Below are positions 1 to 64,000 of a stretch of 64,000 nt of DNA, in pieces. Position 1 is the stretch's first letter, and every line of letters begins with the position of its first letter. A model generated the notes under the pieces. The model was not told the origin of the DNA. It did no database searches and was given only the letters and a program-made list of their open reading frames with translations. This stretch comes from Thermoanaerobaculia bacterium (GTDB taxonomy: Bacteria > Acidobacteriota > Thermoanaerobaculia > Multivoradales > Multivoraceae): positions 3,680,001 through 3,744,000 of the forward strand of contig OY762911.1 of NCBI GenBank assembly GCA_963666565.1, written 5' to 3'. Made by a program: the position numbers and the translations under genes.

Positions 1-1356
<1,356 letters not shown>

Positions 1357-1360
<4 letters not shown>

Positions 1361-2622
1361 AGCAGGTCTGGTCGGTGATCCGCCGCGAGTACGTGGAGCG
1401 CGTCAAGACGAGGGCGTTCATCCTCTCGACGCTCGGCATGCCGCTGCTCATGATCGGCATCATGGCGGTCGTCGGATTCGTCGCGTTCCTCTCCGAGCAG
1501 TCGGAGCGGCAGATCGCCCTGATCGACCTGAACGGACAACTCGGCGAACGCGTCCAGCAGGCCCTGGATCGGGCGGGATACGACGTGGAACTCGCGGCGC
1601 CCGAAACCAGCGCCGAAGACCTGGACCAGCAGGTGCTGGACGAAGAACTTGAGGCCTACGTCGTCCTCGACGACACGACGGCCAGCGAAGCCGTCTTTCG
1701 CTACCGGTCGAAGGAACCGCCGGGAAGCGTGCGTTCGCAGTTGATGCGATCGGCCGTCGTCGAGGAGGTCGTCGACCTGCGTCTCGGCCAACTCGAGGAC
1801 GGCGAATCGGTGCGGAGGCTCTTCGAGGGCGGCTCGCTGGAGTACGAGCCAGTGGGCCTGGACGAGGAGGAAGCGGAGGAAGCCGAGGCCGAGCGGATCA
1901 CCGGCATGATCACCGGCATCGCCGGCGGCCTCATCCTCTACATCATGATGCTCGCCTACGGTGCCCAGACGCTGCAGTCGGTCCTCGAGGAGAAGCAGAG
2001 CCGGGTCGTCGAACTGGTGATCTCGTCGTTGCGACCCTGGCAACTCATGCTGGGCAAGATCGTCGGAGTCGGGGCCGTCGGCCTCACCCAGGTAGCGATC
2101 TGGATCGCTTGCGTGGCTCTGCTGGCCGGCCTCGCGTTGCCGAGCCTGATCGCCGCCGCCTCGGACTTCGAAGAGCTGGCTGAGTTCCGGCAGTACCTTC
2201 CGGGCCCCGGCGCCGTTCTGCTGCTCGTCGTCTTCTTTTTGCTCGGCTACTTCCTCTACTCGAGCCTGTTCGCCGCGGTCGGCGCCATGTGCCGGAACCT
2301 GCAGGAAGCGGGACAAACCCAGGCGCCCCTCATCGTCCTGATCATCGTCCCGTTCATGCTTCAGATGATGACCTTCCAGGGGAACAGCATGCCGTGGATG
2401 AACTGGGTGGCCCTGTTCCCCTTCTTCAGCCCGATCATGATGTACCCCCGGGCCGTGATGGGGGACGTACCCGCCTGGATGGTCGCCGTCTCGATCGTGC
2501 TGATGGCGCTGACCGTCTGGGGCGCCGCCTGGGTGGCGGGCAGGATCTACAAGGTCGGCATCCTCAGTCAGGGCAATCGGCCCAGCCCGCGGGAACTGCT
2601 GCGCTGGATCCGGGAGGCGTAG
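1357..2622 (+). CDS. ABC-2 type permease (NatB/YhaP-like)
   Basis: ATGA overlap with the ATPase; MKQVWSVIRREY start, EEKQSRVVE and LMLGK motifs, multiple TM segments. Confidence 0.92.
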
Positions 2623-2704
2623 CAGGGCGCGGAGCGCACTGCTACGGCGAACCGGACCAGCTCAATGACCGCGGAGCGCGTCGCCAGACCGCGACGTGCG
2701 TTGA

Positions 2705-4645
2705 TCAGGTGGATTCGGGAGGCCTGAGGATCGGCGGCATCGGGCAGTTGATCCAGGCCGCCACGACCCGCAGCAGTTCGCCCTCCTCTACCGTCACCTG
2801 CCGGTCAGCCGTGATGCAGGCGACTGCCGCCTCCAGGACGCGCTTCTTCACCTGTGGCGCAGCCCGGTCCAACTCGACGAGAGCCACATCGAGTGCGGTG
2901 AAGCCGCATTCCTCGTGCGGAAGCAAGCCCCTTTCGGGAAGCGAAAGGACCCGCCACCCTTCCGCGAAGGCCCGTTCGGCCGCCTGGGGATCCCGATTGC
3001 CGACGTAAGCGAGCACCGACAGGAGCACCGCCAACGGGGATTGCACCGCGCCGGCCGAACGATGGCGCACCCGCGTCGGCCCCGACCTGCCGAAGGACGC
3101 CTGCATGTCGCGCAACAGGATGCGCTGGAGCGACCACTCGAACAGGTCGATGACCTCGTCCGCCTCGACAAGCGCCACGACGTTCTCCTGGAACCGCTCG
3201 ACCTGCCGCGACGTGAGGCTGCGAAGCGCGGGCAAAGCGATCTCGAGCACGGGTAAGCGCACTCTCGGATCGAGCCGCTCGACGACCGGAGCCAGCCGCA
3301 CGGTCTCTTCGTAGACGCCGTCGTCCGCCGCCGCCTCCAGGTGGGCGAGCTGCAACCGTCGCGGTCCCGGATCATGGTCGAGCAGAAGCGCGTAGACGAG
3401 GGCCCGGGCGCCGTAGGGCTCGTGCGCGGCCACCATGACCGGCTCCGGCAGGCGGTCGATCAACCCGGCCGCGTACTCCACGTGCGCAGGCGTCGGCTGG
3501 CCGACGTGGCCGATCGCGGCAGCGAGATTCGGCCCGGCGGCCCCTCCGCCATCGCCGCCCGCGAAGCCCACGGCACCTGGAGGACCAACCGCGCCCGGAG
3601 CACCATCGCCAGCCCCGAGCAGTTCCGGAAACTCGCCGTCCCAGGACGGATCGATCCGTTTGATCCGCTCCCCCAGCGGCGGATGGGTCGAGAACATCGC
3701 GCTGAAGCCGGAGGTCGCCCGGCCGAAGAACATGTGGCTGGCTTGCGGCGCGTTCGGGTTCTCCACCTTCGAGCCGGTCACGAAGCCGCCGATCTTCTTG
3801 AGCGCGCCGGCGATTCCCCAGGGATGGCGGGTGAACTGCACCGCCGAGGAGTCGGCCAGGAACTCGCGTTGCCGGCTGACGGCGGCCTTGATCATGTTGC
3901 CGAAGAAGGTACCCGCGAAGCCGACGATCGCGAGCCCGGCGCCGAGAGCCAGGATCGGCAGCGCGCCCTTGTTGTCTCTCGAGCGTCCACCCCCGGTGTA
4001 GAACGACATCCTGAGGATGAAGTAGCCGATCATCCCGATGAGGAAGATGCCGTGGAGCATGCCGATCAGCCGGATGTTCAGCCGCATGTCGCCGTTCAGG
4101 ATGTGGCTGAACTCGTGGGCGATGACCCCCTGGAGTTCGTCGCGGTCGAGGGTCGCCGCCGCTCCGCGCGTGACGCCGATGACGGCGTCCTGGGGCGCGA
4201 AGCCGGCGGCGAATGCGTTGATGCCCGCTTCGCCGTCCATCACGTAGACCGGCGGCGCCGAGGTGCCCGAGGCGATCGCCATCTCTTCGACGACGTTGAG
4301 CAGCCTGCGCTCGACCGGGTCCGACGTGCCGCCATCCACGAGGCGGCCGCCCAGTTCCTCGGCGATCACGCGACCGCCACCACGCAACTGGGCGAGCTTG
4401 TAGAGGCTCCCACCGCCGACCACCGACAGGGTGCCGAGCGTCGCCAGGATCAGCAACCGCGGATCGCCGACGGCCGTCCAGTCGAGCGCGCCCGTGTCGG
4501 GGTCGCGGCCGAAGTACCCCATCGTGGCGGCCAGCAGCACCTCGACCGAAACCACGATCGCGAGCACCGCCAGCGAGAACAGCACGACGAGGCGGGCGGT
4601 GCCCCGCCGGGCTGCGTCCTGCTGCTGAAAGAAGTCGGTCGCCAT
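2705..4645 (-). CDS. M48 family (HtpX-like) membrane zinc metalloprotease with C-terminal extension
   Basis: INAFAAG, AHEFSH (HExxH), SRQREFLAD, STHPP; lies downstream of lemA. Confidence 0.92.
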   Translation of the reverse strand: MATDFFQQQDAARRGTARLVVLFSLAVLAIVVSVEVLLAATMGYFGRDPDTGALDWTAVGDPRLLILATLGTLSVVGGGSLYKLAQLRGGGRVIAEELGGRLVDGGTSDPVERRLLNVVEEMAIASGTSAPPVYVMDGEAGINAFAAGFAPQDAVIGVTRGAAATLDRDELQGVIAHEFSHILNGDMRLNIRLIGMLHGIFLIGMIGYFILRMSFYTGGGRSRDNKGALPILALGAGLAIVGFAGTFFGNMIKAAVSRQREFLADSSAVQFTRHPWGIAGALKKIGGFVTGSKVENPNAPQASHMFFGRATSGFSAMFSTHPPLGERIKRIDPSWDGEFPELLGAGDGAPGAVGPPGAVGFAGGDGGGAAGPNLAAAIGHVGQPTPAHVEYAAGLIDRLPEPVMVAAHEPYGARALVYALLLDHDPGPRRLQLAHLEAAADDGVYEETVRLAPVVERLDPRVRLPVLEIALPALRSLTSRQVERFQENVVALVEADEVIDLFEWSLQRILLRDMQASFGRSGPTRVRHRSAGAVQSPLAVLLSVLAYVGNRDPQAAERAFAEGWRVLSLPERGLLPHEECGFTALDVALVELDRAAPQVKKRVLEAAVACITADRQVTVEEGELLRVVAAWINCPMPPILRPPEST

Positions 4646-4779
4646 CGCGCCGCCGCCCGAACCGGCGAAACCGGACTACTCGCGCCCCGAAGCGTCTCGC
4701 AGACTCGGCGATTCGGACCAGCCCGTCCTTGCCGGTAGTCCGCGCCCGGAAGTCACTTCGTAGCCTGCCACGATGCAGA

Positions 4780-5388
4780 CTACTCGAACGAAATCTGCGG
4801 TGCTTCGGCGATCGCCTCGCTGTCGAACTCGAGCAGCGTCGCGTCCTGGCCGTGGCCGAACATCCCGGCGACGGTGACCGCCGGGAACCTCTGCTTGTAC
4901 GTGTTGTACGCGGTCACCGCGTCGTTGAAGGCCTGGCGCGCGAAGGCGACCTTGTTCTCGGTCGAGCGCAGTTCCTCGCTGACCTGCATCATGTTCTGGT
5001 TCGCCTTCAGGTCCGGGTAGGCCTCCGCCAGGGCGAAGAGGCGGCCGAGGGTGCCGGTGAGGACGCCTTCCGCCGAGGCGAGTCCCTGGATCGCGGCGGC
5101 GTCGCCCGGGTTCGCGGCCGCCTGCTGCAGTCCGCCGGCCGCCTCGTTGCGGGCCTGGATTACCGCCTCCAGCGTCTCCCGCTCGTGCTTCATGTAGCCC
5201 TTCGCCACCTCGACCATGTTCGGAATCAGGTCGTACCGCCGCTTGAGCTGGACCTCGATCTGCGCGAACGCGTTCTGGTAGCGGTTCTTCAGCGTGACCA
5301 GCTTGTTGAAGGTCCCGATCAGCGACGCGCCGAAGATGACGGCGAGGAGCGCCAGACCGGCCAGAATGACGATCGTCAGAATGCTCAT
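4780..5388 (-). CDS. lemA: LemA family protein
   Basis: N-terminal TM, QLKRRYDLIPN, EAYPDLKAN, ENKVAFARQAFND; start ATG 5388. Confidence 0.95.
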   Translation of the reverse strand: MSILTIVILAGLALLAVIFGASLIGTFNKLVTLKNRYQNAFAQIEVQLKRRYDLIPNMVEVAKGYMKHERETLEAVIQARNEAAGGLQQAAANPGDAAAIQGLASAEGVLTGTLGRLFALAEAYPDLKANQNMMQVSEELRSTENKVAFARQAFNDAVTAYNTYKQRFPAVTVAGMFGHGQDATLLEFDSEAIAEAPQISFE

Positions 5389-5510
5389 GAAGTTGTCTCC
5401 GTCGGCTGGGGCCGCCCGTTGGCCGCGGCCCGGCGCCCGGGCGGCGAAGTCCCGCGCCACACCCGAACCAATTTCGAGCGTCCGTCAGCGGGTGCTCGAA
5501 CGGCATGCTG

Positions 5511-7832
5511 TCACAGGCGGAAGGTGTACTGCGCCTTCACCGCCAGCCTCGAGTCCTGCCGGCGGAAGTCGGTTCCCCTCTCGCCCACCTCCTGCACCCA
5601 ACCCTGGCCGAAGATGAAGAACAGGTCGTTGCCCGGCTCGAGGGTCCAGCGCACCCGGCCCTGGAAGCCGAGATTGCCCGAGCGGTTGTCGAACTGCAGC
5701 ACGTTCGAGAACGAGAGCAGCGGCGAAACCGCGTAGTTGAACTCGGCCCGGTGGATCCTGGCGACGAAGTCGCCCTGCGGCAGACGTGCGAAGGTCTGGT
5801 TCGTCTCGACGCTGATCGTCAGGCGCGGCGGCGCGGAGTACCGGAGGCCCACGCGGTAGGTCTCGGCGTCTCCCGACCAGAAGCTGCCGAAGGTGACTCC
5901 CAGGTTCGCCTGAAGCCTGCGCTTCTGCGCCGACATGAAGAAGATCCTGAGCGGCGTGAAGTCGTACTCGCCGGGCGGCAACACCACGCCGGGGGAGATC
6001 TCGAAGGGCTCGAACAGCCGCTCCCAGGTCGGGTTCACGTCGAACAGGCTGTGCAGCGAGTCGCCCGACTGGAAGTGCCAGTCGACGAGCGTGAAGTATA
6101 GGTCGCGGCTCTCGACCAGGCCGTTGTCGAGTCGCTTGAACTCCGTGTAGAAGACGTCGTGGTACATCTGCTGGATGCCCAGCCACTGGTTCTTCGGCCG
6201 CGGGTTGAAGCTGGCGCCCAGCCGCAGCATCCGCACGTTGCGGCGCTGAACGAACCCGAGCGCGGGATCGAAGTTCTCCTGAATCTCGCGCCACTGCACC
6301 TGGGCGTCGTACCGGTCGTTCGGGAACGCCGCCGCGAAGCCGAAGGCCGCATCGTCGTCGGCCGTGCCCTCGGCGGAAGGACCCTCGTTGTCGCTCTGGA
6401 GGCCCCAGGCGTTGAAGACGAAGTTCCGGCCGCTGCCCAGGATGTCGGAAGTGGCCAGGCGCAGGTCCACGCCCATCGTGGTGGCGTCCATGGCGCGCGC
6501 CTGGTTGCCGCTGGTGACGAGCGCGCCGATGTAGGACTGCTGCCAGAAATTCTGCCGCACCCGTCCGACGAACATGCTCTGGTCGTCCACGAACGAGGTA
6601 TCGCCGGTGCCGACGTTGAGCACGCCGACTTCGGTCCGGCCCACCCTGCCGGTCAGCTTCAGCCCGTAGTCGAGCGGCACCTCGCGACCTCGCAGCAGAC
6701 CGATCCGGCGGCTGAAGAAGGGGAAGATCTCGGCGCCGGTACCGGGGATGCCTCCCGGCTGGCTGACCCCGGTGGTCGCGAAGTTGAAGACGCCGGCATC
6801 CTGCAGGAAGAAGGACCGCTTCTCGGGAAAGAAGATGGAGAAACGGGTCAGGTTGATCTGGCGCGCGTCGACTTCCGTCTCGCCGAAGTCGGTGTTGAAG
6901 GTGGCCGTCAGCTTGAGGTTGGGCGTCACGTTGTAGAACAGGTCGAGTCCGGGCTTGCCGCGCAGGCTGTCGTCGCCGCTGGCGGCGCTGTGGTCCCAGC
7001 GCCCCGCGACGAACGGCCGGATGTCCAGACTGAGCCCCTGTTCGAGGCCTCCCATGCCGGAGATCGCCCCCGCCTCCGATACCTGGAAGAACTGCGCGTC
7101 GAAGCGGGCGCCCGCCCAGCGCGCCTCCTCGAACTTCCGCTGGATGTTCCGGCTGAAGTTGAACCCCCAGACCGTGCCCTCCGGCGGGAAGTTCAGGCTC
7201 TTGAAGGGGATCGCGAACTCCGCGCTCCAGCCCCGGTCCGAGCGCTGCGTCGCGACGTTCCAGATGGCGTCCCAGTCCTCGTTCGTCTCGCCGTTCGCGA
7301 ACACCAAGCCGTCGACCAGGGCGCCGTTCGGGTTCGTCGAAAAGTAGTAGGCGTTACTCTGATCGCGGAAGGTATCGAGCAGGAACTGGACGTAGTCGTC
7401 CGGCCTGAGCGAGGCGTCGCGGGCCATCTGCGATGCGAGAACCCGGTCCGGCTCGGAGTCGTGGCACATCACGCCGACGTAGAGGTGGTCGGCGTCGCGC
7501 AGCAGGGTGACCTCCGTGCGCTCGCTCGGCACGGCGCCCTCCGTCGGGATGCGTTGCACCAGGGCGCCGATCCGCGGCGACGATGCCCACGCCGGTTCGT
7601 CCAGGACGCCGTCGAGGAGAATCGGCTCGGACACCGCCGTAACGACCGCGGTCCGGGTCGGCCTGCTCGACTCCTCCTGGAGCGGAGCGGCGACAAACGC
7701 GGGCGGAGCGACGAGCGCCACCCACCCATGCACCACCACGACCGCCGCCAACCGCCTGCCGGGTACGCCGACCTCCGGTCGGCATCCGGGCACGGTCCGG
7801 CGCCCGGCCGGATCGGTCGCTCCCTCGGACAA
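5511..7832 (-). CDS. CBM9-like/DUF5916 domain outer-membrane or secreted protein
   Basis: LDGVLDEPAW, WSAEFAIPF, NTDFGETEVD, FPEKRSFF; C-terminal ..KAQYTFRL resembles a beta-barrel end; start uncertain. Confidence 0.8.
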   Translation of the reverse strand: MSEGATDPAGRRTVPGCRPEVGVPGRRLAAVVVVHGWVALVAPPAFVAAPLQEESSRPTRTAVVTAVSEPILLDGVLDEPAWASSPRIGALVQRIPTEGAVPSERTEVTLLRDADHLYVGVMCHDSEPDRVLASQMARDASLRPDDYVQFLLDTFRDQSNAYYFSTNPNGALVDGLVFANGETNEDWDAIWNVATQRSDRGWSAEFAIPFKSLNFPPEGTVWGFNFSRNIQRKFEEARWAGARFDAQFFQVSEAGAISGMGGLEQGLSLDIRPFVAGRWDHSAASGDDSLRGKPGLDLFYNVTPNLKLTATFNTDFGETEVDARQINLTRFSIFFPEKRSFFLQDAGVFNFATTGVSQPGGIPGTGAEIFPFFSRRIGLLRGREVPLDYGLKLTGRVGRTEVGVLNVGTGDTSFVDDQSMFVGRVRQNFWQQSYIGALVTSGNQARAMDATTMGVDLRLATSDILGSGRNFVFNAWGLQSDNEGPSAEGTADDDAAFGFAAAFPNDRYDAQVQWREIQENFDPALGFVQRRNVRMLRLGASFNPRPKNQWLGIQQMYHDVFYTEFKRLDNGLVESRDLYFTLVDWHFQSGDSLHSLFDVNPTWERLFEPFEISPGVVLPPGEYDFTPLRIFFMSAQKRRLQANLGVTFGSFWSGDAETYRVGLRYSAPPRLTISVETNQTFARLPQGDFVARIHRAEFNYAVSPLLSFSNVLQFDNRSGNLGFQGRVRWTLEPGNDLFFIFGQGWVQEVGERGTDFRRQDSRLAVKAQYTFRL

Positions 7833-7863
7833 CCCGCTGGTCCGCTTCGGTCTCAGGGCGCTC

Positions 7864-9234
7864 TCACGGCGACGGCAGCAGCGCGTCCCGGTCCACCCAC
7901 TCGCCGCGCAGCATGACGCGGTCGATCTGCAACGTGTTCCGTATGTCTGCCAGGGGATCGGCGTTCAGCACGATCAGGTCGGCGCTCATGCCGGCGGTAA
8001 GCGTGCCGAAGTCCGCCTCGCCCACCGGCGGCATCCGGCCGGCGCCGGTCGCCGTGGCGGCGACCAGGGTCTCCATCGGCGTGAGACCCGCCTCGACGTA
8101 GAGCTCGAGTTCGTGGTGCGTGCCCCACCCCATCGGCACGTTCGGTGTACCGCTGTCGGTGCCGAGGGCCACCTGGATGCCGTGGTCGTGGAGCGTCTTC
8201 GTGAAGTCCTGCATGTGCCGGAAGGAGAGCTTGCGTCCCTCGAAGCCGTCCGCCGCCAAGATGGCGGCACGGGCTTCCTCGTCGCTGAAGCGCTCGAGCG
8301 CACGCGGGTTCATCACTGCCCGCAGTTCCGGGTCGTCCAGCAGTTCCGGGTGCTCGGCGAAGTGCCAGTTGTTCTGGACGATCGACAGGGTCGGCGCGAA
8401 GCCGCAGTCCTTCTCCAGGCACAGGTCGAGGAACGCCTGGCTGGGCACCGGGTCCTCCATCGGCACGCCGCCGCCGGGTCCGAAGGTCCGCACCGTGGTG
8501 TGCATGAACTCGTTCAGGCCGGCCTCGAGAAGCTGGAGGCCGTCCGCCTCCTCGTTGATGTGGGCGACCGGGATGAGCCCGTTCTCGTAGGACTCGTCGA
8601 TGATCGCGGCCCGGATCGCCGGCGGGATCTTGCGGTTCGGCTCCGCGACCTCGTTGATCCACATCTTCGTGAAGTGGACGCCGAGGGCCGCCTGCTCGCG
8701 GACCTGGGCCCGCGCCTCCTCCGGCGTTGTCGGCGTGTTCGGGAAGCTGGAGTTGAAGCCGCCCGGGTAGGAGAAGCCGAGCCCGGCGGTGAACGCCCGC
8801 GGCAGGTCCGGCCGTCCGGCGTTCGCCTCCAGCATCAGCGCCACCTTGTCCGGGCTGTCCGAGCCGATGCTGCGGGTCGTCGTGACGCCGTAGTAGAGCT
8901 GCGACCGCAGCGCCTGCTCCGTGGCCTCCACCGGGCCGCCGTAGTGGGCGTGCAGGTCGACGAAGCCGGGGATGACCGTCTTGCCCGCCGCGTCGACTAC
9001 TTCCGTGCCGTCGGGGACATCGACAGCGTCGCTCGGGCCGGCCGCCACGACGCGGCCGTCGTCGATCAGGACGACCGCGTCGGCGACGGGGTCGCCGCCC
9101 GTGCCGTCGATGAGCCGGGCGCCGACGATCGCCAGGTCGGCGGGTTCGACCGGAGGAGCGGAACCATCTCCGCAAGCCGCCAGAACGACGGTCGCCGAGA
9201 GTGCGAGTACCGGGGCAGCAGCGTACCTTGTCAT
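7864..9234 (-). CDS. Metal-dependent amidohydrolase, lipoprotein
   Basis: Lipobox LAAC; PGFVDLHAH, GTDSG, ADLIVLNADPL. Confidence 0.88.
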   Translation of the reverse strand: MTRYAAAPVLALSATVVLAACGDGSAPPVEPADLAIVGARLIDGTGGDPVADAVVLIDDGRVVAAGPSDAVDVPDGTEVVDAAGKTVIPGFVDLHAHYGGPVEATEQALRSQLYYGVTTTRSIGSDSPDKVALMLEANAGRPDLPRAFTAGLGFSYPGGFNSSFPNTPTTPEEARAQVREQAALGVHFTKMWINEVAEPNRKIPPAIRAAIIDESYENGLIPVAHINEEADGLQLLEAGLNEFMHTTVRTFGPGGGVPMEDPVPSQAFLDLCLEKDCGFAPTLSIVQNNWHFAEHPELLDDPELRAVMNPRALERFSDEEARAAILAADGFEGRKLSFRHMQDFTKTLHDHGIQVALGTDSGTPNVPMGWGTHHELELYVEAGLTPMETLVAATATGAGRMPPVGEADFGTLTAGMSADLIVLNADPLADIRNTLQIDRVMLRGEWVDRDALLPSP

Positions 9235-9410
9235 GGTGCGAGCAGGCTACCAGCCGGCCCGCATGCCAGACCCAGCGCCTAACACCGGCTACGCCGGCCC
9301 GCCGGCCTCTGAAGACGCGCCGCGAAGCGGCGAACGCCCGAAGACTTGGCCCTGCGATCAGCCGTCGCACGAGAATGAGAGAATCCCGGCGATCCGCAAC
9401 GGAGCACCCG

Positions 9411-10964
9411 ATGAGCTGGCACGACGACGTCAAGGAGATCGAACGGCAACGTCGCATGGCCGAGCAGATGGGCGGCGCCGACAGCGTCGCTTTCCAGCAC
9501 GGCCGCGGCAAGCTGACGGTGCGCGAGCGGATCGACCTGCTCGCGGATCCGGGGACCTTCCACGAGATCGGCGCGCTGGCCGGCACGGCGACCTGGGAAG
9601 ACGGTTCGGTGGCGGCGCTCAAGCCGTCCAACATGGTCGTCGGCACGCTGCGCGTCGACGGCCGAAAGGTCGCCTTCTCCGGCGGTGACTTCACGATCCG
9701 CGGCGGCGCCTCGGACGCCAACGTCGGCAACAAGAGCCGGTTCGCCGAGCAGTTCGCGCTGCGCAGCCGGCTCCCGTTCGTCCGCCTCCTCGATGCGACC
9801 GGCGGCAGCGTCAAGACCTTCGAGCAGATCGGCAGGACCTACCTGCCCGGCGGCGCGGGCACCGACGTCTCGACCCATCTCCTGCAGGCGGTTCCGGTGG
9901 TCTCGGCCGTGCTCGGCTCCGTCGCCGGCCTGCCGGCCGTGCAGGCGTGCCTCTGCCACTTCAGCGTCATGGTCAAGGGCACGAGCCAGCTGTTCGTCGC
10001 CGGTCCGAAGGTGGTCGAGCAGGCAACCGGCCAGCGCATCACGAAGGAGGAGCTGGGCGACGAACGCACCCAGATGCGGAACGGCGTCGTCATGAACCTC
10101 GCCGAGGACGAGGCCGACGCGATCGCCCAGGTGCGCCGGTTCCTCTCGTACCTGCCGTCGAGCGTCTGGGAGGCGCCGCCGGAGCGGACGCCGGACGACG
10201 ATCCGGACCGGCGGGCCGAGTCGCTCCTGTCCGCGGTGCCCCGGGACCGGCGGCGAACCTACGATCCTCACGCGATCGTCGAGGCCGTCGTCGACGAAGG
10301 GAGTTTCTTCGAGATCGGGCCGCTCTACGGCCAGGCCCGCGTCACCGGCCTCGCCCGCGTCGACGGCATCCCCTGCGGGGTCATGAGCAACGATCCGCGT
10401 TTCAACGGCGGCTCGATGGACATCGCGGCCGGCGAGAAGATGCTCCGGCTGCTGGAACTCTGCGAGACGTTCCACCTCCCGCTCGTCTACTTCGCCGACG
10501 AGCCGGGGTTCTCCGTCGGTCCCGCCCAGGAGCGCCTGGGAATCGTGAGGGCGGGCGCCCGCGTCGTGACGGCGCTCAACTCGAGCCGGACGCCGTACAT
10601 CTGCTTCGTCGTGCGGCAGCTCTACGGAGTCGCCGGCGGCCTCCACTGGCGCGGCCAGGGCTTCTACCGGCGCTACGCCTGGCCCTCGGCCCACGGCGGC
10701 TCGATGCACATCCAGGGCGGCACCGCGATCGCCTACAAGCGGGAGATCGAGGCAGCCGAGGACCCGGAGGCCAAGCGCGCCGAGATCGAAGCGAGGCTCT
10801 TCGCCATCTCATCGCCCTTCCGCAACGCCCATGCATTCGGCGTCGAGGAGATCGTCGACCCGCGCGACACGCGGCCGCTGCTGGTGGACTTCGTCCGCGA
10901 CGCGCGGCGGGTGGTCGCGGCGGAGCTTCTCGGGCCGGCGACGGGGCCGAGCTACCGGCCGTAG
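9411..10964 (+). CDS. Acyl-CoA carboxylase carboxyltransferase (beta) subunit
   Basis: GKLTVRERIDLLAD, DFTIRGG, FVAGPKVV, ADEPGF, IVDPRDTR; ATG 9411 after GGAG. Confidence 0.92.
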   Translation: MSWHDDVKEIERQRRMAEQMGGADSVAFQHGRGKLTVRERIDLLADPGTFHEIGALAGTATWEDGSVAALKPSNMVVGTLRVDGRKVAFSGGDFTIRGGASDANVGNKSRFAEQFALRSRLPFVRLLDATGGSVKTFEQIGRTYLPGGAGTDVSTHLLQAVPVVSAVLGSVAGLPAVQACLCHFSVMVKGTSQLFVAGPKVVEQATGQRITKEELGDERTQMRNGVVMNLAEDEADAIAQVRRFLSYLPSSVWEAPPERTPDDDPDRRAESLLSAVPRDRRRTYDPHAIVEAVVDEGSFFEIGPLYGQARVTGLARVDGIPCGVMSNDPRFNGGSMDIAAGEKMLRLLELCETFHLPLVYFADEPGFSVGPAQERLGIVRAGARVVTALNSSRTPYICFVVRQLYGVAGGLHWRGQGFYRRYAWPSAHGGSMHIQGGTAIAYKREIEAAEDPEAKRAEIEARLFAISSPFRNAHAFGVEEIVDPRDTRPLLVDFVRDARRVVAAELLGPATGPSYRP

Positions 10965-11000
10965 TCTGTGGAGTGCAACGGTTCCGCTAGCGCTTCCGAG

Positions 11001-13502
11001 TCAGTCTTGAGGAAGTCGAAGCCTCCCGGACTCCCGGGACCGTTCTCTCTTGTAGTCGAAGCTCTCGTCCCACTCGGAGAATTCGAGTAGATCAACCTCC
11101 TGGGAAGGCCCGGTGACACCGCGGTCGAAGAGGTCGTCGATCTCCGACTCCGAGAGGCCCAGCCGCTCCCGCAGCAAGTCACGACTGTGCTCGCCGAGAC
11201 GGGGCGGCGGCCGGTCGGAGCGCTCCGAGAGGCCGTCGATCCGCCAAGAGTGGCCGGCGTAGCGCTTCTCGCCCAGGTCGGGGTGCTCGATCCGGCGGAA
11301 CCAGGCGCGCTCGTCCAGGTGGGGACAGGCCATCACCTCTGCGGTCGACCGCACGACGCCGGCGGCGATTCCGGCGGTCTGGAGGCGCTCCATCAGTGGC
11401 TTGGCCCGCTGGGTGCGCGTCCACTCGACCATCGCCTCGTCGAGCTTCTCCGCGTTGGCAATGCGCTCCCGACGCCGACCGAAGGCCGGATCCGCGAGGG
11501 TCTCGGAACCGGACAGCGCTGCCAGGCGGCGCCACTGCTCGTCGGACTCGACAGCCAGGGCGATCCAGCGATCCTCCCCCGCGCAGGGATAGACGCCGTG
11601 CGGGGCGTGGTCGAGGTCGCCGTTGCCCACTGGCGTCCGCTCGTCTCCGAGGGCCGCATCGAGCAGCACCTCGCCCAGGTAGCCGGCAGCCGCCTCCATC
11701 ATGCTGCCGTCGATCGCCTGCCCCTCGCCGGTGCGCCGGCTGTGGAAGAGGGCGACGAGCGTCGTAGCCGCCATCTGGAGTCCGGTGATCGCGTCCGCCT
11801 GGTAGAAGCCCATGACCGTCGGCTCGCCGCCCGGATACCGGTGGAGCCAGTCCCAGCCGGAGAGCGCCTCGATGGAGGTCCCGTTCGCCTTGTAGTCGCT
11901 GAGCGGTCCCGTCTTGCCGAAGCCCGACCAGGAGGTCATCACCAGGCCGGGACTCAGCTTCTCCACGGCTGGCCAGTCGAAGCCGAACCGCTCCATGACC
12001 CGGGGCGTGAAGTTCTCCATCAGGACGTCGGCGTCGGCGATCAAGCGCCGCAGCAGGTCGCGCCCGTCCTCGGTCTTGAGATCGAGGCACAGGGACCGCC
12101 TGTTGCGGTTCACGCTGTTGTAGTAGGGGCTCGTGTTGATGTGGCCGCCGGGCGCGTTCCCGGCCGGCTGCGGATTCGCGAGCCATCGACGCCACACGTC
12201 CGGCCGCTGGTGCGATTCCACCTTGATCACGTCGGCGCCGAGGTCGGCCAGCAACATGGCGGCGTAGGGGCCGATCCAGGCCTGGGTGAGATCGACGATC
12301 CGGACGCCGGCGAGCGGCAGGGCCTCGCCTTGGTCGGCGCGCGACGCCGGAGGCTCGCGCGGTCCCCAATCGAGCCGCGAGGGGCGGATCCGTTCCGCGG
12401 CGCTCGGGGCAGGCACAGGCGCCGCCGCTCCAGTGCGTCCCAGCGCGGCCGCCGGACCGGCGAAGGGCAGCTCCCCCAGGCGCGGATGACGAAGCGTGCG
12501 GAAGAAGCCGCGAGCGGCCAGATGCTCGTCGGTCAGCAGGTCGGCCGGCGACAGCACCTTGCCGCAGACGACGCGCCGCTTCAGCAGGCCATGGAACACG
12601 TCGTCGGCCTTCATGTCCCTTACCTTGCCGGCCAGGAGAGGGATCAGCCTCCGGCGCCACGCGGGCGGATCCTCACCGTCCTCAATCGGCGGCCACTCCT
12701 TCTCGTCTACACCGAGCACCGCCCCGTAATCGTCGAGCTGTTCCTCGAGCGGAGGCATGAAGGTCACCCAGCCGTCCCGGCAGCGGTGCGCCCGCACGCC
12801 GGTCGTCGAGCCGCCCTCCCGCCGGGGATGCGGGCCGCCGTACTCGACCGGCAGCAGCGGCAGGATCCCGGCGATCACGTCGAACTCCGAAACCTCGATG
12901 AACCCGCCTCGTCCGCTCTCGAGCCGCGAAACGAGCGCCGCGAGCGCGGCGACGAAGGCGCTGACGCCGCAGGCGTAGCCCAGAACGTGTCCTGGCGCCT
13001 TGAGCGGGGCGCGCCTCGCGTCACCGTTCAGGAAGGCGTAGCCCGACAGCGCCTGAACGACCAGTTCCGAGCCGACCAGGCCGGCGAACGGGCCGCTCAG
13101 GCCGAACGGCGAGACGGAGACCAACACGAGGTCCGGACACCGTTCCCGGACGTCGTCGAGCGTCAGACCCCGGCGCTCCAGGTCGGCGTCGCCCCAGTCC
13201 GTCACGAGAACGTCGGCCCGCCCCAGGAGATCGAGTAGCGCCGCGGCGTCCGGGCAGGCGTCCGGCAGCGACGCCGCCCGCTTGTTCGCGGCGACGAACT
13301 GCCAAAGCAGCGACTCCCGCTCGGCGCCTACCCCCGCGTGCGGGCCGCGGCGCCGCAGCCGTGAGCCACCTTCACTCTCCAGCACAACGACATCGGCGCC
13401 CCAAAGCGCGAACTGCCGCGCGCAGTACGCCGCGGCGACGCCGTCGGCGAGTTCGACGACTCGAACACCCGACAGCGCCGGTCCGGTTCGCGATCGGTCC
13501 AT
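11001..13502 (-). CDS. Family III (CaiB/BaiF) CoA-transferase, two tandem domains
   Basis: Two repeats: LSGVRVVEL..WGADVV..ANKR and LAGVRIVDL..LGADVIKVE..NRNRRS..ENF..PPPRLGEH. Confidence 0.9.
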   Translation of the reverse strand: MDRSRTGPALSGVRVVELADGVAAAYCARQFALWGADVVVLESEGGSRLRRRGPHAGVGAERESLLWQFVAANKRAASLPDACPDAAALLDLLGRADVLVTDWGDADLERRGLTLDDVRERCPDLVLVSVSPFGLSGPFAGLVGSELVVQALSGYAFLNGDARRAPLKAPGHVLGYACGVSAFVAALAALVSRLESGRGGFIEVSEFDVIAGILPLLPVEYGGPHPRREGGSTTGVRAHRCRDGWVTFMPPLEEQLDDYGAVLGVDEKEWPPIEDGEDPPAWRRRLIPLLAGKVRDMKADDVFHGLLKRRVVCGKVLSPADLLTDEHLAARGFFRTLRHPRLGELPFAGPAAALGRTGAAAPVPAPSAAERIRPSRLDWGPREPPASRADQGEALPLAGVRIVDLTQAWIGPYAAMLLADLGADVIKVESHQRPDVWRRWLANPQPAGNAPGGHINTSPYYNSVNRNRRSLCLDLKTEDGRDLLRRLIADADVLMENFTPRVMERFGFDWPAVEKLSPGLVMTSWSGFGKTGPLSDYKANGTSIEALSGWDWLHRYPGGEPTVMGFYQADAITGLQMAATTLVALFHSRRTGEGQAIDGSMMEAAAGYLGEVLLDAALGDERTPVGNGDLDHAPHGVYPCAGEDRWIALAVESDEQWRRLAALSGSETLADPAFGRRRERIANAEKLDEAMVEWTRTQRAKPLMERLQTAGIAAGVVRSTAEVMACPHLDERAWFRRIEHPDLGEKRYAGHSWRIDGLSERSDRPPPRLGEHSRDLLRERLGLSESEIDDLFDRGVTGPSQEVDLLEFSEWDESFDYKRERSRESGRLRLPQD

Positions 13503-13660
13503 GTCCCAATCGTCTCAGAAACGCTGCACCGGCGTCGCCCGGGACGAACCCCGAGACTCTGTCTCAGTGCTACCATCGCCGGCGTCACACTGGCCCATCG
13601 ATCCCGAGCGGTGCGGGCCTGGACGCCACGGTAAGCACACCAGACGACTGCCCGCACGCG

Positions 13661-14323
13661 ATGAGTTCGGTAGCGCCCCTGACCGTTGCCGCCCTGCAGG
13701 CCGAGGCGGCGGCGTTCGCCGAGTCGCTCCGCCAACAGCCTGTGCCCGAGCTCTTCGGCACGACCGACGGCAAGGCCCTGGGCACATGGATCGAATCGAG
13801 CTTCAACGAGTTTCTGGCCAGCCGCTACGCCTTCGACGCCGGAAGCGCGGCGCGGGGCATCGACTTCCCCGAGCTCGACGTGGATCTCAAGGCGACATTC
13901 CTGTCGCAACCCCAGTCATCCTGCCCGTTTCGAGACGCTTCGCAGAAGGTGTTCGGACTCGGCTACCACCTGCTCGTCTTCGTCTACGAAAAGACCGACG
14001 TCAACGAGACGCGAACGGCGCGCATCGAGGTCCGCCACCTCGTCTTCATCGAGCGCGAGCGGACAGCCGACTACCAGACCACGGCGGGAATCCGGGGCAT
14101 ACTCGAACGCAAAGGCAACCTCGACGACCTTGCTGCGTTCCTTGAGGAGCGCAACCTCCCGCTCGACGACATCGGTCGCCGGACTCTTGCGGAACGCATT
14201 CTCGCCCGCCCGCCGCGGCAGGGGTACATCACGGTCAGCAACGCCTTTCAGTAGCGGCTCCAGTACGGACATGCCATACGAAACGCCGGGGAGGTGGCCG
14301 GTGTCCACGATCTCCTCCGCTGA
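13661..14323 (+). pseudogene. Type II restriction endonuclease interrupted by an in-frame TAG at 14252-14254
   Basis: TDGKALGT, GIDFPELDVDLKAT (PD..DxK-like), QPQSSCPF; reads ..SNAFQ*RLQYGHAIRNAGEVAGVHDLLR* and overlaps the MTase start. The stop falls where I recall family members having Trp (TGG). Confidence 0.8.
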
Positions 14324-15935
14324 GGGCGGCGCCGGCCAAGGCAGGTCCGTTCGCGGCAAGCTGAAGAAGGAGCTAGGGGACTTCCAGACGCCGCTGGACC
14401 TCGCGCTGACGGCCACGCGCGTTCTGCGAGCGGCCGGCCACCGTCCAGCCCGGCTTCTCGAGCCCACCTGCGGCAAGGGTTCCTTCCTTCGCGCCGCCGG
14501 GGAGCAACTCGATAGTCCCCTGGAGATGTTCGGCATCGAAATCCAGTCCCGCTACGTCGAAGAGGCCCGCAAGACTCTTCGCGAGCATCCGCCTTCCGGC
14601 ATCGATTGGCGAGTCCAGTCTGGCGACATCTTCAGCTACGACCTGTGCGCCCTTCCCTGGCGCACGGCGGGACCCCTTCTGGTGCTGGGGAACCCACCAT
14701 GGATCACCCTTGCCGAGCTGGGCGCGATGAACTCCTCTCACGTTCCCCAGCGATCCAACGTCCGATCCGTGCGGGGAATAGACGCACTGACGGGCGACTC
14801 GAACTTCGACGTAGCCGAGTACATCTGGATGCGGCTTCTCACGGAACTGCGGGAGCAGTCGCCCACCGTCGCGTTGCTCTGCAAGACCTCGGTGGCGCGC
14901 CGCGTCCTCGTGCTCGCCAGGCGTCTTCAACTCCCGGTGGCGGAATCGGCGCTCTGGCGCATCGACGCCCAACGAGAATTCGGCGTCGCAGCCGACGCGG
15001 GCCTGTTCATGATCCGTCTCGATGGCGCCACCGGTCGCTACGACTGCAGTGTCTACGACTCCCTCGCGGCTCGCGCCTCCGTGACGACCATGGGCATCGT
15101 CGACGGCGGTCTCGTGGCCGATGTCGCTTCCCACCGGAAGTCGCGGGCCTTCGACGGTCGCTCGCCCATCGAGTGGCGTCAGGGAGTCAAGCACGACGCC
15201 TCGAAGATTCTGGAGTTGAAGCCCGACCCGGACGAGGGCCGCTGGCGGAACGGGCCAGGCGAGTTCGTCGACATCGAACCGGAGTGGTCGTTCCCTCTGA
15301 TGAAGGGTTCGGACATCTACGCCGGACGCGAACCGAGCCGGCGCATCCTCGTCACTCAACGGTCTCTCGGCGAGAATCCGCGCGGTTTGCGCCACATCGC
15401 GCCGAAGCTCTGGGCCTACCTGAACGACCACCAGGAGCACTTCGCGGCCCGGAAATCGTCCGTCTACCGATCGCGACCGAAGTTCTCGATGTTCGGCATC
15501 GGACCGTACACGTTCAGCCCCTGGAAGGTGGCGGTGTGCAGCCTCTGGAAGGAGCCCCGCTTCCGCGTTCTGCCTCCCAGCGGCGACCAGCCGGTTCTCT
15601 GCGACGACACTTCCTACTTCCTGCCATGCGACAACGCCGAGCAGGCAGCCATCATCGCAGCGATTCTGCGCAGTGACCCCGCCAGGAACCTGCTCAGGTC
15701 CCTGGTCTTCGTCGATGCGAAGCGGGTCGTGACCAAGAAGCTGCTCCAGAGAATCGATCTTCGGGCGATTCTGACCGGGTTTCGGGACCAGATCGTCGAG
15801 GACGCGGCCACGTTCTCAGTCGATTTCGCGCTATCGACCGATCGCGCAGGCGCCCTCGAAGCCGAGGCGGACTCCCTCCTTCGCCAATGGGCGCCGGCGG
15901 AGCGCTCTCTGCCGTTCGGCGAACCGACTTCGTAG
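14301..15935 (+). CDS. Amino (N6-adenine type) DNA methyltransferase of the RM pair
   Basis: GDFQTP, motif I LEPTCGKGSF, motif IV GNPPW; GTG 14301 preceded by GGAGG. Confidence 0.9.
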   Translation: MSTISSAEGGAGQGRSVRGKLKKELGDFQTPLDLALTATRVLRAAGHRPARLLEPTCGKGSFLRAAGEQLDSPLEMFGIEIQSRYVEEARKTLREHPPSGIDWRVQSGDIFSYDLCALPWRTAGPLLVLGNPPWITLAELGAMNSSHVPQRSNVRSVRGIDALTGDSNFDVAEYIWMRLLTELREQSPTVALLCKTSVARRVLVLARRLQLPVAESALWRIDAQREFGVAADAGLFMIRLDGATGRYDCSVYDSLAARASVTTMGIVDGGLVADVASHRKSRAFDGRSPIEWRQGVKHDASKILELKPDPDEGRWRNGPGEFVDIEPEWSFPLMKGSDIYAGREPSRRILVTQRSLGENPRGLRHIAPKLWAYLNDHQEHFAARKSSVYRSRPKFSMFGIGPYTFSPWKVAVCSLWKEPRFRVLPPSGDQPVLCDDTSYFLPCDNAEQAAIIAAILRSDPARNLLRSLVFVDAKRVVTKKLLQRIDLRAILTGFRDQIVEDAATFSVDFALSTDRAGALEAEADSLLRQWAPAERSLPFGEPTS

Positions 15936-15960
15936 TCGGAGGACGGACATCCGCTTCAGG

Positions 15961-17003
15961 CGAGCACGTAAGCTGGCTGGCCCACCAGCCACGTCGGCGA
16001 AGGAGGCGGTCCAGTGTCAACAAGCAGCAGCAATGCGACGGTCAGCCTGACGGACGGACCGATAGTCCTCGGGAACGGCATCGCCGGCGAGACGATCCCC
16101 ATCCCGACCGCCGATCCAACAGGCTTCCACCAGGCGATCTCCGAGCCGGACGCCATGCCGGCCACCGAGATCCTCGGCAGCCTGTTCGTGCCGCCCGGAG
16201 AGGGTCCGTGGCCCGTGGTGATCGTCGTGCCCGGGAGCCTGGGGGTCGCGCCGTCGCACGTCGCCAAGGCGGACCTGCTGACGGAGGCCGGCATCGCCTG
16301 TTGCGTGATCGACCCCTTCGGCACCCGCGGCGTGACCTCGACCGTCGCCAACCAGGCGCAGTACTCCTTCGCCGCCAGTGCCTGGGACGTGCTCGCAACC
16401 GCCACGGTGCTGGCCCGACGAGACGACATCGACGCCGCGCGCATCGGCGCCCAGGGTCACAGCCGCGGCGGGTCGGCCGTGCTGTCCGCCGCCTGCCTGG
16501 CGCCTCTGGTCGGCCCTGAACGGGCTCCCGACCTCGCCGCCGTGTACGCCGCGTACCCGTGGTCGGGCTTCCAGTTCCTGCGGCCGGACGTGGGGCGCAC
16601 CGTCGTGCGCTCCGTCATCGGCGACCTGGACGAGTGGTGCTTGCCGCTCCAGGTCCAGGCCCACATGCACGCGATGACCCTCTGCGGATGCGACGCCAGT
16701 TTCCGGCTCTTCCCCGACACGCACCACAGCTTCGACCGCGACACGCCGGTGGAACCGGTCCCCGACGCATCGACAAGTCCTGGGGCGCCGACGATCTACA
16801 TCCGCGAAGACGGCGCCCTCGTGCATCCGGTGACCGGCAAGGCCGACCCGGTCTTCACCGAGCGCGACGCGATGATCTACCAGGTCAAGTCGCCGTACGG
16901 CCGCAGAGGCGCCCGGATCGGCACCGCCGGCGACCAGGCGAGGGCGTTCCACGAGGACATGATGGCGTTCTGGACGGCCGCGCTCTCAGTCGCCCGCGTC
17001 TGA
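15961..17003 (+). repeat. Direct-repeat copy A (upstream region plus DLH-like gene); copy B at 23356-23747
   Basis: cgagcacgtaagctggctggccca vs cgagaacgtaagctggctggccca; gtgtcaacaagc in both; 16679-17003 closely matches 23423-23747. Confidence 0.9.
16014..17003 (+). CDS. Dienelactone hydrolase-like alpha/beta hydrolase
   Basis: Nucleophile GHSRGG, acid GDLDEW, His THHSFD; GTG start after AAGGAGG. Confidence 0.85.
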   Translation: MSTSSSNATVSLTDGPIVLGNGIAGETIPIPTADPTGFHQAISEPDAMPATEILGSLFVPPGEGPWPVVIVVPGSLGVAPSHVAKADLLTEAGIACCVIDPFGTRGVTSTVANQAQYSFAASAWDVLATATVLARRDDIDAARIGAQGHSRGGSAVLSAACLAPLVGPERAPDLAAVYAAYPWSGFQFLRPDVGRTVVRSVIGDLDEWCLPLQVQAHMHAMTLCGCDASFRLFPDTHHSFDRDTPVEPVPDASTSPGAPTIYIREDGALVHPVTGKADPVFTERDAMIYQVKSPYGRRGARIGTAGDQARAFHEDMMAFWTAALSVARV

Positions 17004-17128
17004 GAAGCCCGGCGCCCTCCATGTAGCGCCGGTTCGGGCCGTACCGGCGCCTCAGCCGATGTCGCGGGCGACAGGGACACGGCCAGCGGCTGGCGCTCCG
17101 TTTCCTGGCGCCGGTCGACAGTAGAGCG

Positions 17129-19153
17129 TCACGCGGGTACTTCCCGTAGTTGCTCGACGATCCGGAACCTCAGCTTCGCGCGAGGCTTCATGTTCGGGAT
17201 GGGGTTGAACTGAAGCCGGTAGTCCTTGGGAACGAGTTCGAATCTGAAGTGGCGGGCGATCATCAGGACGTTGATCGCCAGTTGCAGCTCTGTCTGTCGA
17301 AAACCGAGACACCTGTGCGTGCCCAGGCCGTAGGGCGCGTAGCCGGGAGTGCGGTGCTCCGCCCGATCCGGCAGGTAGCGGTCGATGTCGAAGGAGTGGG
17401 GGTCCGGGAAGACCTCCTCCATGTAGTGCGGCGCGGTCGAAGCGATGAAGAGCCTTGAACCGACCGGGATCTCGTGGTCCTCGATCACGCAGGCGTTCAT
17501 CACGTTCCGGATCGCCATGGGGACGACCGGGTACATCCGGAGGGTTTCCATGAGGAAACGGTGCGTGACGTCGATAGTGGAGGAGTTGATGGCCTGACCG
17601 TCCGGATCGCCGTTCTCGAAGAGTGCGTCGGCTTCGGCACGGATCTGCTCCCGCAGTTCCGGCTGCGTCGTCATGGCGTAGAGCGCGAAGCTGATTGCGT
17701 CGCCCACGTAGACGCTGGCAACCAGAGCCGCGGAGAGCTGGAAGCGCAGCGTGGTTTCCGGCACGAACTGCGGGTCGCTCGCGTGGAGCCCGAGCCAGTC
17801 GTCCGCCAGATCGCGCGGCTGGTCGATCCGCTGGGCCGGAGTGTGTGAGATCTGGATGCGTTCCAGGAGCCTGTCGACGGCCCTGGCCTTGCGCTTCATG
17901 CCGGGCGTGTTCATCATCATCTTCGGCAGGGCCCGCATGATGTGAACGGCCAGGGCGCGCTCCTTGTAGGCGACCAGTTCCCCGATGAGGTCCTGCGAGT
18001 CCACTCCGATGGTGAGTGGAGAGAGTTGCGCGTTGACCAGGAGACGGCAGGACCGGACCGGTATGACGTCGCCCACCTTCCAGTCCGCGAGGTACGTTCG
18101 AAGATATGCGTAGAGCCGATCGAGCTGTCCGGCGAGCCTGCCGCGTGAGTATCCGGGCGACATGGCCTTGCGGAGTCGAAAGTGATCGGCGCCGTCCAGG
18201 GAAGGCATGACGCCGGACGCGCCGTAGACCTTCTCGAAGTCGCTGAAGTAGTCCTTCGTTCTCAGGTGCGTGCGCCCGCGCTTGTTGACCCACTGATTTA
18301 CCTCGGTTCCCGCCAAGCAGATCATGCGCTCGCCGATGGGCGGGCGGAGCTCGAAGACGGGCCCGAACTCTTCGGCAAGACTGGCGAAGAGGGCCGGAAT
18401 GTTGCCGTCGCGGGCGTACTGGTTGCGCAGCAACTTCCGTAATGGAATGCCCGGCATCTTCTTCGTCAGGGCCGAGTGTCGGCGGATCGGCTCCGCGATG
18501 TTCTGGGCAACCGCTTCGGCGATCGAACGCCCGATCAGGTCCATCCTGCAGACCAGCGCGATCCGTTCCTCGACGTCTTCGTCGATCTGGAATATGAAGC
18601 GCAGAACGTCGCAGGCGTCGACGATGGAGAGAACGATGATGTCTCGCGGATCGGGGATTTCGTCGTTGAAGATGACGTCGGCGATCCGGTCCCGAATGAA
18701 CTGGGTCGCGGTGCCTTCTTCGGATTGGCCGTGCGCGTCCGCCTGCCAGCCGGTCCGCGGAAGGGTCCAGAAGTCGCCGTCGTGGTACTGGAGGACGTTC
18801 CGCTTCACGAGGCGGTCGAGGGTGAGGTCGATGACGGTCTCGGCCTGCGGCGCGAGACGTTCGATCCAGTAGCGGGCCGTCTGCTGGTTCGCCGCCTCGG
18901 CCAGTTCCCCGAGAATCGGATCGAGAGCCGGGTCTCCCGTTTCCGTCGCGTCGACGAGATAGAGAGCTTCCGGGTCCGTGTCGATGCGCGACTGAAGGGA
19001 GAGCTCGGCGAGAACCGCGCCGGCAACCGCGCAGTGCAGGTGCCAGCCGGGTACTTGATGGAACCAGCCGTTCTCCTCGTTGAGGAGCATCAGGATCAAC
19101 TCGTCCGTGAGAGTCAGCCCCTGGCTCGCGAGACCTGCGGAGGTGGGAGTCAT
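17129..19153 (-). CDS. GPP34/GOLPH3-like domain fused to cytochrome P450 (copy 1)
   Basis: N-terminus LTLTDELILMLLNEENG..AGAVLAELSLQSRID..TGDPALD..YWIERLA (GPP34-like); C-terminus ETLR (ExxR), FDIDRY, PYGLGTHRCLG (heme Cys). Confidence 0.88.
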   Translation of the reverse strand: MTPTSAGLASQGLTLTDELILMLLNEENGWFHQVPGWHLHCAVAGAVLAELSLQSRIDTDPEALYLVDATETGDPALDPILGELAEAANQQTARYWIERLAPQAETVIDLTLDRLVKRNVLQYHDGDFWTLPRTGWQADAHGQSEEGTATQFIRDRIADVIFNDEIPDPRDIIVLSIVDACDVLRFIFQIDEDVEERIALVCRMDLIGRSIAEAVAQNIAEPIRRHSALTKKMPGIPLRKLLRNQYARDGNIPALFASLAEEFGPVFELRPPIGERMICLAGTEVNQWVNKRGRTHLRTKDYFSDFEKVYGASGVMPSLDGADHFRLRKAMSPGYSRGRLAGQLDRLYAYLRTYLADWKVGDVIPVRSCRLLVNAQLSPLTIGVDSQDLIGELVAYKERALAVHIMRALPKMMMNTPGMKRKARAVDRLLERIQISHTPAQRIDQPRDLADDWLGLHASDPQFVPETTLRFQLSAALVASVYVGDAISFALYAMTTQPELREQIRAEADALFENGDPDGQAINSSTIDVTHRFLMETLRMYPVVPMAIRNVMNACVIEDHEIPVGSRLFIASTAPHYMEEVFPDPHSFDIDRYLPDRAEHRTPGYAPYGLGTHRCLGFRQTELQLAINVLMIARHFRFELVPKDYRLQFNPIPNMKPRAKLRFRIVEQLREVPA

Positions 19154-19179
19154 GCGTGTGACCTTGTCGTCGGGCAGCC

Positions 19180-22100
19180 TTATGCGGCCTCAAGGGCAGG
19201 GCCGGGCGCCCGGCGCCGAGAGGTCAATCGCAGGTGAATCGTGTACAGAGCCGGTACGAGCAGCATCAGAAGAGAGGTCGTGATGGCGATGCCGCAGCCA
19301 AGCGAGGCGGCGAACGGGACGAGGAACTGTGCCTGGATCGACGGCTCGAGAATCAGGGGCGTGAAGCCGAGAAACGAGGTCAGGGACGTCAGCATGATGG
19401 GACGGAAGCGGCCCTTGGCACCTTCAACAATCGCGTCTCGCGCGGAGAATCCCTCCCGGAGTTCCTGATCGATGAAGTCGATCATCACGAGGGAGTCGTT
19501 CACGACGACCCCCGCGAGGCCGAAGAACGCCATGAAGGAGACCGCGCTCAAGGGGATCCCGAGGAACAGGTGACCCAGGATCACGCCGATGAACCCGAAC
19601 GGGATCACGGCCATGACGAGGAACGGCTTGGTGTAGGAGCGGAGGGGGATCGCCAGCAAGGCAAAGATCATGAGCAGGGCGATCGCAAACCCGCGATAGA
19701 GGGCGCCCAGGGAATCGAGCTGCTGCTGCTGCTCGCCCCCGAAGCTGTAGGTCAGGTTCGGATCGGCGCTCGTCAGTTCCTTGAGAATGACGTCCTCCAG
19801 AATGTCGTTCGCCTCCCCGCCTGAGATGACGGTTGGGTCCACATCCGCGGTAACCGTGACGACACGCTGGCCGTCCTTGCGTCTGGCGGCGGGCGGCGAC
19901 ATGCCTGAGCTCAGGGAAGCGACCCGACTCAGCGGTACTTCGGCCCCGCCGGGCGTGCGGAGGAGGTACCCCTCGACGTCGGTGACCGCGTTGCGATCGA
20001 CTTCGGGCAGACGCACATAGACCCGGACCTCTTCCCGGCCTCGCTGAACCCGCAACGCCTCTTCACCGAAGAACGCGGCTCGTGTCTGCGAAGCCAGATC
20101 GTCGAGGGTAAGACCGAGGGTTCGCGCTTCCGGCAGCAGCTCGAGCTGGAGTTCCGGGACGCCCGGTGTGTGATCCGAGCGGATGTCGAAGACCCCTCCC
20201 ACCGCACGGAGTTCATTGACGACGGAATCGGCGATCTCAGCCAGGCGCTCGGGATCGGGGTGGGACAGCACCGCCTCGACGGGGTTCCCCAGGTCGATGA
20301 TTTCGCCGCTGAAGGTGACGCCGCGAACGTAGGGCGGAACTCCCGCCTCTTCGCGCCATGCCTGAACGACATCTCCGCTGGTGATCTGCCGTTGCCGGGC
20401 ACCCAGCAGCTTGAAGTCGATCGTGGCGATGTTGGCTTCGGGATTCAGGGTCGGCTCCGGATTGAGTCCGCCGCCCTCGATTCGCGGCCGGTGTCCGACG
20501 GTTACGGTGACTCCGGAGAGCAGCGGAGGCGCATCGTCCGGTCGATCCCGGGAGAGTCGGTCGATCGCGCGGTGGCCGGCCGCCTCCAGTTCCCGGGCCA
20601 CCTCGTACGTCCGCTGCGCGGTCGTTCCGTCGGGCATCTCCAGGCTGGCGGTGGCGAAGTCGCCCTCGACGTTCTCCGCGAAGGTGGCAGGTACGATGCC
20701 GGCCGGTACCAGGGCAACGCAGATCACGAGCAGTCCGACGCCTCCCGCGATCGTCACCCCGGGGTAAGCCGTCGCGAAACGGAGGCCATGGTCCAGGGGC
20801 CCTTGCAGGAACCGGTTCAGCGCGCGATCCACGCCGCCCTGGATCCGTGCCGCGACCCGATCGACGGGGCCGGTCGGCTTCCACTCCGGACCGTGCAGGT
20901 GAGACAGGTGGCGGGGCAGCACCAGCGTCGATTCGACCAGGGAAAACAGCAGCATGGCGATCACGATGATCGGCAGCGCCCCCCAGACCTCGCCGATTCC
21001 ACCGGGGATGAAGAGCAGGGGGATGAACGCCACGACCGATGTGAGCACGGCGAAGGTCAACGGCACCAGGATGCGTCGCGTGCCGCGGATCGCAGCGGTG
21101 AGCCCCGGCGTGCCCCGCATGCGTTCGTAGTGGATGTACTCGGCGACGACGATCGCGTCGTCGACGACGATGCCGATGGCGAGGACGAAGGAGAACAGGG
21201 AGATGGCGTTGATCGCCAAGTCGAGCGCAAGCATGACGGCGAGTGCGCCGATGCCCGAAACGGCGAGGCCGACGGCGACCCAGAAGGCGATCCGGAGTTC
21301 GAGAAACAGACCGAGCGCGATGAGGACCAGCAAGAGACCCAGCGCGCCGTTCTTGAGGAGGATGCTCGCGCGCTCCGTGTAGGCATCGGACTCGTCATTC
21401 CAGACGGTCACTCCCAGGCCGTCCGGAAGCGAGGGAGTCAACTCGTTCTCCACGTACGCCAGGACGGCGTTGGCAACGCCCATCGCGTGCTCGTCTTCGG
21501 CTCTAAAGACCTCGATGAAGGCGGCGGGCTTGTCTTGGTGCCGGACGATCAGGTCGGCATTCTGAAAGCCGTCGTGGACCTCGGCGACATCCCCCAGGCG
21601 GACCGCCGTGCCGTCGCTCTTGCTGAGGAGGATGATGTCCTCGAAGTCCTGTTGCTCGTAGCGTTGGCCGAGAGTCCGTACCCGGACCTGCGATTCCCGT
21701 GTTTCGATGCTGCCCGCGGACAACTCCAGGGAACTGCGGCGAATCGGCGTGGCTACGTCACCGAGTGTGAGTCCGAGGGCTCTCAACCGCCGGAGTGGTA
21801 CTTCAACCGAGATTTCGTAGTTCCGCACGCCGCTGATGTCGACCTGGGAAACCCCGGGAAGCGAAGTGAGTTGATCCTCGATCTGGTAGGCGAGTTCCTT
21901 CAGGGATCGCTCGGAGACATCGCCGTAGAGGACGAGCCGGATCATGCTCTGGCGGTTCGTCATCTCCCGGAACAGGGGACGTTCGGCGCCGCCCGGGAAC
22001 GACTGGATGCGACCGACGGCGGACTCGATTTCGTCCTGCGCCTTGGCCATGTCCGTACCCGACTTCATCTCGACCCTGACGGATGCCATGCCGGGAGCCG

Positions 22101-22383
22101 CCACGGACTTGACCGCCTTCACGTCTTCCAGACCGCTGACCTCGTCCTCGATCTTGACGACGATGGACTCCTCCACCTCCTCCGGGGTCGCACCGGGGTA
22201 GGCCATCGTGACTTCGATGTGGTTAAAGGGGACGGTGGGCCACGCCTCCCGTTCGAGACCGGTCAGCGCCACGAGCCCCGCGGCGATGATGGCCCACATC
22301 AGCAGGTTGGCGGCAACACCGTTGCTCGCCATGTAGGTGATCGGTCCGGGCCGTTCGCCGTGGCTGCCGTCGTGGGAATTCAC
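19180..22383 (-). CDS. AcrB/AcrD/AcrF-family RND efflux permease (copy 1)
   Basis: YPGATPEEVEE, GIVVDDAIVV, GVVVNDSLV, RFRPIMLTS; 1067 aa. Confidence 0.95.
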   Translation of the reverse strand: MNSHDGSHGERPGPITYMASNGVAANLLMWAIIAAGLVALTGLEREAWPTVPFNHIEVTMAYPGATPEEVEESIVVKIEDEVSGLEDVKAVKSVAAPGMASVRVEMKSGTDMAKAQDEIESAVGRIQSFPGGAERPLFREMTNRQSMIRLVLYGDVSERSLKELAYQIEDQLTSLPGVSQVDISGVRNYEISVEVPLRRLRALGLTLGDVATPIRRSSLELSAGSIETRESQVRVRTLGQRYEQQDFEDIILLSKSDGTAVRLGDVAEVHDGFQNADLIVRHQDKPAAFIEVFRAEDEHAMGVANAVLAYVENELTPSLPDGLGVTVWNDESDAYTERASILLKNGALGLLLVLIALGLFLELRIAFWVAVGLAVSGIGALAVMLALDLAINAISLFSFVLAIGIVVDDAIVVAEYIHYERMRGTPGLTAAIRGTRRILVPLTFAVLTSVVAFIPLLFIPGGIGEVWGALPIIVIAMLLFSLVESTLVLPRHLSHLHGPEWKPTGPVDRVAARIQGGVDRALNRFLQGPLDHGLRFATAYPGVTIAGGVGLLVICVALVPAGIVPATFAENVEGDFATASLEMPDGTTAQRTYEVARELEAAGHRAIDRLSRDRPDDAPPLLSGVTVTVGHRPRIEGGGLNPEPTLNPEANIATIDFKLLGARQRQITSGDVVQAWREEAGVPPYVRGVTFSGEIIDLGNPVEAVLSHPDPERLAEIADSVVNELRAVGGVFDIRSDHTPGVPELQLELLPEARTLGLTLDDLASQTRAAFFGEEALRVQRGREEVRVYVRLPEVDRNAVTDVEGYLLRTPGGAEVPLSRVASLSSGMSPPAARRKDGQRVVTVTADVDPTVISGGEANDILEDVILKELTSADPNLTYSFGGEQQQQLDSLGALYRGFAIALLMIFALLAIPLRSYTKPFLVMAVIPFGFIGVILGHLFLGIPLSAVSFMAFFGLAGVVVNDSLVMIDFIDQELREGFSARDAIVEGAKGRFRPIMLTSLTSFLGFTPLILEPSIQAQFLVPFAASLGCGIAITTSLLMLLVPALYTIHLRLTSRRRAPGPALEAA

Positions 22384-22460
22384 TTGTGTTCCATGGGCTT
22401 ATGAAAGTAGCCGCTCTCCTCGTTGAGAAGCAGCAGGATCAGCTCGTAAGCCAGGTTCAC
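22380..22460 (-). pseudogene. 5' relic of a third GPP34-P450 gene fused to a short foreign tail
   Basis: GTG-NLAYELILLLLNEESGYFH-KPMEHK* aligns with LTDELILMLLNEENGWFH (copy 1) and FAEQLLLLLHSQDTGYFV (copy 2); its TGA overlaps the RND GTG. Confidence 0.8.
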
Positions 22461-23410
22461 GGCTGCCCCCAGTTGGCGCCTTGCGACTCCGAAGCCCCCG
22501 TTCGGGTTCGTACGACGAGCCAGGGGTCTCCCGGACGGAGTCCGGTTATGTCGGCGCGGTAACCGGCATGCGGCGCGAAACGGCGGCTTCCGGGCGTTCC
22601 GGCTCGCCAGCGGTAGAAGAGAGGTTTGCGGGGCGACATCCGCTCGACCCAGGCCGGCACGGTTCCGGCCCGCGACGGACCGGCGGATGCCGGAGCGTCG
22701 TGAGTGGCCGGGCCTGTCCCCATTTCGTCCACGCGAAGCCACGGCGCACGAAAGCCCACCGACGGCCTGCGTGGCACCTGTCGGATAATGGCAACGATGA
22801 GCAGCAGCCATGTCATGCGAGTACCACCCCTGAGTGTCCGTAACTCGCGCAAGCGGACGCCACGATGATTACACAAATCGGAGGTTGTAGTCTCGAAGCA
22901 GACACGGAGGCTCTCACGGCGATAGAGGACTGTCAAGCCTCAGCACCGGCGAGCAGTCGGCGAGCTCTCAACCAGTCGGTCCCGGGAGAATCTGGCTACT
23001 CGTGCCAGTGGCGAACTCGTGGCGGTACCAGAGACAGCCGTGTACAAAGCAGATCAGCTGGAGGCGCTGACTCTCTGAGGAGCGACCACAATGGGGACGT
23101 CGGTGCTTCAGCCAGCGGCAGAGCACCTTCAGGTGGCGGCGCACAGCCGCCATTCAGAAGCGGCGAAAGCGCCAAGGCTCAGCGCGGCAGGAGTCCAGCC
23201 GGCGAAGGCACCGGCGCAGCCGGTGCCGCCACGCAAGCCCCGTCGCCGGCGAGGAACCTCTTACGGAACAACCTCGCCGGGCTGGTCTCGGCGGGGATCA
23301 TCACGCCGTTCGCCGTGTACGAGTGGCTCTGCCCGCGCGCGGTCCCCAGCGTGACCGAGAACGTAAGCTGGCTGGCCCAGCAATCCAGGGTAGCGAAGGA
23401 GCGCGGTCAA

Positions 23411-23747
23411 GTGTCAACAAGCCCTCTGCGGATGTGACGCCAGTTTCCGACTCTTCCCCGACACGCACCACAGCTTCGACCGCGACACGCCCGTGGAACT
23501 GGTTCCCGACGCATCCGTCAGTCCGGGGTCTCCGACGATCTACATCGGCGACGACGGCCACTTCGTGCATCCGGTGACCGGCGAGGCCGATCCCGGCTTC
23601 ACCGAACGCGACGCGATGATCTACCAGGTCAAGTCGCCCTACGGCCGCAGCGGCGCCCGAATCGGCACCGCCGGTGACCAGGCACGTGCGTTCCACGAGG
23701 ACATGATGACGTTCTGGACCGATGCGCTGTCAGTCGCCCACGTCTGA
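23411..23747 (+). pseudogene. Internally deleted copy of the DLH-like hydrolase
   Basis: First 12 nt of the gene joined to the equivalent of 16679 onward (16026-16678 equivalent, 653 nt, missing; out of frame); the catalytic Ser and Asp are lost. Confidence 0.92.
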
Positions 23748-23760
23748 CTCGACCTGGGCC

Positions 23761-24159
23761 TCAAAGCAACGGGTGCGCTTCGGCGCGCGCCGCAGCCGCA
23801 AGCGCGTTGTCCAGCGTCGCAAGGGGCGCGCCCGCGCGCAGCGCCAGCTCGAGGTAGAGAGCATCGTAGACCGAGACTCCACGCGCTCTGGCCAGCGTGA
23901 ACGCCGCATCGAAGCTCGGCGCCGAGTCGGTACGCACGGGCAGCCCGCCGACCTGGCGCAGCCGGGAATCCACGTCCTCCGGGCGCAGCCGGCGGCGGCG
24001 TTCGGCCCCGAGGAGCGCGCTTCTCACTTCCACGTGCCAGACCACCGGAACCAGGGCGGTCTCAACGCCAAGTCGCTCGAGCGGCGCTTCCGTACGCGGC
24101 TCGTCCTCGTCGTCGAGGAGCCACGCAACCGCGACCGAGGCATCGAGAACGAAGCTCAC
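23761..24159 (-). CDS. vapC: VapC/PIN-domain toxin
   Basis: VSFVLDASVAVAWLL..EVRSAL..SVYDALYLELA..LATLD; GTG overlaps the antitoxin TGA. Confidence 0.9.
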   Translation of the reverse strand: MSFVLDASVAVAWLLDDEDEPRTEAPLERLGVETALVPVVWHVEVRSALLGAERRRRLRPEDVDSRLRQVGGLPVRTDSAPSFDAAFTLARARGVSVYDALYLELALRAGAPLATLDNALAAAARAEAHPLL

Positions 24160-24323
24160 CGGTGTCGCCCCTCCCGGATGAGATCGAGCACCTCTTCCGT
24201 CATCATTCCGACACGCGGCCGCCGTGCCCGCCAAGCTCGAAACCTCTCCGCAGCCGCGCGGTCGGCGTCCCGGCGATGGTCGGGCGGCGGAGCCAGGTTC
24301 GCGACGGTCCTGCCGCGGCGGGT
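24156..24323 (-). pseudogene. Phd/YefM-type antitoxin, 5'-truncated
   Basis: TRRGRTVANLAP..EEVLDLIREGRHR* matches the C-terminal half of Phd antitoxins; no Phd N-terminus or plausible start codon upstream. Confidence 0.75.
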
Positions 24324-24471
24324 CGCGGCACCGCCGCGGCAACACAGACGGCGGGGTGGAGATCCGGGATGGTCGCCCGGCGCAGTCGGCCCGCGACGAC
24401 CGCGTCCGCGCCGGCCGAGCCGGCGCCGTCGCGCTAGAATCGCCGAACCGTCTCCAGAATCTCCGGATACA

Positions 24472-27400
24472 GTGACTTCCAACGGCAGCAACCACGGCGA
24501 GCGGCCCGGGCCGATCGCTTACATGGCGAGCAACGGCGTCGCCGCCAACCTGTTGATGTGGGCGATCATCGCCGCGGGCGTCGTGTCGCTGACCGGCCTC
24601 CAGAGGGAAGCGTGGCCGGAGGTGCCGTTCTTCCAGATCGAGATCTCGATGGCCTACCCCGGCGCCACGCCGGAGGAGGTCGAGGAGTCGATCGTCGTCA
24701 AGATCGAGGACGAGGTCAGCGGCCTGGAGGACGTCAAGTCGGTCAAGTCGGTGGCGGCGCCGGGGATGGCTTCCGTCCGGGTCGAGGTGAAATCGGGCAC
24801 CGACATGGGGCGGGCGATGGACGAGATCGAGTCCGCCGTCGGCCGCATCCAGTCGTTCCCGGGCGAAGCCGAGCGCCCGCAGTTCCGGGAGATGACGAAC
24901 CTCCAGAGCATGATCCGGCTCATCGTCCACGGCGACGTCTCGGAGCGCTCGCTGAAGGAGCTGGCGCACCGGGTCGAGGACGAGCTCACGTCCCTCTCCG
25001 GCGTGTCCCAAGTCGAGATCAGCGGGGTGCGGAACTACGAGATCTCCATCGAGGTCCCGCTGCGGCAGCTTCGCGCCCTCGGACTCACCCTGGGCGACGT
25101 GGCGAGCGCGGTGCGCCGCAGTTCGCTGGACCTGTCCGCGGGCAGCATCGACACGCAGGAGTCGCAGGTGCGGGTTCGCACCCTCGGCCAGCGCTACGAC
25201 CAGCAGGAGTTCGAGGACATCATCGTCCTCAGCCGCGCCGACGGCACGGTGGTGCGGCTGGGCGACATCGCCGAGGTCCGCGACGACTTCCAGGACATCG
25301 ACCTGATCGTCCGCCACCAGAACCACCCCGCGGTCTTCGTCGAGATCTACCGCGCCGACGACGAGCAGGTCATGAGCGTCGCCAACGCCGTCCGCGAGCA
25401 CCTGGCGAACGAGATCGTCCCCTCCCTGCCCGACGGCGTCGGCGTCACCATCTGGAACGACGAGTCGCAGGTCTACGAGGAGCGCGCCGGCCTCCTCGTC
25501 AAGAACGGCCTTCTCGGGCTGCTGCTGGTGCTCATCGCTCTGGGCCTGTTCCTCGAGCTCCGGCTCGCGATCTGGGTCGCCGTCGGGCTCCTCATCGCGG
25601 GCATCGGCGCGCTGGCCGCGATGTTCATGCTGGACCTGGCAATCAACACGATCTCCCTGTTCTCCTTCGTCCTCGCCATCGGCATCGTCGTCGACGACGC
25701 GATCGTCGTCGCCGACAACATCCACGCGGAACGGAGACGAGGCACGCCGGGCGTCGCGGCCGCCATCCGCGGCACCCGGCGGATCGTGGTGCCGCTGACC
25801 TTCGCCGTCCTGACGTCCGTGGCGGCGTTCGTTCCCCTGCTCTTCATACCCGGCGGAATCGGCGAGATCTGGAGCGCCTTGCCGGTCATCCTCATCGCGA
25901 TGCTGCTGGTCTCGCTCGTCGAGTCGGTCTTCGTGCTGCCCAACCACCTGTCGCACCTGCGGGACCCGGCAAGCCCGCCGTCGAACGCCGTCGAGCGGTT
26001 CATCCGGCGGATTCAGGGCCGGGTGGATTTCGCGCTGAACCGGTTCGTGCAGGGCCCACTCGACAAGGGGCTCAAGTTCGCGACCGACCAGCCCGCCGTG
26101 ACGATGGCGGCGGCCGTCGGACTGCTCATCCTGAGTTTCTCCCTGGTGGCGGCGGGGATCGTTCCGACGACGTTCGCCGACACGATCGAGGGGGACTTCG
26201 CCACGGCCAGCCTCGAGATGCCGGACGGCACGACGGCCGAACGGACGTACGAAGTCGCGCGGGAACTGGAGGCGGCGGGCCACCGCGTGATCGAGCGGCT
26301 TTCGCGCGACCGGCCGCCGGACGCGCCGCCGCTGCTTTCGGGCGTCACCGTAACCGTCGGTCAGAGGCCGCGGGTCGAGGGCGGCGGCCTCAACCCGGAG
26401 CCCAGCCTGAACCCGGAGGCGAACGTCGCCACGATCGACTTCAAGCTGGTGGGCGCGCAGGAACGGGAGATCTCGAGCGGCGAGGTCGTGCAGGCGTGGC
26501 GCGAGGAGGTCGGCATGCTGCCCTACGTGCGCGGCATCACGTTCAGCGGCGAGGTGCTCGACCTCGGCAGCCCGGTCGCGGCGGTGCTCTCCCACCCGGA
26601 ACCGGACAAGCTCGTCGAGGCCGCCGAGACCGTGGTGAACGGCCTTCAGCGACTGGGCGGCGTGTTCGACATCCGATCGGACCACACGCCGGGCGTTCCC
26701 GAGATCCAGCTCGAACTCCGGCCCGAAGCGCGAACCCTCGGACTCACGCTCGACCAGTTGGCCGGACAGGCTCGCGACGCCTTCTTCGGTTCCGAGGCCC
26801 TGCGGGTGCAACGCGGCGGCGAGGAGGTTCGGGTCTACGTGCGGCTGCCCGCCGCGGAACGGAACGCCATCACGGACATCGAGGGGTACCTGCTCCGCAC
26901 GCCGAACGGGGCCGAGGTGCCGTTGTACCAGGTGGCCCGCCTGAACTCCGGCACCTCGCCGCCCGCCATCCGGCGCGAGGACGGTCAACGCGTCGTCACC
27001 GTCACTGCGGACGTGGACTCCACGGTGATCTCCGGCGGCGAGGCGAACGGAATCCTCGAAGACACGATTCTCGCCGAGCTCGTCGCCGCCGACCCCGAAC
27101 TGAGCTACAGCTTCGGGGGCGAACAGCAGCAGCAGATCGAGTCCCTGGACTCGCTGTACCGGGGGTTCGCGATCGCCCTCCTGCTGATCTTCGCGCTGCT
27201 GGCGATTCCGCTCCGTTCCTACACCAAGCCGTTCATCATCATGGCCGTCATCCCGTTCGGCTTCATCGGCGTGATCCTGGGCCACCTCATCCTGGGCATC
27301 GAGATGAGCGCGGTCTCCTTCATGGGGATCTTCGGCCTGAGCGGCGTCGTCGTGAACGACTCGCTCGTCATGATCGACCTTATCGACCGGAAGCTCAAGG

Positions 27401-27696
27401 AGGGCGCCCCCGCGCGGACCGCGATCGTCGAAGGCGCCAAGGGCCGGTTCCGCCCCATCATGCTGACCTCCGTGACCACCTTCCTCGGCTTCACGCCGCT
27501 CATCCTCGAGCCGGCTATCCAGGCCCAGTTCCTGGTGCCGTTCGCGGCGTCGCTGGGCTGCGGCATCGTCATCACGACGGCGATCCTGATGTTCGTCGTC
27601 CCGGCGCTGTCGTCCCTCCATCTGCACGTGACCGGCGGCCACCGCAGCGCCGCCGCAGCGCCGCCCGCCGAGGCGGCTACACAGCCCGCCGGCTAG
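24472..27696 (+). CDS. AcrB/AcrD/AcrF-family RND efflux permease (copy 2)
   Basis: GTG 24472; colinear paralog of 19180-22383 with the same motifs; its TAG shares CTAG (27693-27696) with the convergent gene. Confidence 0.95.
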   Translation: MTSNGSNHGERPGPIAYMASNGVAANLLMWAIIAAGVVSLTGLQREAWPEVPFFQIEISMAYPGATPEEVEESIVVKIEDEVSGLEDVKSVKSVAAPGMASVRVEVKSGTDMGRAMDEIESAVGRIQSFPGEAERPQFREMTNLQSMIRLIVHGDVSERSLKELAHRVEDELTSLSGVSQVEISGVRNYEISIEVPLRQLRALGLTLGDVASAVRRSSLDLSAGSIDTQESQVRVRTLGQRYDQQEFEDIIVLSRADGTVVRLGDIAEVRDDFQDIDLIVRHQNHPAVFVEIYRADDEQVMSVANAVREHLANEIVPSLPDGVGVTIWNDESQVYEERAGLLVKNGLLGLLLVLIALGLFLELRLAIWVAVGLLIAGIGALAAMFMLDLAINTISLFSFVLAIGIVVDDAIVVADNIHAERRRGTPGVAAAIRGTRRIVVPLTFAVLTSVAAFVPLLFIPGGIGEIWSALPVILIAMLLVSLVESVFVLPNHLSHLRDPASPPSNAVERFIRRIQGRVDFALNRFVQGPLDKGLKFATDQPAVTMAAAVGLLILSFSLVAAGIVPTTFADTIEGDFATASLEMPDGTTAERTYEVARELEAAGHRVIERLSRDRPPDAPPLLSGVTVTVGQRPRVEGGGLNPEPSLNPEANVATIDFKLVGAQEREISSGEVVQAWREEVGMLPYVRGITFSGEVLDLGSPVAAVLSHPEPDKLVEAAETVVNGLQRLGGVFDIRSDHTPGVPEIQLELRPEARTLGLTLDQLAGQARDAFFGSEALRVQRGGEEVRVYVRLPAAERNAITDIEGYLLRTPNGAEVPLYQVARLNSGTSPPAIRREDGQRVVTVTADVDSTVISGGEANGILEDTILAELVAADPELSYSFGGEQQQQIESLDSLYRGFAIALLLIFALLAIPLRSYTKPFIIMAVIPFGFIGVILGHLILGIEMSAVSFMGIFGLSGVVVNDSLVMIDLIDRKLKEGAPARTAIVEGAKGRFRPIMLTSVTTFLGFTPLILEPAIQAQFLVPFAASLGCGIVITTAILMFVVPALSSLHLHVTGGHRSAAAAPPAEAATQPAG

Positions 27697-29090
27697 CGCC
27701 TGGCCTTTCTCAACCTCCAGCCGTACATGATGCCGCCGTAGTGGTTGAAGGACGCCCGCGCCTCCGGGTCGTCGAAGGGGTAGTCCGCCCCGATCTGCCT
27801 GGCCGCGGCAAGGCCGGTGACGAAGCAGGTCTCCTGGCTGTTGATCAGCGTGTGGGCGCCGCAGTGCCAGGCGCCCTTCCTGCCCTGGATGAAGCGGAAC
27901 AGAGGCACGAGCAGCGCGACGTGGCGCACGTCGTGGACGACGTGCTGGAACCACCACCTCTTGACGATCTTGTTCTCGTCGATCCGGCTGACCGGGTTGT
28001 ACGTCACCAGGCAGGGCTTGTCGGACCCGTGGGCCCACGGCTGCTGGTTGTGCATGATGTACGTGATCTCGTAGTTGTCCGGCCGTGACCCGTACTGCTC
28101 GATGTGGTTGCTCCGGGTCTCCAGCGCCTTCACGTCGCTCTCGGGGAGCACCGACGCATCCGAGTGGACGATCGCGTGGTTGTGGAGCTCGCTCTCGTAG
28201 CGGATCGACGAGAGGATCCAGCGCTCGAGGAGCGACGGCTGGTCGAGGATCATCAGCGTCTGGTTCGCGTTGCAGGCGAAGATCACCTGGTCGAACGTCT
28301 CCTCTACCCCCTCCTCGTCCTTCACCACGACGCCGGAGGAGCGGCGATACACCTTCCGGACCGGCCGTTCGAGGTAGATCTTGTCCCGGAAGCCAGCCGA
28401 CAGGTTCTCGTAAATCCGGCGGGTTCCTCGGTCCCACGTCTGCATCGGCGTGGCGCGCTCGATGTCGAAGAACTCGAGGTACCTCGAGAAGAGCGACGCC
28501 GGCATGTCGAACACGTTCGTCGCCATCAGGAAGTTGACGAACATCGGCTTCAGGACCTTGTACCTGAAGTCGCCGGACAGGCCGTGCCAGTTGAGCAGCG
28601 TCCCCATGCTGACGTAGTTGTAGGGGTTGAGCGCGTTCAGGAGCTTCGACCGGGAACGGGTCAGCCGGCCGAACCGGTGAAGGCGCTTCAGGAGGCGCTG
28701 GAACTTCTCGATCTCGGCCTCAAGGTCCTCCCGGATGTCCGAGTCGAAGTCGTGGGCGTAGACTTGACCACGGTACTTGACGCTGTAGCTGAACCTGGTG
28801 TCGAGCAGCTCGATGCCGAACTCCTCCAGCAGCAGCAGGATGTGCCGGTACACCGACGGGATGCAGGCGGTGACGGAGATGTCGAACGGGATCGAACTGC
28901 CGTCTTCCTGCGGCATGTCGGCGGTGACCGCGTTGCCGCCGAGCTGAGCCTGGGCTTCGTACAGCCGGACGTCGAAGCGGTCCGGATGGCGGTGGAGCGC
29001 CCAAGCGGCGGCAAGGCCCGAGATGCCGCCGCCGACGATGGCGATCCGGCGCGGAGTCCGGCCCTCTCCATCTCCAGCAGCCCGTGACAT
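27693..29090 (-). CDS. FAD-dependent oxidoreductase (amine-oxidase/COG2907-like)
   Basis: IAIVGGGISGLAAA (Rossmann), YEAQAQLGG, IQGRKGAWHCGA..QETCFVTG. Confidence 0.85.
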   Translation of the reverse strand: MSRAAGDGEGRTPRRIAIVGGGISGLAAAWALHRHPDRFDVRLYEAQAQLGGNAVTADMPQEDGSSIPFDISVTACIPSVYRHILLLLEEFGIELLDTRFSYSVKYRGQVYAHDFDSDIREDLEAEIEKFQRLLKRLHRFGRLTRSRSKLLNALNPYNYVSMGTLLNWHGLSGDFRYKVLKPMFVNFLMATNVFDMPASLFSRYLEFFDIERATPMQTWDRGTRRIYENLSAGFRDKIYLERPVRKVYRRSSGVVVKDEEGVEETFDQVIFACNANQTLMILDQPSLLERWILSSIRYESELHNHAIVHSDASVLPESDVKALETRSNHIEQYGSRPDNYEITYIMHNQQPWAHGSDKPCLVTYNPVSRIDENKIVKRWWFQHVVHDVRHVALLVPLFRFIQGRKGAWHCGAHTLINSQETCFVTGLAAARQIGADYPFDDPEARASFNHYGGIMYGWRLRKARR

Positions 29091-29114
29091 CGCGTTCGCG
29101 CCCGCAACTGCCGC

Positions 29115-31118
29115 CTAGGCGGCGGATCCGAGAGGATGCCGGTGCCCGGTGACCCGGAACTTGAACTTCTTGTTGACGCTGTTCTTGGGGAAGGGACTCA
29201 GCTTCAATCGGTAGTCGCGCGGCACCATCTCCAGTTCCAGGTGGCGGGCGAGCATGAGCACGTTCATGACCATCTGCAGACGGGTCCAGTTCGCCCCGCC
29301 GCATACGTGCGTGCCGACGCCGAACGGCATGTAGATGCCCGCGCCCTTGTGTTCGTTGCGCGGTTCCACGTAGCGGTCGATATCGAACTCCTGCGGTTCC
29401 GGGAAGTACCTCTCCATGTGGTGGGGCGCTGAGAAGGAGAGCATCACGGTGCTGCCGGCGGGTACCTCGATGCCCCCGATCTCGAAGGAGTTCATGGCGG
29501 TCCGCAGGTGTACTGGAACGACCTCGTGGAGCCGCAGCACTTCCATGACGAAACGGCGCGACGCATCGGTCGCGTCCGGCGTCAGGTCGGCCGCGGTCGG
29601 GTCTCCGCCCGCGAACAGCGCGTCCGCTTCGGCCACGATCCGCTCGTGGCAGCCGGGGTTCGCCAGCATCTCGTAGATGGAGAAGGCCACCGCGCTGCCC
29701 GTGTAGTGACCGGCGATGATCGGGGCGATCAACGCGAAGCCCAGGTCGGTTTCGGGCAGATACTGCGGATCCGCCTGGTGCAGCTCCAGCAGATCGTCGA
29801 CCAGGTCCCGGCGCCTTCCCGCGCGCTGCGCCTCGCTGTGGCTTGCGTGGATCAGGCCGTAGAGATCCAGCACGCGCTTCTTGCGGCGCTTCATCGCCGG
29901 AGTGCGCAGCGTGAACCTGGGCATCAGGCCCACCGTATGGACCATGAGCGCCCGGTACTCGAAGAGCAGCAGATCGTCGAGCAGCTCCTGAGAGGGATCG
30001 AAGCTCACGCTCAGCCTGGCGATCTGCGCTCCGACCAGCCGCTGGCAGGTCATCTCGACGGGAAGCGCCTTGCCCACTTCCCACTCCCTGAAGGAGGCCC
30101 GGCAAAGCTCCACGAGTTCTCCCAGCCGGTCTTCGACGACCTTGCGGGAGTTGCCGGCGCGAACCGCCCGGCGCATGCGAAAGTGGTCCGCCCCGTCCAT
30201 GCTGGCGATGGACCGCGCGGTCCCCCACTCCTGCTGGAAGTCCTCCAGGTAGTCGCGTGTCCGGAGGTGGAGGCGGCCCTTCTTCGCTACCCACCGGTTC
30301 ACCTCGACCCCGGCGAGCACGATGAGCCGCCTGCCCGGCAGCTTCCACTCGAAGACCGGTCCGACCTCCTCGGCCGTCTCCGCGAAGAACCTGGGCAGGT
30401 TCGCGGCACGGAAGGCCTTCGAGGCGAGAGAGTCCCTGAGCCCCACCGTCGGCATGGGCCGACGGCGGGCCGAGCGCATGCTGGCCGGCGGACGATAGGA
30501 ACTGCGCACTGCGGGACCGATCGCCCTGCCGATCAGATCCATGTTGCTGTAGAGCTCGATGAGCTCCTCGGCGGCCTCGTACTCCTCCGGCTCCATCATG
30601 GCCTTGAAGCCGTCGCAGTAGTGGACGAGGCCGATGATCACGATGTCCCTGGGGTCGGGGAACTCGTTGTCCAGGAGGATGCGGAAGATGCGGCCCTTGA
30701 TCTCCTCGCCCGCCCAGCCGTCCACCAGGGGATAGCGGCCGGTACGGGTCACCTTCTTCGAGAGGGACCAGAAACCGCCGGCATCGGACTCGAAGATGCC
30801 CTTCTCGACCAGCCTCTCGATCGCGTCGTCGCTGATCTGGTCGGCGCGCTGGGCGAGCCGCTCCACCCAGTACTGCGGCGGATGCACCTCTTCCTCGCTC
30901 GCAAGGTCCTCCAGCGAAGGATCGAGCAGGCCGTCGCCCGTAGGCGTCGTATCGACGACGGTCAGCGTCTCCAGGTCCGAGTCGATCCGGTCCTCCATGG
31001 CGAGGTCCATGAGCACGGCCCCCGCCAGGGCGCACGACATCCGCCACTCGGGAATCGGCACGAAGTACCCGGTGTCCTGGCTGTGGAGCAACAGAAGAAG
31101 CTGTTCGGCGAATCTCAT
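29115..31118 (-). CDS. GPP34/GOLPH3-like domain fused to cytochrome P450 (copy 2)
   Basis: MRFAEQLLLLL..AGAVLMDLAMEDRID..TGDGLLD..YWVERLA; EVLR, FDIDRY, PFGVGTHVCGG. Confidence 0.88.
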   Translation of the reverse strand: MRFAEQLLLLLHSQDTGYFVPIPEWRMSCALAGAVLMDLAMEDRIDSDLETLTVVDTTPTGDGLLDPSLEDLASEEEVHPPQYWVERLAQRADQISDDAIERLVEKGIFESDAGGFWSLSKKVTRTGRYPLVDGWAGEEIKGRIFRILLDNEFPDPRDIVIIGLVHYCDGFKAMMEPEEYEAAEELIELYSNMDLIGRAIGPAVRSSYRPPASMRSARRRPMPTVGLRDSLASKAFRAANLPRFFAETAEEVGPVFEWKLPGRRLIVLAGVEVNRWVAKKGRLHLRTRDYLEDFQQEWGTARSIASMDGADHFRMRRAVRAGNSRKVVEDRLGELVELCRASFREWEVGKALPVEMTCQRLVGAQIARLSVSFDPSQELLDDLLLFEYRALMVHTVGLMPRFTLRTPAMKRRKKRVLDLYGLIHASHSEAQRAGRRRDLVDDLLELHQADPQYLPETDLGFALIAPIIAGHYTGSAVAFSIYEMLANPGCHERIVAEADALFAGGDPTAADLTPDATDASRRFVMEVLRLHEVVPVHLRTAMNSFEIGGIEVPAGSTVMLSFSAPHHMERYFPEPQEFDIDRYVEPRNEHKGAGIYMPFGVGTHVCGGANWTRLQMVMNVLMLARHLELEMVPRDYRLKLSPFPKNSVNKKFKFRVTGHRHPLGSAA

Positions 31119-31161
31119 CTCGACGCTTGTCCGGTGCGGCGCCCGGCAGAATCTCCTTGCC

Positions 31162-32229
31162 TCAGATGGCCCGCAACTTCGGCCGGCGCTCCGCCTCGAG
31201 TTCCGGATAGAACTGACGGCAATACTGGCGGTACTTCCCGATGGGGCCGTCGGCGCGGCACAGGCGTGGCGGAGACTTGTACCGCTTCCGCTCCCAGATG
31301 ACGATGTCCTCCTTCACGTAGCGCTTCTCCTGCCAGTTCGCGAACCAGTTCAGCAGCGGATGGCGCGCGCCCGTGGGCAGGAAGCGCAGCCCGGCGACGA
31401 AGTGCTTCGGCTTGCCGAGCCTGCGCACCTGGCTGACCAGCCTCATCTCGCAGAGCGTCCCGTCGACCGGCGTGGCCAGGACCCACAGCCTTGAGTCCAT
31501 CCCGATCGTCTTGTCGTGGAACTCGACCAAGGAGTACCCCAGCCCGTGGATGTGGGTGTCGGCCGAGACGCGGTTGACCAGGTATGTCAGCCCCATGACC
31601 TTCTGCACGGCCGTGAAGTCGAAGCGGCTCCTGAGGTACGCCCCGTCGACCGAGACGGAGCCGACCGGCCGCACGTCGTCGTAGCCGTGCGTGTAGCCCA
31701 GGTGTTCCACGTCCACGGAGTTCTCCGTCGTCTCCTGCGGATGGCCCCGGAACCGCAGGGTGCAGGACCGCAACTCGCTCCACTCGGCGCCGGCGGGCGG
31801 TTCGTCCGGCAGATGCCACTGCGACGAGCGACCGCCGGCGCCCCACCAGGCGAAGATCATGCCGAGGATCTCCGTCGTCTCGTAGGTCTGGAGCCTCGCG
31901 CCGCTGGGCGGCGGCGCATGCGGGGTCGCCACGCACCGGCCGGTCGCGTCGAACTCGAAGCCGTGGAACGGGCAGACCAGACAGCCGTCGCGGACCTTGC
32001 CGCCAACCGTGGGCCCCAGGTGAGAGCCCAGATGTGGACACGCCGCGTCGGAGACGCAGATGCGGCCCTCGTCGTCGCACCAGACGACGATCTCCTCGCC
32101 CAGCCACGTCCTCTCGATCAGCTTCTTCCGCAGAATCGCGTCGCGGCTCGCCACGAAGTACCAGCCCTCGGGGAAAGGCGGCAGTTCATCGTCTGGACTC
32201 AACGTAGGTCGATCCGGCTTCGAGATCAT
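31162..32229 (-). CDS. Rieske non-heme iron oxygenase/desaturase (Neverland/KshA-like)
   Basis: FPEGWY, CPHLG..CPFHG Rieske ligands, ENSVDVEHLGYTH and EDIVIW mononuclear-iron motifs; start ATG 32229. Confidence 0.88.
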   Translation of the reverse strand: MISKPDRPTLSPDDELPPFPEGWYFVASRDAILRKKLIERTWLGEEIVVWCDDEGRICVSDAACPHLGSHLGPTVGGKVRDGCLVCPFHGFEFDATGRCVATPHAPPPSGARLQTYETTEILGMIFAWWGAGGRSSQWHLPDEPPAGAEWSELRSCTLRFRGHPQETTENSVDVEHLGYTHGYDDVRPVGSVSVDGAYLRSRFDFTAVQKVMGLTYLVNRVSADTHIHGLGYSLVEFHDKTIGMDSRLWVLATPVDGTLCEMRLVSQVRRLGKPKHFVAGLRFLPTGARHPLLNWFANWQEKRYVKEDIVIWERKRYKSPPRLCRADGPIGKYRQYCRQFYPELEAERRPKLRAI

Positions 32230-32349
32230 GGGGTCAGCGTTCCTCTTCGGGTTGACACGCACCGGCGGTCAGGACACCAGGGTCGACCTCCCAGTCAACT
32301 CGCCCGCCTCTAAGGCCAACTATCCTAACAACATGGCTCCACCGGGGCT

Positions 32350-33765
32350 CTAGCGGTTCGGCGGCTGCCAGTTCGGATGAGGCACGTGGGCCGCTTCCAT
32401 GATCCCCTCGATCTCTCTCACGACCTCCGGGTGGTTCCGGGCCACGTCGTACCGTTCGCCCTCGTCCCGCAGGACATCGTAGAGCTCGAGGCGGCCCGTC
32501 AGCATCGGCTTGCGGACTCCCTTCCACTGCCCCATCCGAACCGCCTGCGCCGAGCCCGCTTCGTAGAATTCCCAGTAAAGGTAGTCGTGTGCCCGCTGCT
32601 CGCCGGCGCGTCCCCGCAACGTCGGCGCGAAGCTGATCGAGTCCGTGGCCGGCGGCATGTCGACGTCCGAGAGATCGGCGACGGTAGCCATCAGGTCGCC
32701 GAAGTAGCCGATGTGGGTCGATACCTGGCCGGGCTCGATCGTCCCCGGCCACCACGCCAGAAAGGGCACGCGGATGCCGCCATCGTAGAGGTCCCGCTTG
32801 ATGCCCCGCAGGTCGCCGGAGGGGTTGAACCGAAGGAGGTCGTGGTTCGACTCGTTATGCGGTCCGTTGTCCGACGAGAACATGACGAGCGTCCTGTCGT
32901 CGATCCCCAGTTCCGCGAGCCGCCGGAGCAGCGTGCCCACGTCCCGGTCCATGCGGGTGATCATCGCCGCCTGACCCTTGTCGGGATTCGGCCAGTCCTC
33001 TGACTCGTAGACGCCGTACTCCGGCACCTCCGCCCCGTCGCCGACGGCCCGCGTGGCTTCGTTGTTGGCGTGCGGAATCGTCAGCGCGAGGTAGAGGAAG
33101 AAGGGTGCGTCCTTCTGCTCCTCGACCCATGCCAGCGCCTCGCGCATGATCAGGTCGTGGGAGTACTCCTTGCGCTCCGTCGCCCAACCGCCCTCGAAAC
33201 CGCCATACGGACGCGGCGTCCTCTCGACATTGTTCCGGAGCGAGACCTTCTCCAGACCCCGCCACAGGAACTCGGGATAGTAGTTGTGGGCATGAACCTG
33301 GTTGAGGTAGCCATAGAACGCGTCGAACCCCTGGCTGAGGGGATGGCCTTCCATGCCGACCTCGCCGAGGCCCCACTTGCCGAACAGGCCGGTCGCGTAG
33401 CCGGCCGACTTCAGCACCTCCGCGACGGTGACGTCCTCTTCGCGCAGCGACTGGGCGGTTCCCCTGGCGTTGCCGCGGACATGGGTGCGTCCCGTGTGCT
33501 GCCCGGTCATCAGGACGCTGCGGGACGGAGCGCACACTGTCGCTCCCGCGTAGAAGTGCGTGAAACGGATCCCTTCGGCGGCCATGCGGTCCAGGCTGGG
33601 CGTCCGGATCACCCGCTGGCCGTAGGACCCGAGGTCTCCATAGCCGAGGTCGTCCGCCAGGATGAAGATCACGTTCGGCCGGTCCGTGCCCGCAGCAGCG
33701 CCCGCCGTCCCGACGAGCAGAATCGTCAGGCCGACGAGAACCGTTCTCTTCGGGCTCCGCCACAT
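32350..33765 (-). CDS. Arylsulfatase (formylglycine type), secreted
   Basis: Signal peptide, PNVIFILADDLG, CAPSR, GKWGLG, SSDNG. Confidence 0.95.
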   Translation of the reverse strand: MWRSPKRTVLVGLTILLVGTAGAAAGTDRPNVIFILADDLGYGDLGSYGQRVIRTPSLDRMAAEGIRFTHFYAGATVCAPSRSVLMTGQHTGRTHVRGNARGTAQSLREEDVTVAEVLKSAGYATGLFGKWGLGEVGMEGHPLSQGFDAFYGYLNQVHAHNYYPEFLWRGLEKVSLRNNVERTPRPYGGFEGGWATERKEYSHDLIMREALAWVEEQKDAPFFLYLALTIPHANNEATRAVGDGAEVPEYGVYESEDWPNPDKGQAAMITRMDRDVGTLLRRLAELGIDDRTLVMFSSDNGPHNESNHDLLRFNPSGDLRGIKRDLYDGGIRVPFLAWWPGTIEPGQVSTHIGYFGDLMATVADLSDVDMPPATDSISFAPTLRGRAGEQRAHDYLYWEFYEAGSAQAVRMGQWKGVRKPMLTGRLELYDVLRDEGERYDVARNHPEVVREIEGIMEAAHVPHPNWQPPNR

Positions 33766-33774
33766 AGAGCGACC

Positions 33775-34171
33775 TCAATCTGCTCGCAGGTGCGTCGTCG
33801 TCATGTCAATCAGCAGTCGGTCTGTTGGACCCGTTACGAGGGTCCGCACAACAATGAGCTTCCCTCCACGCCTGATTGCCGTCGACCGGGCGGTCAGCTT
33901 GCCGTCGCGCTCATTGCCGAGCAAGACTGTGTGCGGCCAAGGGGAAGCCTTCACCGTTCTCCCGCACACTGTCCGGATCGCCGACCGCACAAAGCGTCGC
34001 TGCGATATCGGCTAACCAGATCAATGCTCCGGCGTGGACCGTTCCGAACGCGTTCCTTGCCGCATCGGTGACAGTCATTGTTGCCACCACCAAGTCCGGT
34101 TCTCGGGACTCGATAGTGAGTGCGAGCCCGCCTGACCAGCGGTCTTCGGCAAGACGTTCATTGACGTTCAC
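33775..34171 (-). pseudogene. PaaI/hotdog thioesterase, frameshifted near 33934
   Basis: Frame 1 NAFGTVHAGALIWLADIAA..GFPLA; frame 2 continues HTVLLGNERDGKLTARSTAIRRGGKLIVVRTLV..TTHLRAD*. Confidence 0.8.
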
Positions 34172-34250
34172 GAGCTTCTCCTCCTAGCCTGGGAGTTCTC
34201 GGACTCTAAGACTCTGCGGGCTCTATCGAAACGGGGCGCTGGTGTCGTGA

Positions 34251-35660
34251 TCAAACCCGGACGGAGGCCAGAACTTCGACGAGTGCATCGATATCGCGTT
34301 CGCTCGTTCGCCCGTTGGTTATGCAGGCTCGCAGCACCGGCTTGCCTTCGAAGATTGCAGTTGACACCCAGAACCGGCCGTCGCTGCGAACGGCATCGAC
34401 GTAGTTTCGAACGGCTTCATGGCCTTCGGGTGGCACGAGGCATGCAACGGCCATGGGAGAGTGGTTCACGAGCGACCAACCTTCGTGCTGCAACAGCCAT
34501 GCGAGTCTGTCCGCCAATCGAATGGCGCGCTCTACATGGTCCGCGTATCCCATCCATCCTGCTGTTCCGAGTGCAAGAAACATCCGCAGTCCGACGAACC
34601 GTCGCGACCACTGGTTGGAATTGACATAGAAGTCCTTGGTCGTGTCGCTCCTGGGCATGTAGCTCGCATCTATGCGGAAGACCTGAGCGGCGAGATCCGG
34701 TCTGGAGGTCAGGAACATGCCCGCCCCCATGGTCGTTGCGAACCACTTGTGGGCGTCAATCGTGATCGAGTCCGCTTGTTCGATGCCCCTGAGAGCGCCA
34801 GTATCTCTGGCGATCAGCGCACCACCCCATGCCGCGTCGACGTGGAACCACATGCCGTGCTTTCTGGCTATTTCGCCGCACTGCGTCAACGGATCGACCA
34901 TCCCCGCGTTGGGCGTGCCAGCCGTCGCCGCTATCATGACAGGCATGTTGCCACTGCGGACGTCAGTTTCGATCGTTTCGGTCAACGCCTCGGGGTCCAT
35001 GCGTCCGCGCCCATCGGTCTGAATCAGCCGGACCGCGTTGCGCCCGACGCCCGCGGCGTGAGCGATCTTCAGCCATGCCAAATGGCTCTCCTCCGACACA
35101 AAAATGCGCGGCGGATGGGCGAATGCACACAAGCCATCATCACCGTACGCCGGGGATCCTGCTTGCAGAGCGCAGAGCATTCCCGTGAAGTTCGCTTCCG
35201 ATCCACCGCTTGTGAAGTGTCCGCCCGAGCCATCCGGCATGCCGGCCCTGCGTGCTACTTCCCGGATCACGTGCAGTTCGATCTCGACCGCCGCCGGCGC
35301 ATGCGAATGGACGCAGATCTGGGGGTTGAATACAGAGACAATGCGGTCGGCGCACTCGGCGGCAAACGTCGGCGCAGGGTTGAACAAGCCAAGATAGCCC
35401 GGATGCGTCACGTGTACCGTGCCGGTTTCGAGCCCCTCGATCACCCATTCCACTAGTCCCGCCAGCTCCTTGGGCTGGTGGAATTCCATGCTTCGCAGTT
35501 CCCGGAGCCACACGCCGGACGGGCCGCCGGGAACTACGTCGCGCGACGGCATGAGACGTCGCGCCGCGCCAAGGCGCTCGGTGAGCCTGTGGTCTGCTGC
35601 CGTCAGGGAATCATGGTCGGGAAACAGCGAACCGTTCGGATTGGTGTTCATTTTGGTCAT
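34251..35660 (-). CDS. Group II PLP-dependent decarboxylase
   Basis: FTSGGSEAN, SHLAW, TAGT, HVDAAWGG, IDAHKW (PLP Lys); visibly lower GC than its neighbours. Confidence 0.92.
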   Translation of the reverse strand: MTKMNTNPNGSLFPDHDSLTAADHRLTERLGAARRLMPSRDVVPGGPSGVWLRELRSMEFHQPKELAGLVEWVIEGLETGTVHVTHPGYLGLFNPAPTFAAECADRIVSVFNPQICVHSHAPAAVEIELHVIREVARRAGMPDGSGGHFTSGGSEANFTGMLCALQAGSPAYGDDGLCAFAHPPRIFVSEESHLAWLKIAHAAGVGRNAVRLIQTDGRGRMDPEALTETIETDVRSGNMPVMIAATAGTPNAGMVDPLTQCGEIARKHGMWFHVDAAWGGALIARDTGALRGIEQADSITIDAHKWFATTMGAGMFLTSRPDLAAQVFRIDASYMPRSDTTKDFYVNSNQWSRRFVGLRMFLALGTAGWMGYADHVERAIRLADRLAWLLQHEGWSLVNHSPMAVACLVPPEGHEAVRNYVDAVRSDGRFWVSTAIFEGKPVLRACITNGRTSERDIDALVEVLASVRV

Positions 35661-35706
35661 CGGAAAGAATGCTCGAGGCGTCGCTCTTTGTCAGGCCACC
35701 GCCGGT

Positions 35707-36612
35707 TCATTCAACTACAGCGCGGGAGGCCTCACGGGCTAGGAGGGTCTGCTTCCGCTCCACTCCCCAGCGGTAGCCACCGACCGCGCCGTCGCTGCGA
35801 ACCACCCGGTGGCAGGGAATCGCTATGGCGAGCGGGTTGGCGGCGCATGCGCTCGCTACTGCCCGGGAAGCTCTCGGCGATCCGACCGCGGCGGCGAGCC
35901 CGCTGTAGCTCGCGGTCTCGCCGGCCGGGATCTCCCGGAGCGCCTGCCAGACTCGCTGCTGGAAGGCCGTGCCGCGGATGTCGAGCGGCAGGTCGTGGCC
36001 GAGGGCCGGTGCTTCGACCAGGCCGACGACCCGCGCCACCAACGACTCGAACTCCGGCTCGCCACCGGCAAGTTCCGCCTTCGGGAAACGGTCCTCCAGC
36101 TCCCGCACCAGCCTGTCAGGCTCGTCGCCGAGCAGGATGCTGCAGATTCCCTTCTCCGTCGCCGCCACGAGAATCGAGCCCAGGGAGCACTCGCCCACCG
36201 CGAACCGGATCGTCTCTCCGCCGCCGCCGCGCCGGAACGTCGAGGGCGCCATGCCAAGCAGGTCGGACGATGCCGCGTAGAACCGGCCGCTCGAGTTGAA
36301 GCCGGCGTCGTAGATCGCGTCCGTCACGGTGCGGGAGGTCCGTAGCGCCTCGCGCACCCGATCGCCTCGATGGCCGGCGACGTACGCACGCGGCGTGACG
36401 CCAGTGACTTTCTTGAAGACCCGGTGGAAATGGAACCGGCTCATGCCGGCCGCCTGCGCCAGCACGTCGAGATCCGGGGGCTCCACCGCCGCCTCGATCG
36501 CGCGGCAGGCCGCTGCCACGACCTCCGCGTGCCGTTCAGCGAGAGGCCGTTCGTTCGCCCGGGAACGGCGGCCGCGTGTCATCGGGGTTCGGTTGTCTAC
36601 TGATTCGGCCAT
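35707..36612 (-). CDS. ada: Ada-type AraC-HTH plus O6-methylguanine-DNA methyltransferase, lacking the N-terminal Zn domain
   Basis: MSRFHFHRVFKKVTGVTP HTH, GTAFQQRVW, IPCHRV active site; no Cys-rich Zn motif. Confidence 0.85.
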   Translation of the reverse strand: MAESVDNRTPMTRGRRSRANERPLAERHAEVVAAACRAIEAAVEPPDLDVLAQAAGMSRFHFHRVFKKVTGVTPRAYVAGHRGDRVREALRTSRTVTDAIYDAGFNSSGRFYAASSDLLGMAPSTFRRGGGGETIRFAVGECSLGSILVAATEKGICSILLGDEPDRLVRELEDRFPKAELAGGEPEFESLVARVVGLVEAPALGHDLPLDIRGTAFQQRVWQALREIPAGETASYSGLAAAVGSPRASRAVASACAANPLAIAIPCHRVVRSDGAVGGYRWGVERKQTLLAREASRAVVE

Positions 36613-36736
36613 ACGCATCCTCCCTCCGGTACTCCGTCACCGAGTAGCGACCGCAGCTACGTGCCGCGCAGAGAATCCTCGTATGACCGGCGCAGCATTG
36701 CACCTCGGTTCTTGCTCTCGACTCGGACTCGCCTCG

Positions 36737-37738
36737 CTACCGGACGCGGCGGTACGTTTCGTCGAGCGGCGGCAAGTAGACCGGCGGGCTGCCGTAGAAG
36801 TGACCGCGCAGGAAGCGCACCGACGTGTCGAGCGTGAGGTTGCGCCGGCGCTCCAGCGCTTCGACGCACGCCTCGTAGTCGGGGCCGTTACCGCCCAGAC
36901 GCGCCATGACGGCGGGCCGGGTCGCCCGCCAGTGCTCGTAGCTGGCGTAGCGAGCCATCATGTAGACCTCGTCGAAGTCGGTGCTTTCGGTTGCACCGAC
37001 TTCGGCTCCCCTGCGATCGAGCTCCTCGGGCGCCGGATACACCCGGCGCCACTGCCCGACGATCCGCGCGCCGTTCTTCTCGAAGTACGGCCAGACGCCT
37101 TCGCGGCTCAGCCGGCTGAACTCCTCGAAGGTCCCCTTGCGGATGCGGAAGTAGCGCAGCGTGATGATCTCCTCGCCCCGACGGGCTCGAGCGCTCCGCA
37201 CCGGGAGTTCGGCACTGGCATCCGCTTCGGGCTCGGCAATCTCGTACTCCTCGTCAAGACCGGGCATGTAGTACGGCCCGCCGGGCGCCATGTCCCCGAC
37301 GAGATAGATCGGACCGTCCGACCCCAGCTCCAACTGGCGTCTGGCGGCCAGCGCCTCGCGGAAGGCCTGCCAGTCCTCGCCGTTGCCGCCCAGCCGGTCC
37401 GCGGCCCGGGTGGCGGCCCAGTGGTTGTAACTGCGGTAGCGAGCCAACCGGTAGCCCTCGTCGAAGTCGTCGCTCTCACCGCCATCCGGGTGGACCACTT
37501 GCCACTGGCCCACGACGCGGCTGCCGATCTTCTCGAAGATTGGCCAGACGCCGTCGCGGCTCAGCTCGAAGAAGCGCTCGTGGGCCCCCTTCTGGAGCTT
37601 CTGGTGGCGAAGGACGAGAAACTCCTCGCCGGCGCGGGCGATGTCGTTGCGAACGGGTCGCGGAGGTTCCTGGGCCGGGAGGATCGACGCAGCGGCCAGG
37701 ACCGCAGCGGAGGCAAGCGAGAACGCCATCAGTCGCAT
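36737..37738 (-). CDS. Secreted protein with two tandem NIPSNAP-like domains
   Basis: Signal peptide from ATG 37738; repeats GVWPIFEKIGSRVVGQW..DFDEGYRLARY..HWAATR..RLGGNG and GVWPYFEKNGARIVGQW..DFDEVYMMARY..HWRATR..RLGGNG. Confidence 0.7.
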   Translation of the reverse strand: MRLMAFSLASAAVLAAASILPAQEPPRPVRNDIARAGEEFLVLRHQKLQKGAHERFFELSRDGVWPIFEKIGSRVVGQWQVVHPDGGESDDFDEGYRLARYRSYNHWAATRAADRLGGNGEDWQAFREALAARRQLELGSDGPIYLVGDMAPGGPYYMPGLDEEYEIAEPEADASAELPVRSARARRGEEIITLRYFRIRKGTFEEFSRLSREGVWPYFEKNGARIVGQWRRVYPAPEELDRRGAEVGATESTDFDEVYMMARYASYEHWRATRPAVMARLGGNGPDYEACVEALERRRNLTLDTSVRFLRGHFYGSPPVYLPPLDETYRRVR

Positions 37739-37786
37739 TGTGGTCGCCGCTTCGCGGCGCGCGTTCCCCAGAAGCCGGCGGGAACC

Positions 37787-37812
37787 CGGGTGGCGCGATC
37801 CCGCGCCACCCG
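37787..37812. other. Perfect 11-bp GC-rich stem-loop in an intergenic region
   Basis: cgggtggcgcg-atcc-cgcgccacccg; no U-tract. Confidence 0.55.
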
Positions 37813-37895
37813 CGTCACAGTCCCTGAGCCCGTCATCGGGCGCAGGGATGACACGCCGGCGCACCCAGTGGGCAGCTAGTCGCATCGAAGACCGC

Positions 37896-39476
37896 TCAGT
37901 TCGCCGGCGGCTTCTTCGCTTCGTCCTTCTTCGGCGTCGACTCGGGCGGCTGGGGTTCCGGCGGTTTCGGCGCCGGCTTCGCGTAGATGTCGACCGCCTT
38001 GGCGTCCTCTTCCTCCTCGGTCGGCGGACGCACGCCTTCGCCGAGCATGATCGCCTCGATCGCGGCGACGGTGACCGGGGACGGTTTGAAGTTGCCGAAG
38101 CGGTAGCCGCGCGCGATCGTCAGCGGGGTCCAGCCGTACTTGTTGCGCTGGTTCCAGACCTCGATGTCAGCGCCGTTGTCGGCCAGCAGGTGGACGACCC
38201 GCGGCAGGTTCTTGTAAGCCGCTCCGTGCATCGGTGTCTCGCCGTTGGCGTTCACCGCATCGATGTCGGCGCCCAGTTCCAGCGCCGTCCGCACGGCCTC
38301 GAGCACCTCCTCTTCGGTGCCGGCGTCCTCGCCGGGCGAGCGGGTGCCGAGGCCGGCCGCGGCCATGAGGGCCGTCGAGCCGTCGTCCGTCCGCGTCAGC
38401 GGGTCGGCGCCGAGGTCGGCCAGGGTGCGCATCAGGTCCGCGTCGGCCACCAGCGCCGCCAGGACGAACGGCGTCGCCCCCAACTCGTTCAGGCTCGTGT
38501 TGTTCAGGCGGGCCCTGGTCGTCATCCGGGCCTCGAGATCGGCGCCGTGTTCCACCATGTCGCGGACGAAGTCCAGGCCGTCCATCGAACCCGAACCGTC
38601 CGGCCGCGGGTTGTTGTCGCCGGCCCCGGGCTTGCGCACGCGCGCCAGCATGTGGAGCGCGGTGTAGCCGGTATGGGCCGCGTTCGGGTCGGTGCCCGCG
38701 TCGAGAAGCCGTGCGGCCAGCTCGAAGTGGCCGTTGGTGACCGCGACGAGGAGCGGCGTCGATCCGGGTCGTACGGAGCGGCCGCCCGGCAGCGGACGGT
38801 CCCGCTTCACCGCCTTGCCCGGCGTCGGCGCGTTCACGTCGACGCCGGCCCGGAGCAGCGCCTCCGTCACGTCGATCCGGCCTTCGCGGACCGCGAACAG
38901 CAGCGGCGTGAAGCCGGAATCCAAGGTCGCGTTGGGGTCCGCGCCCACCTCGAGCAGCAGTTCGACGACTTCCAGGTTGCCTTCGGCGGCCGCCCACATG
39001 AGCGCCGTCTGGCCTCGGCTCGGCTCGCGGAAACGGACGTCGGCGCCGGCCTCGTAGAGCGCTGCGACGACCTCGATCCGGCCGGTCCGCGCCGCGGTCA
39101 TGAACACCGTCTCGCCGCCCGCGAGCACGGCGTTGGGGTCGGCGCCCGCGGCCAGGAGCGATTCGACGATCTCGACGTTGCCGTTGGCGCAGGCGAGCGA
39201 CAGCGGGACGACGCCGTAGCGGTTGGCGGCGGAGGCGTCGGCGCCGGCGTCGAGGAGTCGGCGCGCGAGATCGGTTCGGTCGTGGTAGACGGCCCAGTGG
39301 AGGGCCGTCATGCCGTCGACCTGGGCGGCGTTGATCTCGTCGGCGGTCGGCGAGGCCGCGAGGAGGCGCTCGATCATGGCGATGTCGAGGTGTTCGGCGG
39401 CGTCGGCGAGGGGAGCGTTGGCGGTGGCGGCCGCGGCCGGCACGGCAAGGAGGAACGCGAGGACGAAGCTACGCAC
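37896..39476 (-). CDS. Secreted ankyrin-repeat protein
   Basis: Signal peptide; many G.TALHWA/TPLL..GADPN repeats. Confidence 0.93.
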   Translation of the reverse strand: MRSFVLAFLLAVPAAAATANAPLADAAEHLDIAMIERLLAASPTADEINAAQVDGMTALHWAVYHDRTDLARRLLDAGADASAANRYGVVPLSLACANGNVEIVESLLAAGADPNAVLAGGETVFMTAARTGRIEVVAALYEAGADVRFREPSRGQTALMWAAAEGNLEVVELLLEVGADPNATLDSGFTPLLFAVREGRIDVTEALLRAGVDVNAPTPGKAVKRDRPLPGGRSVRPGSTPLLVAVTNGHFELAARLLDAGTDPNAAHTGYTALHMLARVRKPGAGDNNPRPDGSGSMDGLDFVRDMVEHGADLEARMTTRARLNNTSLNELGATPFVLAALVADADLMRTLADLGADPLTRTDDGSTALMAAAGLGTRSPGEDAGTEEEVLEAVRTALELGADIDAVNANGETPMHGAAYKNLPRVVHLLADNGADIEVWNQRNKYGWTPLTIARGYRFGNFKPSPVTVAAIEAIMLGEGVRPPTEEEEDAKAVDIYAKPAPKPPEPQPPESTPKKDEAKKPPAN

Positions 39477-39486
39477 TCTCTCCCCC

Positions 39487-40839
39487 TCAGCCCGCCAGGC
39501 GGACCGGCTCGGCCAGGGTGTCGATCCGGCCGGTGCTGTCGGCGAAGGAGTCGAGCCGCACGCCGACGCTGTCGAGCAGCGTGAGGTGCAGGTTGGCCAT
39601 CGGCGCCGGCTCGTCGTAGACGATGTGCTGGCCGCCGCGGACGGTGCCTCCCCCGCCGCCGGCGACGACGATCGGGAGGTCCACGTGGTCGTGGACGTTC
39701 GGGTTGCCCATGCCGCTGCCGTAGAGGTAGAGCGAGTTGTCGAGCAGGTTGCCGTCGCCCTCCGGCACCGCCGCGAGCTTGTCGAGGAAGTAGGCGAACA
39801 GCGAGACGTGGAACTGGTTGATCTTCGCCAGCTTCGCCACCTTCTCGGGATCGTTGCCGTGGTGCGACGTCGGATGGTGCGGATCCGGCACGCCGATCTC
39901 GGGGTAGGTCCGGTTGCTCGACTCGCGGGCGAGCTGGAACGTGACGACCCGGGTCACGTCGGCCTGGAGCGCCAGCACCTGGAGATCGAACATCAGCCGG
40001 GCGTGGTCGGCGTAGGCCGCGGGCACGCCGGCCGGGCGGTCGACGTCGGGCAGCGCGCCCTCGCCGGCCTGAGCCTCCGCTCTCTGGATGCGCCGCTCGA
40101 CTTCCCGCACCGAGTCGAGGTACTCACTGACCTTGACCCGGTCGCCGGGGCCCAGCATGCCCTGGAGCCGGGTGATGTCCTCGTGCACCCAGTCGAGCAG
40201 GCTGGCCTTGCGCTGGAGCCCCTCGCGCCGCTCGGCCGCCGTGCCGCCCTCGCCGAACAGCCGCTCGAAGACGAGCCGCGGATGGGCCTCGGCCGGCAGC
40301 GGCGTCGTCGGCGACGACCAGGAGAGGTTGTTCTGGTACACGCAGGCGTAGCCGTTGTCGCACTGGCCGACCATGTCCATCAGGTCCATCGCCAGCTCGA
40401 GCGAAGGCAACTGGGTCTCCTGGCCGATCTGTTGCGCCGCGATCTGATCGACCGTCGTGCCGAGGTAGTAGTCCGTGCTCTCGGTCCACTTCGCCTTCGC
40501 CGCGGAGAGAAACGCCGCGTTCGAGGTCGCGTGGGTCCCGGGATAGGCGTTCTTCAGTTCCAGGTTGCTGATCACCGAGATCCGCTTCCTGAAGCCCTCC
40601 AGCGGACTGAGCGACGGCGAGAGTTCACCGAGCGCCCCGCTGCCGCCGGCCGGACGCCAGCGCGTGATGTCGGAGCCCATCGGGATGTAGACGAAGCCGA
40701 GGCGCCGCACGGGCTTGGCCGCGGTCTTCGCCCAGGCGGTCATCGACGGCACCATCGCGTCGAGCAGGGGCAGCGCGATCGCCGCGCCCATGCCGCGCAG
40801 GAAGGTGCGCCGCGGGAGCGCTTTCTTGGTCAGGATCAT
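39487..40839 (-). CDS. DUF1552 domain protein, Tat signal
   Basis: LPRRTFLRGMGAAIALPLLDAM, CDNGYAC, LQADVTRV, HHPTSHH; ATGA overlap with the upstream gene. Confidence 0.9.
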   Translation of the reverse strand: MILTKKALPRRTFLRGMGAAIALPLLDAMVPSMTAWAKTAAKPVRRLGFVYIPMGSDITRWRPAGGSGALGELSPSLSPLEGFRKRISVISNLELKNAYPGTHATSNAAFLSAAKAKWTESTDYYLGTTVDQIAAQQIGQETQLPSLELAMDLMDMVGQCDNGYACVYQNNLSWSSPTTPLPAEAHPRLVFERLFGEGGTAAERREGLQRKASLLDWVHEDITRLQGMLGPGDRVKVSEYLDSVREVERRIQRAEAQAGEGALPDVDRPAGVPAAYADHARLMFDLQVLALQADVTRVVTFQLARESSNRTYPEIGVPDPHHPTSHHGNDPEKVAKLAKINQFHVSLFAYFLDKLAAVPEGDGNLLDNSLYLYGSGMGNPNVHDHVDLPIVVAGGGGGTVRGGQHIVYDEPAPMANLHLTLLDSVGVRLDSFADSTGRIDTLAEPVRLAG

Positions 40840-43259
40840 GACGATGCTCTCCTCATCTGGAAGGGATCGCTGGCGACGACCGCCTGAATCAGGGACGACA
40901 GGCGGTAGTCGTCGGCCTCCGCGCGGCGCAGGATCGCGCGCACCGCGGGGGCGTCGGTCGCGGTCACGCCGCGGCCGGTGCCGAAGACGAGCAACTTCTC
41001 GGTCAGGGTGGTCAGGAACAGTTCGGGCCGCGCCAGCATCGCCGACTCGAGTTCCACAACACCGCCCAGGGCGGTGCCGTCCCACAGTTCGCCGGAAGCG
41101 TCGATCGGGAAGCCCGCGTCGACCGTCCGCCAGCGGCCGATCGCGTCGTAGTTCTCGAGCGCGAAGCCGACCGGGTCCATCAGCCGGTGGCAGCCGGAAC
41201 AGGCCGGGTTGTCGCGATGGGCCGACAGCCGCTCGCGCATCGGCAGTTCTCTCGCGACGATCTTCGCTTCCGGCAGGTCCGGCACGTCGGGCGGCGGCGG
41301 GGGCGGCGGCACGCCGAGCAGGTTGCCCAGCACCCAGTTGCCGCGCACCACCGGCGAGGTGCGCGTGGCGAACGAGGTCACGGTCAGGATGCTGCCGTGG
41401 CGCAGCAGGCCGCCGCGCACGCTGTCGTCGCCGAGCTCCACCCGCCGGAAGCGGCTGCCGTACACGTGCGGGATGCCGTAGTGCTTGGCCAGCCGCTCGT
41501 TGAGAAACGTGTAGTCCGCCCGGACGAGGTCGAGGGCGCTGCGGTCCTCCCGCAGGATGCTGCCGACGAACAGTTCCGTCTCGCGGCGCATGGCCTGCCG
41601 CAGGTTGTCGTCGAAGTCGGGGAACAGGCGCTTGTCGGGGGTAACGCCGTCCAGATTCCGCAGATGGAGCCACTGGGCGGCGAAGTTCGTGACCAGGTTC
41701 TCCGCCCGCGGGTCGGCGAGCATGCGCTCGACCTGGTGTTCGAGCACGCCCGGCTCGCCCAGGCGGCCGGCCGACGCGAGTTCCAGGAGTTCGTCGTCCG
41801 GGATGCTGCTCCAGAGGAAGAAGGCGAGCCGCGACGCGAGTTCCAGGTCGCTGACGCGGTACGGCGCCCCGGGCTCAACGCCGGCCGGATCCCGCTCGAT
41901 GCGGAACAGGAACTCCGGGCTGACCAGGACCGCCGCCAATCCCATCTCGATGCCGGCCTCGAACCCGTGCTCGGCCCTGGCCTGTTCATAAAGCGCGAAG
42001 GGTCCGCGCACGTCCTCGCCGGTCACCGGCCGGCGGTAGGCCCGGCCCATGACCTTGGCCAGGATCTTCCGCGCGCAGGGGTCCTCCTCCGCGGCGGTCT
42101 CCGACTGGCAGACGAAGATCCGCTGGCGGCTCGGGGTGTCGCCGGCCCCGAGCGGCAGGTAAGGCCCGACGATCGAGACGGAGAAGATGGCCGGCTGCAC
42201 CCTCGGGTGGCGGTAGTAGTTGAAGTGCGACTCGTAGGGCTGGCGCGCCGTCTCGAGCAGCACCCAGGGCCGGGCCGGGAAGGTGACGCCGACGTCGTGC
42301 GGTCCCGCGGTGACCGGCGCCCGGACGACCAGGTGATCGTCGACGTCGTCCTGCGACGGCTGGTAGTTCAGCGCCACGTCGCTCATCAGGTCCGGCGGAG
42401 CGACGGTGAAGGTCTGTATGTGCTCCCGGTCGATCAGGAGCTCCAGGTCGTGCGCCTCGCTCAGGCCCTCGACGTGCTCGTTGCGGTCGCGGGCGAGGCG
42501 GATGGAGAACTCGTAGACGCCGTCCGCCGGGAAGTTCCAGGTCGCGAGAAGGCCGCCGCGGGTGCCGACCGGAAGGCCTTCGACGTGCTTCTCCTGGGTC
42601 TCGTCCGGCGCCGTGCGAAACGTGATGCCGACCGGTTCCGCGTACGAGCGGCCGACCGCCAGCCGGCTGATCTTCTCCGCCGCGCCGACGTAGCGCTCCA
42701 GCAGGGTGGGCGACAGGTCGCCGACGGTCACGTTGTCGAACCCGAAGCTCGCCGAGTCCGCCGGCAGGAGCGAGGCGACGTCGACCTCCAGCGCCAGCAG
42801 ATCGCGCACGGCGTTGTGGTACTCGGTGCGGTTCAGCCGGCGGAACGTCTCGGTGCGGCCCGGGTCCGGCGCCTCGGCGGCGAGCCGGTCGAGCTCGCCC
42901 TCAAGTGAAGACAAGGCCTCCCGGTACGCGCTCTCGTCCGGACGGCGCCGGCCCGGCGGCGGCATCTGGCGCGCGCGCAGCTTGCGGGCCACCTTCTCCC
43001 AGGTCGCGCGGTCGAGATTCTCGTGCTGCTCGACCAGCGCGTCGAGTTCGAGCCCGGCCGTCTTGAGCCGGTTGTTGTGACAACCCAGGCAGTGCCGCGA
43101 GATGAGCGCGCGATGCGGCGCGTCGGCGTCGAACGCGGGCGCCGCGGGCGGGCCAGCCGCGGCAGCTGCCCCGGTGTGCGCCAGGAAGAGCGCGAGGCAA
43201 ACCGCCGCCGCATCGATCGCCCGCGGGCGACAACACCGACTGGGTCGTGGGTTACGCAA
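40836..43259 (-). CDS. DUF1592/DUF1588/DUF1585 planctomycete-type cytochrome c protein
   Basis: Heme motifs CLGCH and CSGCH; RRLNRTEY, ELASRLAFFLWSSIPD, TSPVVRG. Confidence 0.9.
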   Translation of the reverse strand: MRNPRPSRCCRPRAIDAAAVCLALFLAHTGAAAAAGPPAAPAFDADAPHRALISRHCLGCHNNRLKTAGLELDALVEQHENLDRATWEKVARKLRARQMPPPGRRRPDESAYREALSSLEGELDRLAAEAPDPGRTETFRRLNRTEYHNAVRDLLALEVDVASLLPADSASFGFDNVTVGDLSPTLLERYVGAAEKISRLAVGRSYAEPVGITFRTAPDETQEKHVEGLPVGTRGGLLATWNFPADGVYEFSIRLARDRNEHVEGLSEAHDLELLIDREHIQTFTVAPPDLMSDVALNYQPSQDDVDDHLVVRAPVTAGPHDVGVTFPARPWVLLETARQPYESHFNYYRHPRVQPAIFSVSIVGPYLPLGAGDTPSRQRIFVCQSETAAEEDPCARKILAKVMGRAYRRPVTGEDVRGPFALYEQARAEHGFEAGIEMGLAAVLVSPEFLFRIERDPAGVEPGAPYRVSDLELASRLAFFLWSSIPDDELLELASAGRLGEPGVLEHQVERMLADPRAENLVTNFAAQWLHLRNLDGVTPDKRLFPDFDDNLRQAMRRETELFVGSILREDRSALDLVRADYTFLNERLAKHYGIPHVYGSRFRRVELGDDSVRGGLLRHGSILTVTSFATRTSPVVRGNWVLGNLLGVPPPPPPPDVPDLPEAKIVARELPMRERLSAHRDNPACSGCHRLMDPVGFALENYDAIGRWRTVDAGFPIDASGELWDGTALGGVVELESAMLARPELFLTTLTEKLLVFGTGRGVTATDAPAVRAILRRAEADDYRLSSLIQAVVASDPFQMRRASS

Positions 43260-43464
43260 TCTCCAACTCCCAGGCTGAAGACCTGAACTGGCTACGGGAA
43301 CGCGAGCGGCAGTCTAACAGTCCGCCCAGCCGCTGGATGTGCGCGACCTCGTAGCGGATCATCGTCGGTAACGGTCGCGGTAGTGGGCGGCGATTACGTT
43401 CGCGCCGGGTGCGCCGGCGTCCCGGCCGGCTTCCGCACCTCCCGCCGCGTTAGCATCGCCGACG

Positions 43465-44373
43465 GTGACGGGGATCGACCATCGAATCCGGGCGTTTCTG
43501 GTGGCCGCGGTCGTCCTCGCTCAGCCGGCGCCGGGCCAGGAGTCGGAGGCTGCCCGCTACGAGAGCGCCCTTGCCGAATGGCGGGCCGAACGTGTGGCGA
43601 GCCTCAAGGGCCCGGACGGCTGGCTCAATCTGGCGGGACTGCACTGGCTGAAGGAAGGCGCCAACAGCTTCGGCGCCGCCGCCGGCAACGACTTCTTGGC
43701 GCCGGAAGGGTCGGCGCCGCCGAAGCTCGGCAGTTTCCTGGTCGAGGACGGCACGGTCACTTTCCGGGCTGACCCTGGAGCCGACGTCCTCCACGGCGAA
43801 GCGCCTATCGCCGAGATGCTTCTCGCCGACGACAAGGAGGGCGAGCCCACCCTCCTCACCCACGGTTCCCTGGCCTGGACCGTGATCCGCCGAATGGACC
43901 GGCTCGGAGTGCGGTTGCGCGACTACGACCATCCCGCCGTGAAGGCACTCGCCGGCATCGAGTCCTATCCGCCGAGTCTCGACTGGCGCATCGAGGCCCG
44001 CTTCGAGCCCTATCCGGAACCGCGGACGATCCGGGTGCCCACGGTCGTGGCAGGTCTCGGCTGGGAACCGACCGTCCCCGGCACCCTGGAGTTCGAGGCC
44101 CAGGGACAGTCGCTCTCGCTGGAGGCCTACCGGTCCGACGATCGGTTCTTCATCGTCTTCGCCGATGCAACGGCCGGCGACACGACCTACCCTGCCGGCC
44201 GCTATCTCGCGGCTGATCTTCCCGGCGAGGACGGCATGACGATCCTGGACTTCAACAAGGCCTACAACCCACCCTGTGTGTTCAGCGAGTTCGCCACCTG
44301 CCCGCTGGCGACCCCGCGGAACCGCCTCCCGGTGGCCGTTGAGGCTGGCGAGAAGTACGCCGAGAGACCGTAG
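43465..44373 (+). CDS. DUF1684 domain protein, secreted
   Basis: GWLNLAGLHWL, TYPAGRYL, LDFNKAYNPPC..CP. Confidence 0.88.
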   Translation: MTGIDHRIRAFLVAAVVLAQPAPGQESEAARYESALAEWRAERVASLKGPDGWLNLAGLHWLKEGANSFGAAAGNDFLAPEGSAPPKLGSFLVEDGTVTFRADPGADVLHGEAPIAEMLLADDKEGEPTLLTHGSLAWTVIRRMDRLGVRLRDYDHPAVKALAGIESYPPSLDWRIEARFEPYPEPRTIRVPTVVAGLGWEPTVPGTLEFEAQGQSLSLEAYRSDDRFFIVFADATAGDTTYPAGRYLAADLPGEDGMTILDFNKAYNPPCVFSEFATCPLATPRNRLPVAVEAGEKYAERP

Positions 44374-44451
44374 CGATCGACCTCACCGCTCCGCAGCTCG
44401 CAGAATGCGGGTCAGAAGACCCGCGCACCCAGGCGGGTGTCACCGACGCCG

Positions 44452-46206
<1,755 letters not shown>

Positions 46207-46302
46207 GGTCCGTCCTCTGGTTCGTTCTCTTGGGGGGGCCGATCCTACCGCCGCCGCCAGGCCGCGCCGCGACTAGACTCCGACCAGCGAATCCGTAGCC
46301 CG

Positions 46303-49300
46303 ATGCTCTCCGCCGACCCCATCCACGAAGCCCTCCGCGAGTTCGCGGACGCCGTGCGGGCCAAGACCGCGGCACAAGGGCGGGGCCAGCCCGAAGATCA
46401 ACTCCGTGGCCCGTTCGAGACGCTCCTGAGCCGGGTCGGCGCTGCCGAGGGACTGCAGGTCGTAGCGAGTGGCGAGGCGCAGCTCCCGAAGGGACTTGGC
46501 CGTCCCGACTTCGCCGTCCACCGAGACGGCCTCTTGACCGGCTACGCCGAGCTCAAGGCGCCCGGACGCGGTGCGCGGAAGGAGGACTTCAAGGGCCACG
46601 ACCGCGAGCAGTTCGAGCGGTTCTCGTCCCTTCCCAACGTTCTCTACACGGACGGGAACGAATGGGCCCTCTATCGTCGAGGAGACCTTGGAGGCGGTGT
46701 CGTCCGGTTCGGCGGCAACGTGGCGGAGAGCGGGGCGAACGCGGTTGCACGGGAAGACGCCCGATCCCTCGCGTCCTTGCTCCGGATGTACCTCGCCTGG
46801 GCGCCGATCGTGCCCAAGACCGCCAGCGGCGACATCGACCTCGCCCGGTTCGCGGAGGAACTCGCCCCGCTTTGCCGCCTCCTGCGCGACGAGGTCATCG
46901 ACGCGCTCGGCGATCCAGTCCTTCCGATCGAACGGCTGAGGACGGAATGGCGGGAGTTGCTCTTCCCGCAAGCCTCCGACGCCGAGTTCGCCGACGCGTA
47001 CGCCCAGACGGTCACGTTCGCGATGCTGCTGGGACGAAGCCTCGGCGCCGAGCCACTCACCCTTCAGAACGCCCAAGACGCCCTCTTTTCGCAACACAGC
47101 CTCCTGTCGCGCGCTCTCCAACTTCTGACGGACGGACGAATCGCCGACACGCTCGTCACTCCTCTCTGCCTTCTTCAGCGGCTGATCGGCGCACTCCCGG
47201 CCGATTCCCTGAGCACGAAGACCGATCCCTGGCTCTACTTCTACGAGGACTTCCTCGCGGCCTACGATCCGAAGCTCCGAAAGGACTCCGGCGTCTACTA
47301 CACGCCGGTCGAGGTCGTCCACGCCCAGGTACGGTTGATCGACGACCTGCTGGTCAACCGTCTCGGGCGCCGGCACGGTTTCGCCGATCCGACCGTTTCC
47401 ACTCTCGACCCGGCCGCGGGCACCGGCACCTACCTGCTGGGCGTGATCGAACACACGCTGGGTCGGCTCGCCGAGGAGGAGGGGCCCGGCGTCACTTCCG
47501 GTCACGCGAGCGAACTGGCCCGCAATCTCCACGGCTTCGAGCGGATCGTGGGCGCCTACGCGGTTGCCGAACTGAGGGTCAGTCAGGCCCTGGCCGGCGC
47601 GGGCGGCGAACTCCTGCCGCAGGGCACGAGGATCTACCTCACGGACACCCTCGAGAGTCCCAGCGCCAAACCGCCGCAGCTCGGTCTCTTCTACGAGCCG
47701 ATCTCGGTACAGCGACAGAGGGCGCTGGAGGTCAAGGCCCTGGAACCGGTCCTCGTCTGTCTCGGCAATCCGCCCTACGACCGGCACGAGGCGGCCGGCC
47801 CAGACAACCGGGCGATGACCGGCGCCTGGGTACGCCACGGCGAGGACGGAAGCGACGCGCCGCCACTCCTCGAGGACTTCCTGGCACCCGCCCGCGAAGG
47901 CGGACACGCCGGTCATCTGAAGAACGTCTACAACCTCTACGTCTACTTCTGGCGCTGGGCGCTCTGGAAGGTCCTGGAGCACGACACGACGAGCGACGGG
48001 ACCGGCGTCGTCAGCTTCATCACCGCCTCGAGCTACATCGAGGGGGACGCTTTCAGCGGCATGAGGGAGCACATGCGGCGGGTTTGCGACGAACTGTGGA
48101 TCCTCGACCTGGGCGGCGAGGGGCGAGGGACCCGCCGGGAAGAGAACGTGTTCGCGATCCAGACGCCGGTGGCCATCGCTGTCGCGCTTCGCACCGGGAA
48201 GCCGGACCCGACCGTCCCGGCCACGGCGCGGTACGCGCGGATTCGCGGGAGCCGACGCGACAAGCTGTCCAGGCTGGACGCGATACGGTGCTTCGGCGAC
48301 GTCGAGTGGCTGGATTGCCCCGACGGTTGGCAGTCCCCGTTGCGGCCAGCGGGCAAGGGGACCTACTTCGACTGGCCGCTGCTGACGGATCTCATGCCGT
48401 GGCAGCACTCCGGCGTGCAATTGAAGCGAACCTGGCCGATCGCGCCGGATCGAGAGACGCTGCACGCACGATGGACGCAACTGCTCCGCGCACCCGACCG
48501 GGGCCGCGCCTTCCGCGAAACGGACGACCGAAGAATCGACCGGCCTTACGCAGCGGCGTGGAGCGCCTCCGCCGACCCGACGCCGCTCGCGGAGCTTCCG
48601 GTCGGCGCGCCGACGCCGCCCTTCCGGCGCTACGGCTACCGCTCCTTCGATCGTCAGTGGATCCTCGCCGACACCCGACTGATGTCCCGGCCTCGCCCTC
48701 CTCTCTGGCAGTCGGACGGACCACGGCAGATCTACCTGACCACCATGCTCAGCCAACCCCTGGGAGAAGGTCCTGCCGTCACGGCTTCCGCGTCCATTCC
48801 CGACCTGACCATTTCCGCGGCTCCTACGGCGCGAAGAACGCGATCCCCCTCTACCGAACCGCCAGCGCTTCCGAACCGAACCTGTTGCCCGGGCTGCTCG
48901 AACGGCTGGGCGCCGCCTATGGCCGACCGGTTACGCCGGAGCGCTTTGCCGCCTACCTCTATTGCCTGCTGGCCCAGCCGGCCTTCACCCGACGCTTCGC
49001 CCAGGAACTCGACAGCCGGGAGGTGCGAGTCCCGATCACGCGCGACGCGGGACTCTTCGACCGGGCATCGGCACAGGGCGCGCACTTGCTGTGGCTGCAC
49101 ACCTGGGGGGAGAGGCTGGCTTCCAGCGGCCCGCCGGTCAAAGGCGTCGGCGATGGCAAAGCCCGGTGCCTGAAGAGCGTTCCAGCCACGGAAGGCGGCT
49201 ATCCCCGCGCGTTTCGCTACGACGAGGAGAGCCAAACGCTCCACGTGGGCGAGGGGGAGTTCCGCCCCGTAGCGCCGGAGGCGTTCCGCTTCGAGGTCTC

Positions 49301-49664
49301 GGGCCTCAAGGTGGTCTCGTCCTGGCTCGGCTATCGGATGCGGGACGGCGCGGGCCGCAGGTCCTCGCCCCTCGACGACGTTCGCCCTCGACGCTGGACG
49401 AACGTGATGACGACGGAACTGCTGGAGCTGTTGTGGCTGCTGGAAGCGACCTTGGAGAGCTACCCGCGCCAGGAGGTGCTGCTTGAGGAAGTTGTCGCCA
49501 GTCGCTGCCTTTCCGCAAGCGACCTGCCTCCCGTGCCCGAGGAGGCGCACCGGGCGCCGAGCGCGACGGAAGCGGCGAACGAACTGAGGGAACCGCGCGT
49601 TTCCCCGCAGGATCTGCTCTTCGGTAATGAGGCGCCCGCGAGCAAAGACCCGGTCGAGGCGTAA
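46303..49664 (+). pseudogene. Single-chain Type IIG/ISP-like restriction-modification enzyme (no helicase), frameshifted near 48807
   Basis: RPDFAV..YAELKAPG nuclease, GVYYTP, DPAAGTG, GNPPY; frame 1 ..SIPDL, frame 2 HFRGSYGAKNAIPLYR..VSGLKVVSSWLGYR (ISP-type C-terminal specificity domain); 1 nt missing. Confidence 0.85.
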
Positions 49665-49860
49665 CGACGGTTGCGGTCCGCCAGGGCCGCACCCGCGGCC
49701 TTGCGAGGGGAGGCGACTCGGGACGGCACCTTGAGTCAGGCCGATGCCACACGGATCGCCTGTCGTCAGCGAGCGATGAAGACCGGGCCGGGACTACATC
49801 CCGCGACAGCGAAGCCAACGGCGCCAACCAGGATCCGAACCACTCGTTCCATCGTCAAAG

Positions 49861-50745
49861 TCAGCTCCGCCGGTTCTCGCCGTACCACGAGATCAGCCAG
49901 ACGAAGGAGTAGACGTCGATGAAGTCCCGTGGCGAAAGATCGTCGCGTTCGGCCTTCTCCAGTTCGGACTTGAGATAGCTTGAGAACGTCAGTATCCGGT
50001 CGTAGGCAGGCCAATCCATGTCTGTCGTATAGGCGATGTCGTAGGCGCACATCTGGGCAGCGCCCTGGATGTACTTCGGCTTCACGAACATGTAGCGCTC
50101 CGGTTCGAAGAGGAACCAGAGGTAGGTGGCGATGGTCCACTTCGCGGCGCCGAGCTTGCCCAGCACCGCGACGAAGCGCTCGAACCGGTTGGCCGGCGCA
50201 TCCTCTCCATGGAGCAGGCGGGAAAGCGCCGTCGCGAAAGCCCGCCGGTTCCCGGCGTCCTTCAATCCGTCTCGCAAGTCCATCTTCTCGTTCGGAAAGA
50301 TGAGGTTCGTCTTGTTGACTACCCTGGCGGCCCGCTCACAGATGTCGTCGTGCTCTCCGCTCGCCAGCGCGGCCTCGACAACCTCGCGAGCGAGTTCCGT
50401 CCGAGCCAGCGCGCCTGCTTCCACCTTGTAGCGGCGTTCCCTGGTCAAGTATCGGTCGCCCAGGAAGCCGCCCTCAAAGTCAGCAAGGAAGTCCTCCATG
50501 GAGCGCTTGAGGCTCCGGTACCTCGTCCCCGGTTTCAGACGGTCGAGAAGAGCATGAGCCGGCCGAGGATCGAGAAGCTCGAGCGCGACGTGTCGCAAGG
50601 AGACGGTCTTCGTGCCCTCCTCGACAAAGAACACGTCCGCGTGGTCGCCCCTGACGTCGCGCACTTCGCCGAGGCCCCACTCCTTCATCTTCGGGTGGAG
50701 AACACGATCGCCACGCCACAACTGTCTGGCACCTGCACTACCCAT
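49861..50745 (-). CDS. DUF3553-like N-terminus plus unknown domain; candidate defence accessory protein
   Basis: GDRVLHPKMKEWGLGEV; ERRYK, AKWTIATY, PRDFIDVYSFVW; convergent with the RM gene. Confidence 0.65.
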   Translation of the reverse strand: MGSAGARQLWRGDRVLHPKMKEWGLGEVRDVRGDHADVFFVEEGTKTVSLRHVALELLDPRPAHALLDRLKPGTRYRSLKRSMEDFLADFEGGFLGDRYLTRERRYKVEAGALARTELAREVVEAALASGEHDDICERAARVVNKTNLIFPNEKMDLRDGLKDAGNRRAFATALSRLLHGEDAPANRFERFVAVLGKLGAAKWTIATYLWFLFEPERYMFVKPKYIQGAAQMCAYDIAYTTDMDWPAYDRILTFSSYLKSELEKAERDDLSPRDFIDVYSFVWLISWYGENRRS

Positions 50746-50782
50746 CAAGACTCCCTCCGGCGGTCAAACCTGTGACGCCCGC

Positions 50783-52336
50783 TCACCTGCAACTCCAGTT
50801 CGCCGCGTCGTTCACGTCGCCCTTGCCGCTGTACTTCGCCGCCTCCGGCCAGGCACAAAGCGGGCGCGTGAACTCCGGTTCCGGCCCCAGGCGACTCGCC
50901 TCGATCCGCTCCGGCGCTATCCCCTTCTCGGTCCAGGCGACCAGCGGATCGACGTAGTCGGCGACCCAGGCGCCGGGGCCGCGGGCGCAGTGGATCATGC
51001 CGGGCACCATGAACAGGCGGAAGAACTCGCCGGCTTCGTCCGCGCCGCCGCTTTCCTTCTCCACTTCGTGCAGGTAGTCGATCGCCCGCTGCGGACGCAA
51101 CGGATAGTCATTCCAGCCCTGGTACATCAGCAGCTTGCCGCCGCGGGCCCGGAACGCCGAGAGGTCCGCCGTGAGCACGTCGAGCGGCGCGGTGGCCGCC
51201 GTGAGGAGGTCGCGGTCGGCGACCGGGTCGAACTTCTCGACGTCGAAGTCCGGCTCGAAGCGCATCAGGGCCTCGAGCAGCACGTCCATGCCGTCGATCA
51301 GCGACTGGTCCGGCGCCCCGCGACGGGCTGTGGGCAGCATCCAGGCGGCCCAGTCGCCTGCGTCCTCGGCGCCCGGCGGCACGCCCGGCGACAGGACGTT
51401 GCCGTCCGCGTCGAGGACGTCGGCGTACATGTAGCGGGCGGTCTGTAGCTGGCCCGCTGTGAGGCAGTTCTCCGTCGAGTCCGGCGGGCACTGGAGGGCG
51501 TTCAGATCGAAGATGTCCGCGGTGCACTTCGTCGGATCGTCGATCACGCCGTCCTCGACTCCGTCCAGCGCGTCGCAGGCCTCGCGAGACGCCTTGCCGA
51601 GCAACTGGAACGACTCCGCGGTCAGAGGATGCTTCGCCTGCAGGCGCGCCCCGCCGATCATCCACGGCACGAACTCCTGGAAGCGGAAGGCCGGCGCTCC
51701 GGCCAGGACGCCGTCGTAGTCGTTGGGAAAGCGGGTCGCCTCGAGCATCGCGGCGCGGCCGCCGTTCGAGCAGCCCTTGACGTAGGAGTAGTCGATCTCG
51801 CGTCCGTAGTAGCGCTGGATCACCCGTTTGGCCGCCGCCGTCGCCAGATGGACGCCGCGATAGGCATAGTCGAGCAGGGCCTCGGGCTGCCGCACGTAGT
51901 CGCGCTCCTGGCCCTCGTGGCCGGTGTCCGTCGAGGCCATCGCGAACCCGCGGCCGAGCAGGCTCGTCGTGTCGCCGATGAATCCCGCGGCGCCACCGAC
52001 CGTGCTGAACATCATCCGGCCGTTCCAGTCGTCGGGAAGAGTGACCTCGAAGCGGATCGCCCGGTTGACGACGCCGCGTACGCGGCAGTGGGCCGGCGCC
52101 CGCTCCGAAGCCGCGACCCGCAGCCCGGGCTCGATCGCGTGGTCGAGGTCGGTCAGGGCGACCAGACCGCGGCAGTCGCGGCGGGTGTCGTTGGCGGCCA
52201 CGGGCGGTGCGACGACCGGCAGGAACAGCAGGACAGCGGCGAAGCACAACGGCGCCGGCCAACGAAGCGGGGAGGATGCGGGCCGGATGCCCGCATCTCC
52301 GGGTCGATGAGCGAGGGCGGAGAGTGGGATTGTCAC
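50783..52336 (-). CDS. Tannase/feruloyl esterase family hydrolase
   Basis: STDTGH, GCSNGGR, GWND, PGMIHC (CS-D-HC motif); GTG after AAGGAG. Confidence 0.92.
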   Translation of the reverse strand: MTIPLSALAHRPGDAGIRPASSPLRWPAPLCFAAVLLFLPVVAPPVAANDTRRDCRGLVALTDLDHAIEPGLRVAASERAPAHCRVRGVVNRAIRFEVTLPDDWNGRMMFSTVGGAAGFIGDTTSLLGRGFAMASTDTGHEGQERDYVRQPEALLDYAYRGVHLATAAAKRVIQRYYGREIDYSYVKGCSNGGRAAMLEATRFPNDYDGVLAGAPAFRFQEFVPWMIGGARLQAKHPLTAESFQLLGKASREACDALDGVEDGVIDDPTKCTADIFDLNALQCPPDSTENCLTAGQLQTARYMYADVLDADGNVLSPGVPPGAEDAGDWAAWMLPTARRGAPDQSLIDGMDVLLEALMRFEPDFDVEKFDPVADRDLLTAATAPLDVLTADLSAFRARGGKLLMYQGWNDYPLRPQRAIDYLHEVEKESGGADEAGEFFRLFMVPGMIHCARGPGAWVADYVDPLVAWTEKGIAPERIEASRLGPEPEFTRPLCAWPEAAKYSGKGDVNDAANWSCR

Positions 52337-52365
52337 TTGGTGCTCCTTTGCCGAGATACCGAAGG

Positions 52366-53208
52366 TCAGGCTGCAACGCCGGCGCGGGCGATGAGCGCCA
52401 CCGTGCCGTCCGCCTTGGCGATCCAGACGAAGGCCGCGGTGCGTTCGGGATCGTCCGGATCCGGGCCGGTCACGACACCGTTGACGGTAATCGTGTCCCC
52501 GGGCCAGACCGGGTTCGTGAACTTGAGGTCGAAGGAGCCGCTCCGCCACCAGGCCTCGCCGAAGCGCTCTTCGAGAATGTGGCCAACGTAGCCCATCGTC
52601 ATCCGGCCGCCGACCACGACGTCCTGGAAGCCGAGTTCGCGGGATGCCTCCCTGTCGGTGTGGTAGTTGGCGTTGCCGTGAAAGAACTGGCCGCACATCT
52701 CGAGTGAGATCGTGCGCTCCAGGCCGCCGAACCGCTCACCCTCCGGCACGTCGAAGCGTCGCGCTCCCGGCTTCTTGCGCGGATCGCGCAGGTCGACGTC
52801 CCCGGTGTACTCCTGGTCGCGCAGGAAGCTCTGGTGATGGTGGGTCTCCAGGACCTGCCGGCCGTTACCGTCGCTGAGCCGGACCCGGTAGTCGACGACG
52901 ACGCGGTTGCGCCGGTCGTAGATGTCGCAGATGTCGCCGCCAACCGTGTAGACGGTGCCCGCCTTCATCGGCGCCGAAAGCGCCCATTCCTCGCGCATCC
53001 AGAGATGCCCGGTCTGGTTGGCGAAGGCGATCTCACGGAAGTAGTCGCCGTCCGGGCCACTCGCGATCGTGGACGGCAACAGGCCGCTGCTCGGCGGTTC
53101 GAGTTGAAGGCCGCCGTAGTAGTCGGCGAGCACGGCGTCATCGACGACGAAGGTCCCGCTGCTCAGCCGCTTTCCTACGTACGGCCCGTTCCCGTTCGAC
53201 CCGTCCAT
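52366..53208 (-). CDS. Double-hotdog MaoC-like dehydratase
   Basis: NYHTDREAS..GFQDVVVGG, LKFTNPVWPGD. Confidence 0.8.
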   Translation of the reverse strand: MDGSNGNGPYVGKRLSSGTFVVDDAVLADYYGGLQLEPPSSGLLPSTIASGPDGDYFREIAFANQTGHLWMREEWALSAPMKAGTVYTVGGDICDIYDRRNRVVVDYRVRLSDGNGRQVLETHHHQSFLRDQEYTGDVDLRDPRKKPGARRFDVPEGERFGGLERTISLEMCGQFFHGNANYHTDREASRELGFQDVVVGGRMTMGYVGHILEERFGEAWWRSGSFDLKFTNPVWPGDTITVNGVVTGPDPDDPERTAAFVWIAKADGTVALIARAGVAA

Positions 53209-53248
53209 CCCTTCCCCCTGTCTCTACTGCACTTGAGAAAGACGAAGC

Positions 53249-54277
53249 CTATCGCTCCAGGGCTGCAGGCCGCGCCTCGACGAGCAGCGGCCACAGGCCG
53301 GCCCCGCCGGAACGAATCGCCATCTCGCCGACCCGCTGCTGCCAGTAGCCCTCGTCCCCGTCGGCGTCCCGCCAGGCCCAGAGCCGGCGGGTGAAACGGT
53401 GCAGGTCGTGCTCGCGCGTGTAGCCGATCGCGCCGTGGAGCTGGTGCGCGATGCGCGTGACCTCGTAGCAGGCCTCGCTGGCGCGGGCCTTGGCGCAGGC
53501 CGCCATGAAGGTGGCGCCGCCACCGTCTTCGGAGAGCGCCGCATCGACGGCGGCGATCGCCGTGTCCGCCGCGACGCCGACCGCGGCGGTGTGGCTCGCC
53601 ATCACCGCGACGAGTTGCTGCACGGCCTGGAAGCGGGCCAGCGGCCGCCCGAACTGGACCCGTCCCTGAACGTGTTCGATCGTCAGATCGAGGATGCGCT
53701 CCATGGCGCCGGCGATCATCGCGCTGCGGGCGACGGCCACCAGGTCGGAGGGAGAGCGTTCCGAGCGCAGGCCGCCCGACTGTCCCGGCGGGATCGACGG
53801 TGGCTCCCGCAACCGCCCGACCGGTTCACCGGCACTGTTCGCGTCGCGCTCGAACTCGAGTTCGCCGGCGGCGACCCAGCCGACGCCGCCCGTAGCGCCC
53901 GACACCACCAGCGCCGAGATGTTGTCCGGCCAGGGCACCTCGAGTCGGCCCGCCGCGGTCACCATTCCCAATGGACCCGCGGGCGCCTCGAGGCCGGCGC
54001 CCGAGAGCAGCCATCGGCCGATCATCGTTTCGACAAGGGGCAACGGCAACGCAAAGCCGGCTGCCGTCCGCGCCACCGCCATCGCGTCCCCGAAGTCGAC
54101 TCCGGCGCCACCGGCCTCTTCAGGCAGCAGCATGTCGACTAGGCCGTTCTCCTCGATCGCCCGCCAATGGCTCTCCGGGAAGCGACCTTCCTCGACCGCT
54201 TCGAAGACTCCGTCCTCCGACGCCGCCTCGAACAGGCGCACCGCCGTGTCCAGGAGGAGCTGCCTCACCTCGCTCAT
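53249..54277 (-). CDS. Acyl-CoA dehydrogenase family protein (short partner subunit)
   Basis: RVQFGRPLARFQAVQ, HQLHGAIGYTREH; ATGA overlap with the upstream ACAD. Confidence 0.9.
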   Translation of the reverse strand: MSEVRQLLLDTAVRLFEAASEDGVFEAVEEGRFPESHWRAIEENGLVDMLLPEEAGGAGVDFGDAMAVARTAAGFALPLPLVETMIGRWLLSGAGLEAPAGPLGMVTAAGRLEVPWPDNISALVVSGATGGVGWVAAGELEFERDANSAGEPVGRLREPPSIPPGQSGGLRSERSPSDLVAVARSAMIAGAMERILDLTIEHVQGRVQFGRPLARFQAVQQLVAVMASHTAAVGVAADTAIAAVDAALSEDGGGATFMAACAKARASEACYEVTRIAHQLHGAIGYTREHDLHRFTRRLWAWRDADGDEGYWQQRVGEMAIRSGGAGLWPLLVEARPAALER

Positions 54278-55431
54278 CGCAGCCTCAGTCCCCGGGCGAC
54301 GATGCCGCGGAGGATCTCCGTCGCGCCGCCCTGGATCGTGTACGAGGGAGCGGCCAGGGTGACCTGGTGCAGGATGTCGAGAACCGCCCGGTCGGAAACT
54401 CCTTCGTCGGCCACGACGCGGCGGACGATCTCCGGTACTTCCTGCTGGAAGTTCGTGCCCAGGTCTTTGACCAGGGCCGACTCCACGTTCGGCGTCTCCC
54501 CGGCCTCGAGCGCAGCGGCAACCGAGACCGAGGCGGCGCGCAGCGCCCAGAGACGGCTGACGAGCAGCCCGACCTCGCGCCGCGCCGCCGGCGACGAGTC
54601 CGCGTTCAGCGCGTCGACCAGTGCGCGCAGCAGGTGGAAGTTGGTCAGGAAGCGCTCCGGCCCGCTTCGCTCGTAGGCCAGTTCCGACGTCACCTGCGCC
54701 CAACCGTCGCCCGGATTGCCGAGCAGGCAGTCGTCCGGCACGAACGCGTCCTCGAAGAAGACCTCGTTGAAGTCGTGGCGGCCCGGGAGGTCGATGATGG
54801 GCCGCACCGTGATCCCGTCCGCGTTCTTCAGATCGATGATGACCTGGCTCATACCGGCGTGCCGCTTGTCCGACTTCGGTTCCGTGCGCACCAGGGCGAC
54901 GCAGTACTCGGCCTCGTGCGCGTAGGAGGTCCAGATCTTCGAGCCGTTGAGACGCCAGCCGCCGTCCGCGCGCTCGGCCCGGGTGCGGATCGAGGCCAGG
55001 TCGGAACCGGAGTCAGGCTCGCTCATGCCGACCGCGAAGGAGATCTCGCCCCGAGTGATCGGCGGCAGGAAGCGCCGCTTCTGCTCCTCCGTGCCGTAGC
55101 GCAGGATGCTCGGGCCGATCTGGCGGTCGGCGAACCAGTGGAACGCCGTCGGCGCGCAGGCCGCCAGCAACTCCTCGGTGACCACGTAGCGCTCCAGGTA
55201 GCTCCGTTCGGCGCCGCCGTACTGCCGCGGCCAGGTCATGCCGATGAACCCGGCCTCGCCGAGCGCGCGGCTGAGCGCCGGGTTGCGGCCCCACCAGGAG
55301 AGCCCGTCGGCCGACCAGACGCCTGCTGCGCGGGTCCGCTCCAGCAGGTCCCGGACGCCGGCGCGGAGATCCCCCGCCGTCTCCGGCAGGACCGCGGGCG
55401 CGAAGCGGAGATGAATGGCGGGGGCCTTCAC
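54274..55431 (-). CDS. Acyl-CoA dehydrogenase family protein
   Basis: GMSEPDSGSDLAS, NGSKIWTS, FNEVFF, TIQGGATEI. Confidence 0.93.
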   Translation of the reverse strand: MKAPAIHLRFAPAVLPETAGDLRAGVRDLLERTRAAGVWSADGLSWWGRNPALSRALGEAGFIGMTWPRQYGGAERSYLERYVVTEELLAACAPTAFHWFADRQIGPSILRYGTEEQKRRFLPPITRGEISFAVGMSEPDSGSDLASIRTRAERADGGWRLNGSKIWTSYAHEAEYCVALVRTEPKSDKRHAGMSQVIIDLKNADGITVRPIIDLPGRHDFNEVFFEDAFVPDDCLLGNPGDGWAQVTSELAYERSGPERFLTNFHLLRALVDALNADSSPAARREVGLLVSRLWALRAASVSVAAALEAGETPNVESALVKDLGTNFQQEVPEIVRRVVADEGVSDRAVLDILHQVTLAAPSYTIQGGATEILRGIVARGLRLR

Positions 55432-55541
55432 GAGCTAAGCGGCAGCGTACCAACCCGCTCGGGCAAGGTATCGTCAACGGAGCCTATCGCGCATCGCGCA
55501 TCCGGTTCGGGGAAGAGCAAAGGGAATAGGATGCCGCAGCG

Positions 55542-57113
55542 ATGACCAAGACCAGAAAACGAAGCCGCTTCCTCGCCTTCCTGAAGTGGACCGGCATCTC
55601 CGTGGCCGCGCTCGCCGGCTTGGGGCTGGTGCTGAACCTGACGACGGGGATGCACCTTCAGATCACGGGCGGCTTGATGCCGCAACTCGACTTTCATCAC
55701 GAGGGCCGCCACTACCGGGCCATCGAGGCGCACCGTGAACAGAGCGCGGATCTCGCTCCCGCTGCCAGTCCCGCACCGCTCGAGCCAGTGGCGGGGGAGA
55801 CCGGGGATGGAGCCGTTCTCGAAGCCGAACCGCCTCAGACCCCCGAACCCGGGGTGGTCGCCGACCCGAACGACGCTCCGACTGACACGGAAGCTCCGAC
55901 CTTGGCGGAAGCGGATCCGGAGCCCGACTCGCCCACCGCGGCACCGTCGCCCGACTCGTGGCCCTACTACCGCGGCCTCCACATGGACGGCCGTTACCCG
56001 GGGCCGGTCAACACGGCCTGGCCGAACGGTGGACCGCCGGAACTCTGGCGCGCCCCCGTCGGCGGCGGCTACGCATCTTTCGTCGTCGGCGACGGTCTCG
56101 CGTACACGATCGAGCAGCGGCGGGAACAGGAAGTCGTCGCCGCCTATGACCTGCTGACCGGCACGGAACGCTGGAACGAGAGTTGGGACGCCCGTTTCGA
56201 GGAGAGCATGGGCGGCGACGGACCACGCGCCACGCCGGCCCTGTATGGCGGCACCCTGGCAGCGCTCGGCGCCACCGGCGAACTGCAGGTGCTCGATGCC
56301 GCGACGGGCGATTCGATCTGGCGCACGAACATCCTCGAGGACTCGGGCGCCGCGAACCTGACCTGGGGCATGGCCGCGTCACCGGCGATTCTGGACGGAG
56401 CCGTCCTCACCGCGCCCGGTGGCCCCAACGGCGCCGTGATCGCCTACGAGCTCGAAACCGGCGCGATTCGCTGGCGGGCTCTCGACGCCCAGGGCGCCTA
56501 CACCGCGCCGGCCGTCTTCACGCTGGACGGCCTCTCCCAGATCGTCCTGATCGGCGCCGACCAGGTCGTGGCGCTCGCTACCGACGGCAGCGACACGTAC
56601 TGGAGCCGGCCCTGGGCAACGATGAACGGCATCAACGCCGCGCAGCCGCTCCAGGTGGCGCCGAACCGCATCTTCGTGTCGTCCGGCTACGGCCACGGCG
56701 CCGCGGTGCTCGAAGTCGACGCCGACCTCGAAGCGAACACCGCGTCGGTCAGCGAAATCTGGTTCAACAACCGGATGAAGAACACCTTCTCGACCTCCGT
56801 GTTCCACGACGGCTACGTCTACGGGCTGGACAATGGCATCCTGGCCTGCGTCGACGCCGAAACCGGCGACCGCATGTGGAAGGGCGGCCGCTACGGCCAC
56901 GGCCAGCTTCTGCTCGCCTCAGGCCACCTGCTGATCACCACGGAGCGAGGTCAGCTCGTCCTGGTGCGCGCCACGCCCGAAAGCTACCAGGAAGTTGCCG
57001 CGCTGCCAGCCGTCTCGGGCCGCACCTGGAACAACCCCGCGATCGCCGAAGGCATCCTGCTGGTGCGCAACGACCGCGAAGCCGTGGCCTTCGACCTGCG
57101 GCCGCGGACGTAG
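55542..57113 (+). CDS. PQQ-like beta-propeller protein with membrane anchor and Pro/Ala/Glu linker
   Basis: WPYYRG, GGGYASF, GPRATP, repeated DA.TG..W motifs, TWNNPAI. Confidence 0.85.
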   Translation: MTKTRKRSRFLAFLKWTGISVAALAGLGLVLNLTTGMHLQITGGLMPQLDFHHEGRHYRAIEAHREQSADLAPAASPAPLEPVAGETGDGAVLEAEPPQTPEPGVVADPNDAPTDTEAPTLAEADPEPDSPTAAPSPDSWPYYRGLHMDGRYPGPVNTAWPNGGPPELWRAPVGGGYASFVVGDGLAYTIEQRREQEVVAAYDLLTGTERWNESWDARFEESMGGDGPRATPALYGGTLAALGATGELQVLDAATGDSIWRTNILEDSGAANLTWGMAASPAILDGAVLTAPGGPNGAVIAYELETGAIRWRALDAQGAYTAPAVFTLDGLSQIVLIGADQVVALATDGSDTYWSRPWATMNGINAAQPLQVAPNRIFVSSGYGHGAAVLEVDADLEANTASVSEIWFNNRMKNTFSTSVFHDGYVYGLDNGILACVDAETGDRMWKGGRYGHGQLLLASGHLLITTERGQLVLVRATPESYQEVAALPAVSGRTWNNPAIAEGILLVRNDREAVAFDLRPRT

Positions 57114-57157
57114 CGGCTTCGCAAACGCGCCCGCTGGCGGAGGAACGCCGGCCGTCT

Positions 57158-57281
57158 CGCCCGCTGGGTCGTGTCCGTTTCGCCCGCTGGACTTTGTCCG
57201 TTTCGCCCGCTGGACTTTGTCCGTTTCACCCGCTAGATTTTGTCCGTTTCACCCGCTGGACTTTGTCCGTTTCACCCGCTG
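57158..57281 (+). repeat. Tandem array of 23-bp units (5 full plus 1 partial), no spacers
   Basis: Consensus c(g/a)cccgctggactttgtccgttt at 57158, 57181, 57204, 57227, 57250; partial at 57273. Confidence 0.95.
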
Positions 57282-57291
57282 AGCTCGTTCG

Positions 57292-58551
57292 ATGCCCTAC
57301 CTTCCAAGGATTGTCGAGATGGAACTCGACGAGTGCCTGGCCGCCGCCGGCGCCGTGGTCATGGAAGGCCCCAAAGCCTGCGGCAAGACCGCCACCGCCA
57401 GACAGAAGGCCGCGAGCGAGGTTCTTCTCGATGTCGATCGCAACGCGCGGAGGCTCGCAAGCGTCGATCCCGCCACCGCGCTCGCCGGCGCAACGCCGCG
57501 GTTGATCGACGAGTGGCAACTCGAACCAGCGATCTGGAACCACGTTCGACGCGCGGTCGACGACCGGGCCGACTCCGGCCAGTTCATTCTCACCGGCTCC
57601 GCCGTACCCGCCGACGACGTGACGCGGCATTCAGGGGCCGGGCGCTTCGCCCGCATCCGCATGCGGCCTCTGTCGCTCTTCGAGTCCGGGCACTCCACCG
57701 GCGAAATCTCTCTCGCCGAGCTGCTCGACGGCTCGCCCCAGGGCGCCGAGGCATCCTCGCTCAGCGTTCCGCAACTCGCCGAACTCGTGGCCACCGGAGG
57801 TTGGCCGGCCAACCACGGCCGGCCCTTGCGCCAGACCCTGCGCTCGAACCGGGACTACCTGAACGAGATACGCCGCACGGACATCTCCAGAGTCGCCGAA
57901 CGCCGGACCGACCCGATTCGGGTCGGCCGGCTCCTGCGCTCGCTCGCCCGGAACACGGCGACCGAGGTCGCGCTCTCCAGGCTGGTCGCCGACGCGGACA
58001 CCAGCCAGATCACCATGAAGCCCGAGACCGCCGCGGGCTACCTGGACGCGCTGGAACACCTCATGGTCGTCGAGAATCAGCCGGCCTGGTCGCCGCACCT
58101 GCGCTCGCGCGCGATCCTTCGGGAAGCCCCCAAACGCCACTTCGTCGATCCGTCGCTGGCCGTCGCCGCACTCAGGGCTACGCCGAAGCGCCTGCTGGGC
58201 GACCTGCGCTTCCTGGGCCTGCTGTTCGAGTCGCTCGTCGTCCGCGACCTCAGGATCTACGCGCAAGCCAACGACGCGGAGGTCTTCCACTACCGCGAGA
58301 AAGGCGGCCTGGAAGTCGACGCGGTCGTCGAGGCCGCCGACGGCCGCTGGGCCGCGTTCGAGATCAAGCTCGGCCAACGCGGCGTCGACGAAGGCGCGAA
58401 GAACCTGCGCCGCCTGGCCCAGCGGGCGCCGCGGGCCATGAGAGACGCGCCGAGCGAGCCCTCGGCCCTCGCGGTCATCGTGCCGAACGGCTACGGCTTT
58501 GCCGGGAACGACGACGTGGGCGTCATTCCGGTCGGCGCGCTGGGGCCGTAG
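57292..58551 (+). CDS. AAA_14 ATPase with DUF4143 domain
   Basis: GPKACGKT, LIDEWQ, LTGS, PKRHFVDPSL, LFESLV, EVDAVV..FEIKLG. Confidence 0.9.
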   Translation: MPYLPRIVEMELDECLAAAGAVVMEGPKACGKTATARQKAASEVLLDVDRNARRLASVDPATALAGATPRLIDEWQLEPAIWNHVRRAVDDRADSGQFILTGSAVPADDVTRHSGAGRFARIRMRPLSLFESGHSTGEISLAELLDGSPQGAEASSLSVPQLAELVATGGWPANHGRPLRQTLRSNRDYLNEIRRTDISRVAERRTDPIRVGRLLRSLARNTATEVALSRLVADADTSQITMKPETAAGYLDALEHLMVVENQPAWSPHLRSRAILREAPKRHFVDPSLAVAALRATPKRLLGDLRFLGLLFESLVVRDLRIYAQANDAEVFHYREKGGLEVDAVVEAADGRWAAFEIKLGQRGVDEGAKNLRRLAQRAPRAMRDAPSEPSALAVIVPNGYGFAGNDDVGVIPVGALGP

Positions 58552-58655
58552 GCACCGCGGCGCCGGACTGACGGCCGGCACGTCTGGCTGGCCGCCTGCG
58601 GCGGCCAACCGGAAGGCTGGCGCACCCACAGCCGGATGGGACTACCGCTGTCGGC

Positions 58656-59132
58656 TCAAGGGATCTCGACGACCAGATACTCGCCCTCGCGAGTGACCGG
58701 ATAGGTCTCGGCCGTGTACGGGCCCTTGACCATGCCGGGGACCGGGGCATCAGGATCGTCCGCCGGTTCCGCGCCGGCATCGGCAACCCCGGCGATCTCC
58801 TCGCCGGGGACGGTCTCGACCTCGTAGCGTCTCACTCTGAGCCGCTCGGGCGCGCACCAGGACTGTCCGGTGCGGACGTGGAACTCCCAGCCGTGCCAGG
58901 GGCAGCAGAGGATCTCCCGGCTCGGGCGGTACTCGAACTCTCCGGGGGCGTCGGAGCGGATCACGCCCCAGAGCTTGCCCTCGCAGAGCTTCCCGCCCTG
59001 GTGCGGGCAGCGGTTGCGGAGCGCGAAGAACTCGCCGTCCAGGTTGAAGACGCCGACCGAGCGCCCGGCGACGGTGACGATCTTGCGCTCGCCCGCCTCG
59101 ATCTCGGACGCCTCGGCGACGACGTACTTCAT
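58656..59132 (-). CDS. Rieske [2Fe-2S] ferredoxin
   Basis: NRCPHQG..CCPWHGWEF; start ATG 59132. Confidence 0.9.
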   Translation of the reverse strand: MKYVVAEASEIEAGERKIVTVAGRSVGVFNLDGEFFALRNRCPHQGGKLCEGKLWGVIRSDAPGEFEYRPSREILCCPWHGWEFHVRTGQSWCAPERLRVRRYEVETVPGEEIAGVADAGAEPADDPDAPVPGMVKGPYTAETYPVTREGEYLVVEIP

Positions 59133-59253
59133 GGGTGCATCGCCTGCGCCGAGGTCGAGTCGGGCAACGGCGCCGCCACGGCAGGACTCCAACGGGCCGA
59201 CGCTTCGCACCGGATGCCGGCCGCAGGGCCGGCCCACCCGGTTTCCGCCGGGT

Positions 59254-60369
59254 TCACCCCTGGAGCCCGTAGAGGGCCCGGGCGTTCTCGCACTGGATGG
59301 CCTTGACGAATTCCTCGTCGAGCCCCGAGGGCAGGACCACATCGGGGTTGTCGCCGTCCCAGTGCGGATAGTCGCTGGCCAGCAGGATGTGGCTCCGCAG
59401 GTCGCCGAAGTGCTCCATCAGGGCCAGGAAGTCCTGGCGCCTCGGCGGCTCCTCGATCGGCTGGGTCGTCACGTAGACGTGCTCGGCGATCACCTCGGAC
59501 GGCAGCCGCTTGAGGTGCGGCGCCTCGTCGCGCAGGAGGCTCCAAGCCGAGTCGAGACGCCACATCAGCGGCGGCAGCCAGGCGAAGCCGTTCTCGACCG
59601 AGATCATCCGCAGGCTCGGGAAGCGGTCGAACACGCCTTCCGCGACCATGCTCGTGATGTTCGCCTGCACGGCCTGGGGCGGGCTCGTGTGATCCTCGAT
59701 GTAGTAGGAGGCGTGACCGCCGCCGGTGATCGGATGGCCGTAGGCGCCGAACGCATGGGACGCGACGTGCATCCCCGTCTCGACGCAGGCATCGTAGATC
59801 GGCCAGTACCTGCGGCGGCCCATCGGTTCCTGCATCCGGCCCATGAACAGCACCTGGGCGAAGCGCCCGTCGGCGCCGCAGCGCCGGATCTCCGCGGCCG
59901 CGGCAACCGGGTCCTGCGGAGTGACGACGACGGAGGCCCGCAGCCGGGGCTCCGGATCGAGCCACTCGGCGATCTGCCAGTCGTTGGCGGCGGTGGCAAG
60001 CGCCGCGCCGAGGTCCAGGTCGAGCGCCGAACTGACCGGCGACAGCGGGTTCAGGATGGCGTACTCGACGTTGTACGGATCGAGAAAGTCCTCCGCGGCG
60101 AAGCCGACTTCCGAACCGGGGGTGCGCCCCGACGGCGGCCGCGCCGCCTCGCGGTGATCCATGAAGCGCGGGTAGTAGCCGCTGTTCGGATGGCGGATGC
60201 CGAACGTCTCCAGGTGGTCGCGCCAGCGCTTGGAGAGATACGGATACAGATCCTTGATCGAGTCGAGCTCGTTGTGGAAGTCGCAATCGATGATCGGCGG
60301 CCGTTCGGGCTCGGCCCCGGCCTTCAGCACCGAGGGTTCGGTCGACGGATCGAGCAGGGTGACTGTCAT
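59254..60369 (-). CDS. Amidohydro_2-fold protein (putative catalytic subunit of a dinuclear oxygenase)
   Basis: IIDCDFH, YIEDH, TTQPIEEP, ASDYPHWD. Confidence 0.85.
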   Translation of the reverse strand: MTVTLLDPSTEPSVLKAGAEPERPPIIDCDFHNELDSIKDLYPYLSKRWRDHLETFGIRHPNSGYYPRFMDHREAARPPSGRTPGSEVGFAAEDFLDPYNVEYAILNPLSPVSSALDLDLGAALATAANDWQIAEWLDPEPRLRASVVVTPQDPVAAAAEIRRCGADGRFAQVLFMGRMQEPMGRRRYWPIYDACVETGMHVASHAFGAYGHPITGGGHASYYIEDHTSPPQAVQANITSMVAEGVFDRFPSLRMISVENGFAWLPPLMWRLDSAWSLLRDEAPHLKRLPSEVIAEHVYVTTQPIEEPPRRQDFLALMEHFGDLRSHILLASDYPHWDGDNPDVVLPSGLDEEFVKAIQCENARALYGLQG

Positions 60370-60371
60370 GG

Positions 60372-61388
60372 CTACCCTCCTTCGGAAAGACGGTAGAAGC
60401 TGCGCGCGTTCTCGGACCTGATCTTACGCCCTAACGACTCCGGCAGCAGCCGAAGCAGGAGATCGCCGGCGTCGCAGGCGTGAACGTGGGGATAGTCGCT
60501 GGCGTAGAGGAGCAGGTCCTCCGAGCCGAGCTGGTCGACGATCTCGCACAGGTGCGCCGGGTCGGGCGGCGCATCGAGTGGCTGGATGCCGACCCGGACG
60601 TGCTCGCGGAAGTAGTCGGAGGGCGGACGGCGCACCCAGGGCACCAGCCGCCTCAGATTCCGCCACTCCTTGTCCATGCGCCAGAGATGAGACGGGATCC
60701 AGGTGAAGCCGGATTCCAGGAACACGACCCGCAAACCGGGGCATGTGTCGAACACCCCTTCGACAATCATGCTGGTGAGCTGGGTCGCGAACACCTGCGC
60801 CATCGCCGTGTACTCCTCCAGGAAGAACGACGGCCAGCCGGTGGGTGTCGGCGGCATGACGGGCGCGCCACCGAAGTGGATCGCCGCAACCAGGCCGCTC
60901 TGCTCGATCGCCTTCCACAGGGCGTGGTAGTGGCGGCTTCCGAGCGGGTGCTCGGTGCGCACCGGAATCAGAACCTGGACGAAGCCGGGCCTGCCGGCGC
61001 AACGCTCGACTTCCTCGACCGCGGCGGCCGGCAACCCGATCGGCACGACGACGGAGCCCCGCAGTCGGGGTTCGCGTTCCAGCCACTCCCGGGCCTGCCA
61101 GTCGTTCGTCGCCGTGGCCAGCGCTGCGGCAACGTCCGGGTTGTGGATGCTGTCGACTGCGTAGAGACAACTCGAGATCGCCACATCCGCGCCGCCCCCT
61201 TCAAAGACAGCCTCGCGGAGTTCACCAAGCCCGCCGCGCTCGCCGGCGACGGGTGACCTCGGTGGGTAGTACTCCTGTGAGGCGCCCTTGTCCATCGTGT
61301 TTTCGAAGTGCTCGACCCAGTGCTCCGGCAGCAGGGGATAGAGGTCACGAAGGCGGGGATTCGGGATGTGGACGTCGGCGTCGATCAT
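60372..61388 (-). CDS. Amidohydro_2-fold protein (partner subunit)
   Basis: MIDADVH, NDWQAREWL, VEGVFD, ASDYPH. Confidence 0.85.
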   Translation of the reverse strand: MIDADVHIPNPRLRDLYPLLPEHWVEHFENTMDKGASQEYYPPRSPVAGERGGLGELREAVFEGGGADVAISSCLYAVDSIHNPDVAAALATATNDWQAREWLEREPRLRGSVVVPIGLPAAAVEEVERCAGRPGFVQVLIPVRTEHPLGSRHYHALWKAIEQSGLVAAIHFGGAPVMPPTPTGWPSFFLEEYTAMAQVFATQLTSMIVEGVFDTCPGLRVVFLESGFTWIPSHLWRMDKEWRNLRRLVPWVRRPPSDYFREHVRVGIQPLDAPPDPAHLCEIVDQLGSEDLLLYASDYPHVHACDAGDLLLRLLPESLGRKIRSENARSFYRLSEGG

Positions 61389-61404
61389 GGCTTCGAGAGA
61401 AGGG

Positions 61405-63453
61405 TCACGGCAGCGCCAGCGCGACCAGCTTCGGCGTCGTCTTCTGAGCCGCCAGCGCCGCGATCTGCTCCTCGCTGAAGTTCAGGCCGGGATCCTCAGC
61501 GATTTCGCCGAGGTCGGCGAAGAACGAACCGCCTCCCACCGCGACGACGATGTACTGCCTGCCCTCCACCATGTAGGTGATGGGGTTCGCGTGCGGCGTG
61601 TCCGGCAGCGGCACATGGCCCAGCAGTTCCCCTGTCCCCTTGTCGAAGACGTTGAGGCGTGGCGAGTTGTCTTCGCCCCGTCCCCGCCGCTGGGTGACGA
61701 AGAGCAGCGACTTCGTGAGCAGAGGCGCTCCGCTGCCTCCGCCGAGCAGCGGCAGGTCGAGGCCGGCAAGAGCGGGGTGCTCCTTCGGGCCGTGGCCGTT
61801 CGGCGTCATCCAAATGTGCTCGCCGGTGTTCAGATCGATCGCGGTGATCCGGCCCCAGGGCGGCTTGACCAGCGGCAATCCTCCCGGGCTACCGGTGGGG
61901 GCGAAGAAGGAGCCGACGTAGTTCAGGTTCGAGCGCGCCGGGTCGGGCTTGCTCAGTGGATGGACGCTGATCGATGTCGACGACGGCACGTAGAGCACGC
62001 CGGTCTCCGGATCGGCCGCCGCACCCGGCCAGTTCGCCCCGCCGCCCGCGCTCGGCAGCATGAGAACGCCGCTGCCCGTGCTCGGCGGCGTGAAGAGCGG
62101 CCCCATGCGGAAGCCGGACGCGATCTCCTTCGCCTCGGCCAGCAGTTCCGGCGTCAGGTCGATCAGGTCTTCCTCGCTCACCCCCTGGCGGTCGAAGGCC
62201 GGCGGCTTCGTGGGAAACGGCTGGGTGGGCGACGCCCGCTCGCCGGGCACGTCGGACTCCGGCACCGGCCGTTCCTCGATCGGCCAGACCGCTTCCCCGG
62301 TCACCCGATCGAAGACGTAGGTGAACGCCTGCTTGGAGACCTGGGCCAGGGCCTTGATTTCGCGGCCGTCCACCACGATGTCGACGAGCTGCGGCGGCGT
62401 CGGGAAGTCGTAGTCCCACAGCCCGTGGTGAACCGCCTGGAAGTGCCACACCCGCTCGCCGGTGCCGGCGTCCAGGCAGACGATGCTCTCCGCGAACAGG
62501 TTGTCGCCCAGCCGGTGGCCGCCGTAGAAGTCGTTCGTCGGCGTCGATACCGGCAGGTAGACGTAGCCGAGCTCCTCGTCGACCGTCATCATGTTCCAGA
62601 CGTTCGTGTTGCCGCTGTACGTCCAGGAGTCGTTCTCCCAGGTATCGACTCCGTACTCCCCCTCCTGCGGGATGGTGTGGAAGAGCCACTTCAGTTCGCC
62701 GGTGCGCGCGTCGTAGCCGCGGACGTGGCCGGGCGGCGCGGCCTGCCGGATCGGCCCATCGCTGACAACGGAGCCGACCACCACCGTGTTGCCGACGACC
62801 GCCGGCGGCGAGCTGTGGGTGATGGCGCGCGGATTCACCCGGCGCCCGAAGTCCGCCATGCCCCGGTCGGCCAGCATGTCGACCTGGCCGCCCTCGCCGA
62901 AGCCGCCGACCGGTTCGCCGGTCAGCCCGTCGATCGCGATGAGGCGCCGGTCGTGGGTGGGCAGAAAGATGCGCGTCTCGCTCCGGCCGCGGCCGTCCCG
63001 TTCCACCGTCCCCCGCCAGGCGGCGACGCCTCGATGCTGGAAGCCGATGTTCGCCGGCCGGCCGGCGCGCCAGGATTCCGGATCGTAGGTCCAGAGCGTC
63101 TCGCCGGTGGCCGCGTCGATCGCCGCCGCCTGGGAGATCTCCGTGGCGACGTAGAGCACCCCGTCCAGCATGATCGGGATCGGCTTGAACTGCCCCGGCT
63201 TGACCGCGCGGTTCGCCTCGGCGACGGCGGTCGACGGGGACTCCCACTCCCAGGCGACGCGGAGGTCGCGGAAGTTCGAGCGGTCGATCTGGTCGAGAGC
63301 CGAGTACTTCGTGTTGTCGGGGCCGCTGCCGAAGGCCGGCCACTCGACCGTCTCCTCCCCGTCCCGAGCAGCGCCCGGCGTCGCCAGGAGCAGCGTCGCC
63401 GTCGCCGCGGCCGCCAGCGCAACCCGCCACCCGAAGCACCATTCCATCCGCAT
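61405..63453 (-). CDS. PQQ-dependent dehydrogenase (glucose/quinate family), secreted
   Basis: YSALDQI, HRGVA, WHFQAVHHGLWDYD, GGANWPG, PPWGRITAIDL; ATG after AGGAG. Confidence 0.9.
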   Translation of the reverse strand: MRMEWCFGWRVALAAAATATLLLATPGAARDGEETVEWPAFGSGPDNTKYSALDQIDRSNFRDLRVAWEWESPSTAVAEANRAVKPGQFKPIPIMLDGVLYVATEISQAAAIDAATGETLWTYDPESWRAGRPANIGFQHRGVAAWRGTVERDGRGRSETRIFLPTHDRRLIAIDGLTGEPVGGFGEGGQVDMLADRGMADFGRRVNPRAITHSSPPAVVGNTVVVGSVVSDGPIRQAAPPGHVRGYDARTGELKWLFHTIPQEGEYGVDTWENDSWTYSGNTNVWNMMTVDEELGYVYLPVSTPTNDFYGGHRLGDNLFAESIVCLDAGTGERVWHFQAVHHGLWDYDFPTPPQLVDIVVDGREIKALAQVSKQAFTYVFDRVTGEAVWPIEERPVPESDVPGERASPTQPFPTKPPAFDRQGVSEEDLIDLTPELLAEAKEIASGFRMGPLFTPPSTGSGVLMLPSAGGGANWPGAAADPETGVLYVPSSTSISVHPLSKPDPARSNLNYVGSFFAPTGSPGGLPLVKPPWGRITAIDLNTGEHIWMTPNGHGPKEHPALAGLDLPLLGGGSGAPLLTKSLLFVTQRRGRGEDNSPRLNVFDKGTGELLGHVPLPDTPHANPITYMVEGRQYIVVAVGGGSFFADLGEIAEDPGLNFSEEQIAALAAQKTTPKLVALALP

Positions 63454-63620
63454 CCGATACTCCTGTCTGGAGGTACCGGCAGAGCCTATCGTCCGCTCGC
63501 CGCCCGGCCCGCCGCGCACCTCCGCTCGCACCGCCCGAAACCGGGTTATCGTTGCGCCCGCAACGCAGCCAGAAGGCGACCACGGCGCCGCGAACTCCAC
63601 ACGAACTGTTGGGAGGCAAC

Positions 63621-64000
63621 ATGCCAGCACTCGACGGTCTGCGCATTCTCGACCTGACGCAGTACGAAGCCGGTACGTCCTGTACCCAGGCCCTGGCGTG
63701 GCTGGGCGCCGACGTGGTCAAGGTGGAGCGTCCAGGTACCGGCGATCCGGGACGCGGCCTCGCCGGCGGGCGGACAACGGACGACTCCGAGTACTTCCTC
63801 AACTGGAACAGCAACAAGCGGAGCGTCGCAATCAACCTCGCCTCGCCGGAGGGCCGCGACCTGCTGCTGAAGCTGGCGCCCCGCTTCGACATCCTGGTCG
63901 AGAACTTCGGGCCGGGTGTGGTCGAGAAGCTGCGCCTCGACTACGACTCGGTGCGCGAGGTCCATCCCGAGGTGATCTACGGCCGGATCAAGGGCTTCGG
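63621..64000 (+). CDS. Family III CoA-transferase (formyl-CoA transferase-like), partial
   Basis: MPALDGLRILDLTQYEAGTSCTQALAWLGADVVKVE..NSNKRS..ENFGPG; not in the ORF track. Confidence 0.9.
   Translation, partial: MPALDGLRILDLTQYEAGTSCTQALAWLGADVVKVERPGTGDPGRGLAGGRTTDDSEYFLNWNSNKRSVAINLASPEGRDLLLKLAPRFDILVENFGPGVVEKLRLDYDSVREVHPEVIYGRIKGF

Follow-up and report, generated by a model that had tools for sequence, protein, structure and literature searches.

A Candidate Sterol Tailoring and Efflux Module Built around GPP34–P450 Fusions in Sponge-Associated Bacteria

Introduction

What does a bacterium do with cytochrome P450s fused to a GPP34 domain when their genes stand beside those for a Rieske oxygenase, a flavin oxidase, and RND pumps? 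The question is raised by a 64,000-nucleotide stretch of the genome of a Thermoanaerobaculia bacterium (contig OY762911.1, positions 3,680,001 to 3,744,000), hereafter the window. A first-pass annotation, made from the letters alone, had proposed a lipid or sterol tailoring and export module for which no pathway was described. Novelty in that sense is not supported. The fusion was described in 2025 under the name GPP34_L (GPP34 plus cytochrome P450) and is said to occur in sponge symbionts only (Ferreira et al., Microbiome 2025, PMC11706023), and steroid gene clusters with SMTs were reported from sponge symbionts in 2022–2023 (Kelly 2022, PMC9531527; Brown 2023, PMC10070321). The two fusions of the window, GP1 and GP2, belong to the same family as GPP34_L, and the phyla of their homologs match those of Ferreira et al.

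These authors treated the protein alone and proposed that it is a secreted PI4P-binding effector. In the main text of their paper the analysis of flanking genes is confined to Actinobacteriota and their short GPP34 forms, and no mention is made of linkage to Rieske, RND, FAD oxidase, SMT, or sterol-cluster genes; Fig. S11 or Data Set S1 may show such neighbors. Likewise, the portions of text available for Kelly 2022 and Brown 2023 do not name GPP34, a P450 fusion, a KshA-type Rieske protein, or RND (figures and supplements may show them unlabelled or as "sdmA homologs"). The words "P450" and "Rieske" occur zero times in the available text of Brown 2023, whose Fig. 3 or Supplementary Data 1 may show neighbors. 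We found no paper that joins GPP34 to sterols.

Results

Organization of the Locus

As the first-pass annotation had stated, the window contains two full GPP34–P450 genes. Both GP1 (17129–19153, minus strand, 674 amino acids) and GP2 (29115–31118, minus strand, 667 amino acids) exceed the Pfam cutoffs for GPP34 (29.1 bits) and p450 (22.8 bits), with scores of 102.3 and 113.8 bits for GP1 and 111.7 and 121.1 bits for GP2. They are 42% identical over 659 residues and represent two clades, GP1-type and GP2-type. GP2 is the middle gene of a minus-strand operon, which opens with a KshA-type Rieske non-heme iron oxygenase (31162–32229; 355 amino acids from the ATG at 32229; Pfam Rieske 63.7 bits, KshA_C 70.5 bits) and closes with an LkcE-like FAD-dependent enzyme of the amine-oxidase fold (27693–29090, minus strand; Amino_oxidase 75.2 bits, NAD_binding_8 49.4 bits), the gaps being 43 and 24 nt. 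The Rieske gene could alternatively start farther upstream, with the GTG at 32262. The oxidase end of the operon converges on the gene for an AcrB-type RND permease, RND2 (24472–27696, plus strand; ACR_tran 548.5 bits), with an overlap of 4 nt. The gene for a paralogous permease, RND1 (19180–22383, minus strand, 1,067 amino acids; ACR_tran 528.9 bits), is co-oriented with GP1, 26 nt separating the end of one from the start of the other. Operon, convergence, and co-orientation are thus as first described.

RND1 and RND2 are 78% identical over 1,059 residues, counted from 24472 onward; RND2 lies in a longer open reading frame (23722–27696), the approximately 250 N-terminal codons of which are without homology, similarity to RND1 beginning at 24472. 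The two permeases bear out part of an earlier claim that a paralogous RND gene accompanies each of three fusions, but there is no third RND gene and no third fusion. A tblastn search of the window with GP1 and GP2 (E ≤ 1e-3) returned only these two genes, and a relaxed search added only a stub of 47 nt. What had been taken for a third, relic copy is a 21-codon N-terminal piece of GPP34 just upstream of RND1 (about 22398–22460, minus strand), identified by blastn and by local protein alignment to GP1. In blastn it is 85% identical over 47 nt to GP1 (19058–19104) and 90% identical to locus L057, and it aligns with GP1 residues 12–33 with a score of 69.

The interval originally assigned to the module, which starts at 16014, begins with a gene outside the claimed parts list, namely that for an alpha/beta hydrolase of the dienelactone hydrolase/S9-like type (16014–17003, plus strand; Peptidase_S9 27.1 bits, DLH 25.5 bits). 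A duplicated fragment of this gene, consisting of a short 5' piece and the 3' end, is recognizable at 23356–23747 (plus strand) from its nucleotide identity to the 15961–17003 region: 23422–23747 is 89% identical to 16678–17003, and 23356–23422 is 85% identical to 15961–16025. By gene-order comparison, the fragment sits where relatives have the full hydrolase gene beside the RND gene, and it marks a rearrangement junction. Contigs with zero differences span 22285–23480, and with it the stub and the beginnings of both RND1 and the hydrolase fragment, in four of four runs; contig depth was 600–2100 over the FAD-oxidase gene vs about 55–70 in its flanks. Copies of the hydrolase that are 87–93% identical stand beside the RND gene in L001–L005, L008, L025, L054, L056, and L057, and since this adjacency is confined to the acidobacterial clade to which the window belongs, the link between hydrolase and module may be due to descent alone. 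Directly upstream of the Rieske gene, and on the same strand, is a sulfatase gene (32350–33774, minus strand; Sulfatase 190.3 bits). Its copies (87–93% identical) occur only in L002, L006–L009, L025, L054, and L057; conserved in the acidobacterial clade only, it is of uncertain membership in the module. The open reading frame at 13683–15935 had no Pfam or NCBIfam match.

Linkage across Genomes

We surveyed 74 related loci that contain a fusion homolog and that represent at least five phyla. The first-pass annotation had named in advance the linkage of such homologs to Rieske, RND, or FAD-oxidoreductase genes as a point on which its proposal turned, and this linkage is what the survey revealed. 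Of the 74 loci, 52 contain the Rieske gene, which in 40 is no more than 300 nt away from the fusion, and an RND gene orthologous to RND1 (64–96% identical) is present in 59, within 300 nt in 30. FAD-oxidase copies (76–91% identical) are found in 25 loci, 22 of them no more than 300 nt from the fusion gene. In the sequence available, the Rieske gene is absent from 22 loci and the RND gene from 15, some of the contigs being short; where the 10-kb flanks are complete (53 loci), one or the other gene occurs in 50 and both occur in 35. An SMT gene lies inside the locus in only 20 of the 74. The grouping is not due to chance, for other genomes show it again at these 74 loci.

The fusion itself appears to have moved between lineages. 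All of the best 120 GP2 homologs carry both PF05719 and PF00067, GP2 identity between phyla is 62–72%, and the fusion tree requires nine phylum changes when the minimum possible is three; this cross-phylum identity and the excess of phylum changes indicate horizontal spread. GP1 is 94–96% identical to its counterparts at L057 and L009, and the seven entries of the GP1-type clade come from Acidobacteriota, Gemmatimonadota, a Binatia genome, and Pseudomonadota.

Sterol Genes around the Module

In other phyla the module lies inside or beside genes for sterol synthesis. An example is the Binatia genome G010, in which the gene order is OMF–MFP–RND, DUF7802, FA_hydroxylase, KshA_C Rieske, GPP34–P450, ERG4/ERG24, CYP51, a squalene epoxidase–oxidosqualene cyclase fusion, one unannotated gene, SMT, SMT, an SdmA homolog, an SdmB homolog, FAD oxidase, GPP34–P450, and a Rieske fragment. 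Two Rieske/GPP34–P450 pairs and the RND operon hence flank the sterol cluster. The CYP51 of G010 matches solved CYP51s over its full length (E 2e-104), the SdmA homolog, a Rieske+VanA_C protein, scores 411 bits over its full length with the SdmA model NF052579, and the SdmB homolog scores 303 bits. The ERG24–CYP51–cyclase core and the SMTs of the sponge-symbiont clusters, as described in the available parts of Kelly 2022 and Brown 2023, are direct neighbors of the module in G010, and those clusters and the module occur in the same phyla, both with signs of horizontal transfer.

A second line of evidence is the co-occurrence of the module with SMT. Of the genomes behind the 74 loci, our searches for cyclase and SMT covered the 49 that hold L001–L050. 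The Sterol_MT_C domain was found in 39 of the 49 fusion-bearing genomes and in none of 14 control genomes. It was found in two of 151 sampled Acidobacteriota (G000 and G135), both of which have the long GPP34 fusion form, and in G135 the SMT gene is 3 kb from the long GPP34 gene. This association is confounded by habitat, sterol genes being enriched among sponge symbionts in general (PMC9531527), and genomes that are related do not count as independent samples.

The genome of the window, a single closed contig that is 97% complete, presents a different picture. It has no match to SQHop_cyclase_N or SQHop_cyclase_C, and tblastn searches of it with the squalene-hopene cyclase of a relative and with the Binatia epoxidase–cyclase returned nothing. 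It does have an SMT gene, directly followed by a second KshA_C Rieske gene, and an ERG4/ERG24 reductase gene 74.5% identical to that of the Binatia cluster. Of the ten nearest relatives examined, two have a whole oxidosqualene cyclase, three have an interrupted one, and in five none was found, but all ten retain the module and SMT. A closed genome without a cyclase yet with SMT, the ERG4/24 reductase, and the module is an unusually clean case, and it points to sterol exchange between host and symbiont. Thus, the earlier idea of sterol tailoring and export, possibly acting on host lipids, is backed by the sterol-cluster context, by SMT co-occurrence, and by the cyclase-less genome.

Were the sterol genes no more than frequent neighbors in sponge symbionts, the substrate could be another membrane lipid, such as a fatty acyl chain, a hopanoid, a carotenoid, or some other terpenoid. 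The fold of the P450 is nearest to CYP102s of the fatty-acid hydroxylase type, the flavin enzyme has an amine-oxidase/desaturase fold, many carriers have a squalene-hopene cyclase, and a second locus in the window's genome combines a 53%-identical RND gene with two P450 genes and a squalene/phytoene synthase gene. Yet the hopanoid cyclase, too, is missing from this genome, SMT tracks the long form in Acidobacteriota (both positives among the 151 are carriers), and in G010 it is sterol core genes that two fusion/Rieske pairs bracket. We hold a non-sterol substrate to be quite unlikely.

The Rieske Oxygenase and the Flavin Oxidase

The nearest solved structure to the Rieske protein is KshA (4qdc, E 2.4e-19, the alignment being limited to residues 30–192), with which it shares the two-domain Rieske plus KshA_C architecture of the KshA/KshB 3-ketosteroid 9-alpha-hydroxylase. 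Homologs are typically 355 amino acids long. In an alignment of 35 sequences C75, H77, C97, and H100, at the positions of both Cys-His motifs of the Rieske cluster, are invariant, as are D184, H187, H192, and D319, the putative iron ligands of the fold. Protein Atlas look-alikes comprise generic Rieske/KshA_C clusters only; the rank-26 cluster, a language-model match, is auto-named "cholesterol 7-desaturase family." The label "Neverland-like" of the first-pass annotation is not supported, KshA being the nearest relative of solved structure. Identity with SdmA was ruled out, as the window protein scores 36.1 bits with NF052579 (cutoff 600); the second Rieske protein of the genome scores 49.7 bits and the KshA_C Rieske protein of G010 57.1 bits.

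The resemblance to KshA raises the alternative that the Rieske enzyme and the P450 take the first steps in degrading or inactivating steroids of the host and that the pump removes toxic intermediates. Any sterol that the window's organism meets is foreign, because its genome lacks sterol synthesis, and the removal of amphiphiles is common for RND pumps. Arguing for a biosynthetic rather than a catabolic context, however, the neighbors in other phyla are cyclase, CYP51, ERG24, SdmA/B, and SMT; no KshB-type reductase is adjacent, and neither a KshB reductase nor any other catabolic gene is among the annotated conserved neighbors of the module. We consider catabolism unlikely. A detoxifying variant, in which steroids are oxidized and then pumped out, fits these data as well as sterol tailoring and export does. 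No ferredoxin or reductase partner is among the annotated conserved neighbors either.

The flavin oxidase aligns over its full length with LkcE (6f7l, E 1.5e-33, residues 14–448 with 12–433), its nearest relative of solved structure, a match that does not imply a substrate. The link to COG2907 flavoproteins of fatty-acid-modification loci that the first-pass annotation had drawn is not supported.

GPP34 has been reported in two genomes fused to a Rieske domain in place of the P450 (Ferreira et al., PMC11706023), which hints, in the manner of a "Rosetta stone," at an association of GPP34 with the Rieske enzyme. No such fusion was present among the best 120 of 1,989 Rieske homologs, all of which are 324–407 amino acids long.

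The GPP34–P450 Fusions

The P450 part of the fusions has an invariant heme-ligand cysteine motif and I-helix (alignments A1 and A4); across 41 sequences, C606 and the surrounding G600, H604, and G608 show little or no variation. The N-terminus leaves no room for a signal peptide, since the Pfam match to GPP34 already begins at residue 4 and the first helix of the AlphaFold2 model of GP2 (mean pLDDT 87.9, pTM 0.78) at residue 3. With the heme cysteine motif and the Rieske and putative iron-ligand residues invariant, and with no space for such a peptide, the GP2 P450 and the Rieske enzymes look active and cytoplasmic. A predicted complex of GP2 (1–660) with the Rieske protein (28–366; alignments A4 and A3) gave an ipSAE of 0.00 in both runs, which is evidence neither way.

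That the fusion P450 is the CYP51 of the cluster was ruled out, a true CYP51 standing beside the fusion in G010. Only residues 403–637 (the C-terminal 235) align with CYP51 (E 2e-25), so it is not a full-length ortholog, and a Foldseek search with the full GP2 model retrieved generic P450 folds only, CYP102-type folds being the top matches. As far as sequence can tell, neither the P450 nor the Rieske protein is orthologous to a characterized sterol enzyme.

The GPP34 part belongs to the same Pfam family as GOLPH3 and Vps74 (PF05719) and matches the GOLPH3 profile at the level of the fold (3kn1, E 2.5e-14), but here the domain is joined to an enzyme, in a bacterium. In GOLPH3 the PI4P pocket consists of W81, R90, R171, and R174 (PMC2806290). 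In a profile alignment of moderate posterior confidence, rather than a structural superposition, the R90 position is Ala in 12 of 13 sequences, the R171 position is Asp or Glu in 12 of 13, and the R174 position is non-basic in 13 of 13; about ten residues are deleted before the R171 position. The invariant W25 may correspond to W81, with an offset of three residues. With the three basic pocket residues apparently not conserved, a role of the domain as a PI4P reader is not supported, and neither is the membrane targeting through PI4P that had been suggested.

These observations bear on the effector proposed by Ferreira et al. (2025), in which GPP34, released into the sponge cell, would bind PI4P on the phagosome and block its maturation, the P450 being accessory. 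The long form is reported from no other bacteria than sponge symbionts, forms a single clade, and has transcripts in metatranscriptomes of sponges (PMC11706023); its GPP34 fold is common to GOLPH3 and Vps74; and ankyrin-repeat genes are in the vicinity (37896–39953). Even so, a signal peptide has no room at the N-terminus, three basic residues of the PI4P pocket are replaced in the profile alignment, and a heme enzyme requires bacterial redox partners. Nor would an effector be expected in a tight operon with a Rieske gene and an efflux pump or embedded in sterol clusters. The terms "sterol," "efflux," "RND," and "signal peptide" are absent from the main text of PMC11706023, which hence does not weigh these points. 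We judge the effector very unlikely.

RND Pumps

The solved structures nearest to RND1 are HAE1 pumps (E 4e-75), and its score with the NCBIfam model RND_permease_2 is 411 bits (cutoff 1,250). Homology to BstA, the transporter of Methylococcus capsulatus, was ruled out at the family level: the Pfam match is to ACR_tran, and the HpnN and HAE3 models give 17 and 34 bits. MFP and OMF genes adjoin the RND gene in 38 and 34 of the 74 loci, respectively. None is beside RND1 or RND2 in the window, and the closest copies in the genome, 58% and 50% identical to those of the cluster, are 1.9 Mb distant.

Discussion

On balance, we think it somewhat probable that the gene set is a horizontally spread accessory module for sterol tailoring and efflux in sponge-associated bacteria. 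The module most likely modifies and exports sterols, a role that we propose because related genomes carry the gene set inside sterol-synthesis clusters. In the window's organism the sterols are probably derived from the host, since the genome has no gene for forming the sterol ring. In the following scheme we infer that the substrate is a sterol, which way it is transported, and what GPP34 does. Two cytoplasmic oxygenases would oxidize a sterol held in, or drawn from, the inner membrane. One is the P450, in which the GPP34 domain takes the usual place of an N-terminal anchor, and the other is the KshA-type Rieske oxygenase; in some lineages the LkcE-like flavin oxidase would be added. The AcrB-type pump, which most lineages combine with MFP and OMF into a tripartite system, would take the sterol or its product out of the inner membrane and pass it to the outer membrane or out of the cell. 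GPP34 would serve for docking to membranes or lipids, or else as a partner of the oxygenase, but not for reading PI4P. Where a lineage has an oxidosqualene cyclase, the module would prolong the cell's own sterol pathway; the window's organism, being without a cyclase, would have to apply it to sterols from the host or from neighbors.

Neverland/DAF-36 and the Halloween P450s/DAF-9 of animals act in series, as Rieske enzyme and P450s, on an externally obtained sterol. The module may resemble these routes in setting a Rieske enzyme and a P450 on an external sterol. A bacterial likeness is the sdmA–sdmB–bstA–bstB–bstC operon of M. capsulatus, in which, according to the available part of the paper (PMC10942540), a Rieske sterol-modifying oxygenase stands beside a sterol-binding RND-superfamily transporter that is proposed to carry sterols towards the outer membrane. 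Common to both is a Rieske oxygenase adjoining an RND-superfamily pump. BstA, however, falls into the MMPL/HpnN branch, unlike the present pumps, which are of the ACR_tran (AcrB) type with MFP and OMF partners; SdmA differs from the Rieske protein of the window, a separate SdmA homolog being present in the Binatia cluster; and no counterpart of BstB or BstC was seen in the module.

A bolder version of our proposal, which we regard as doubtful, is that cyclase-less symbionts take up host sterols, remodel them with the GPP34-docked P450, the Rieske enzyme, the flavin oxidase, and SMT, and re-export the products. If this is true, bacteria would make part of the unusual "sponge" sterols, or a steroid that signals to the host, by means of a horizontally shared module, which would be a bacterial counterpart of the Rieske plus P450 steroid-hormone routes of animals, and the GOLPH3 fold would have a new bacterial use as an enzyme-docking domain. 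More generally, sterol tailoring and efflux would give a testable biochemical role, opposed to the published effector idea, to a family that has until now been no more than a marker of sponge symbiosis, and bacterial sterol metabolism would gain at least three uncharacterized enzyme types and an AcrB-type pump. It would also bear on the question of whose enzymes produce or modify sponge sterols, which, as the available part of PMC10070321 has it, underlie the debate on the 24-isopropylcholestane biomarker.

Organization of the Gene Cluster

The first-pass annotation had claimed two full genes for fusions of a GPP34 domain to a P450, and Pfam confirmed both: GP1 (17129-19153, minus strand) and GP2 (29115-31118, minus strand), which are 42% identical. 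Pfam likewise identified two AcrB-type RND permeases, RND1 (19180-22383, minus strand) and RND2 (24472-27696, plus strand), which are 78% identical; a Rieske oxygenase with a KshA_C domain (31162-32229/32262, minus strand); an amine-oxidase-fold flavoenzyme, the FAD oxidase (27693-29090, minus strand); and an alpha/beta hydrolase (16014-17003, plus strand), the first ORF of the annotated interval. The annotated spacing holds as well: the Rieske gene, GP2, and the FAD oxidase gene form an operon that converges on RND2, and the end of RND1 lies 26 nt from GP1. As for a reported third relic, a GPP34 remnant does exist immediately upstream of RND1, but it is merely an N-terminal stub of 21 codons (approximately 22398-22460, minus strand); beside it lies a second, partial copy of the hydrolase gene (23356-23747). 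The ORF containing RND2 extends about 250 codons upstream of the start of homology, and this extension (23722-24471) is arginine-rich and had no Pfam match, so that automatic annotation could over-extend the gene. Upstream of the cluster are an ankyrin-repeat gene (37896-39953, minus strand) and an ORF with no Pfam match (36737-38119, minus strand), both 78-93% identical in acidobacterial relatives.

The gene order in relatives is Rieske-GP2-FAD oxidase followed either by RND-hydrolase or by GP1-RND1-hydrolase. Because relatives show these two orders, the window looks like a composite of both in which the RND1-GP1 pair is inverted. The region 22285-23480 was bridged by difference-free contigs in four of four metagenomic runs, all from one study, so that independent short-read contigs from this study contain the junction. 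Over the FAD oxidase gene (27675-29008), contig depth summed to 600-2100, as compared with about 55-70 in the flanks, an excess of 10- to 40-fold in all four runs; many co-occurring members of the community therefore carry a copy that is at least 90% identical. A separate 2.5-kb insertion (13515-16013), also spanned by difference-free contigs in four runs, separates the hydrolase gene from a CoA-transferase gene to which it is adjacent in a relative (locus L005). It contains an ORF of 750 codons (13683-15935, plus strand) with lower third-position GC and with no match in Pfam or NCBIfam.

Conserved Linkage across Phyla

The genome to which the window belongs (G000) is closed, 4.79 Mb in size, and 97% complete. 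Judged by GP2, its closest relatives (84-86% identical) are Candidatus Multivorans and Thermoanaerobaculia and Acidobacteriota metagenome-assembled genomes (MAGs). Both domains were present in all 120 of the best GP2 homologs, and we collected 74 loci from Acidobacteriota, Binatia, Gemmatimonadota, Latescibacterota, and many Gammaproteobacteria, in which fusions of the GP2 type are 62-86% identical. A quick FastTree analysis of 41 fusions resolved two paralogous clades, GP1-type and GP2-type, each of which extends across several phyla. Because the phylum labels on this tree require nine changes as against a minimum of three, the distribution fits horizontal spread.

All ORFs of the 74 loci and of the window, called by us with guidance from codon-position GC, were clustered, and recurrent clusters were annotated. 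Rieske genes were found in 52 of the 74 loci (40 within 300 nt of the fusion), RND genes in 59 (30 within 300 nt), and FAD oxidase genes in 25 (22 within 300 nt). Also recurrent were genes for HlyD-type membrane fusion proteins (MFP; 38/74), for OEP-type outer membrane factors (OMF; 34/74), and for proteins with a sterol methyltransferase C-terminal domain (20/74, in up to three tandem copies). Phylum groups in these counts were taken from record titles, and two "Versatilivorator" loci that were thereby set apart are Acidobacteriota in the tree data. Full flanks were available for 53 loci, of which 50 had a Rieske or an RND gene and 35 had both. The remaining three had neither by our clustering criteria, one of them being the Binatia locus L010, which has a Rieske fragment and an RND operon about 25 kb away. 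The RND orthologs are 64-77% identical across phyla and therefore represent one specific pump family rather than any RND protein. Thus, the linkage proposed in the first-pass annotation is borne out, because Rieske, RND, and FAD oxidase genes recur beside the fusion.

Association with Sterol Genes

The most extensive arrangement was seen in a Binatia genome (G010), in which we extended locus L010 with L082. The genes for an OMF, an MFP, and an RND protein are followed by DUF7802, FA_hydroxylase, a KshA_C Rieske gene, and a GP1-type fusion; then by ERG4/ERG24, CYP51, a squalene epoxidase-oxidosqualene cyclase fusion, one unknown gene, and two sterol methyltransferase (SMT) genes; and finally by a Rieske+VanA_C gene, an SDR gene, an FAD oxidase gene, a GP2-type fusion, and a Rieske fragment. 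The Rieske+VanA_C product gives a full-length match to the SdmA model (411 bits), and the SDR matches SdmB (303 bits). The KshA-type Rieske protein was also considered as SdmA and was rejected, with scores of only 36-57 bits. The squalene epoxidase and both cyclase domains lie in a single ORF that runs off the end of the locus (L010 18696-21995, minus strand), and copies of this epoxidase-cyclase, 90% and 100% identical, are found in L058 and L010.

The ERG24-CYP51-cyclase core appears in the text of Kelly et al. (2022; PMC9531527) as a "cluster of steroid genes," and Brown et al. (2023; PMC10070321) showed that SMTs of this kind alkylate the side chains of sterols. The P450 encoded within the core, which aligns with solved CYP51s along their full length (E = 2e-104), is a true CYP51. 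Since this separate CYP51 is present, the fusion P450 is an additional enzyme of the sterol cluster and not its 14-demethylase. Steroid catabolism would be in keeping with a KshA-type oxygenase, but with such a core as neighbor we regard it as improbable.

The association with SMT genes extends beyond individual loci. Loci L001-L050 belong to 49 genomes, of which 39 have the Sterol_MT_C domain, as does the window's genome; of 151 evenly sampled Acidobacteriota, just two have it (G000 and G135). GPP34 was found in 23 of the 151, mostly as short ORFs; long ORFs were limited to G000, G135, G157, G195, and perhaps G094. Both SMT-positive Acidobacteriota have a long form, which in G135 lies 3 kb from the SMT gene. 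Neither domain was found in any of 14 control genomes. The association as a whole carries the reservations that related genomes are not independent samples and that habitat is a confounder.

Genomic context, conservation, and the residues at key positions are shown here, and they best support a module for the tailoring and efflux of sterols. Our favored reading, held with some reserve, is that sterols are the substrates of the module and are passed on to its pump; we infer the substrate, chemistry, and direction of transport. The data fit a detoxifying and a remodeling role alike.

Features of the Proteins

Both the I-helix and the heme cysteine motif are retained in the fusion P450. Sequence comparison places its C-terminal half nearest to CYP51 (E = 2e-25), and the modeled fold is nearest to CYP102-type P450s (TM approximately 0.78 on the target). 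The AlphaFold2 model of GP2 has a mean pLDDT of 87.9, with a low-confidence linker at residues 211-217, and its high pTM (0.78) suggests that the GPP34 and P450 domains may be held in a fixed arrangement. In microsomal P450s, a membrane anchor occupies the position that GPP34 takes in the fusion. An alignment revealed a conserved basic, proline-containing stretch after the GPP34 domain.

The same fusion has been named "GPP34_L" by Ferreira et al. (2025; PMC11706023), in whose text 656 of 663 long forms are GPP34+P450, the long form is monophyletic, restricted to sponge symbionts, and expressed in a sponge metatranscriptome, and a GPP34-Rieske domain fusion is noted in two genomes. They propose a secreted effector that binds PI4P and blocks phagosome maturation. 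Confinement to symbionts would suit such an effector, but we consider it very unlikely. Because GPP34 starts at the very N-terminus (the Pfam match at residue 4, the first model helix at residue 3), neither a signal peptide nor a membrane anchor would have space ahead of it. Moreover, the PI4P pocket of GOLPH3 consists of W81, R90, R171, and R174 (Wood et al. 2009; PMC2806290), and we mapped it by aligning a 13-domain GPP34 profile with full-length GOLPH3, an alignment that reproduces its numbering. The R90 position is Ala in 12 of the 13 domains; the R171 position is Asp or Glu in 12 and Lys in the short GPP34 of the window's genome; the R174 position is non-basic in all 13; and about ten residues are deleted directly ahead of the R171 position.

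The main text of Ferreira et al., in which flanking genes are analyzed for short forms in Actinobacteriota only, contains none of the terms "RND," "sterol," "steroid," "efflux," "methyltransferase," and "signal peptide." Likewise, "P450," "Rieske," and "RND" do not occur in Brown et al. (2023; PMC10070321) or in a 2025 SMT preprint. The fusion (2025) and the sterol clusters and SMTs of sponge symbionts (2022-2023) are thus already known; in the running text of open-access papers and bioRxiv preprints, we found no paper joining GPP34-P450 to sterol clusters or SMTs.

As to the other components, the Rieske protein retains its cluster and iron ligands in 35 of 35 sequences, and the FAD oxidase aligns with LkcE along its whole length and is unusually conserved (76-91% across phyla). 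RND1 and RND2 are AcrB-like, with scores under the NCBIfam cut-offs. No MFP or OMF gene adjoins either of them within the window; the genome's closest copies of the ones beside the module in other phyla, 58% and 50% identical to those of the cluster, respectively, both lie in a second locus for lipid oxidation and efflux (G000:C1:1816136-1832848; L083 2136-18848). Its order is OMF, HupE/UreJ, two MpaB/Lcp-type oxygenases, MFP, sulfotransferase, P450, a third RND paralog (53% identical to RND1), P450, and squalene/phytoene synthase. A non-sterol lipid as the substrate of the module might suit company of this kind, but set beside the recurrent SMT genes it seems to us slightly less probable even than catabolism.

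Probable Loss of Ring Synthesis and Retention of Tailoring Genes

In the window's genome neither cyclase domain was found, and tblastn searches with the squalene-hopene cyclase of a relative (G002) and with the Binatia epoxidase-cyclase returned no match. As predicted from its sequence, this genome cannot make the sterol ring system. The G002 cyclase carries a DxDDTA motif, which we take to be the hopene-cyclase signature, and tblastn with the five-gene block around it (L080, G002:C1:210000-228000) also matched nothing in the window's genome. The two conserved genes flanking this block are 86-90% identical there and lie about 17 kb apart (about 2430384-2447536), with the short GPP34 gene (at 2458463) about 10 kb from them. 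Orthologs of CYP51, SdmB, FA_hydroxylase, and DUF7802 were likewise not found. Retained are an ERG4/ERG24 reductase, 74.5% identical to its counterpart in the Binatia cluster, and an SMT gene followed directly by a second KshA_C Rieske gene (G000:C1:1483032-1485377; L076 8733-11078), whose product is 45% identical to the Rieske protein beside the GP1-type fusion of G010 and 29% identical to that of the window.

Orthologs of the oxidosqualene cyclase, 69-100% identical to the Binatia cyclase, were present in 29 of 50 genomes searched. In the ten nearest relatives examined, the gene was whole in two (G005 and G007), interrupted in three (G003, G008, and G024), and not found in five, although most related genomes are MAGs, in which absences are weak evidence, the closed genome of the window being the exception. 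The interrupted genes have an in-frame stop or are in two pieces, which could be gene decay or assembly error. The module and SMT were kept in all ten. Because the cyclase is missing or interrupted while the module and SMT persist, we infer that ring synthesis has been lost and tailoring retained, and that these bacteria would rely on foreign sterols.

Follow-up and report, generated by a model that had tools for sequence, protein, structure and literature searches.

What does a domain of the GOLPH3/Vps74 fold do at the N-terminus of a bacterial cytochrome P450? Two genes within the window, by which we mean the whole stretch of 64,000 nucleotides analyzed, raise this question, and the original prediction was that their N-terminal domain serves as a soluble lipid-binding anchor in place of the transmembrane (TM) anchor of eukaryotic P450s. 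The two genes, named paralog 1 (P1 type) and paralog 2 (P2 type), and the parts of paralog 1 are located as follows.

17129..19153, minus strand: GPP34-P450 fusion gene, paralog 1 (P1 type), 674 aa, from its ORF and the Pfam families GPP34 and p450
18506..19111, minus strand: GPP34 (GOLPH3/Vps74-fold) domain of paralog 1, residues 15-216, from Pfam and Foldseek, with an equal span in the genome search
18443..18505, minus strand: interdomain linker of paralog 1, approximately residues 217-237, from the full-length AlphaFold model
17132..18442, minus strand: P450 domain of paralog 1, approximately residues 238-674, from phmmer against the PDB and Foldseek
17699..17719, minus strand: I-helix segment ASVYVGD of paralog 1, residues 479-485, from alignment to CYP51
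17309..17311, minus strand: codon of the heme-ligand cysteine of paralog 1 (Cys615), invariant in alignments A1 and A2
29115..31118, minus strand: GPP34-P450 fusion gene, paralog 2 (P2 type, I-helix AGHYTG), 667 aa, from Pfam

Pfam analysis confirmed that the fusion is genuine in both genes. Paralog 1 matched GPP34 (PF05719) with an E-value of 4.9e-29 (102.3 bits against a cut-off of 29.1) over profile positions 1-199 of 201, and p450 (PF00067) with an E-value of 1.2e-32; the corresponding matches of paralog 2 covered residues 4-204 (E 6.4e-32, 111.7 bits) and residues 238-637 (E 6.8e-35). These full-length matches bear out the predicted order of a GPP34-like domain before a complete P450 in both paralogs, which share 42% identity over 659 aa. 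The P450 displays the EXXR motif (ETLR) and the heme-cysteine loop YGLGTHRCLG, of the type FxxGxxxCxG, the latter kept in 79 of 79 orthologs. Among the N-terminal motifs by which the domain had been recognized, AGAVLxxL..RI, TGDxxLD and WxxRL were found exactly in both paralogs, whereas ELxLL was present only approximately (ELILM / EQLLLLL). Chance origin of the architecture is excluded, because the best 120 of 120 database relatives carry both Pfam domains and species-representative genomes yielded at least 458 confirmed relatives. The full-length AlphaFold model of paralog 1 had a pLDDT of 88.4 and a pTM of 0.84, with linker pLDDT below 50 only at residues 225-228. A sequence and hydropathy scan of the paralog 1 fusion found neither a signal peptide nor a TM-like segment, and its top 19-residue hydropathy window was a buried helix containing Asp and Arg.

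Redox fusions of the P450 BM3 type likewise join a bacterial P450 to a second domain, and the BM3 heme domain was among the best fold matches. In the present fusions, however, the extra domain is N-terminal, and no redox-partner domain (FMN/FAD reductase, flavodoxin or ferredoxin) was found in either paralog, Pfam recognizing GPP34 and p450 only. The N-domain matched no cofactor-binding family in Pfam, and its reading as a redox partner was therefore rejected.

The family is widely distributed. Record titles among the matches listed name Acidobacteriota, Chloroflexota, Nitrospirales, Latescibacterota and Gemmatimonadota, as well as Binatia, Opitutia, Rhodothermaceae, Thermodesulfobacteriota and Paracoccaceae, and the orthologs of paralog 1 at 80 loci from about ten phyla are 60-96% identical to it. 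The closest relatives of paralog 1 among the matches listed are uncultured MAGs, and several of the isolate names among them presumably mark sponge samples. Contigs 93-95% identical came from runs whose labels read sponge metagenome (two) and coral reef metagenome (one). Tandem GPP34-GPP34(-P450) variants occur among the relatives. At least 120 shorter GPP34 proteins (188-398 aa, 51-70% identical to the fusion N-domain) were also found and added no outgroup; many of them are probably fragments of the long form, because the source labels 10 or more of them 'partial'.

The architecture itself is already known. Ferreira et al. (Microbiome 2025;13:4, PMC11706023) described 'GPP34_L', which combines GPP34 and P450, in sponge symbionts; according to the available text of that paper, 656 of its 663 long forms are GPP34+P450 and a fusion of GPP34 to a Rieske domain occurs in 2 genomes, and its Table 1 gives GPP34_L in 53-100% of symbiont genomes for most phyla and none in Planctomycetota or Poribacteria. 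Both window genes belong to this family: GPP34 and P450 lie in one polypeptide, the contigs of relatives come from sponge- or coral-labelled runs, and the two-domain architecture, the length, the occurrence in many symbiont phyla and the several copies per genome agree with the published description. In the main text of Ferreira et al. the word 'sterol' has 0 occurrences, the P450 family is unmentioned and flanking genes are given for the short form only, and its sections covering GPP34 revealed no PI4P-residue analysis.

Resemblance of the N-domain to GOLPH3 surfaced only through profile and fold searches. A single-sequence search of the PDB returned GOLPH3 with an E-value of 0.13 only, ranked below a chance UspA match, and Foldseek with the full-length model was uninformative on the N-domain, the best 46 listed of at least 500 matches all being P450s. 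Comparison of the N-domain profile with GOLPH3 gave an E-value of 3.8e-10, and when an AlphaFold model of residues 1-230 (pLDDT 82.9) was searched against the PDB, all 8 of the 8 Foldseek matches with E<=0.001 were GOLPH3 or Vps74, the best being 9qpq_B (E 2.3e-8, TM 0.68/0.65). Since the N-domain matched GOLPH3/Vps74 alone among solved structures, the original prediction withstood the fold comparison on which it had been staked.

GOLPH3 and Vps74 (PDB 3kn1, 9qpq and 2zih) share with the N-domain the fold (TM 0.63-0.68), a hydrophobic beta-hairpin and an acidic surface; the present domain differs from them in being fused to an enzyme, in lacking the long N-terminal COPI-binding tail of GOLPH3 and in its pocket. 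The PI4P pocket of GOLPH3 is built from W81, R90, R171 and R174 (Wood et al. 2009, in its available text). Profile alignment placed V34, A44, E105 and I108 of paralog 1 and I, A, D and S of paralog 2 at these positions, with 0 of 4 kept in either, the mapping of R171 and R174 lying in an alignment stretch of lower (moderate) confidence. Across the wider family, Arg occupies the R174-equivalent column in 21 of 53 members and column 37 in 15 of 53. The 10-residue GOLPH3 loop 161-170, which precedes the pocket helix, is deleted in the paralog 1 domain. This domain has a net charge of -24 (1 Lys and 13 Arg against 21 Asp and 17 Glu in 208 aa), the family median being -14 over 53 fusions. [quoted passage not shown] Conserved acidic columns correspond to E50, D58, D68, D78 and D171. 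A charge of -24 should repel the domain from anionic membranes, and docking at a membrane would therefore need the hairpin or a protein partner. For GOLPH3, a preprint (10.1101/2025.06.26.661719, available text) reports that membrane enzymes are bound at the acidic face through their short basic tails.

On the P450 side, CYP51 was the best PDB match of both paralogs by sequence (E 1.1e-23 for paralog 1 against CYP51 of Methylococcus capsulatus by phmmer, and E 2.2e-25 for paralog 2), the solved M. capsulatus protein being a CYP51-ferredoxin fusion (6mcw/7jj1/7snm). Its ferredoxin is C-terminal, whereas the GPP34 domain of the present fusions is N-terminal. By fold, the nearest solved relatives of paralog 1 were CYP51 of M. 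capsulatus, CYP184A1 and P450 BM3 (Foldseek TM 0.81-0.82 on target), and the fatty-acid-binding CYP184A1 and BM3 were level with CYP51 in this ranking. The best partial NCBIfam matches were terpene P450s, far under the cut-off. In P450 nomenclature, membership of the same family corresponds to identity above 40%. Judged from sequence, the fusion P450 is not a member of the CYP51 family, the identity to CYP51 structures being 20-22% and paralog 1 lacking the CYP51 I-helix signature. In paralog 1, ASVYVGD stands where P450s usually have the oxygen-activation motif (A/G)Gx(D/E)T, and has neither the I-helix Gly and Thr of CYP51 nor the acid-alcohol pair, and AS[VI]Y[LV]GD was found in 79 of 79 P1-type orthologs. 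The I-helix of paralog 2, AGHYTG, retains the Thr and resembles AGHHTS of CYP51.

The two fusion genes are flanked in the window by genes for transporters and oxidative enzymes:

19180..22383, minus strand: AcrB-type RND transporter (RND1), Pfam ACR_tran E 3e-158, ending 26 nt upstream of paralog 1
24472..27696, plus strand: second AcrB-type RND transporter (RND2), from Pfam, GTG start, a diverged copy of RND1 in inverted orientation
27693..29090, minus strand: FAD-dependent amine-oxidase-family enzyme, Pfam Amino_oxidase E 8.2e-21, directly downstream of paralog 2
31162..32262, minus strand: Rieske oxygenase with KshA C-terminal domain, Pfam Rieske and KshA_C, directly upstream of paralog 2

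The junction of RND1 and paralog 1 was bridged by contigs of other runs, and RND1 and RND2 lie in an inverted repeat (19222-22384 / 24471-27633, 79% complementary). The nearest PDB entry of the Rieske oxygenase was 3-ketosteroid 9alpha-hydroxylase (KshA, E 2.4e-19), and that of the FAD oxidase was the polyketide amide oxidase LkcE (E 1.5e-33). Pfam also identified an ankyrin-repeat gene in the window.

Conservation of this neighbourhood was counted at the 80 orthologous paralog-1 loci within +-10 kb, using tblastn with at least 50% coverage. Rieske/KshA_C genes were present at 72 of the 80 loci, SMT-like genes (Sterol_MT_C) at 62, the FAD oxidase at 54 (median 80% identity) and ERG4/ERG24 at 14. 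AcrB-RND transporters were found at 33 loci and MMPL/Patched/sterol-sensing-domain transporters at 34, with either one at 66, and the RND1 ortholog stood immediately upstream of the fusion in 21 of the 33 RND-bearing loci. At least three of the four main partner classes occurred together at 64 of the 80 loci. No conserved redox partner gene was found in the cassette within +-10 kb at these 80 loci.

No SMT was found in the cluster of the window or of its closest relatives (L007, L008, L010 and L011); locally, the link to sterols comes from less closely related orthologs and from genes in other parts of the genome. The genome itself, a single contig of 97% completeness, contains one SMT, which adjoins a second KshA-like Rieske gene, and one ERG4/ERG24; the SMT-like genes of the cassettes are only ~37% identical to this SMT. 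A search of the genome for a squalene/oxidosqualene cyclase with SQHop_cyclase_C alone (PF13243, as distinct from the N-terminal cyclase family) gave no match. Symbiont SMTs have been demonstrated to methylate sterols at C-24 (Brown et al., Nat Commun 2023, PMC10070321, available text), and the sterol clusters of that paper resemble the present cassette in that SMT-like and Rieske (sdmA-type) genes are clustered in sponge-symbiont DNA. Those clusters, however, include a genuine homolog of ERG11 (E about 1e-70) together with an oxidosqualene cyclase, signifying de novo synthesis, whereas the present cassette has transporters and no cyclase. The main text of Brown et al. contains neither 'P450' nor 'Rieske', and its three supplementary files contain none of 'P450', 'GPP34', 'Golgi' and 'Rieske'; a full-text literature search found no paper linking GPP34-P450 to sterol clusters.

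The best explanation of these observations, to which we give about an even chance of being right, is a cytoplasmic GPP34-P450 that tailors a sterol-type lipid and docks through its GPP34 domain, without PI4P, either to the membrane itself or to a membrane partner; its substrate class, its cytoplasmic location and its docking mechanism and partner are the parts that we infer. The distantly CYP51-like P450 would most likely oxidize or rearrange a sterol or a sterol-like polycyclic membrane lipid, as one step in a horizontally shared tailoring-and-transport cassette of the GPP34-P450, a KshA-like Rieske oxygenase, the FAD oxidase, often an SMT-like enzyme, and a transporter of the RND or the MMPL/sterol-sensing type. 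As the genome gives no sign of a cyclase, the P450 would depend on a substrate acquired by uptake, presumably from the host. The GPP34 domain would be a non-catalytic docking module that holds the soluble P450 at the inner membrane face. It would do so by inserting its hairpin, by clasping a basic stretch on the cytoplasmic side of a membrane partner such as the co-encoded transporter, much as the acidic face of GOLPH3 grips the basic tails of Golgi enzymes, or by both means. It may thus be functionally analogous to the TM anchor of microsomal P450s but would be no phosphoinositide binder, and the GPP34-Rieske fusions reported in the available text of Ferreira et al. would fit a module serving the oxygenases of the cassette. 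The predicted membrane anchor is thereby supported in part: the retained hairpin, the sterol-type lipid context and the co-located transporters speak for it, but lipid anchoring in the form known from GOLPH3 is not favoured by the pocket, the deleted loop and the charge, and 'replacing' the TM anchor of eukaryotic P450s would hold as an analogy. Several points count against the best explanation, namely that the FAD oxidase is nearest LkcE rather than a sterol enzyme, that CYP184A1 and BM3 are level with CYP51 by fold, that the cluster here has no SMT, that the charge disfavours direct binding to an anionic bilayer, and that no redox gene is conserved.

Several other readings were weighed against this one. 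Direct binding of GPP34 to a membrane lipid head group, as GOLPH3 binds PI4P, with the domain as a peripheral anchor replacing the TM helix of eukaryotic P450s, would suit the GOLPH3/Vps74 fold, the N-terminal position, the hairpin, the likely membrane-lipid substrate and the membrane-transporter neighbours, and some family members do carry Arg at the two columns mentioned above; we regard it as unlikely, since neither paralog keeps any pocket residue, the pocket-forming loop is deleted and the charge is unfavourable for anionic bacterial membranes. To our knowledge, bacteria generally lack PI4P. A heme-thiolate P450, moreover, normally requires cytoplasmic heme loading and a reductant, which counts against its secretion as an effector. 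The absent PI4P pocket, the lack of a signal peptide and the tight embedding of the gene in metabolic and transport cassettes tell against the same idea, by which secreted GPP34 effectors bind host PI4P and block phagosome maturation (Ferreira et al. 2025, in whose available text the role of the P450 in host interaction is unspecified). We consider it very unlikely for the present genes, even with the eukaryote-like fold, the nearby ankyrin-repeat gene and the report, in the available text of the same paper (PMC11706023), that GPP34 proteins occur only in host-associated bacteria and are expressed in sponge metatranscriptomes.

Alternatively, GPP34 might handle substrate or regulate the enzyme, by binding the sterol-like substrate, by gating the P450 access channel or by using the hairpin to oligomerize, as Vps74 does in forming its tetramer. 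The confident one-body full-length model suggests a predicted fixed packing of the two domains, the domain retains the hairpin through which Vps74/GOLPH3 oligomers form, and tandem GPP34 variants exist; GOLPH3 is not known to have a lipid-binding cavity, however, and this role seems to us distinctly improbable. The substrate, too, could be of another kind: a hopanoid, carotenoid, other terpenoid, fatty-acyl or polyketide-like compound, the sterol annotations being family-level look-alikes. The equal fold ranking of BM3 and the oleate-binding CYP184A1, the terpene P450s among the partial NCBIfam matches, the relation of the FAD oxidase to LkcE, the divergence of the cassette SMT-like genes from the genome's own SMT and the absence of an SMT from the window cluster are all consistent with a non-sterol hydrophobic substrate. 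Such a substrate is nonetheless improbable in our view, as five sterol-typed families come together (Sterol_MT_C, ERG4/ERG24, KshA_C, sterol-sensing-domain MMPL and the CYP51-like P450) and SMTs of sponge symbionts have been shown in vitro to act as sterol methylases (Brown et al. 2023, PMC10070321, available text).

Few gene signatures of sponge symbiosis are as widespread as GPP34_L, and the sole idea published on it, going by the available text of Ferreira et al., is the secreted PI4P-binding effector. The residue, charge and neighbourhood data presented here argue instead for a role in lipid metabolism, in which the P450 would be docked and would belong to a cassette, passed between phyla, that tailors and transports a sterol-type lipid. 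Such a role would bear on how a soluble bacterial P450 reaches a membrane substrate, on what the GOLPH3 fold did before any Golgi existed, and on who makes or modifies sponge sterols, which is the question in the debate over the 24-isopropylcholestane biomarker that Brown et al. 2023 take up (PMC10070321, available text). A bolder and rather doubtful extension is a 'sterol metabolon', in which the acidic GPP34 face would clamp the P450, or rarely a Rieske oxygenase, onto the cytoplasmic side of an RND/MMPL sterol transporter, so that host sterols would be captured, remodelled and re-exported; the chemistry of the P1-type P450, in which an invariant ASVYLGD motif has taken the place of the oxygen-activating I-helix residues, would then be non-canonical and possibly reductant-independent, for example a sterol peroxide rearrangement. 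That GPP34 is an ancient adaptor for membrane-protein tails belongs to this same reading and shares its doubtful standing. If the metabolon were real, part of the unusual set of sponge sterols that serves as a biomarker would be the work of the symbionts and not of the sponge.

Both copies of the fusion gene and the genes adjoining them lie in one part of the window:

17129–19153, minus strand, GPP34-P450 fusion gene, paralog 1, 674 aa (open reading frame and Pfam)
19180–22383, minus strand, AcrB-type RND transporter gene RND1
24472–27696, plus strand, RND2, inverted diverged copy of RND1
27693–29090, minus strand, FAD oxidase gene
29115–31118, minus strand, GPP34-P450 fusion gene, paralog 2, 667 aa (both Pfam domains as in paralog 1)
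31162–32262, minus strand, Rieske/KshA_C oxygenase gene

The original prediction of a GPP34-like domain placed N-terminally to a complete P450 in both paralogs was borne out. In paralog 1, GPP34 (PF05719) covered residues 15–216 (E 4.9e-29; bit score 102.3, curated cut-off 29.1) and profile positions 1–199 of 201, and the C-terminal part matched cytochrome P450 in Pfam (E 1.2e-32), complete with EXXR and the heme-cysteine loop. The two proteins are 42% identical over 659 aa, and both carry the sequence motifs named beforehand, ELxLL only approximately. No segment resembling a signal peptide or a TM helix occurs in either paralog; hydropathy over 19 residues peaks, in paralog 1, at a helix of the GPP34 core that contains Asp and Arg.

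Pfam, profile and structure searches all assigned the N-domain to the GOLPH3/Vps74 fold, as predicted. As a single-sequence query against PDB sequences it reached GOLPH3 only at an insignificant E 0.13, below a chance UspA match; a profile of 36 N-domains matched GOLPH3 (3kn1, E 3.8e-10) and Vps74 (E ~1e-8) with no other meaningful match. An AlphaFold model of residues 1–230 (pLDDT 82.9, pTM 0.81) returned eight Foldseek matches in the PDB at E≤0.001, all GOLPH3 or Vps74 (best 9qpq_B, E 2.3e-8, TM 0.68/0.65; first other match, E 0.54). The high pTM of the full-length model (pTM 0.84, pLDDT 88.4, low confidence only at residues 1–9, 135–147 and 225–228) suggests that the GPP34 and P450 domains are held in a fixed mutual arrangement.

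According to Wood et al. 2009 (PMC2806290), GOLPH3 binds PI4P in a pocket that W81, R90, R171 and R174 form at the N-terminal end of helix alpha6, with the beta-hairpin needed as well. When the profile was aligned with full-length GOLPH3 (numbered as in 9qpq_A), V34, A44, E105 and I108 of paralog 1 fell at these positions, so that none of the four residues is kept; the R171/R174 mapping could slip by 1–2 residues, alignment posterior confidence being only moderate just past a deletion of GOLPH3 residues 161–170. These residues, which lie ahead of the pocket helix in GOLPH3, are missing from the bacterial domain, where the models give one continuous helix (93–117), and between R99 and R114 of paralog 1 there is no Lys or Arg. 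The same columns read I, A, D and S in paralog 2 and V, A, K and Q in the genome's short GPP34 protein; over 53 diverse fusions the first is mostly V/I/L, the second A (41/53), the third D/E (38/53) and the last mixed (R in 21/53). The GPP34 domain is also strongly acidic, with 21 Asp, 17 Glu, 1 Lys and 13 Arg among 208 residues in paralog 1 (net charge −24; paralog 2, −22; median of the 53 fusions, −14), and the P450 domains carry a slight positive charge (median +6). The hairpin is kept, residues 128–131 being hydrophobic (F, W, T, L). In GOLPH3 the hairpin inserts into the bilayer, and a strongly electronegative face held over the membrane binds the short basic cytoplasmic tails of Golgi enzymes (preprint 10.1101/2025.06.26.661719). 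As judged from sequence, the bacterial domain thus retains a hydrophobic hairpin and an acidic surface, the two features that in GOLPH3 serve bilayer contact and client capture, without the phosphoinositide site. The proposal that the domain is a soluble lipid-binding anchor replacing a TM helix is partly supported: the membrane docking that we favour would resemble it in outcome but not in mechanism.

The fusion is widespread. Among 8000 scored candidates, 2187 relatives were found at E≤1e-5; the best 120 all carry both Pfam domains (identity 64–91%), and the five named ones among them are all called 'cytochrome P450'. A search of 1.84 billion cluster representatives gave 392 at E≤1e-30, with about 45 full-length fusions among the best 150 (identity 24–54%). 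Domain variants include GPP34-GPP34-P450 (872 aa) and GPP34-GPP34 without P450 (444 aa) (database proteins P0134 and P0209). Species-representative genomes yielded at least 458 confirmed relatives, the best 80 of which are MAGs: those titled Acidobacteriota share 88–96% identity, which makes membership of the window's genome in this group probable, and others titled Chloroflexota/Dehalococcoidia, Nitrospirales, Latescibacterota, Gemmatimonadota, Binatia, Opitutia, Rhodothermaceae, Thermodesulfobacteriota and Paracoccaceae share 60–67%. Identity so high between phyla implies that the fusion spread horizontally. Contigs 93–95% identical to the window and spanning the RND-fusion junction came from two runs bearing the label sponge metagenome and one bearing the label coral reef metagenome.

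To characterize the neighbourhood, all ORFs of 80 loci were clustered, representatives were annotated with Pfam and occurrences were counted by tblastn at ≥50% query coverage; eight loci shorter than 15 kb were left in the denominators.

Genes within ±10 kb of the fusion, by number of loci
Rieske oxygenase with KshA_C domain, 72/80
methyltransferase with Sterol_MT_C domain (SMT), 62/80
FAD amine-oxidase-family enzyme (median identity 80% across phyla), 54/80
AcrB-type RND pump, 33/80
MMPL/Patched/sterol-sensing-domain transporter, 34/80
either transporter type, 66/80
ERG4/ERG24-family reductase, 14/80
LppX/LprAFG-like lipoprotein, 10/80

Of the four main partner classes, 64 loci have three or more and 36 have every one. 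The RND pump lies directly upstream of the fusion on the same strand in 21 of the 33 loci that have one, as in the window, where paralog 1 follows RND1 after 26 nt; HlyD-type partners occur in 20/80 loci, outer-membrane factors in 13/80. Paralog 2 lies between the Rieske gene on its upstream side and the FAD oxidase gene on its downstream side. The nearest solved relatives of the Rieske protein are 3-ketosteroid 9alpha-hydroxylases (E 2.4e-19), and that of the FAD enzyme is LkcE (E 1.5e-33), which is not a sterol enzyme. SMT is absent from the cluster in the window and in its nearest relatives (loci L007, L008, L010 and L011), and across the 80 loci the cassette has no conserved ferredoxin or reductase. 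A sulfatase (32350–33765, minus strand) and a PLP-dependent decarboxylase (34251–35660, minus strand) come after the Rieske gene and share its orientation. The sulfatase has relatives more than 89% identical in 8/80 loci and the decarboxylase in 4/80, all among those closest to the window (L004–L011), and the two are probably local neighbours, not cassette members.

By sequence, the nearest solved relatives of both P450 domains are CYP51 sterol demethylases (E 1.1e-23 for paralog 1, 2.2e-25 for paralog 2). By fold, CYP184A1, CYP51 and BM3 were equivalent (TM ~0.8 on the target) at 15–22% identity, too low for CYP51 membership, which was rejected. The I-helix of paralog 2 is CYP51-like (AGHYTG), and that of paralog 1 reads ASVYVGD, with AS[VI]Y[LV]GD and the heme loop each conserved in 79/79 orthologs of its type. 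The replaced I-helix residues usually organise O2 activation. Their replacement by a motif that is itself conserved suggests that the paralog 1 type may perform non-standard chemistry.

Elsewhere the 4.79-Mb genome, a single contig and 97% complete, carries further sterol-type genes. Its only Sterol_MT_C methyltransferase and a second Rieske/KshA_C oxygenase are direct neighbours in the same orientation (G000:C1:1483032-1485350; L095 9032-11350), away from the GPP34-P450 cluster, and there is one ERG4/ERG24 gene. No match to the squalene/oxidosqualene cyclase C-terminal family was found in the genome, whereas the symbiont sterol clusters of Brown et al. 2023 carry a cyclase together with a true ERG11. 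With SMT, KshA-like Rieske and ERG4/ERG24 genes present and no cyclase match, the organism looks able to modify, not make, sterols, and we infer that the substrate would be supplied by a host. On either side of a third RND pump (G000:C1:1818001-1838000, L097) lie two unfused P450s, an HlyD partner, a sulfotransferase, a squalene/phytoene-synthase-like gene and two mpaB/Lcp-type oxygenases, which makes this locus another candidate for lipid tailoring and export.

The architecture itself is not new, and the window genes are further members of the published 'GPP34_L' (Ferreira et al., Microbiome 2025;13:4, PMC11706023). That study reports 656 of 663 long GPP34 proteins as GPP34+P450, GPP34_L only in sponge-symbiont genomes of many phyla, 1–6 GPP34 copies per genome and expression in Aplysina metatranscriptomes; flanking genes are given for the short form only. 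It proposes that GPP34 is a secreted PI4P-binding effector blocking phagosome maturation, a model that we disfavour for the fusion, since the PI4P pocket is missing, no export signal is present, a P450 has cofactor needs and the gene stands in an operon context. We give an even chance to a different reading, in which the P450 would act in the cytoplasm on a sterol-type lipid, within a mobile tailoring-and-transport cassette, and the GPP34 domain would dock it at the membrane or hold it to a membrane partner, for which the co-encoded transporter is the probable candidate. Live alternatives to this docked, sterol-directed P450 are that the GPP34 domain handles the substrate or is regulatory, and that the substrate is not a sterol.

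The word 'sterol' does not occur in the main text of Ferreira et al., and in the sections consulted neither PI4P-site loss nor domain acidity is mentioned. The main text of Brown et al. mentions no P450, and three of its supplementary files contain none of 'P450', 'GPP34', 'Golgi' and 'Rieske'; a full-text literature search found no paper placing GPP34-P450 in sterol-type cassettes. The fusion is real, striking and widespread, already described as an architecture, and its metabolic reading is testable.

Parts of the window are duplicated or inverted. RND1 and RND2 make up an inverted repeat of 3163 nt (19222–22384 and 24471–27633) with only 79% complementarity, and the 3′ end of a dienelactone-hydrolase-like gene is duplicated (16678–16977 and 23422–23721; 300 nt, 90% identical). 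The closest relative, L011, has the order hydrolase-RND-fusion1-FADox-fusion2-Rieske; against it, the window shows the RND1-fusion1 segment in inverted orientation, with a second, diverged RND copy occupying its place. A short ORF close upstream of RND1, whose start is at 22383, ends in the 15-residue stretch ELILLLLNEESGYFH (22401–22445, minus strand). This stretch nearly matches the conserved N-terminus of GPP34-P450 genes (consensus EELILMLLNEESGYFHQV) and appears to be what a rearrangement left of the 5′ end of another fusion gene. Farther out, 37896–39476 (minus strand) encodes a 526-aa ankyrin-repeat protein (Pfam Ank_2, E 4.5e-67), of a eukaryote-like class typical of sponge symbionts. 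Two ORFs of 297 and 749 aa at 13361–15935 (plus strand) have no Pfam match and lower GC (0.657); the longer contains a segment resembling an N6-adenine methyltransferase motif (NPPW), and the pair is possibly a restriction-modification-type island beside the cluster.
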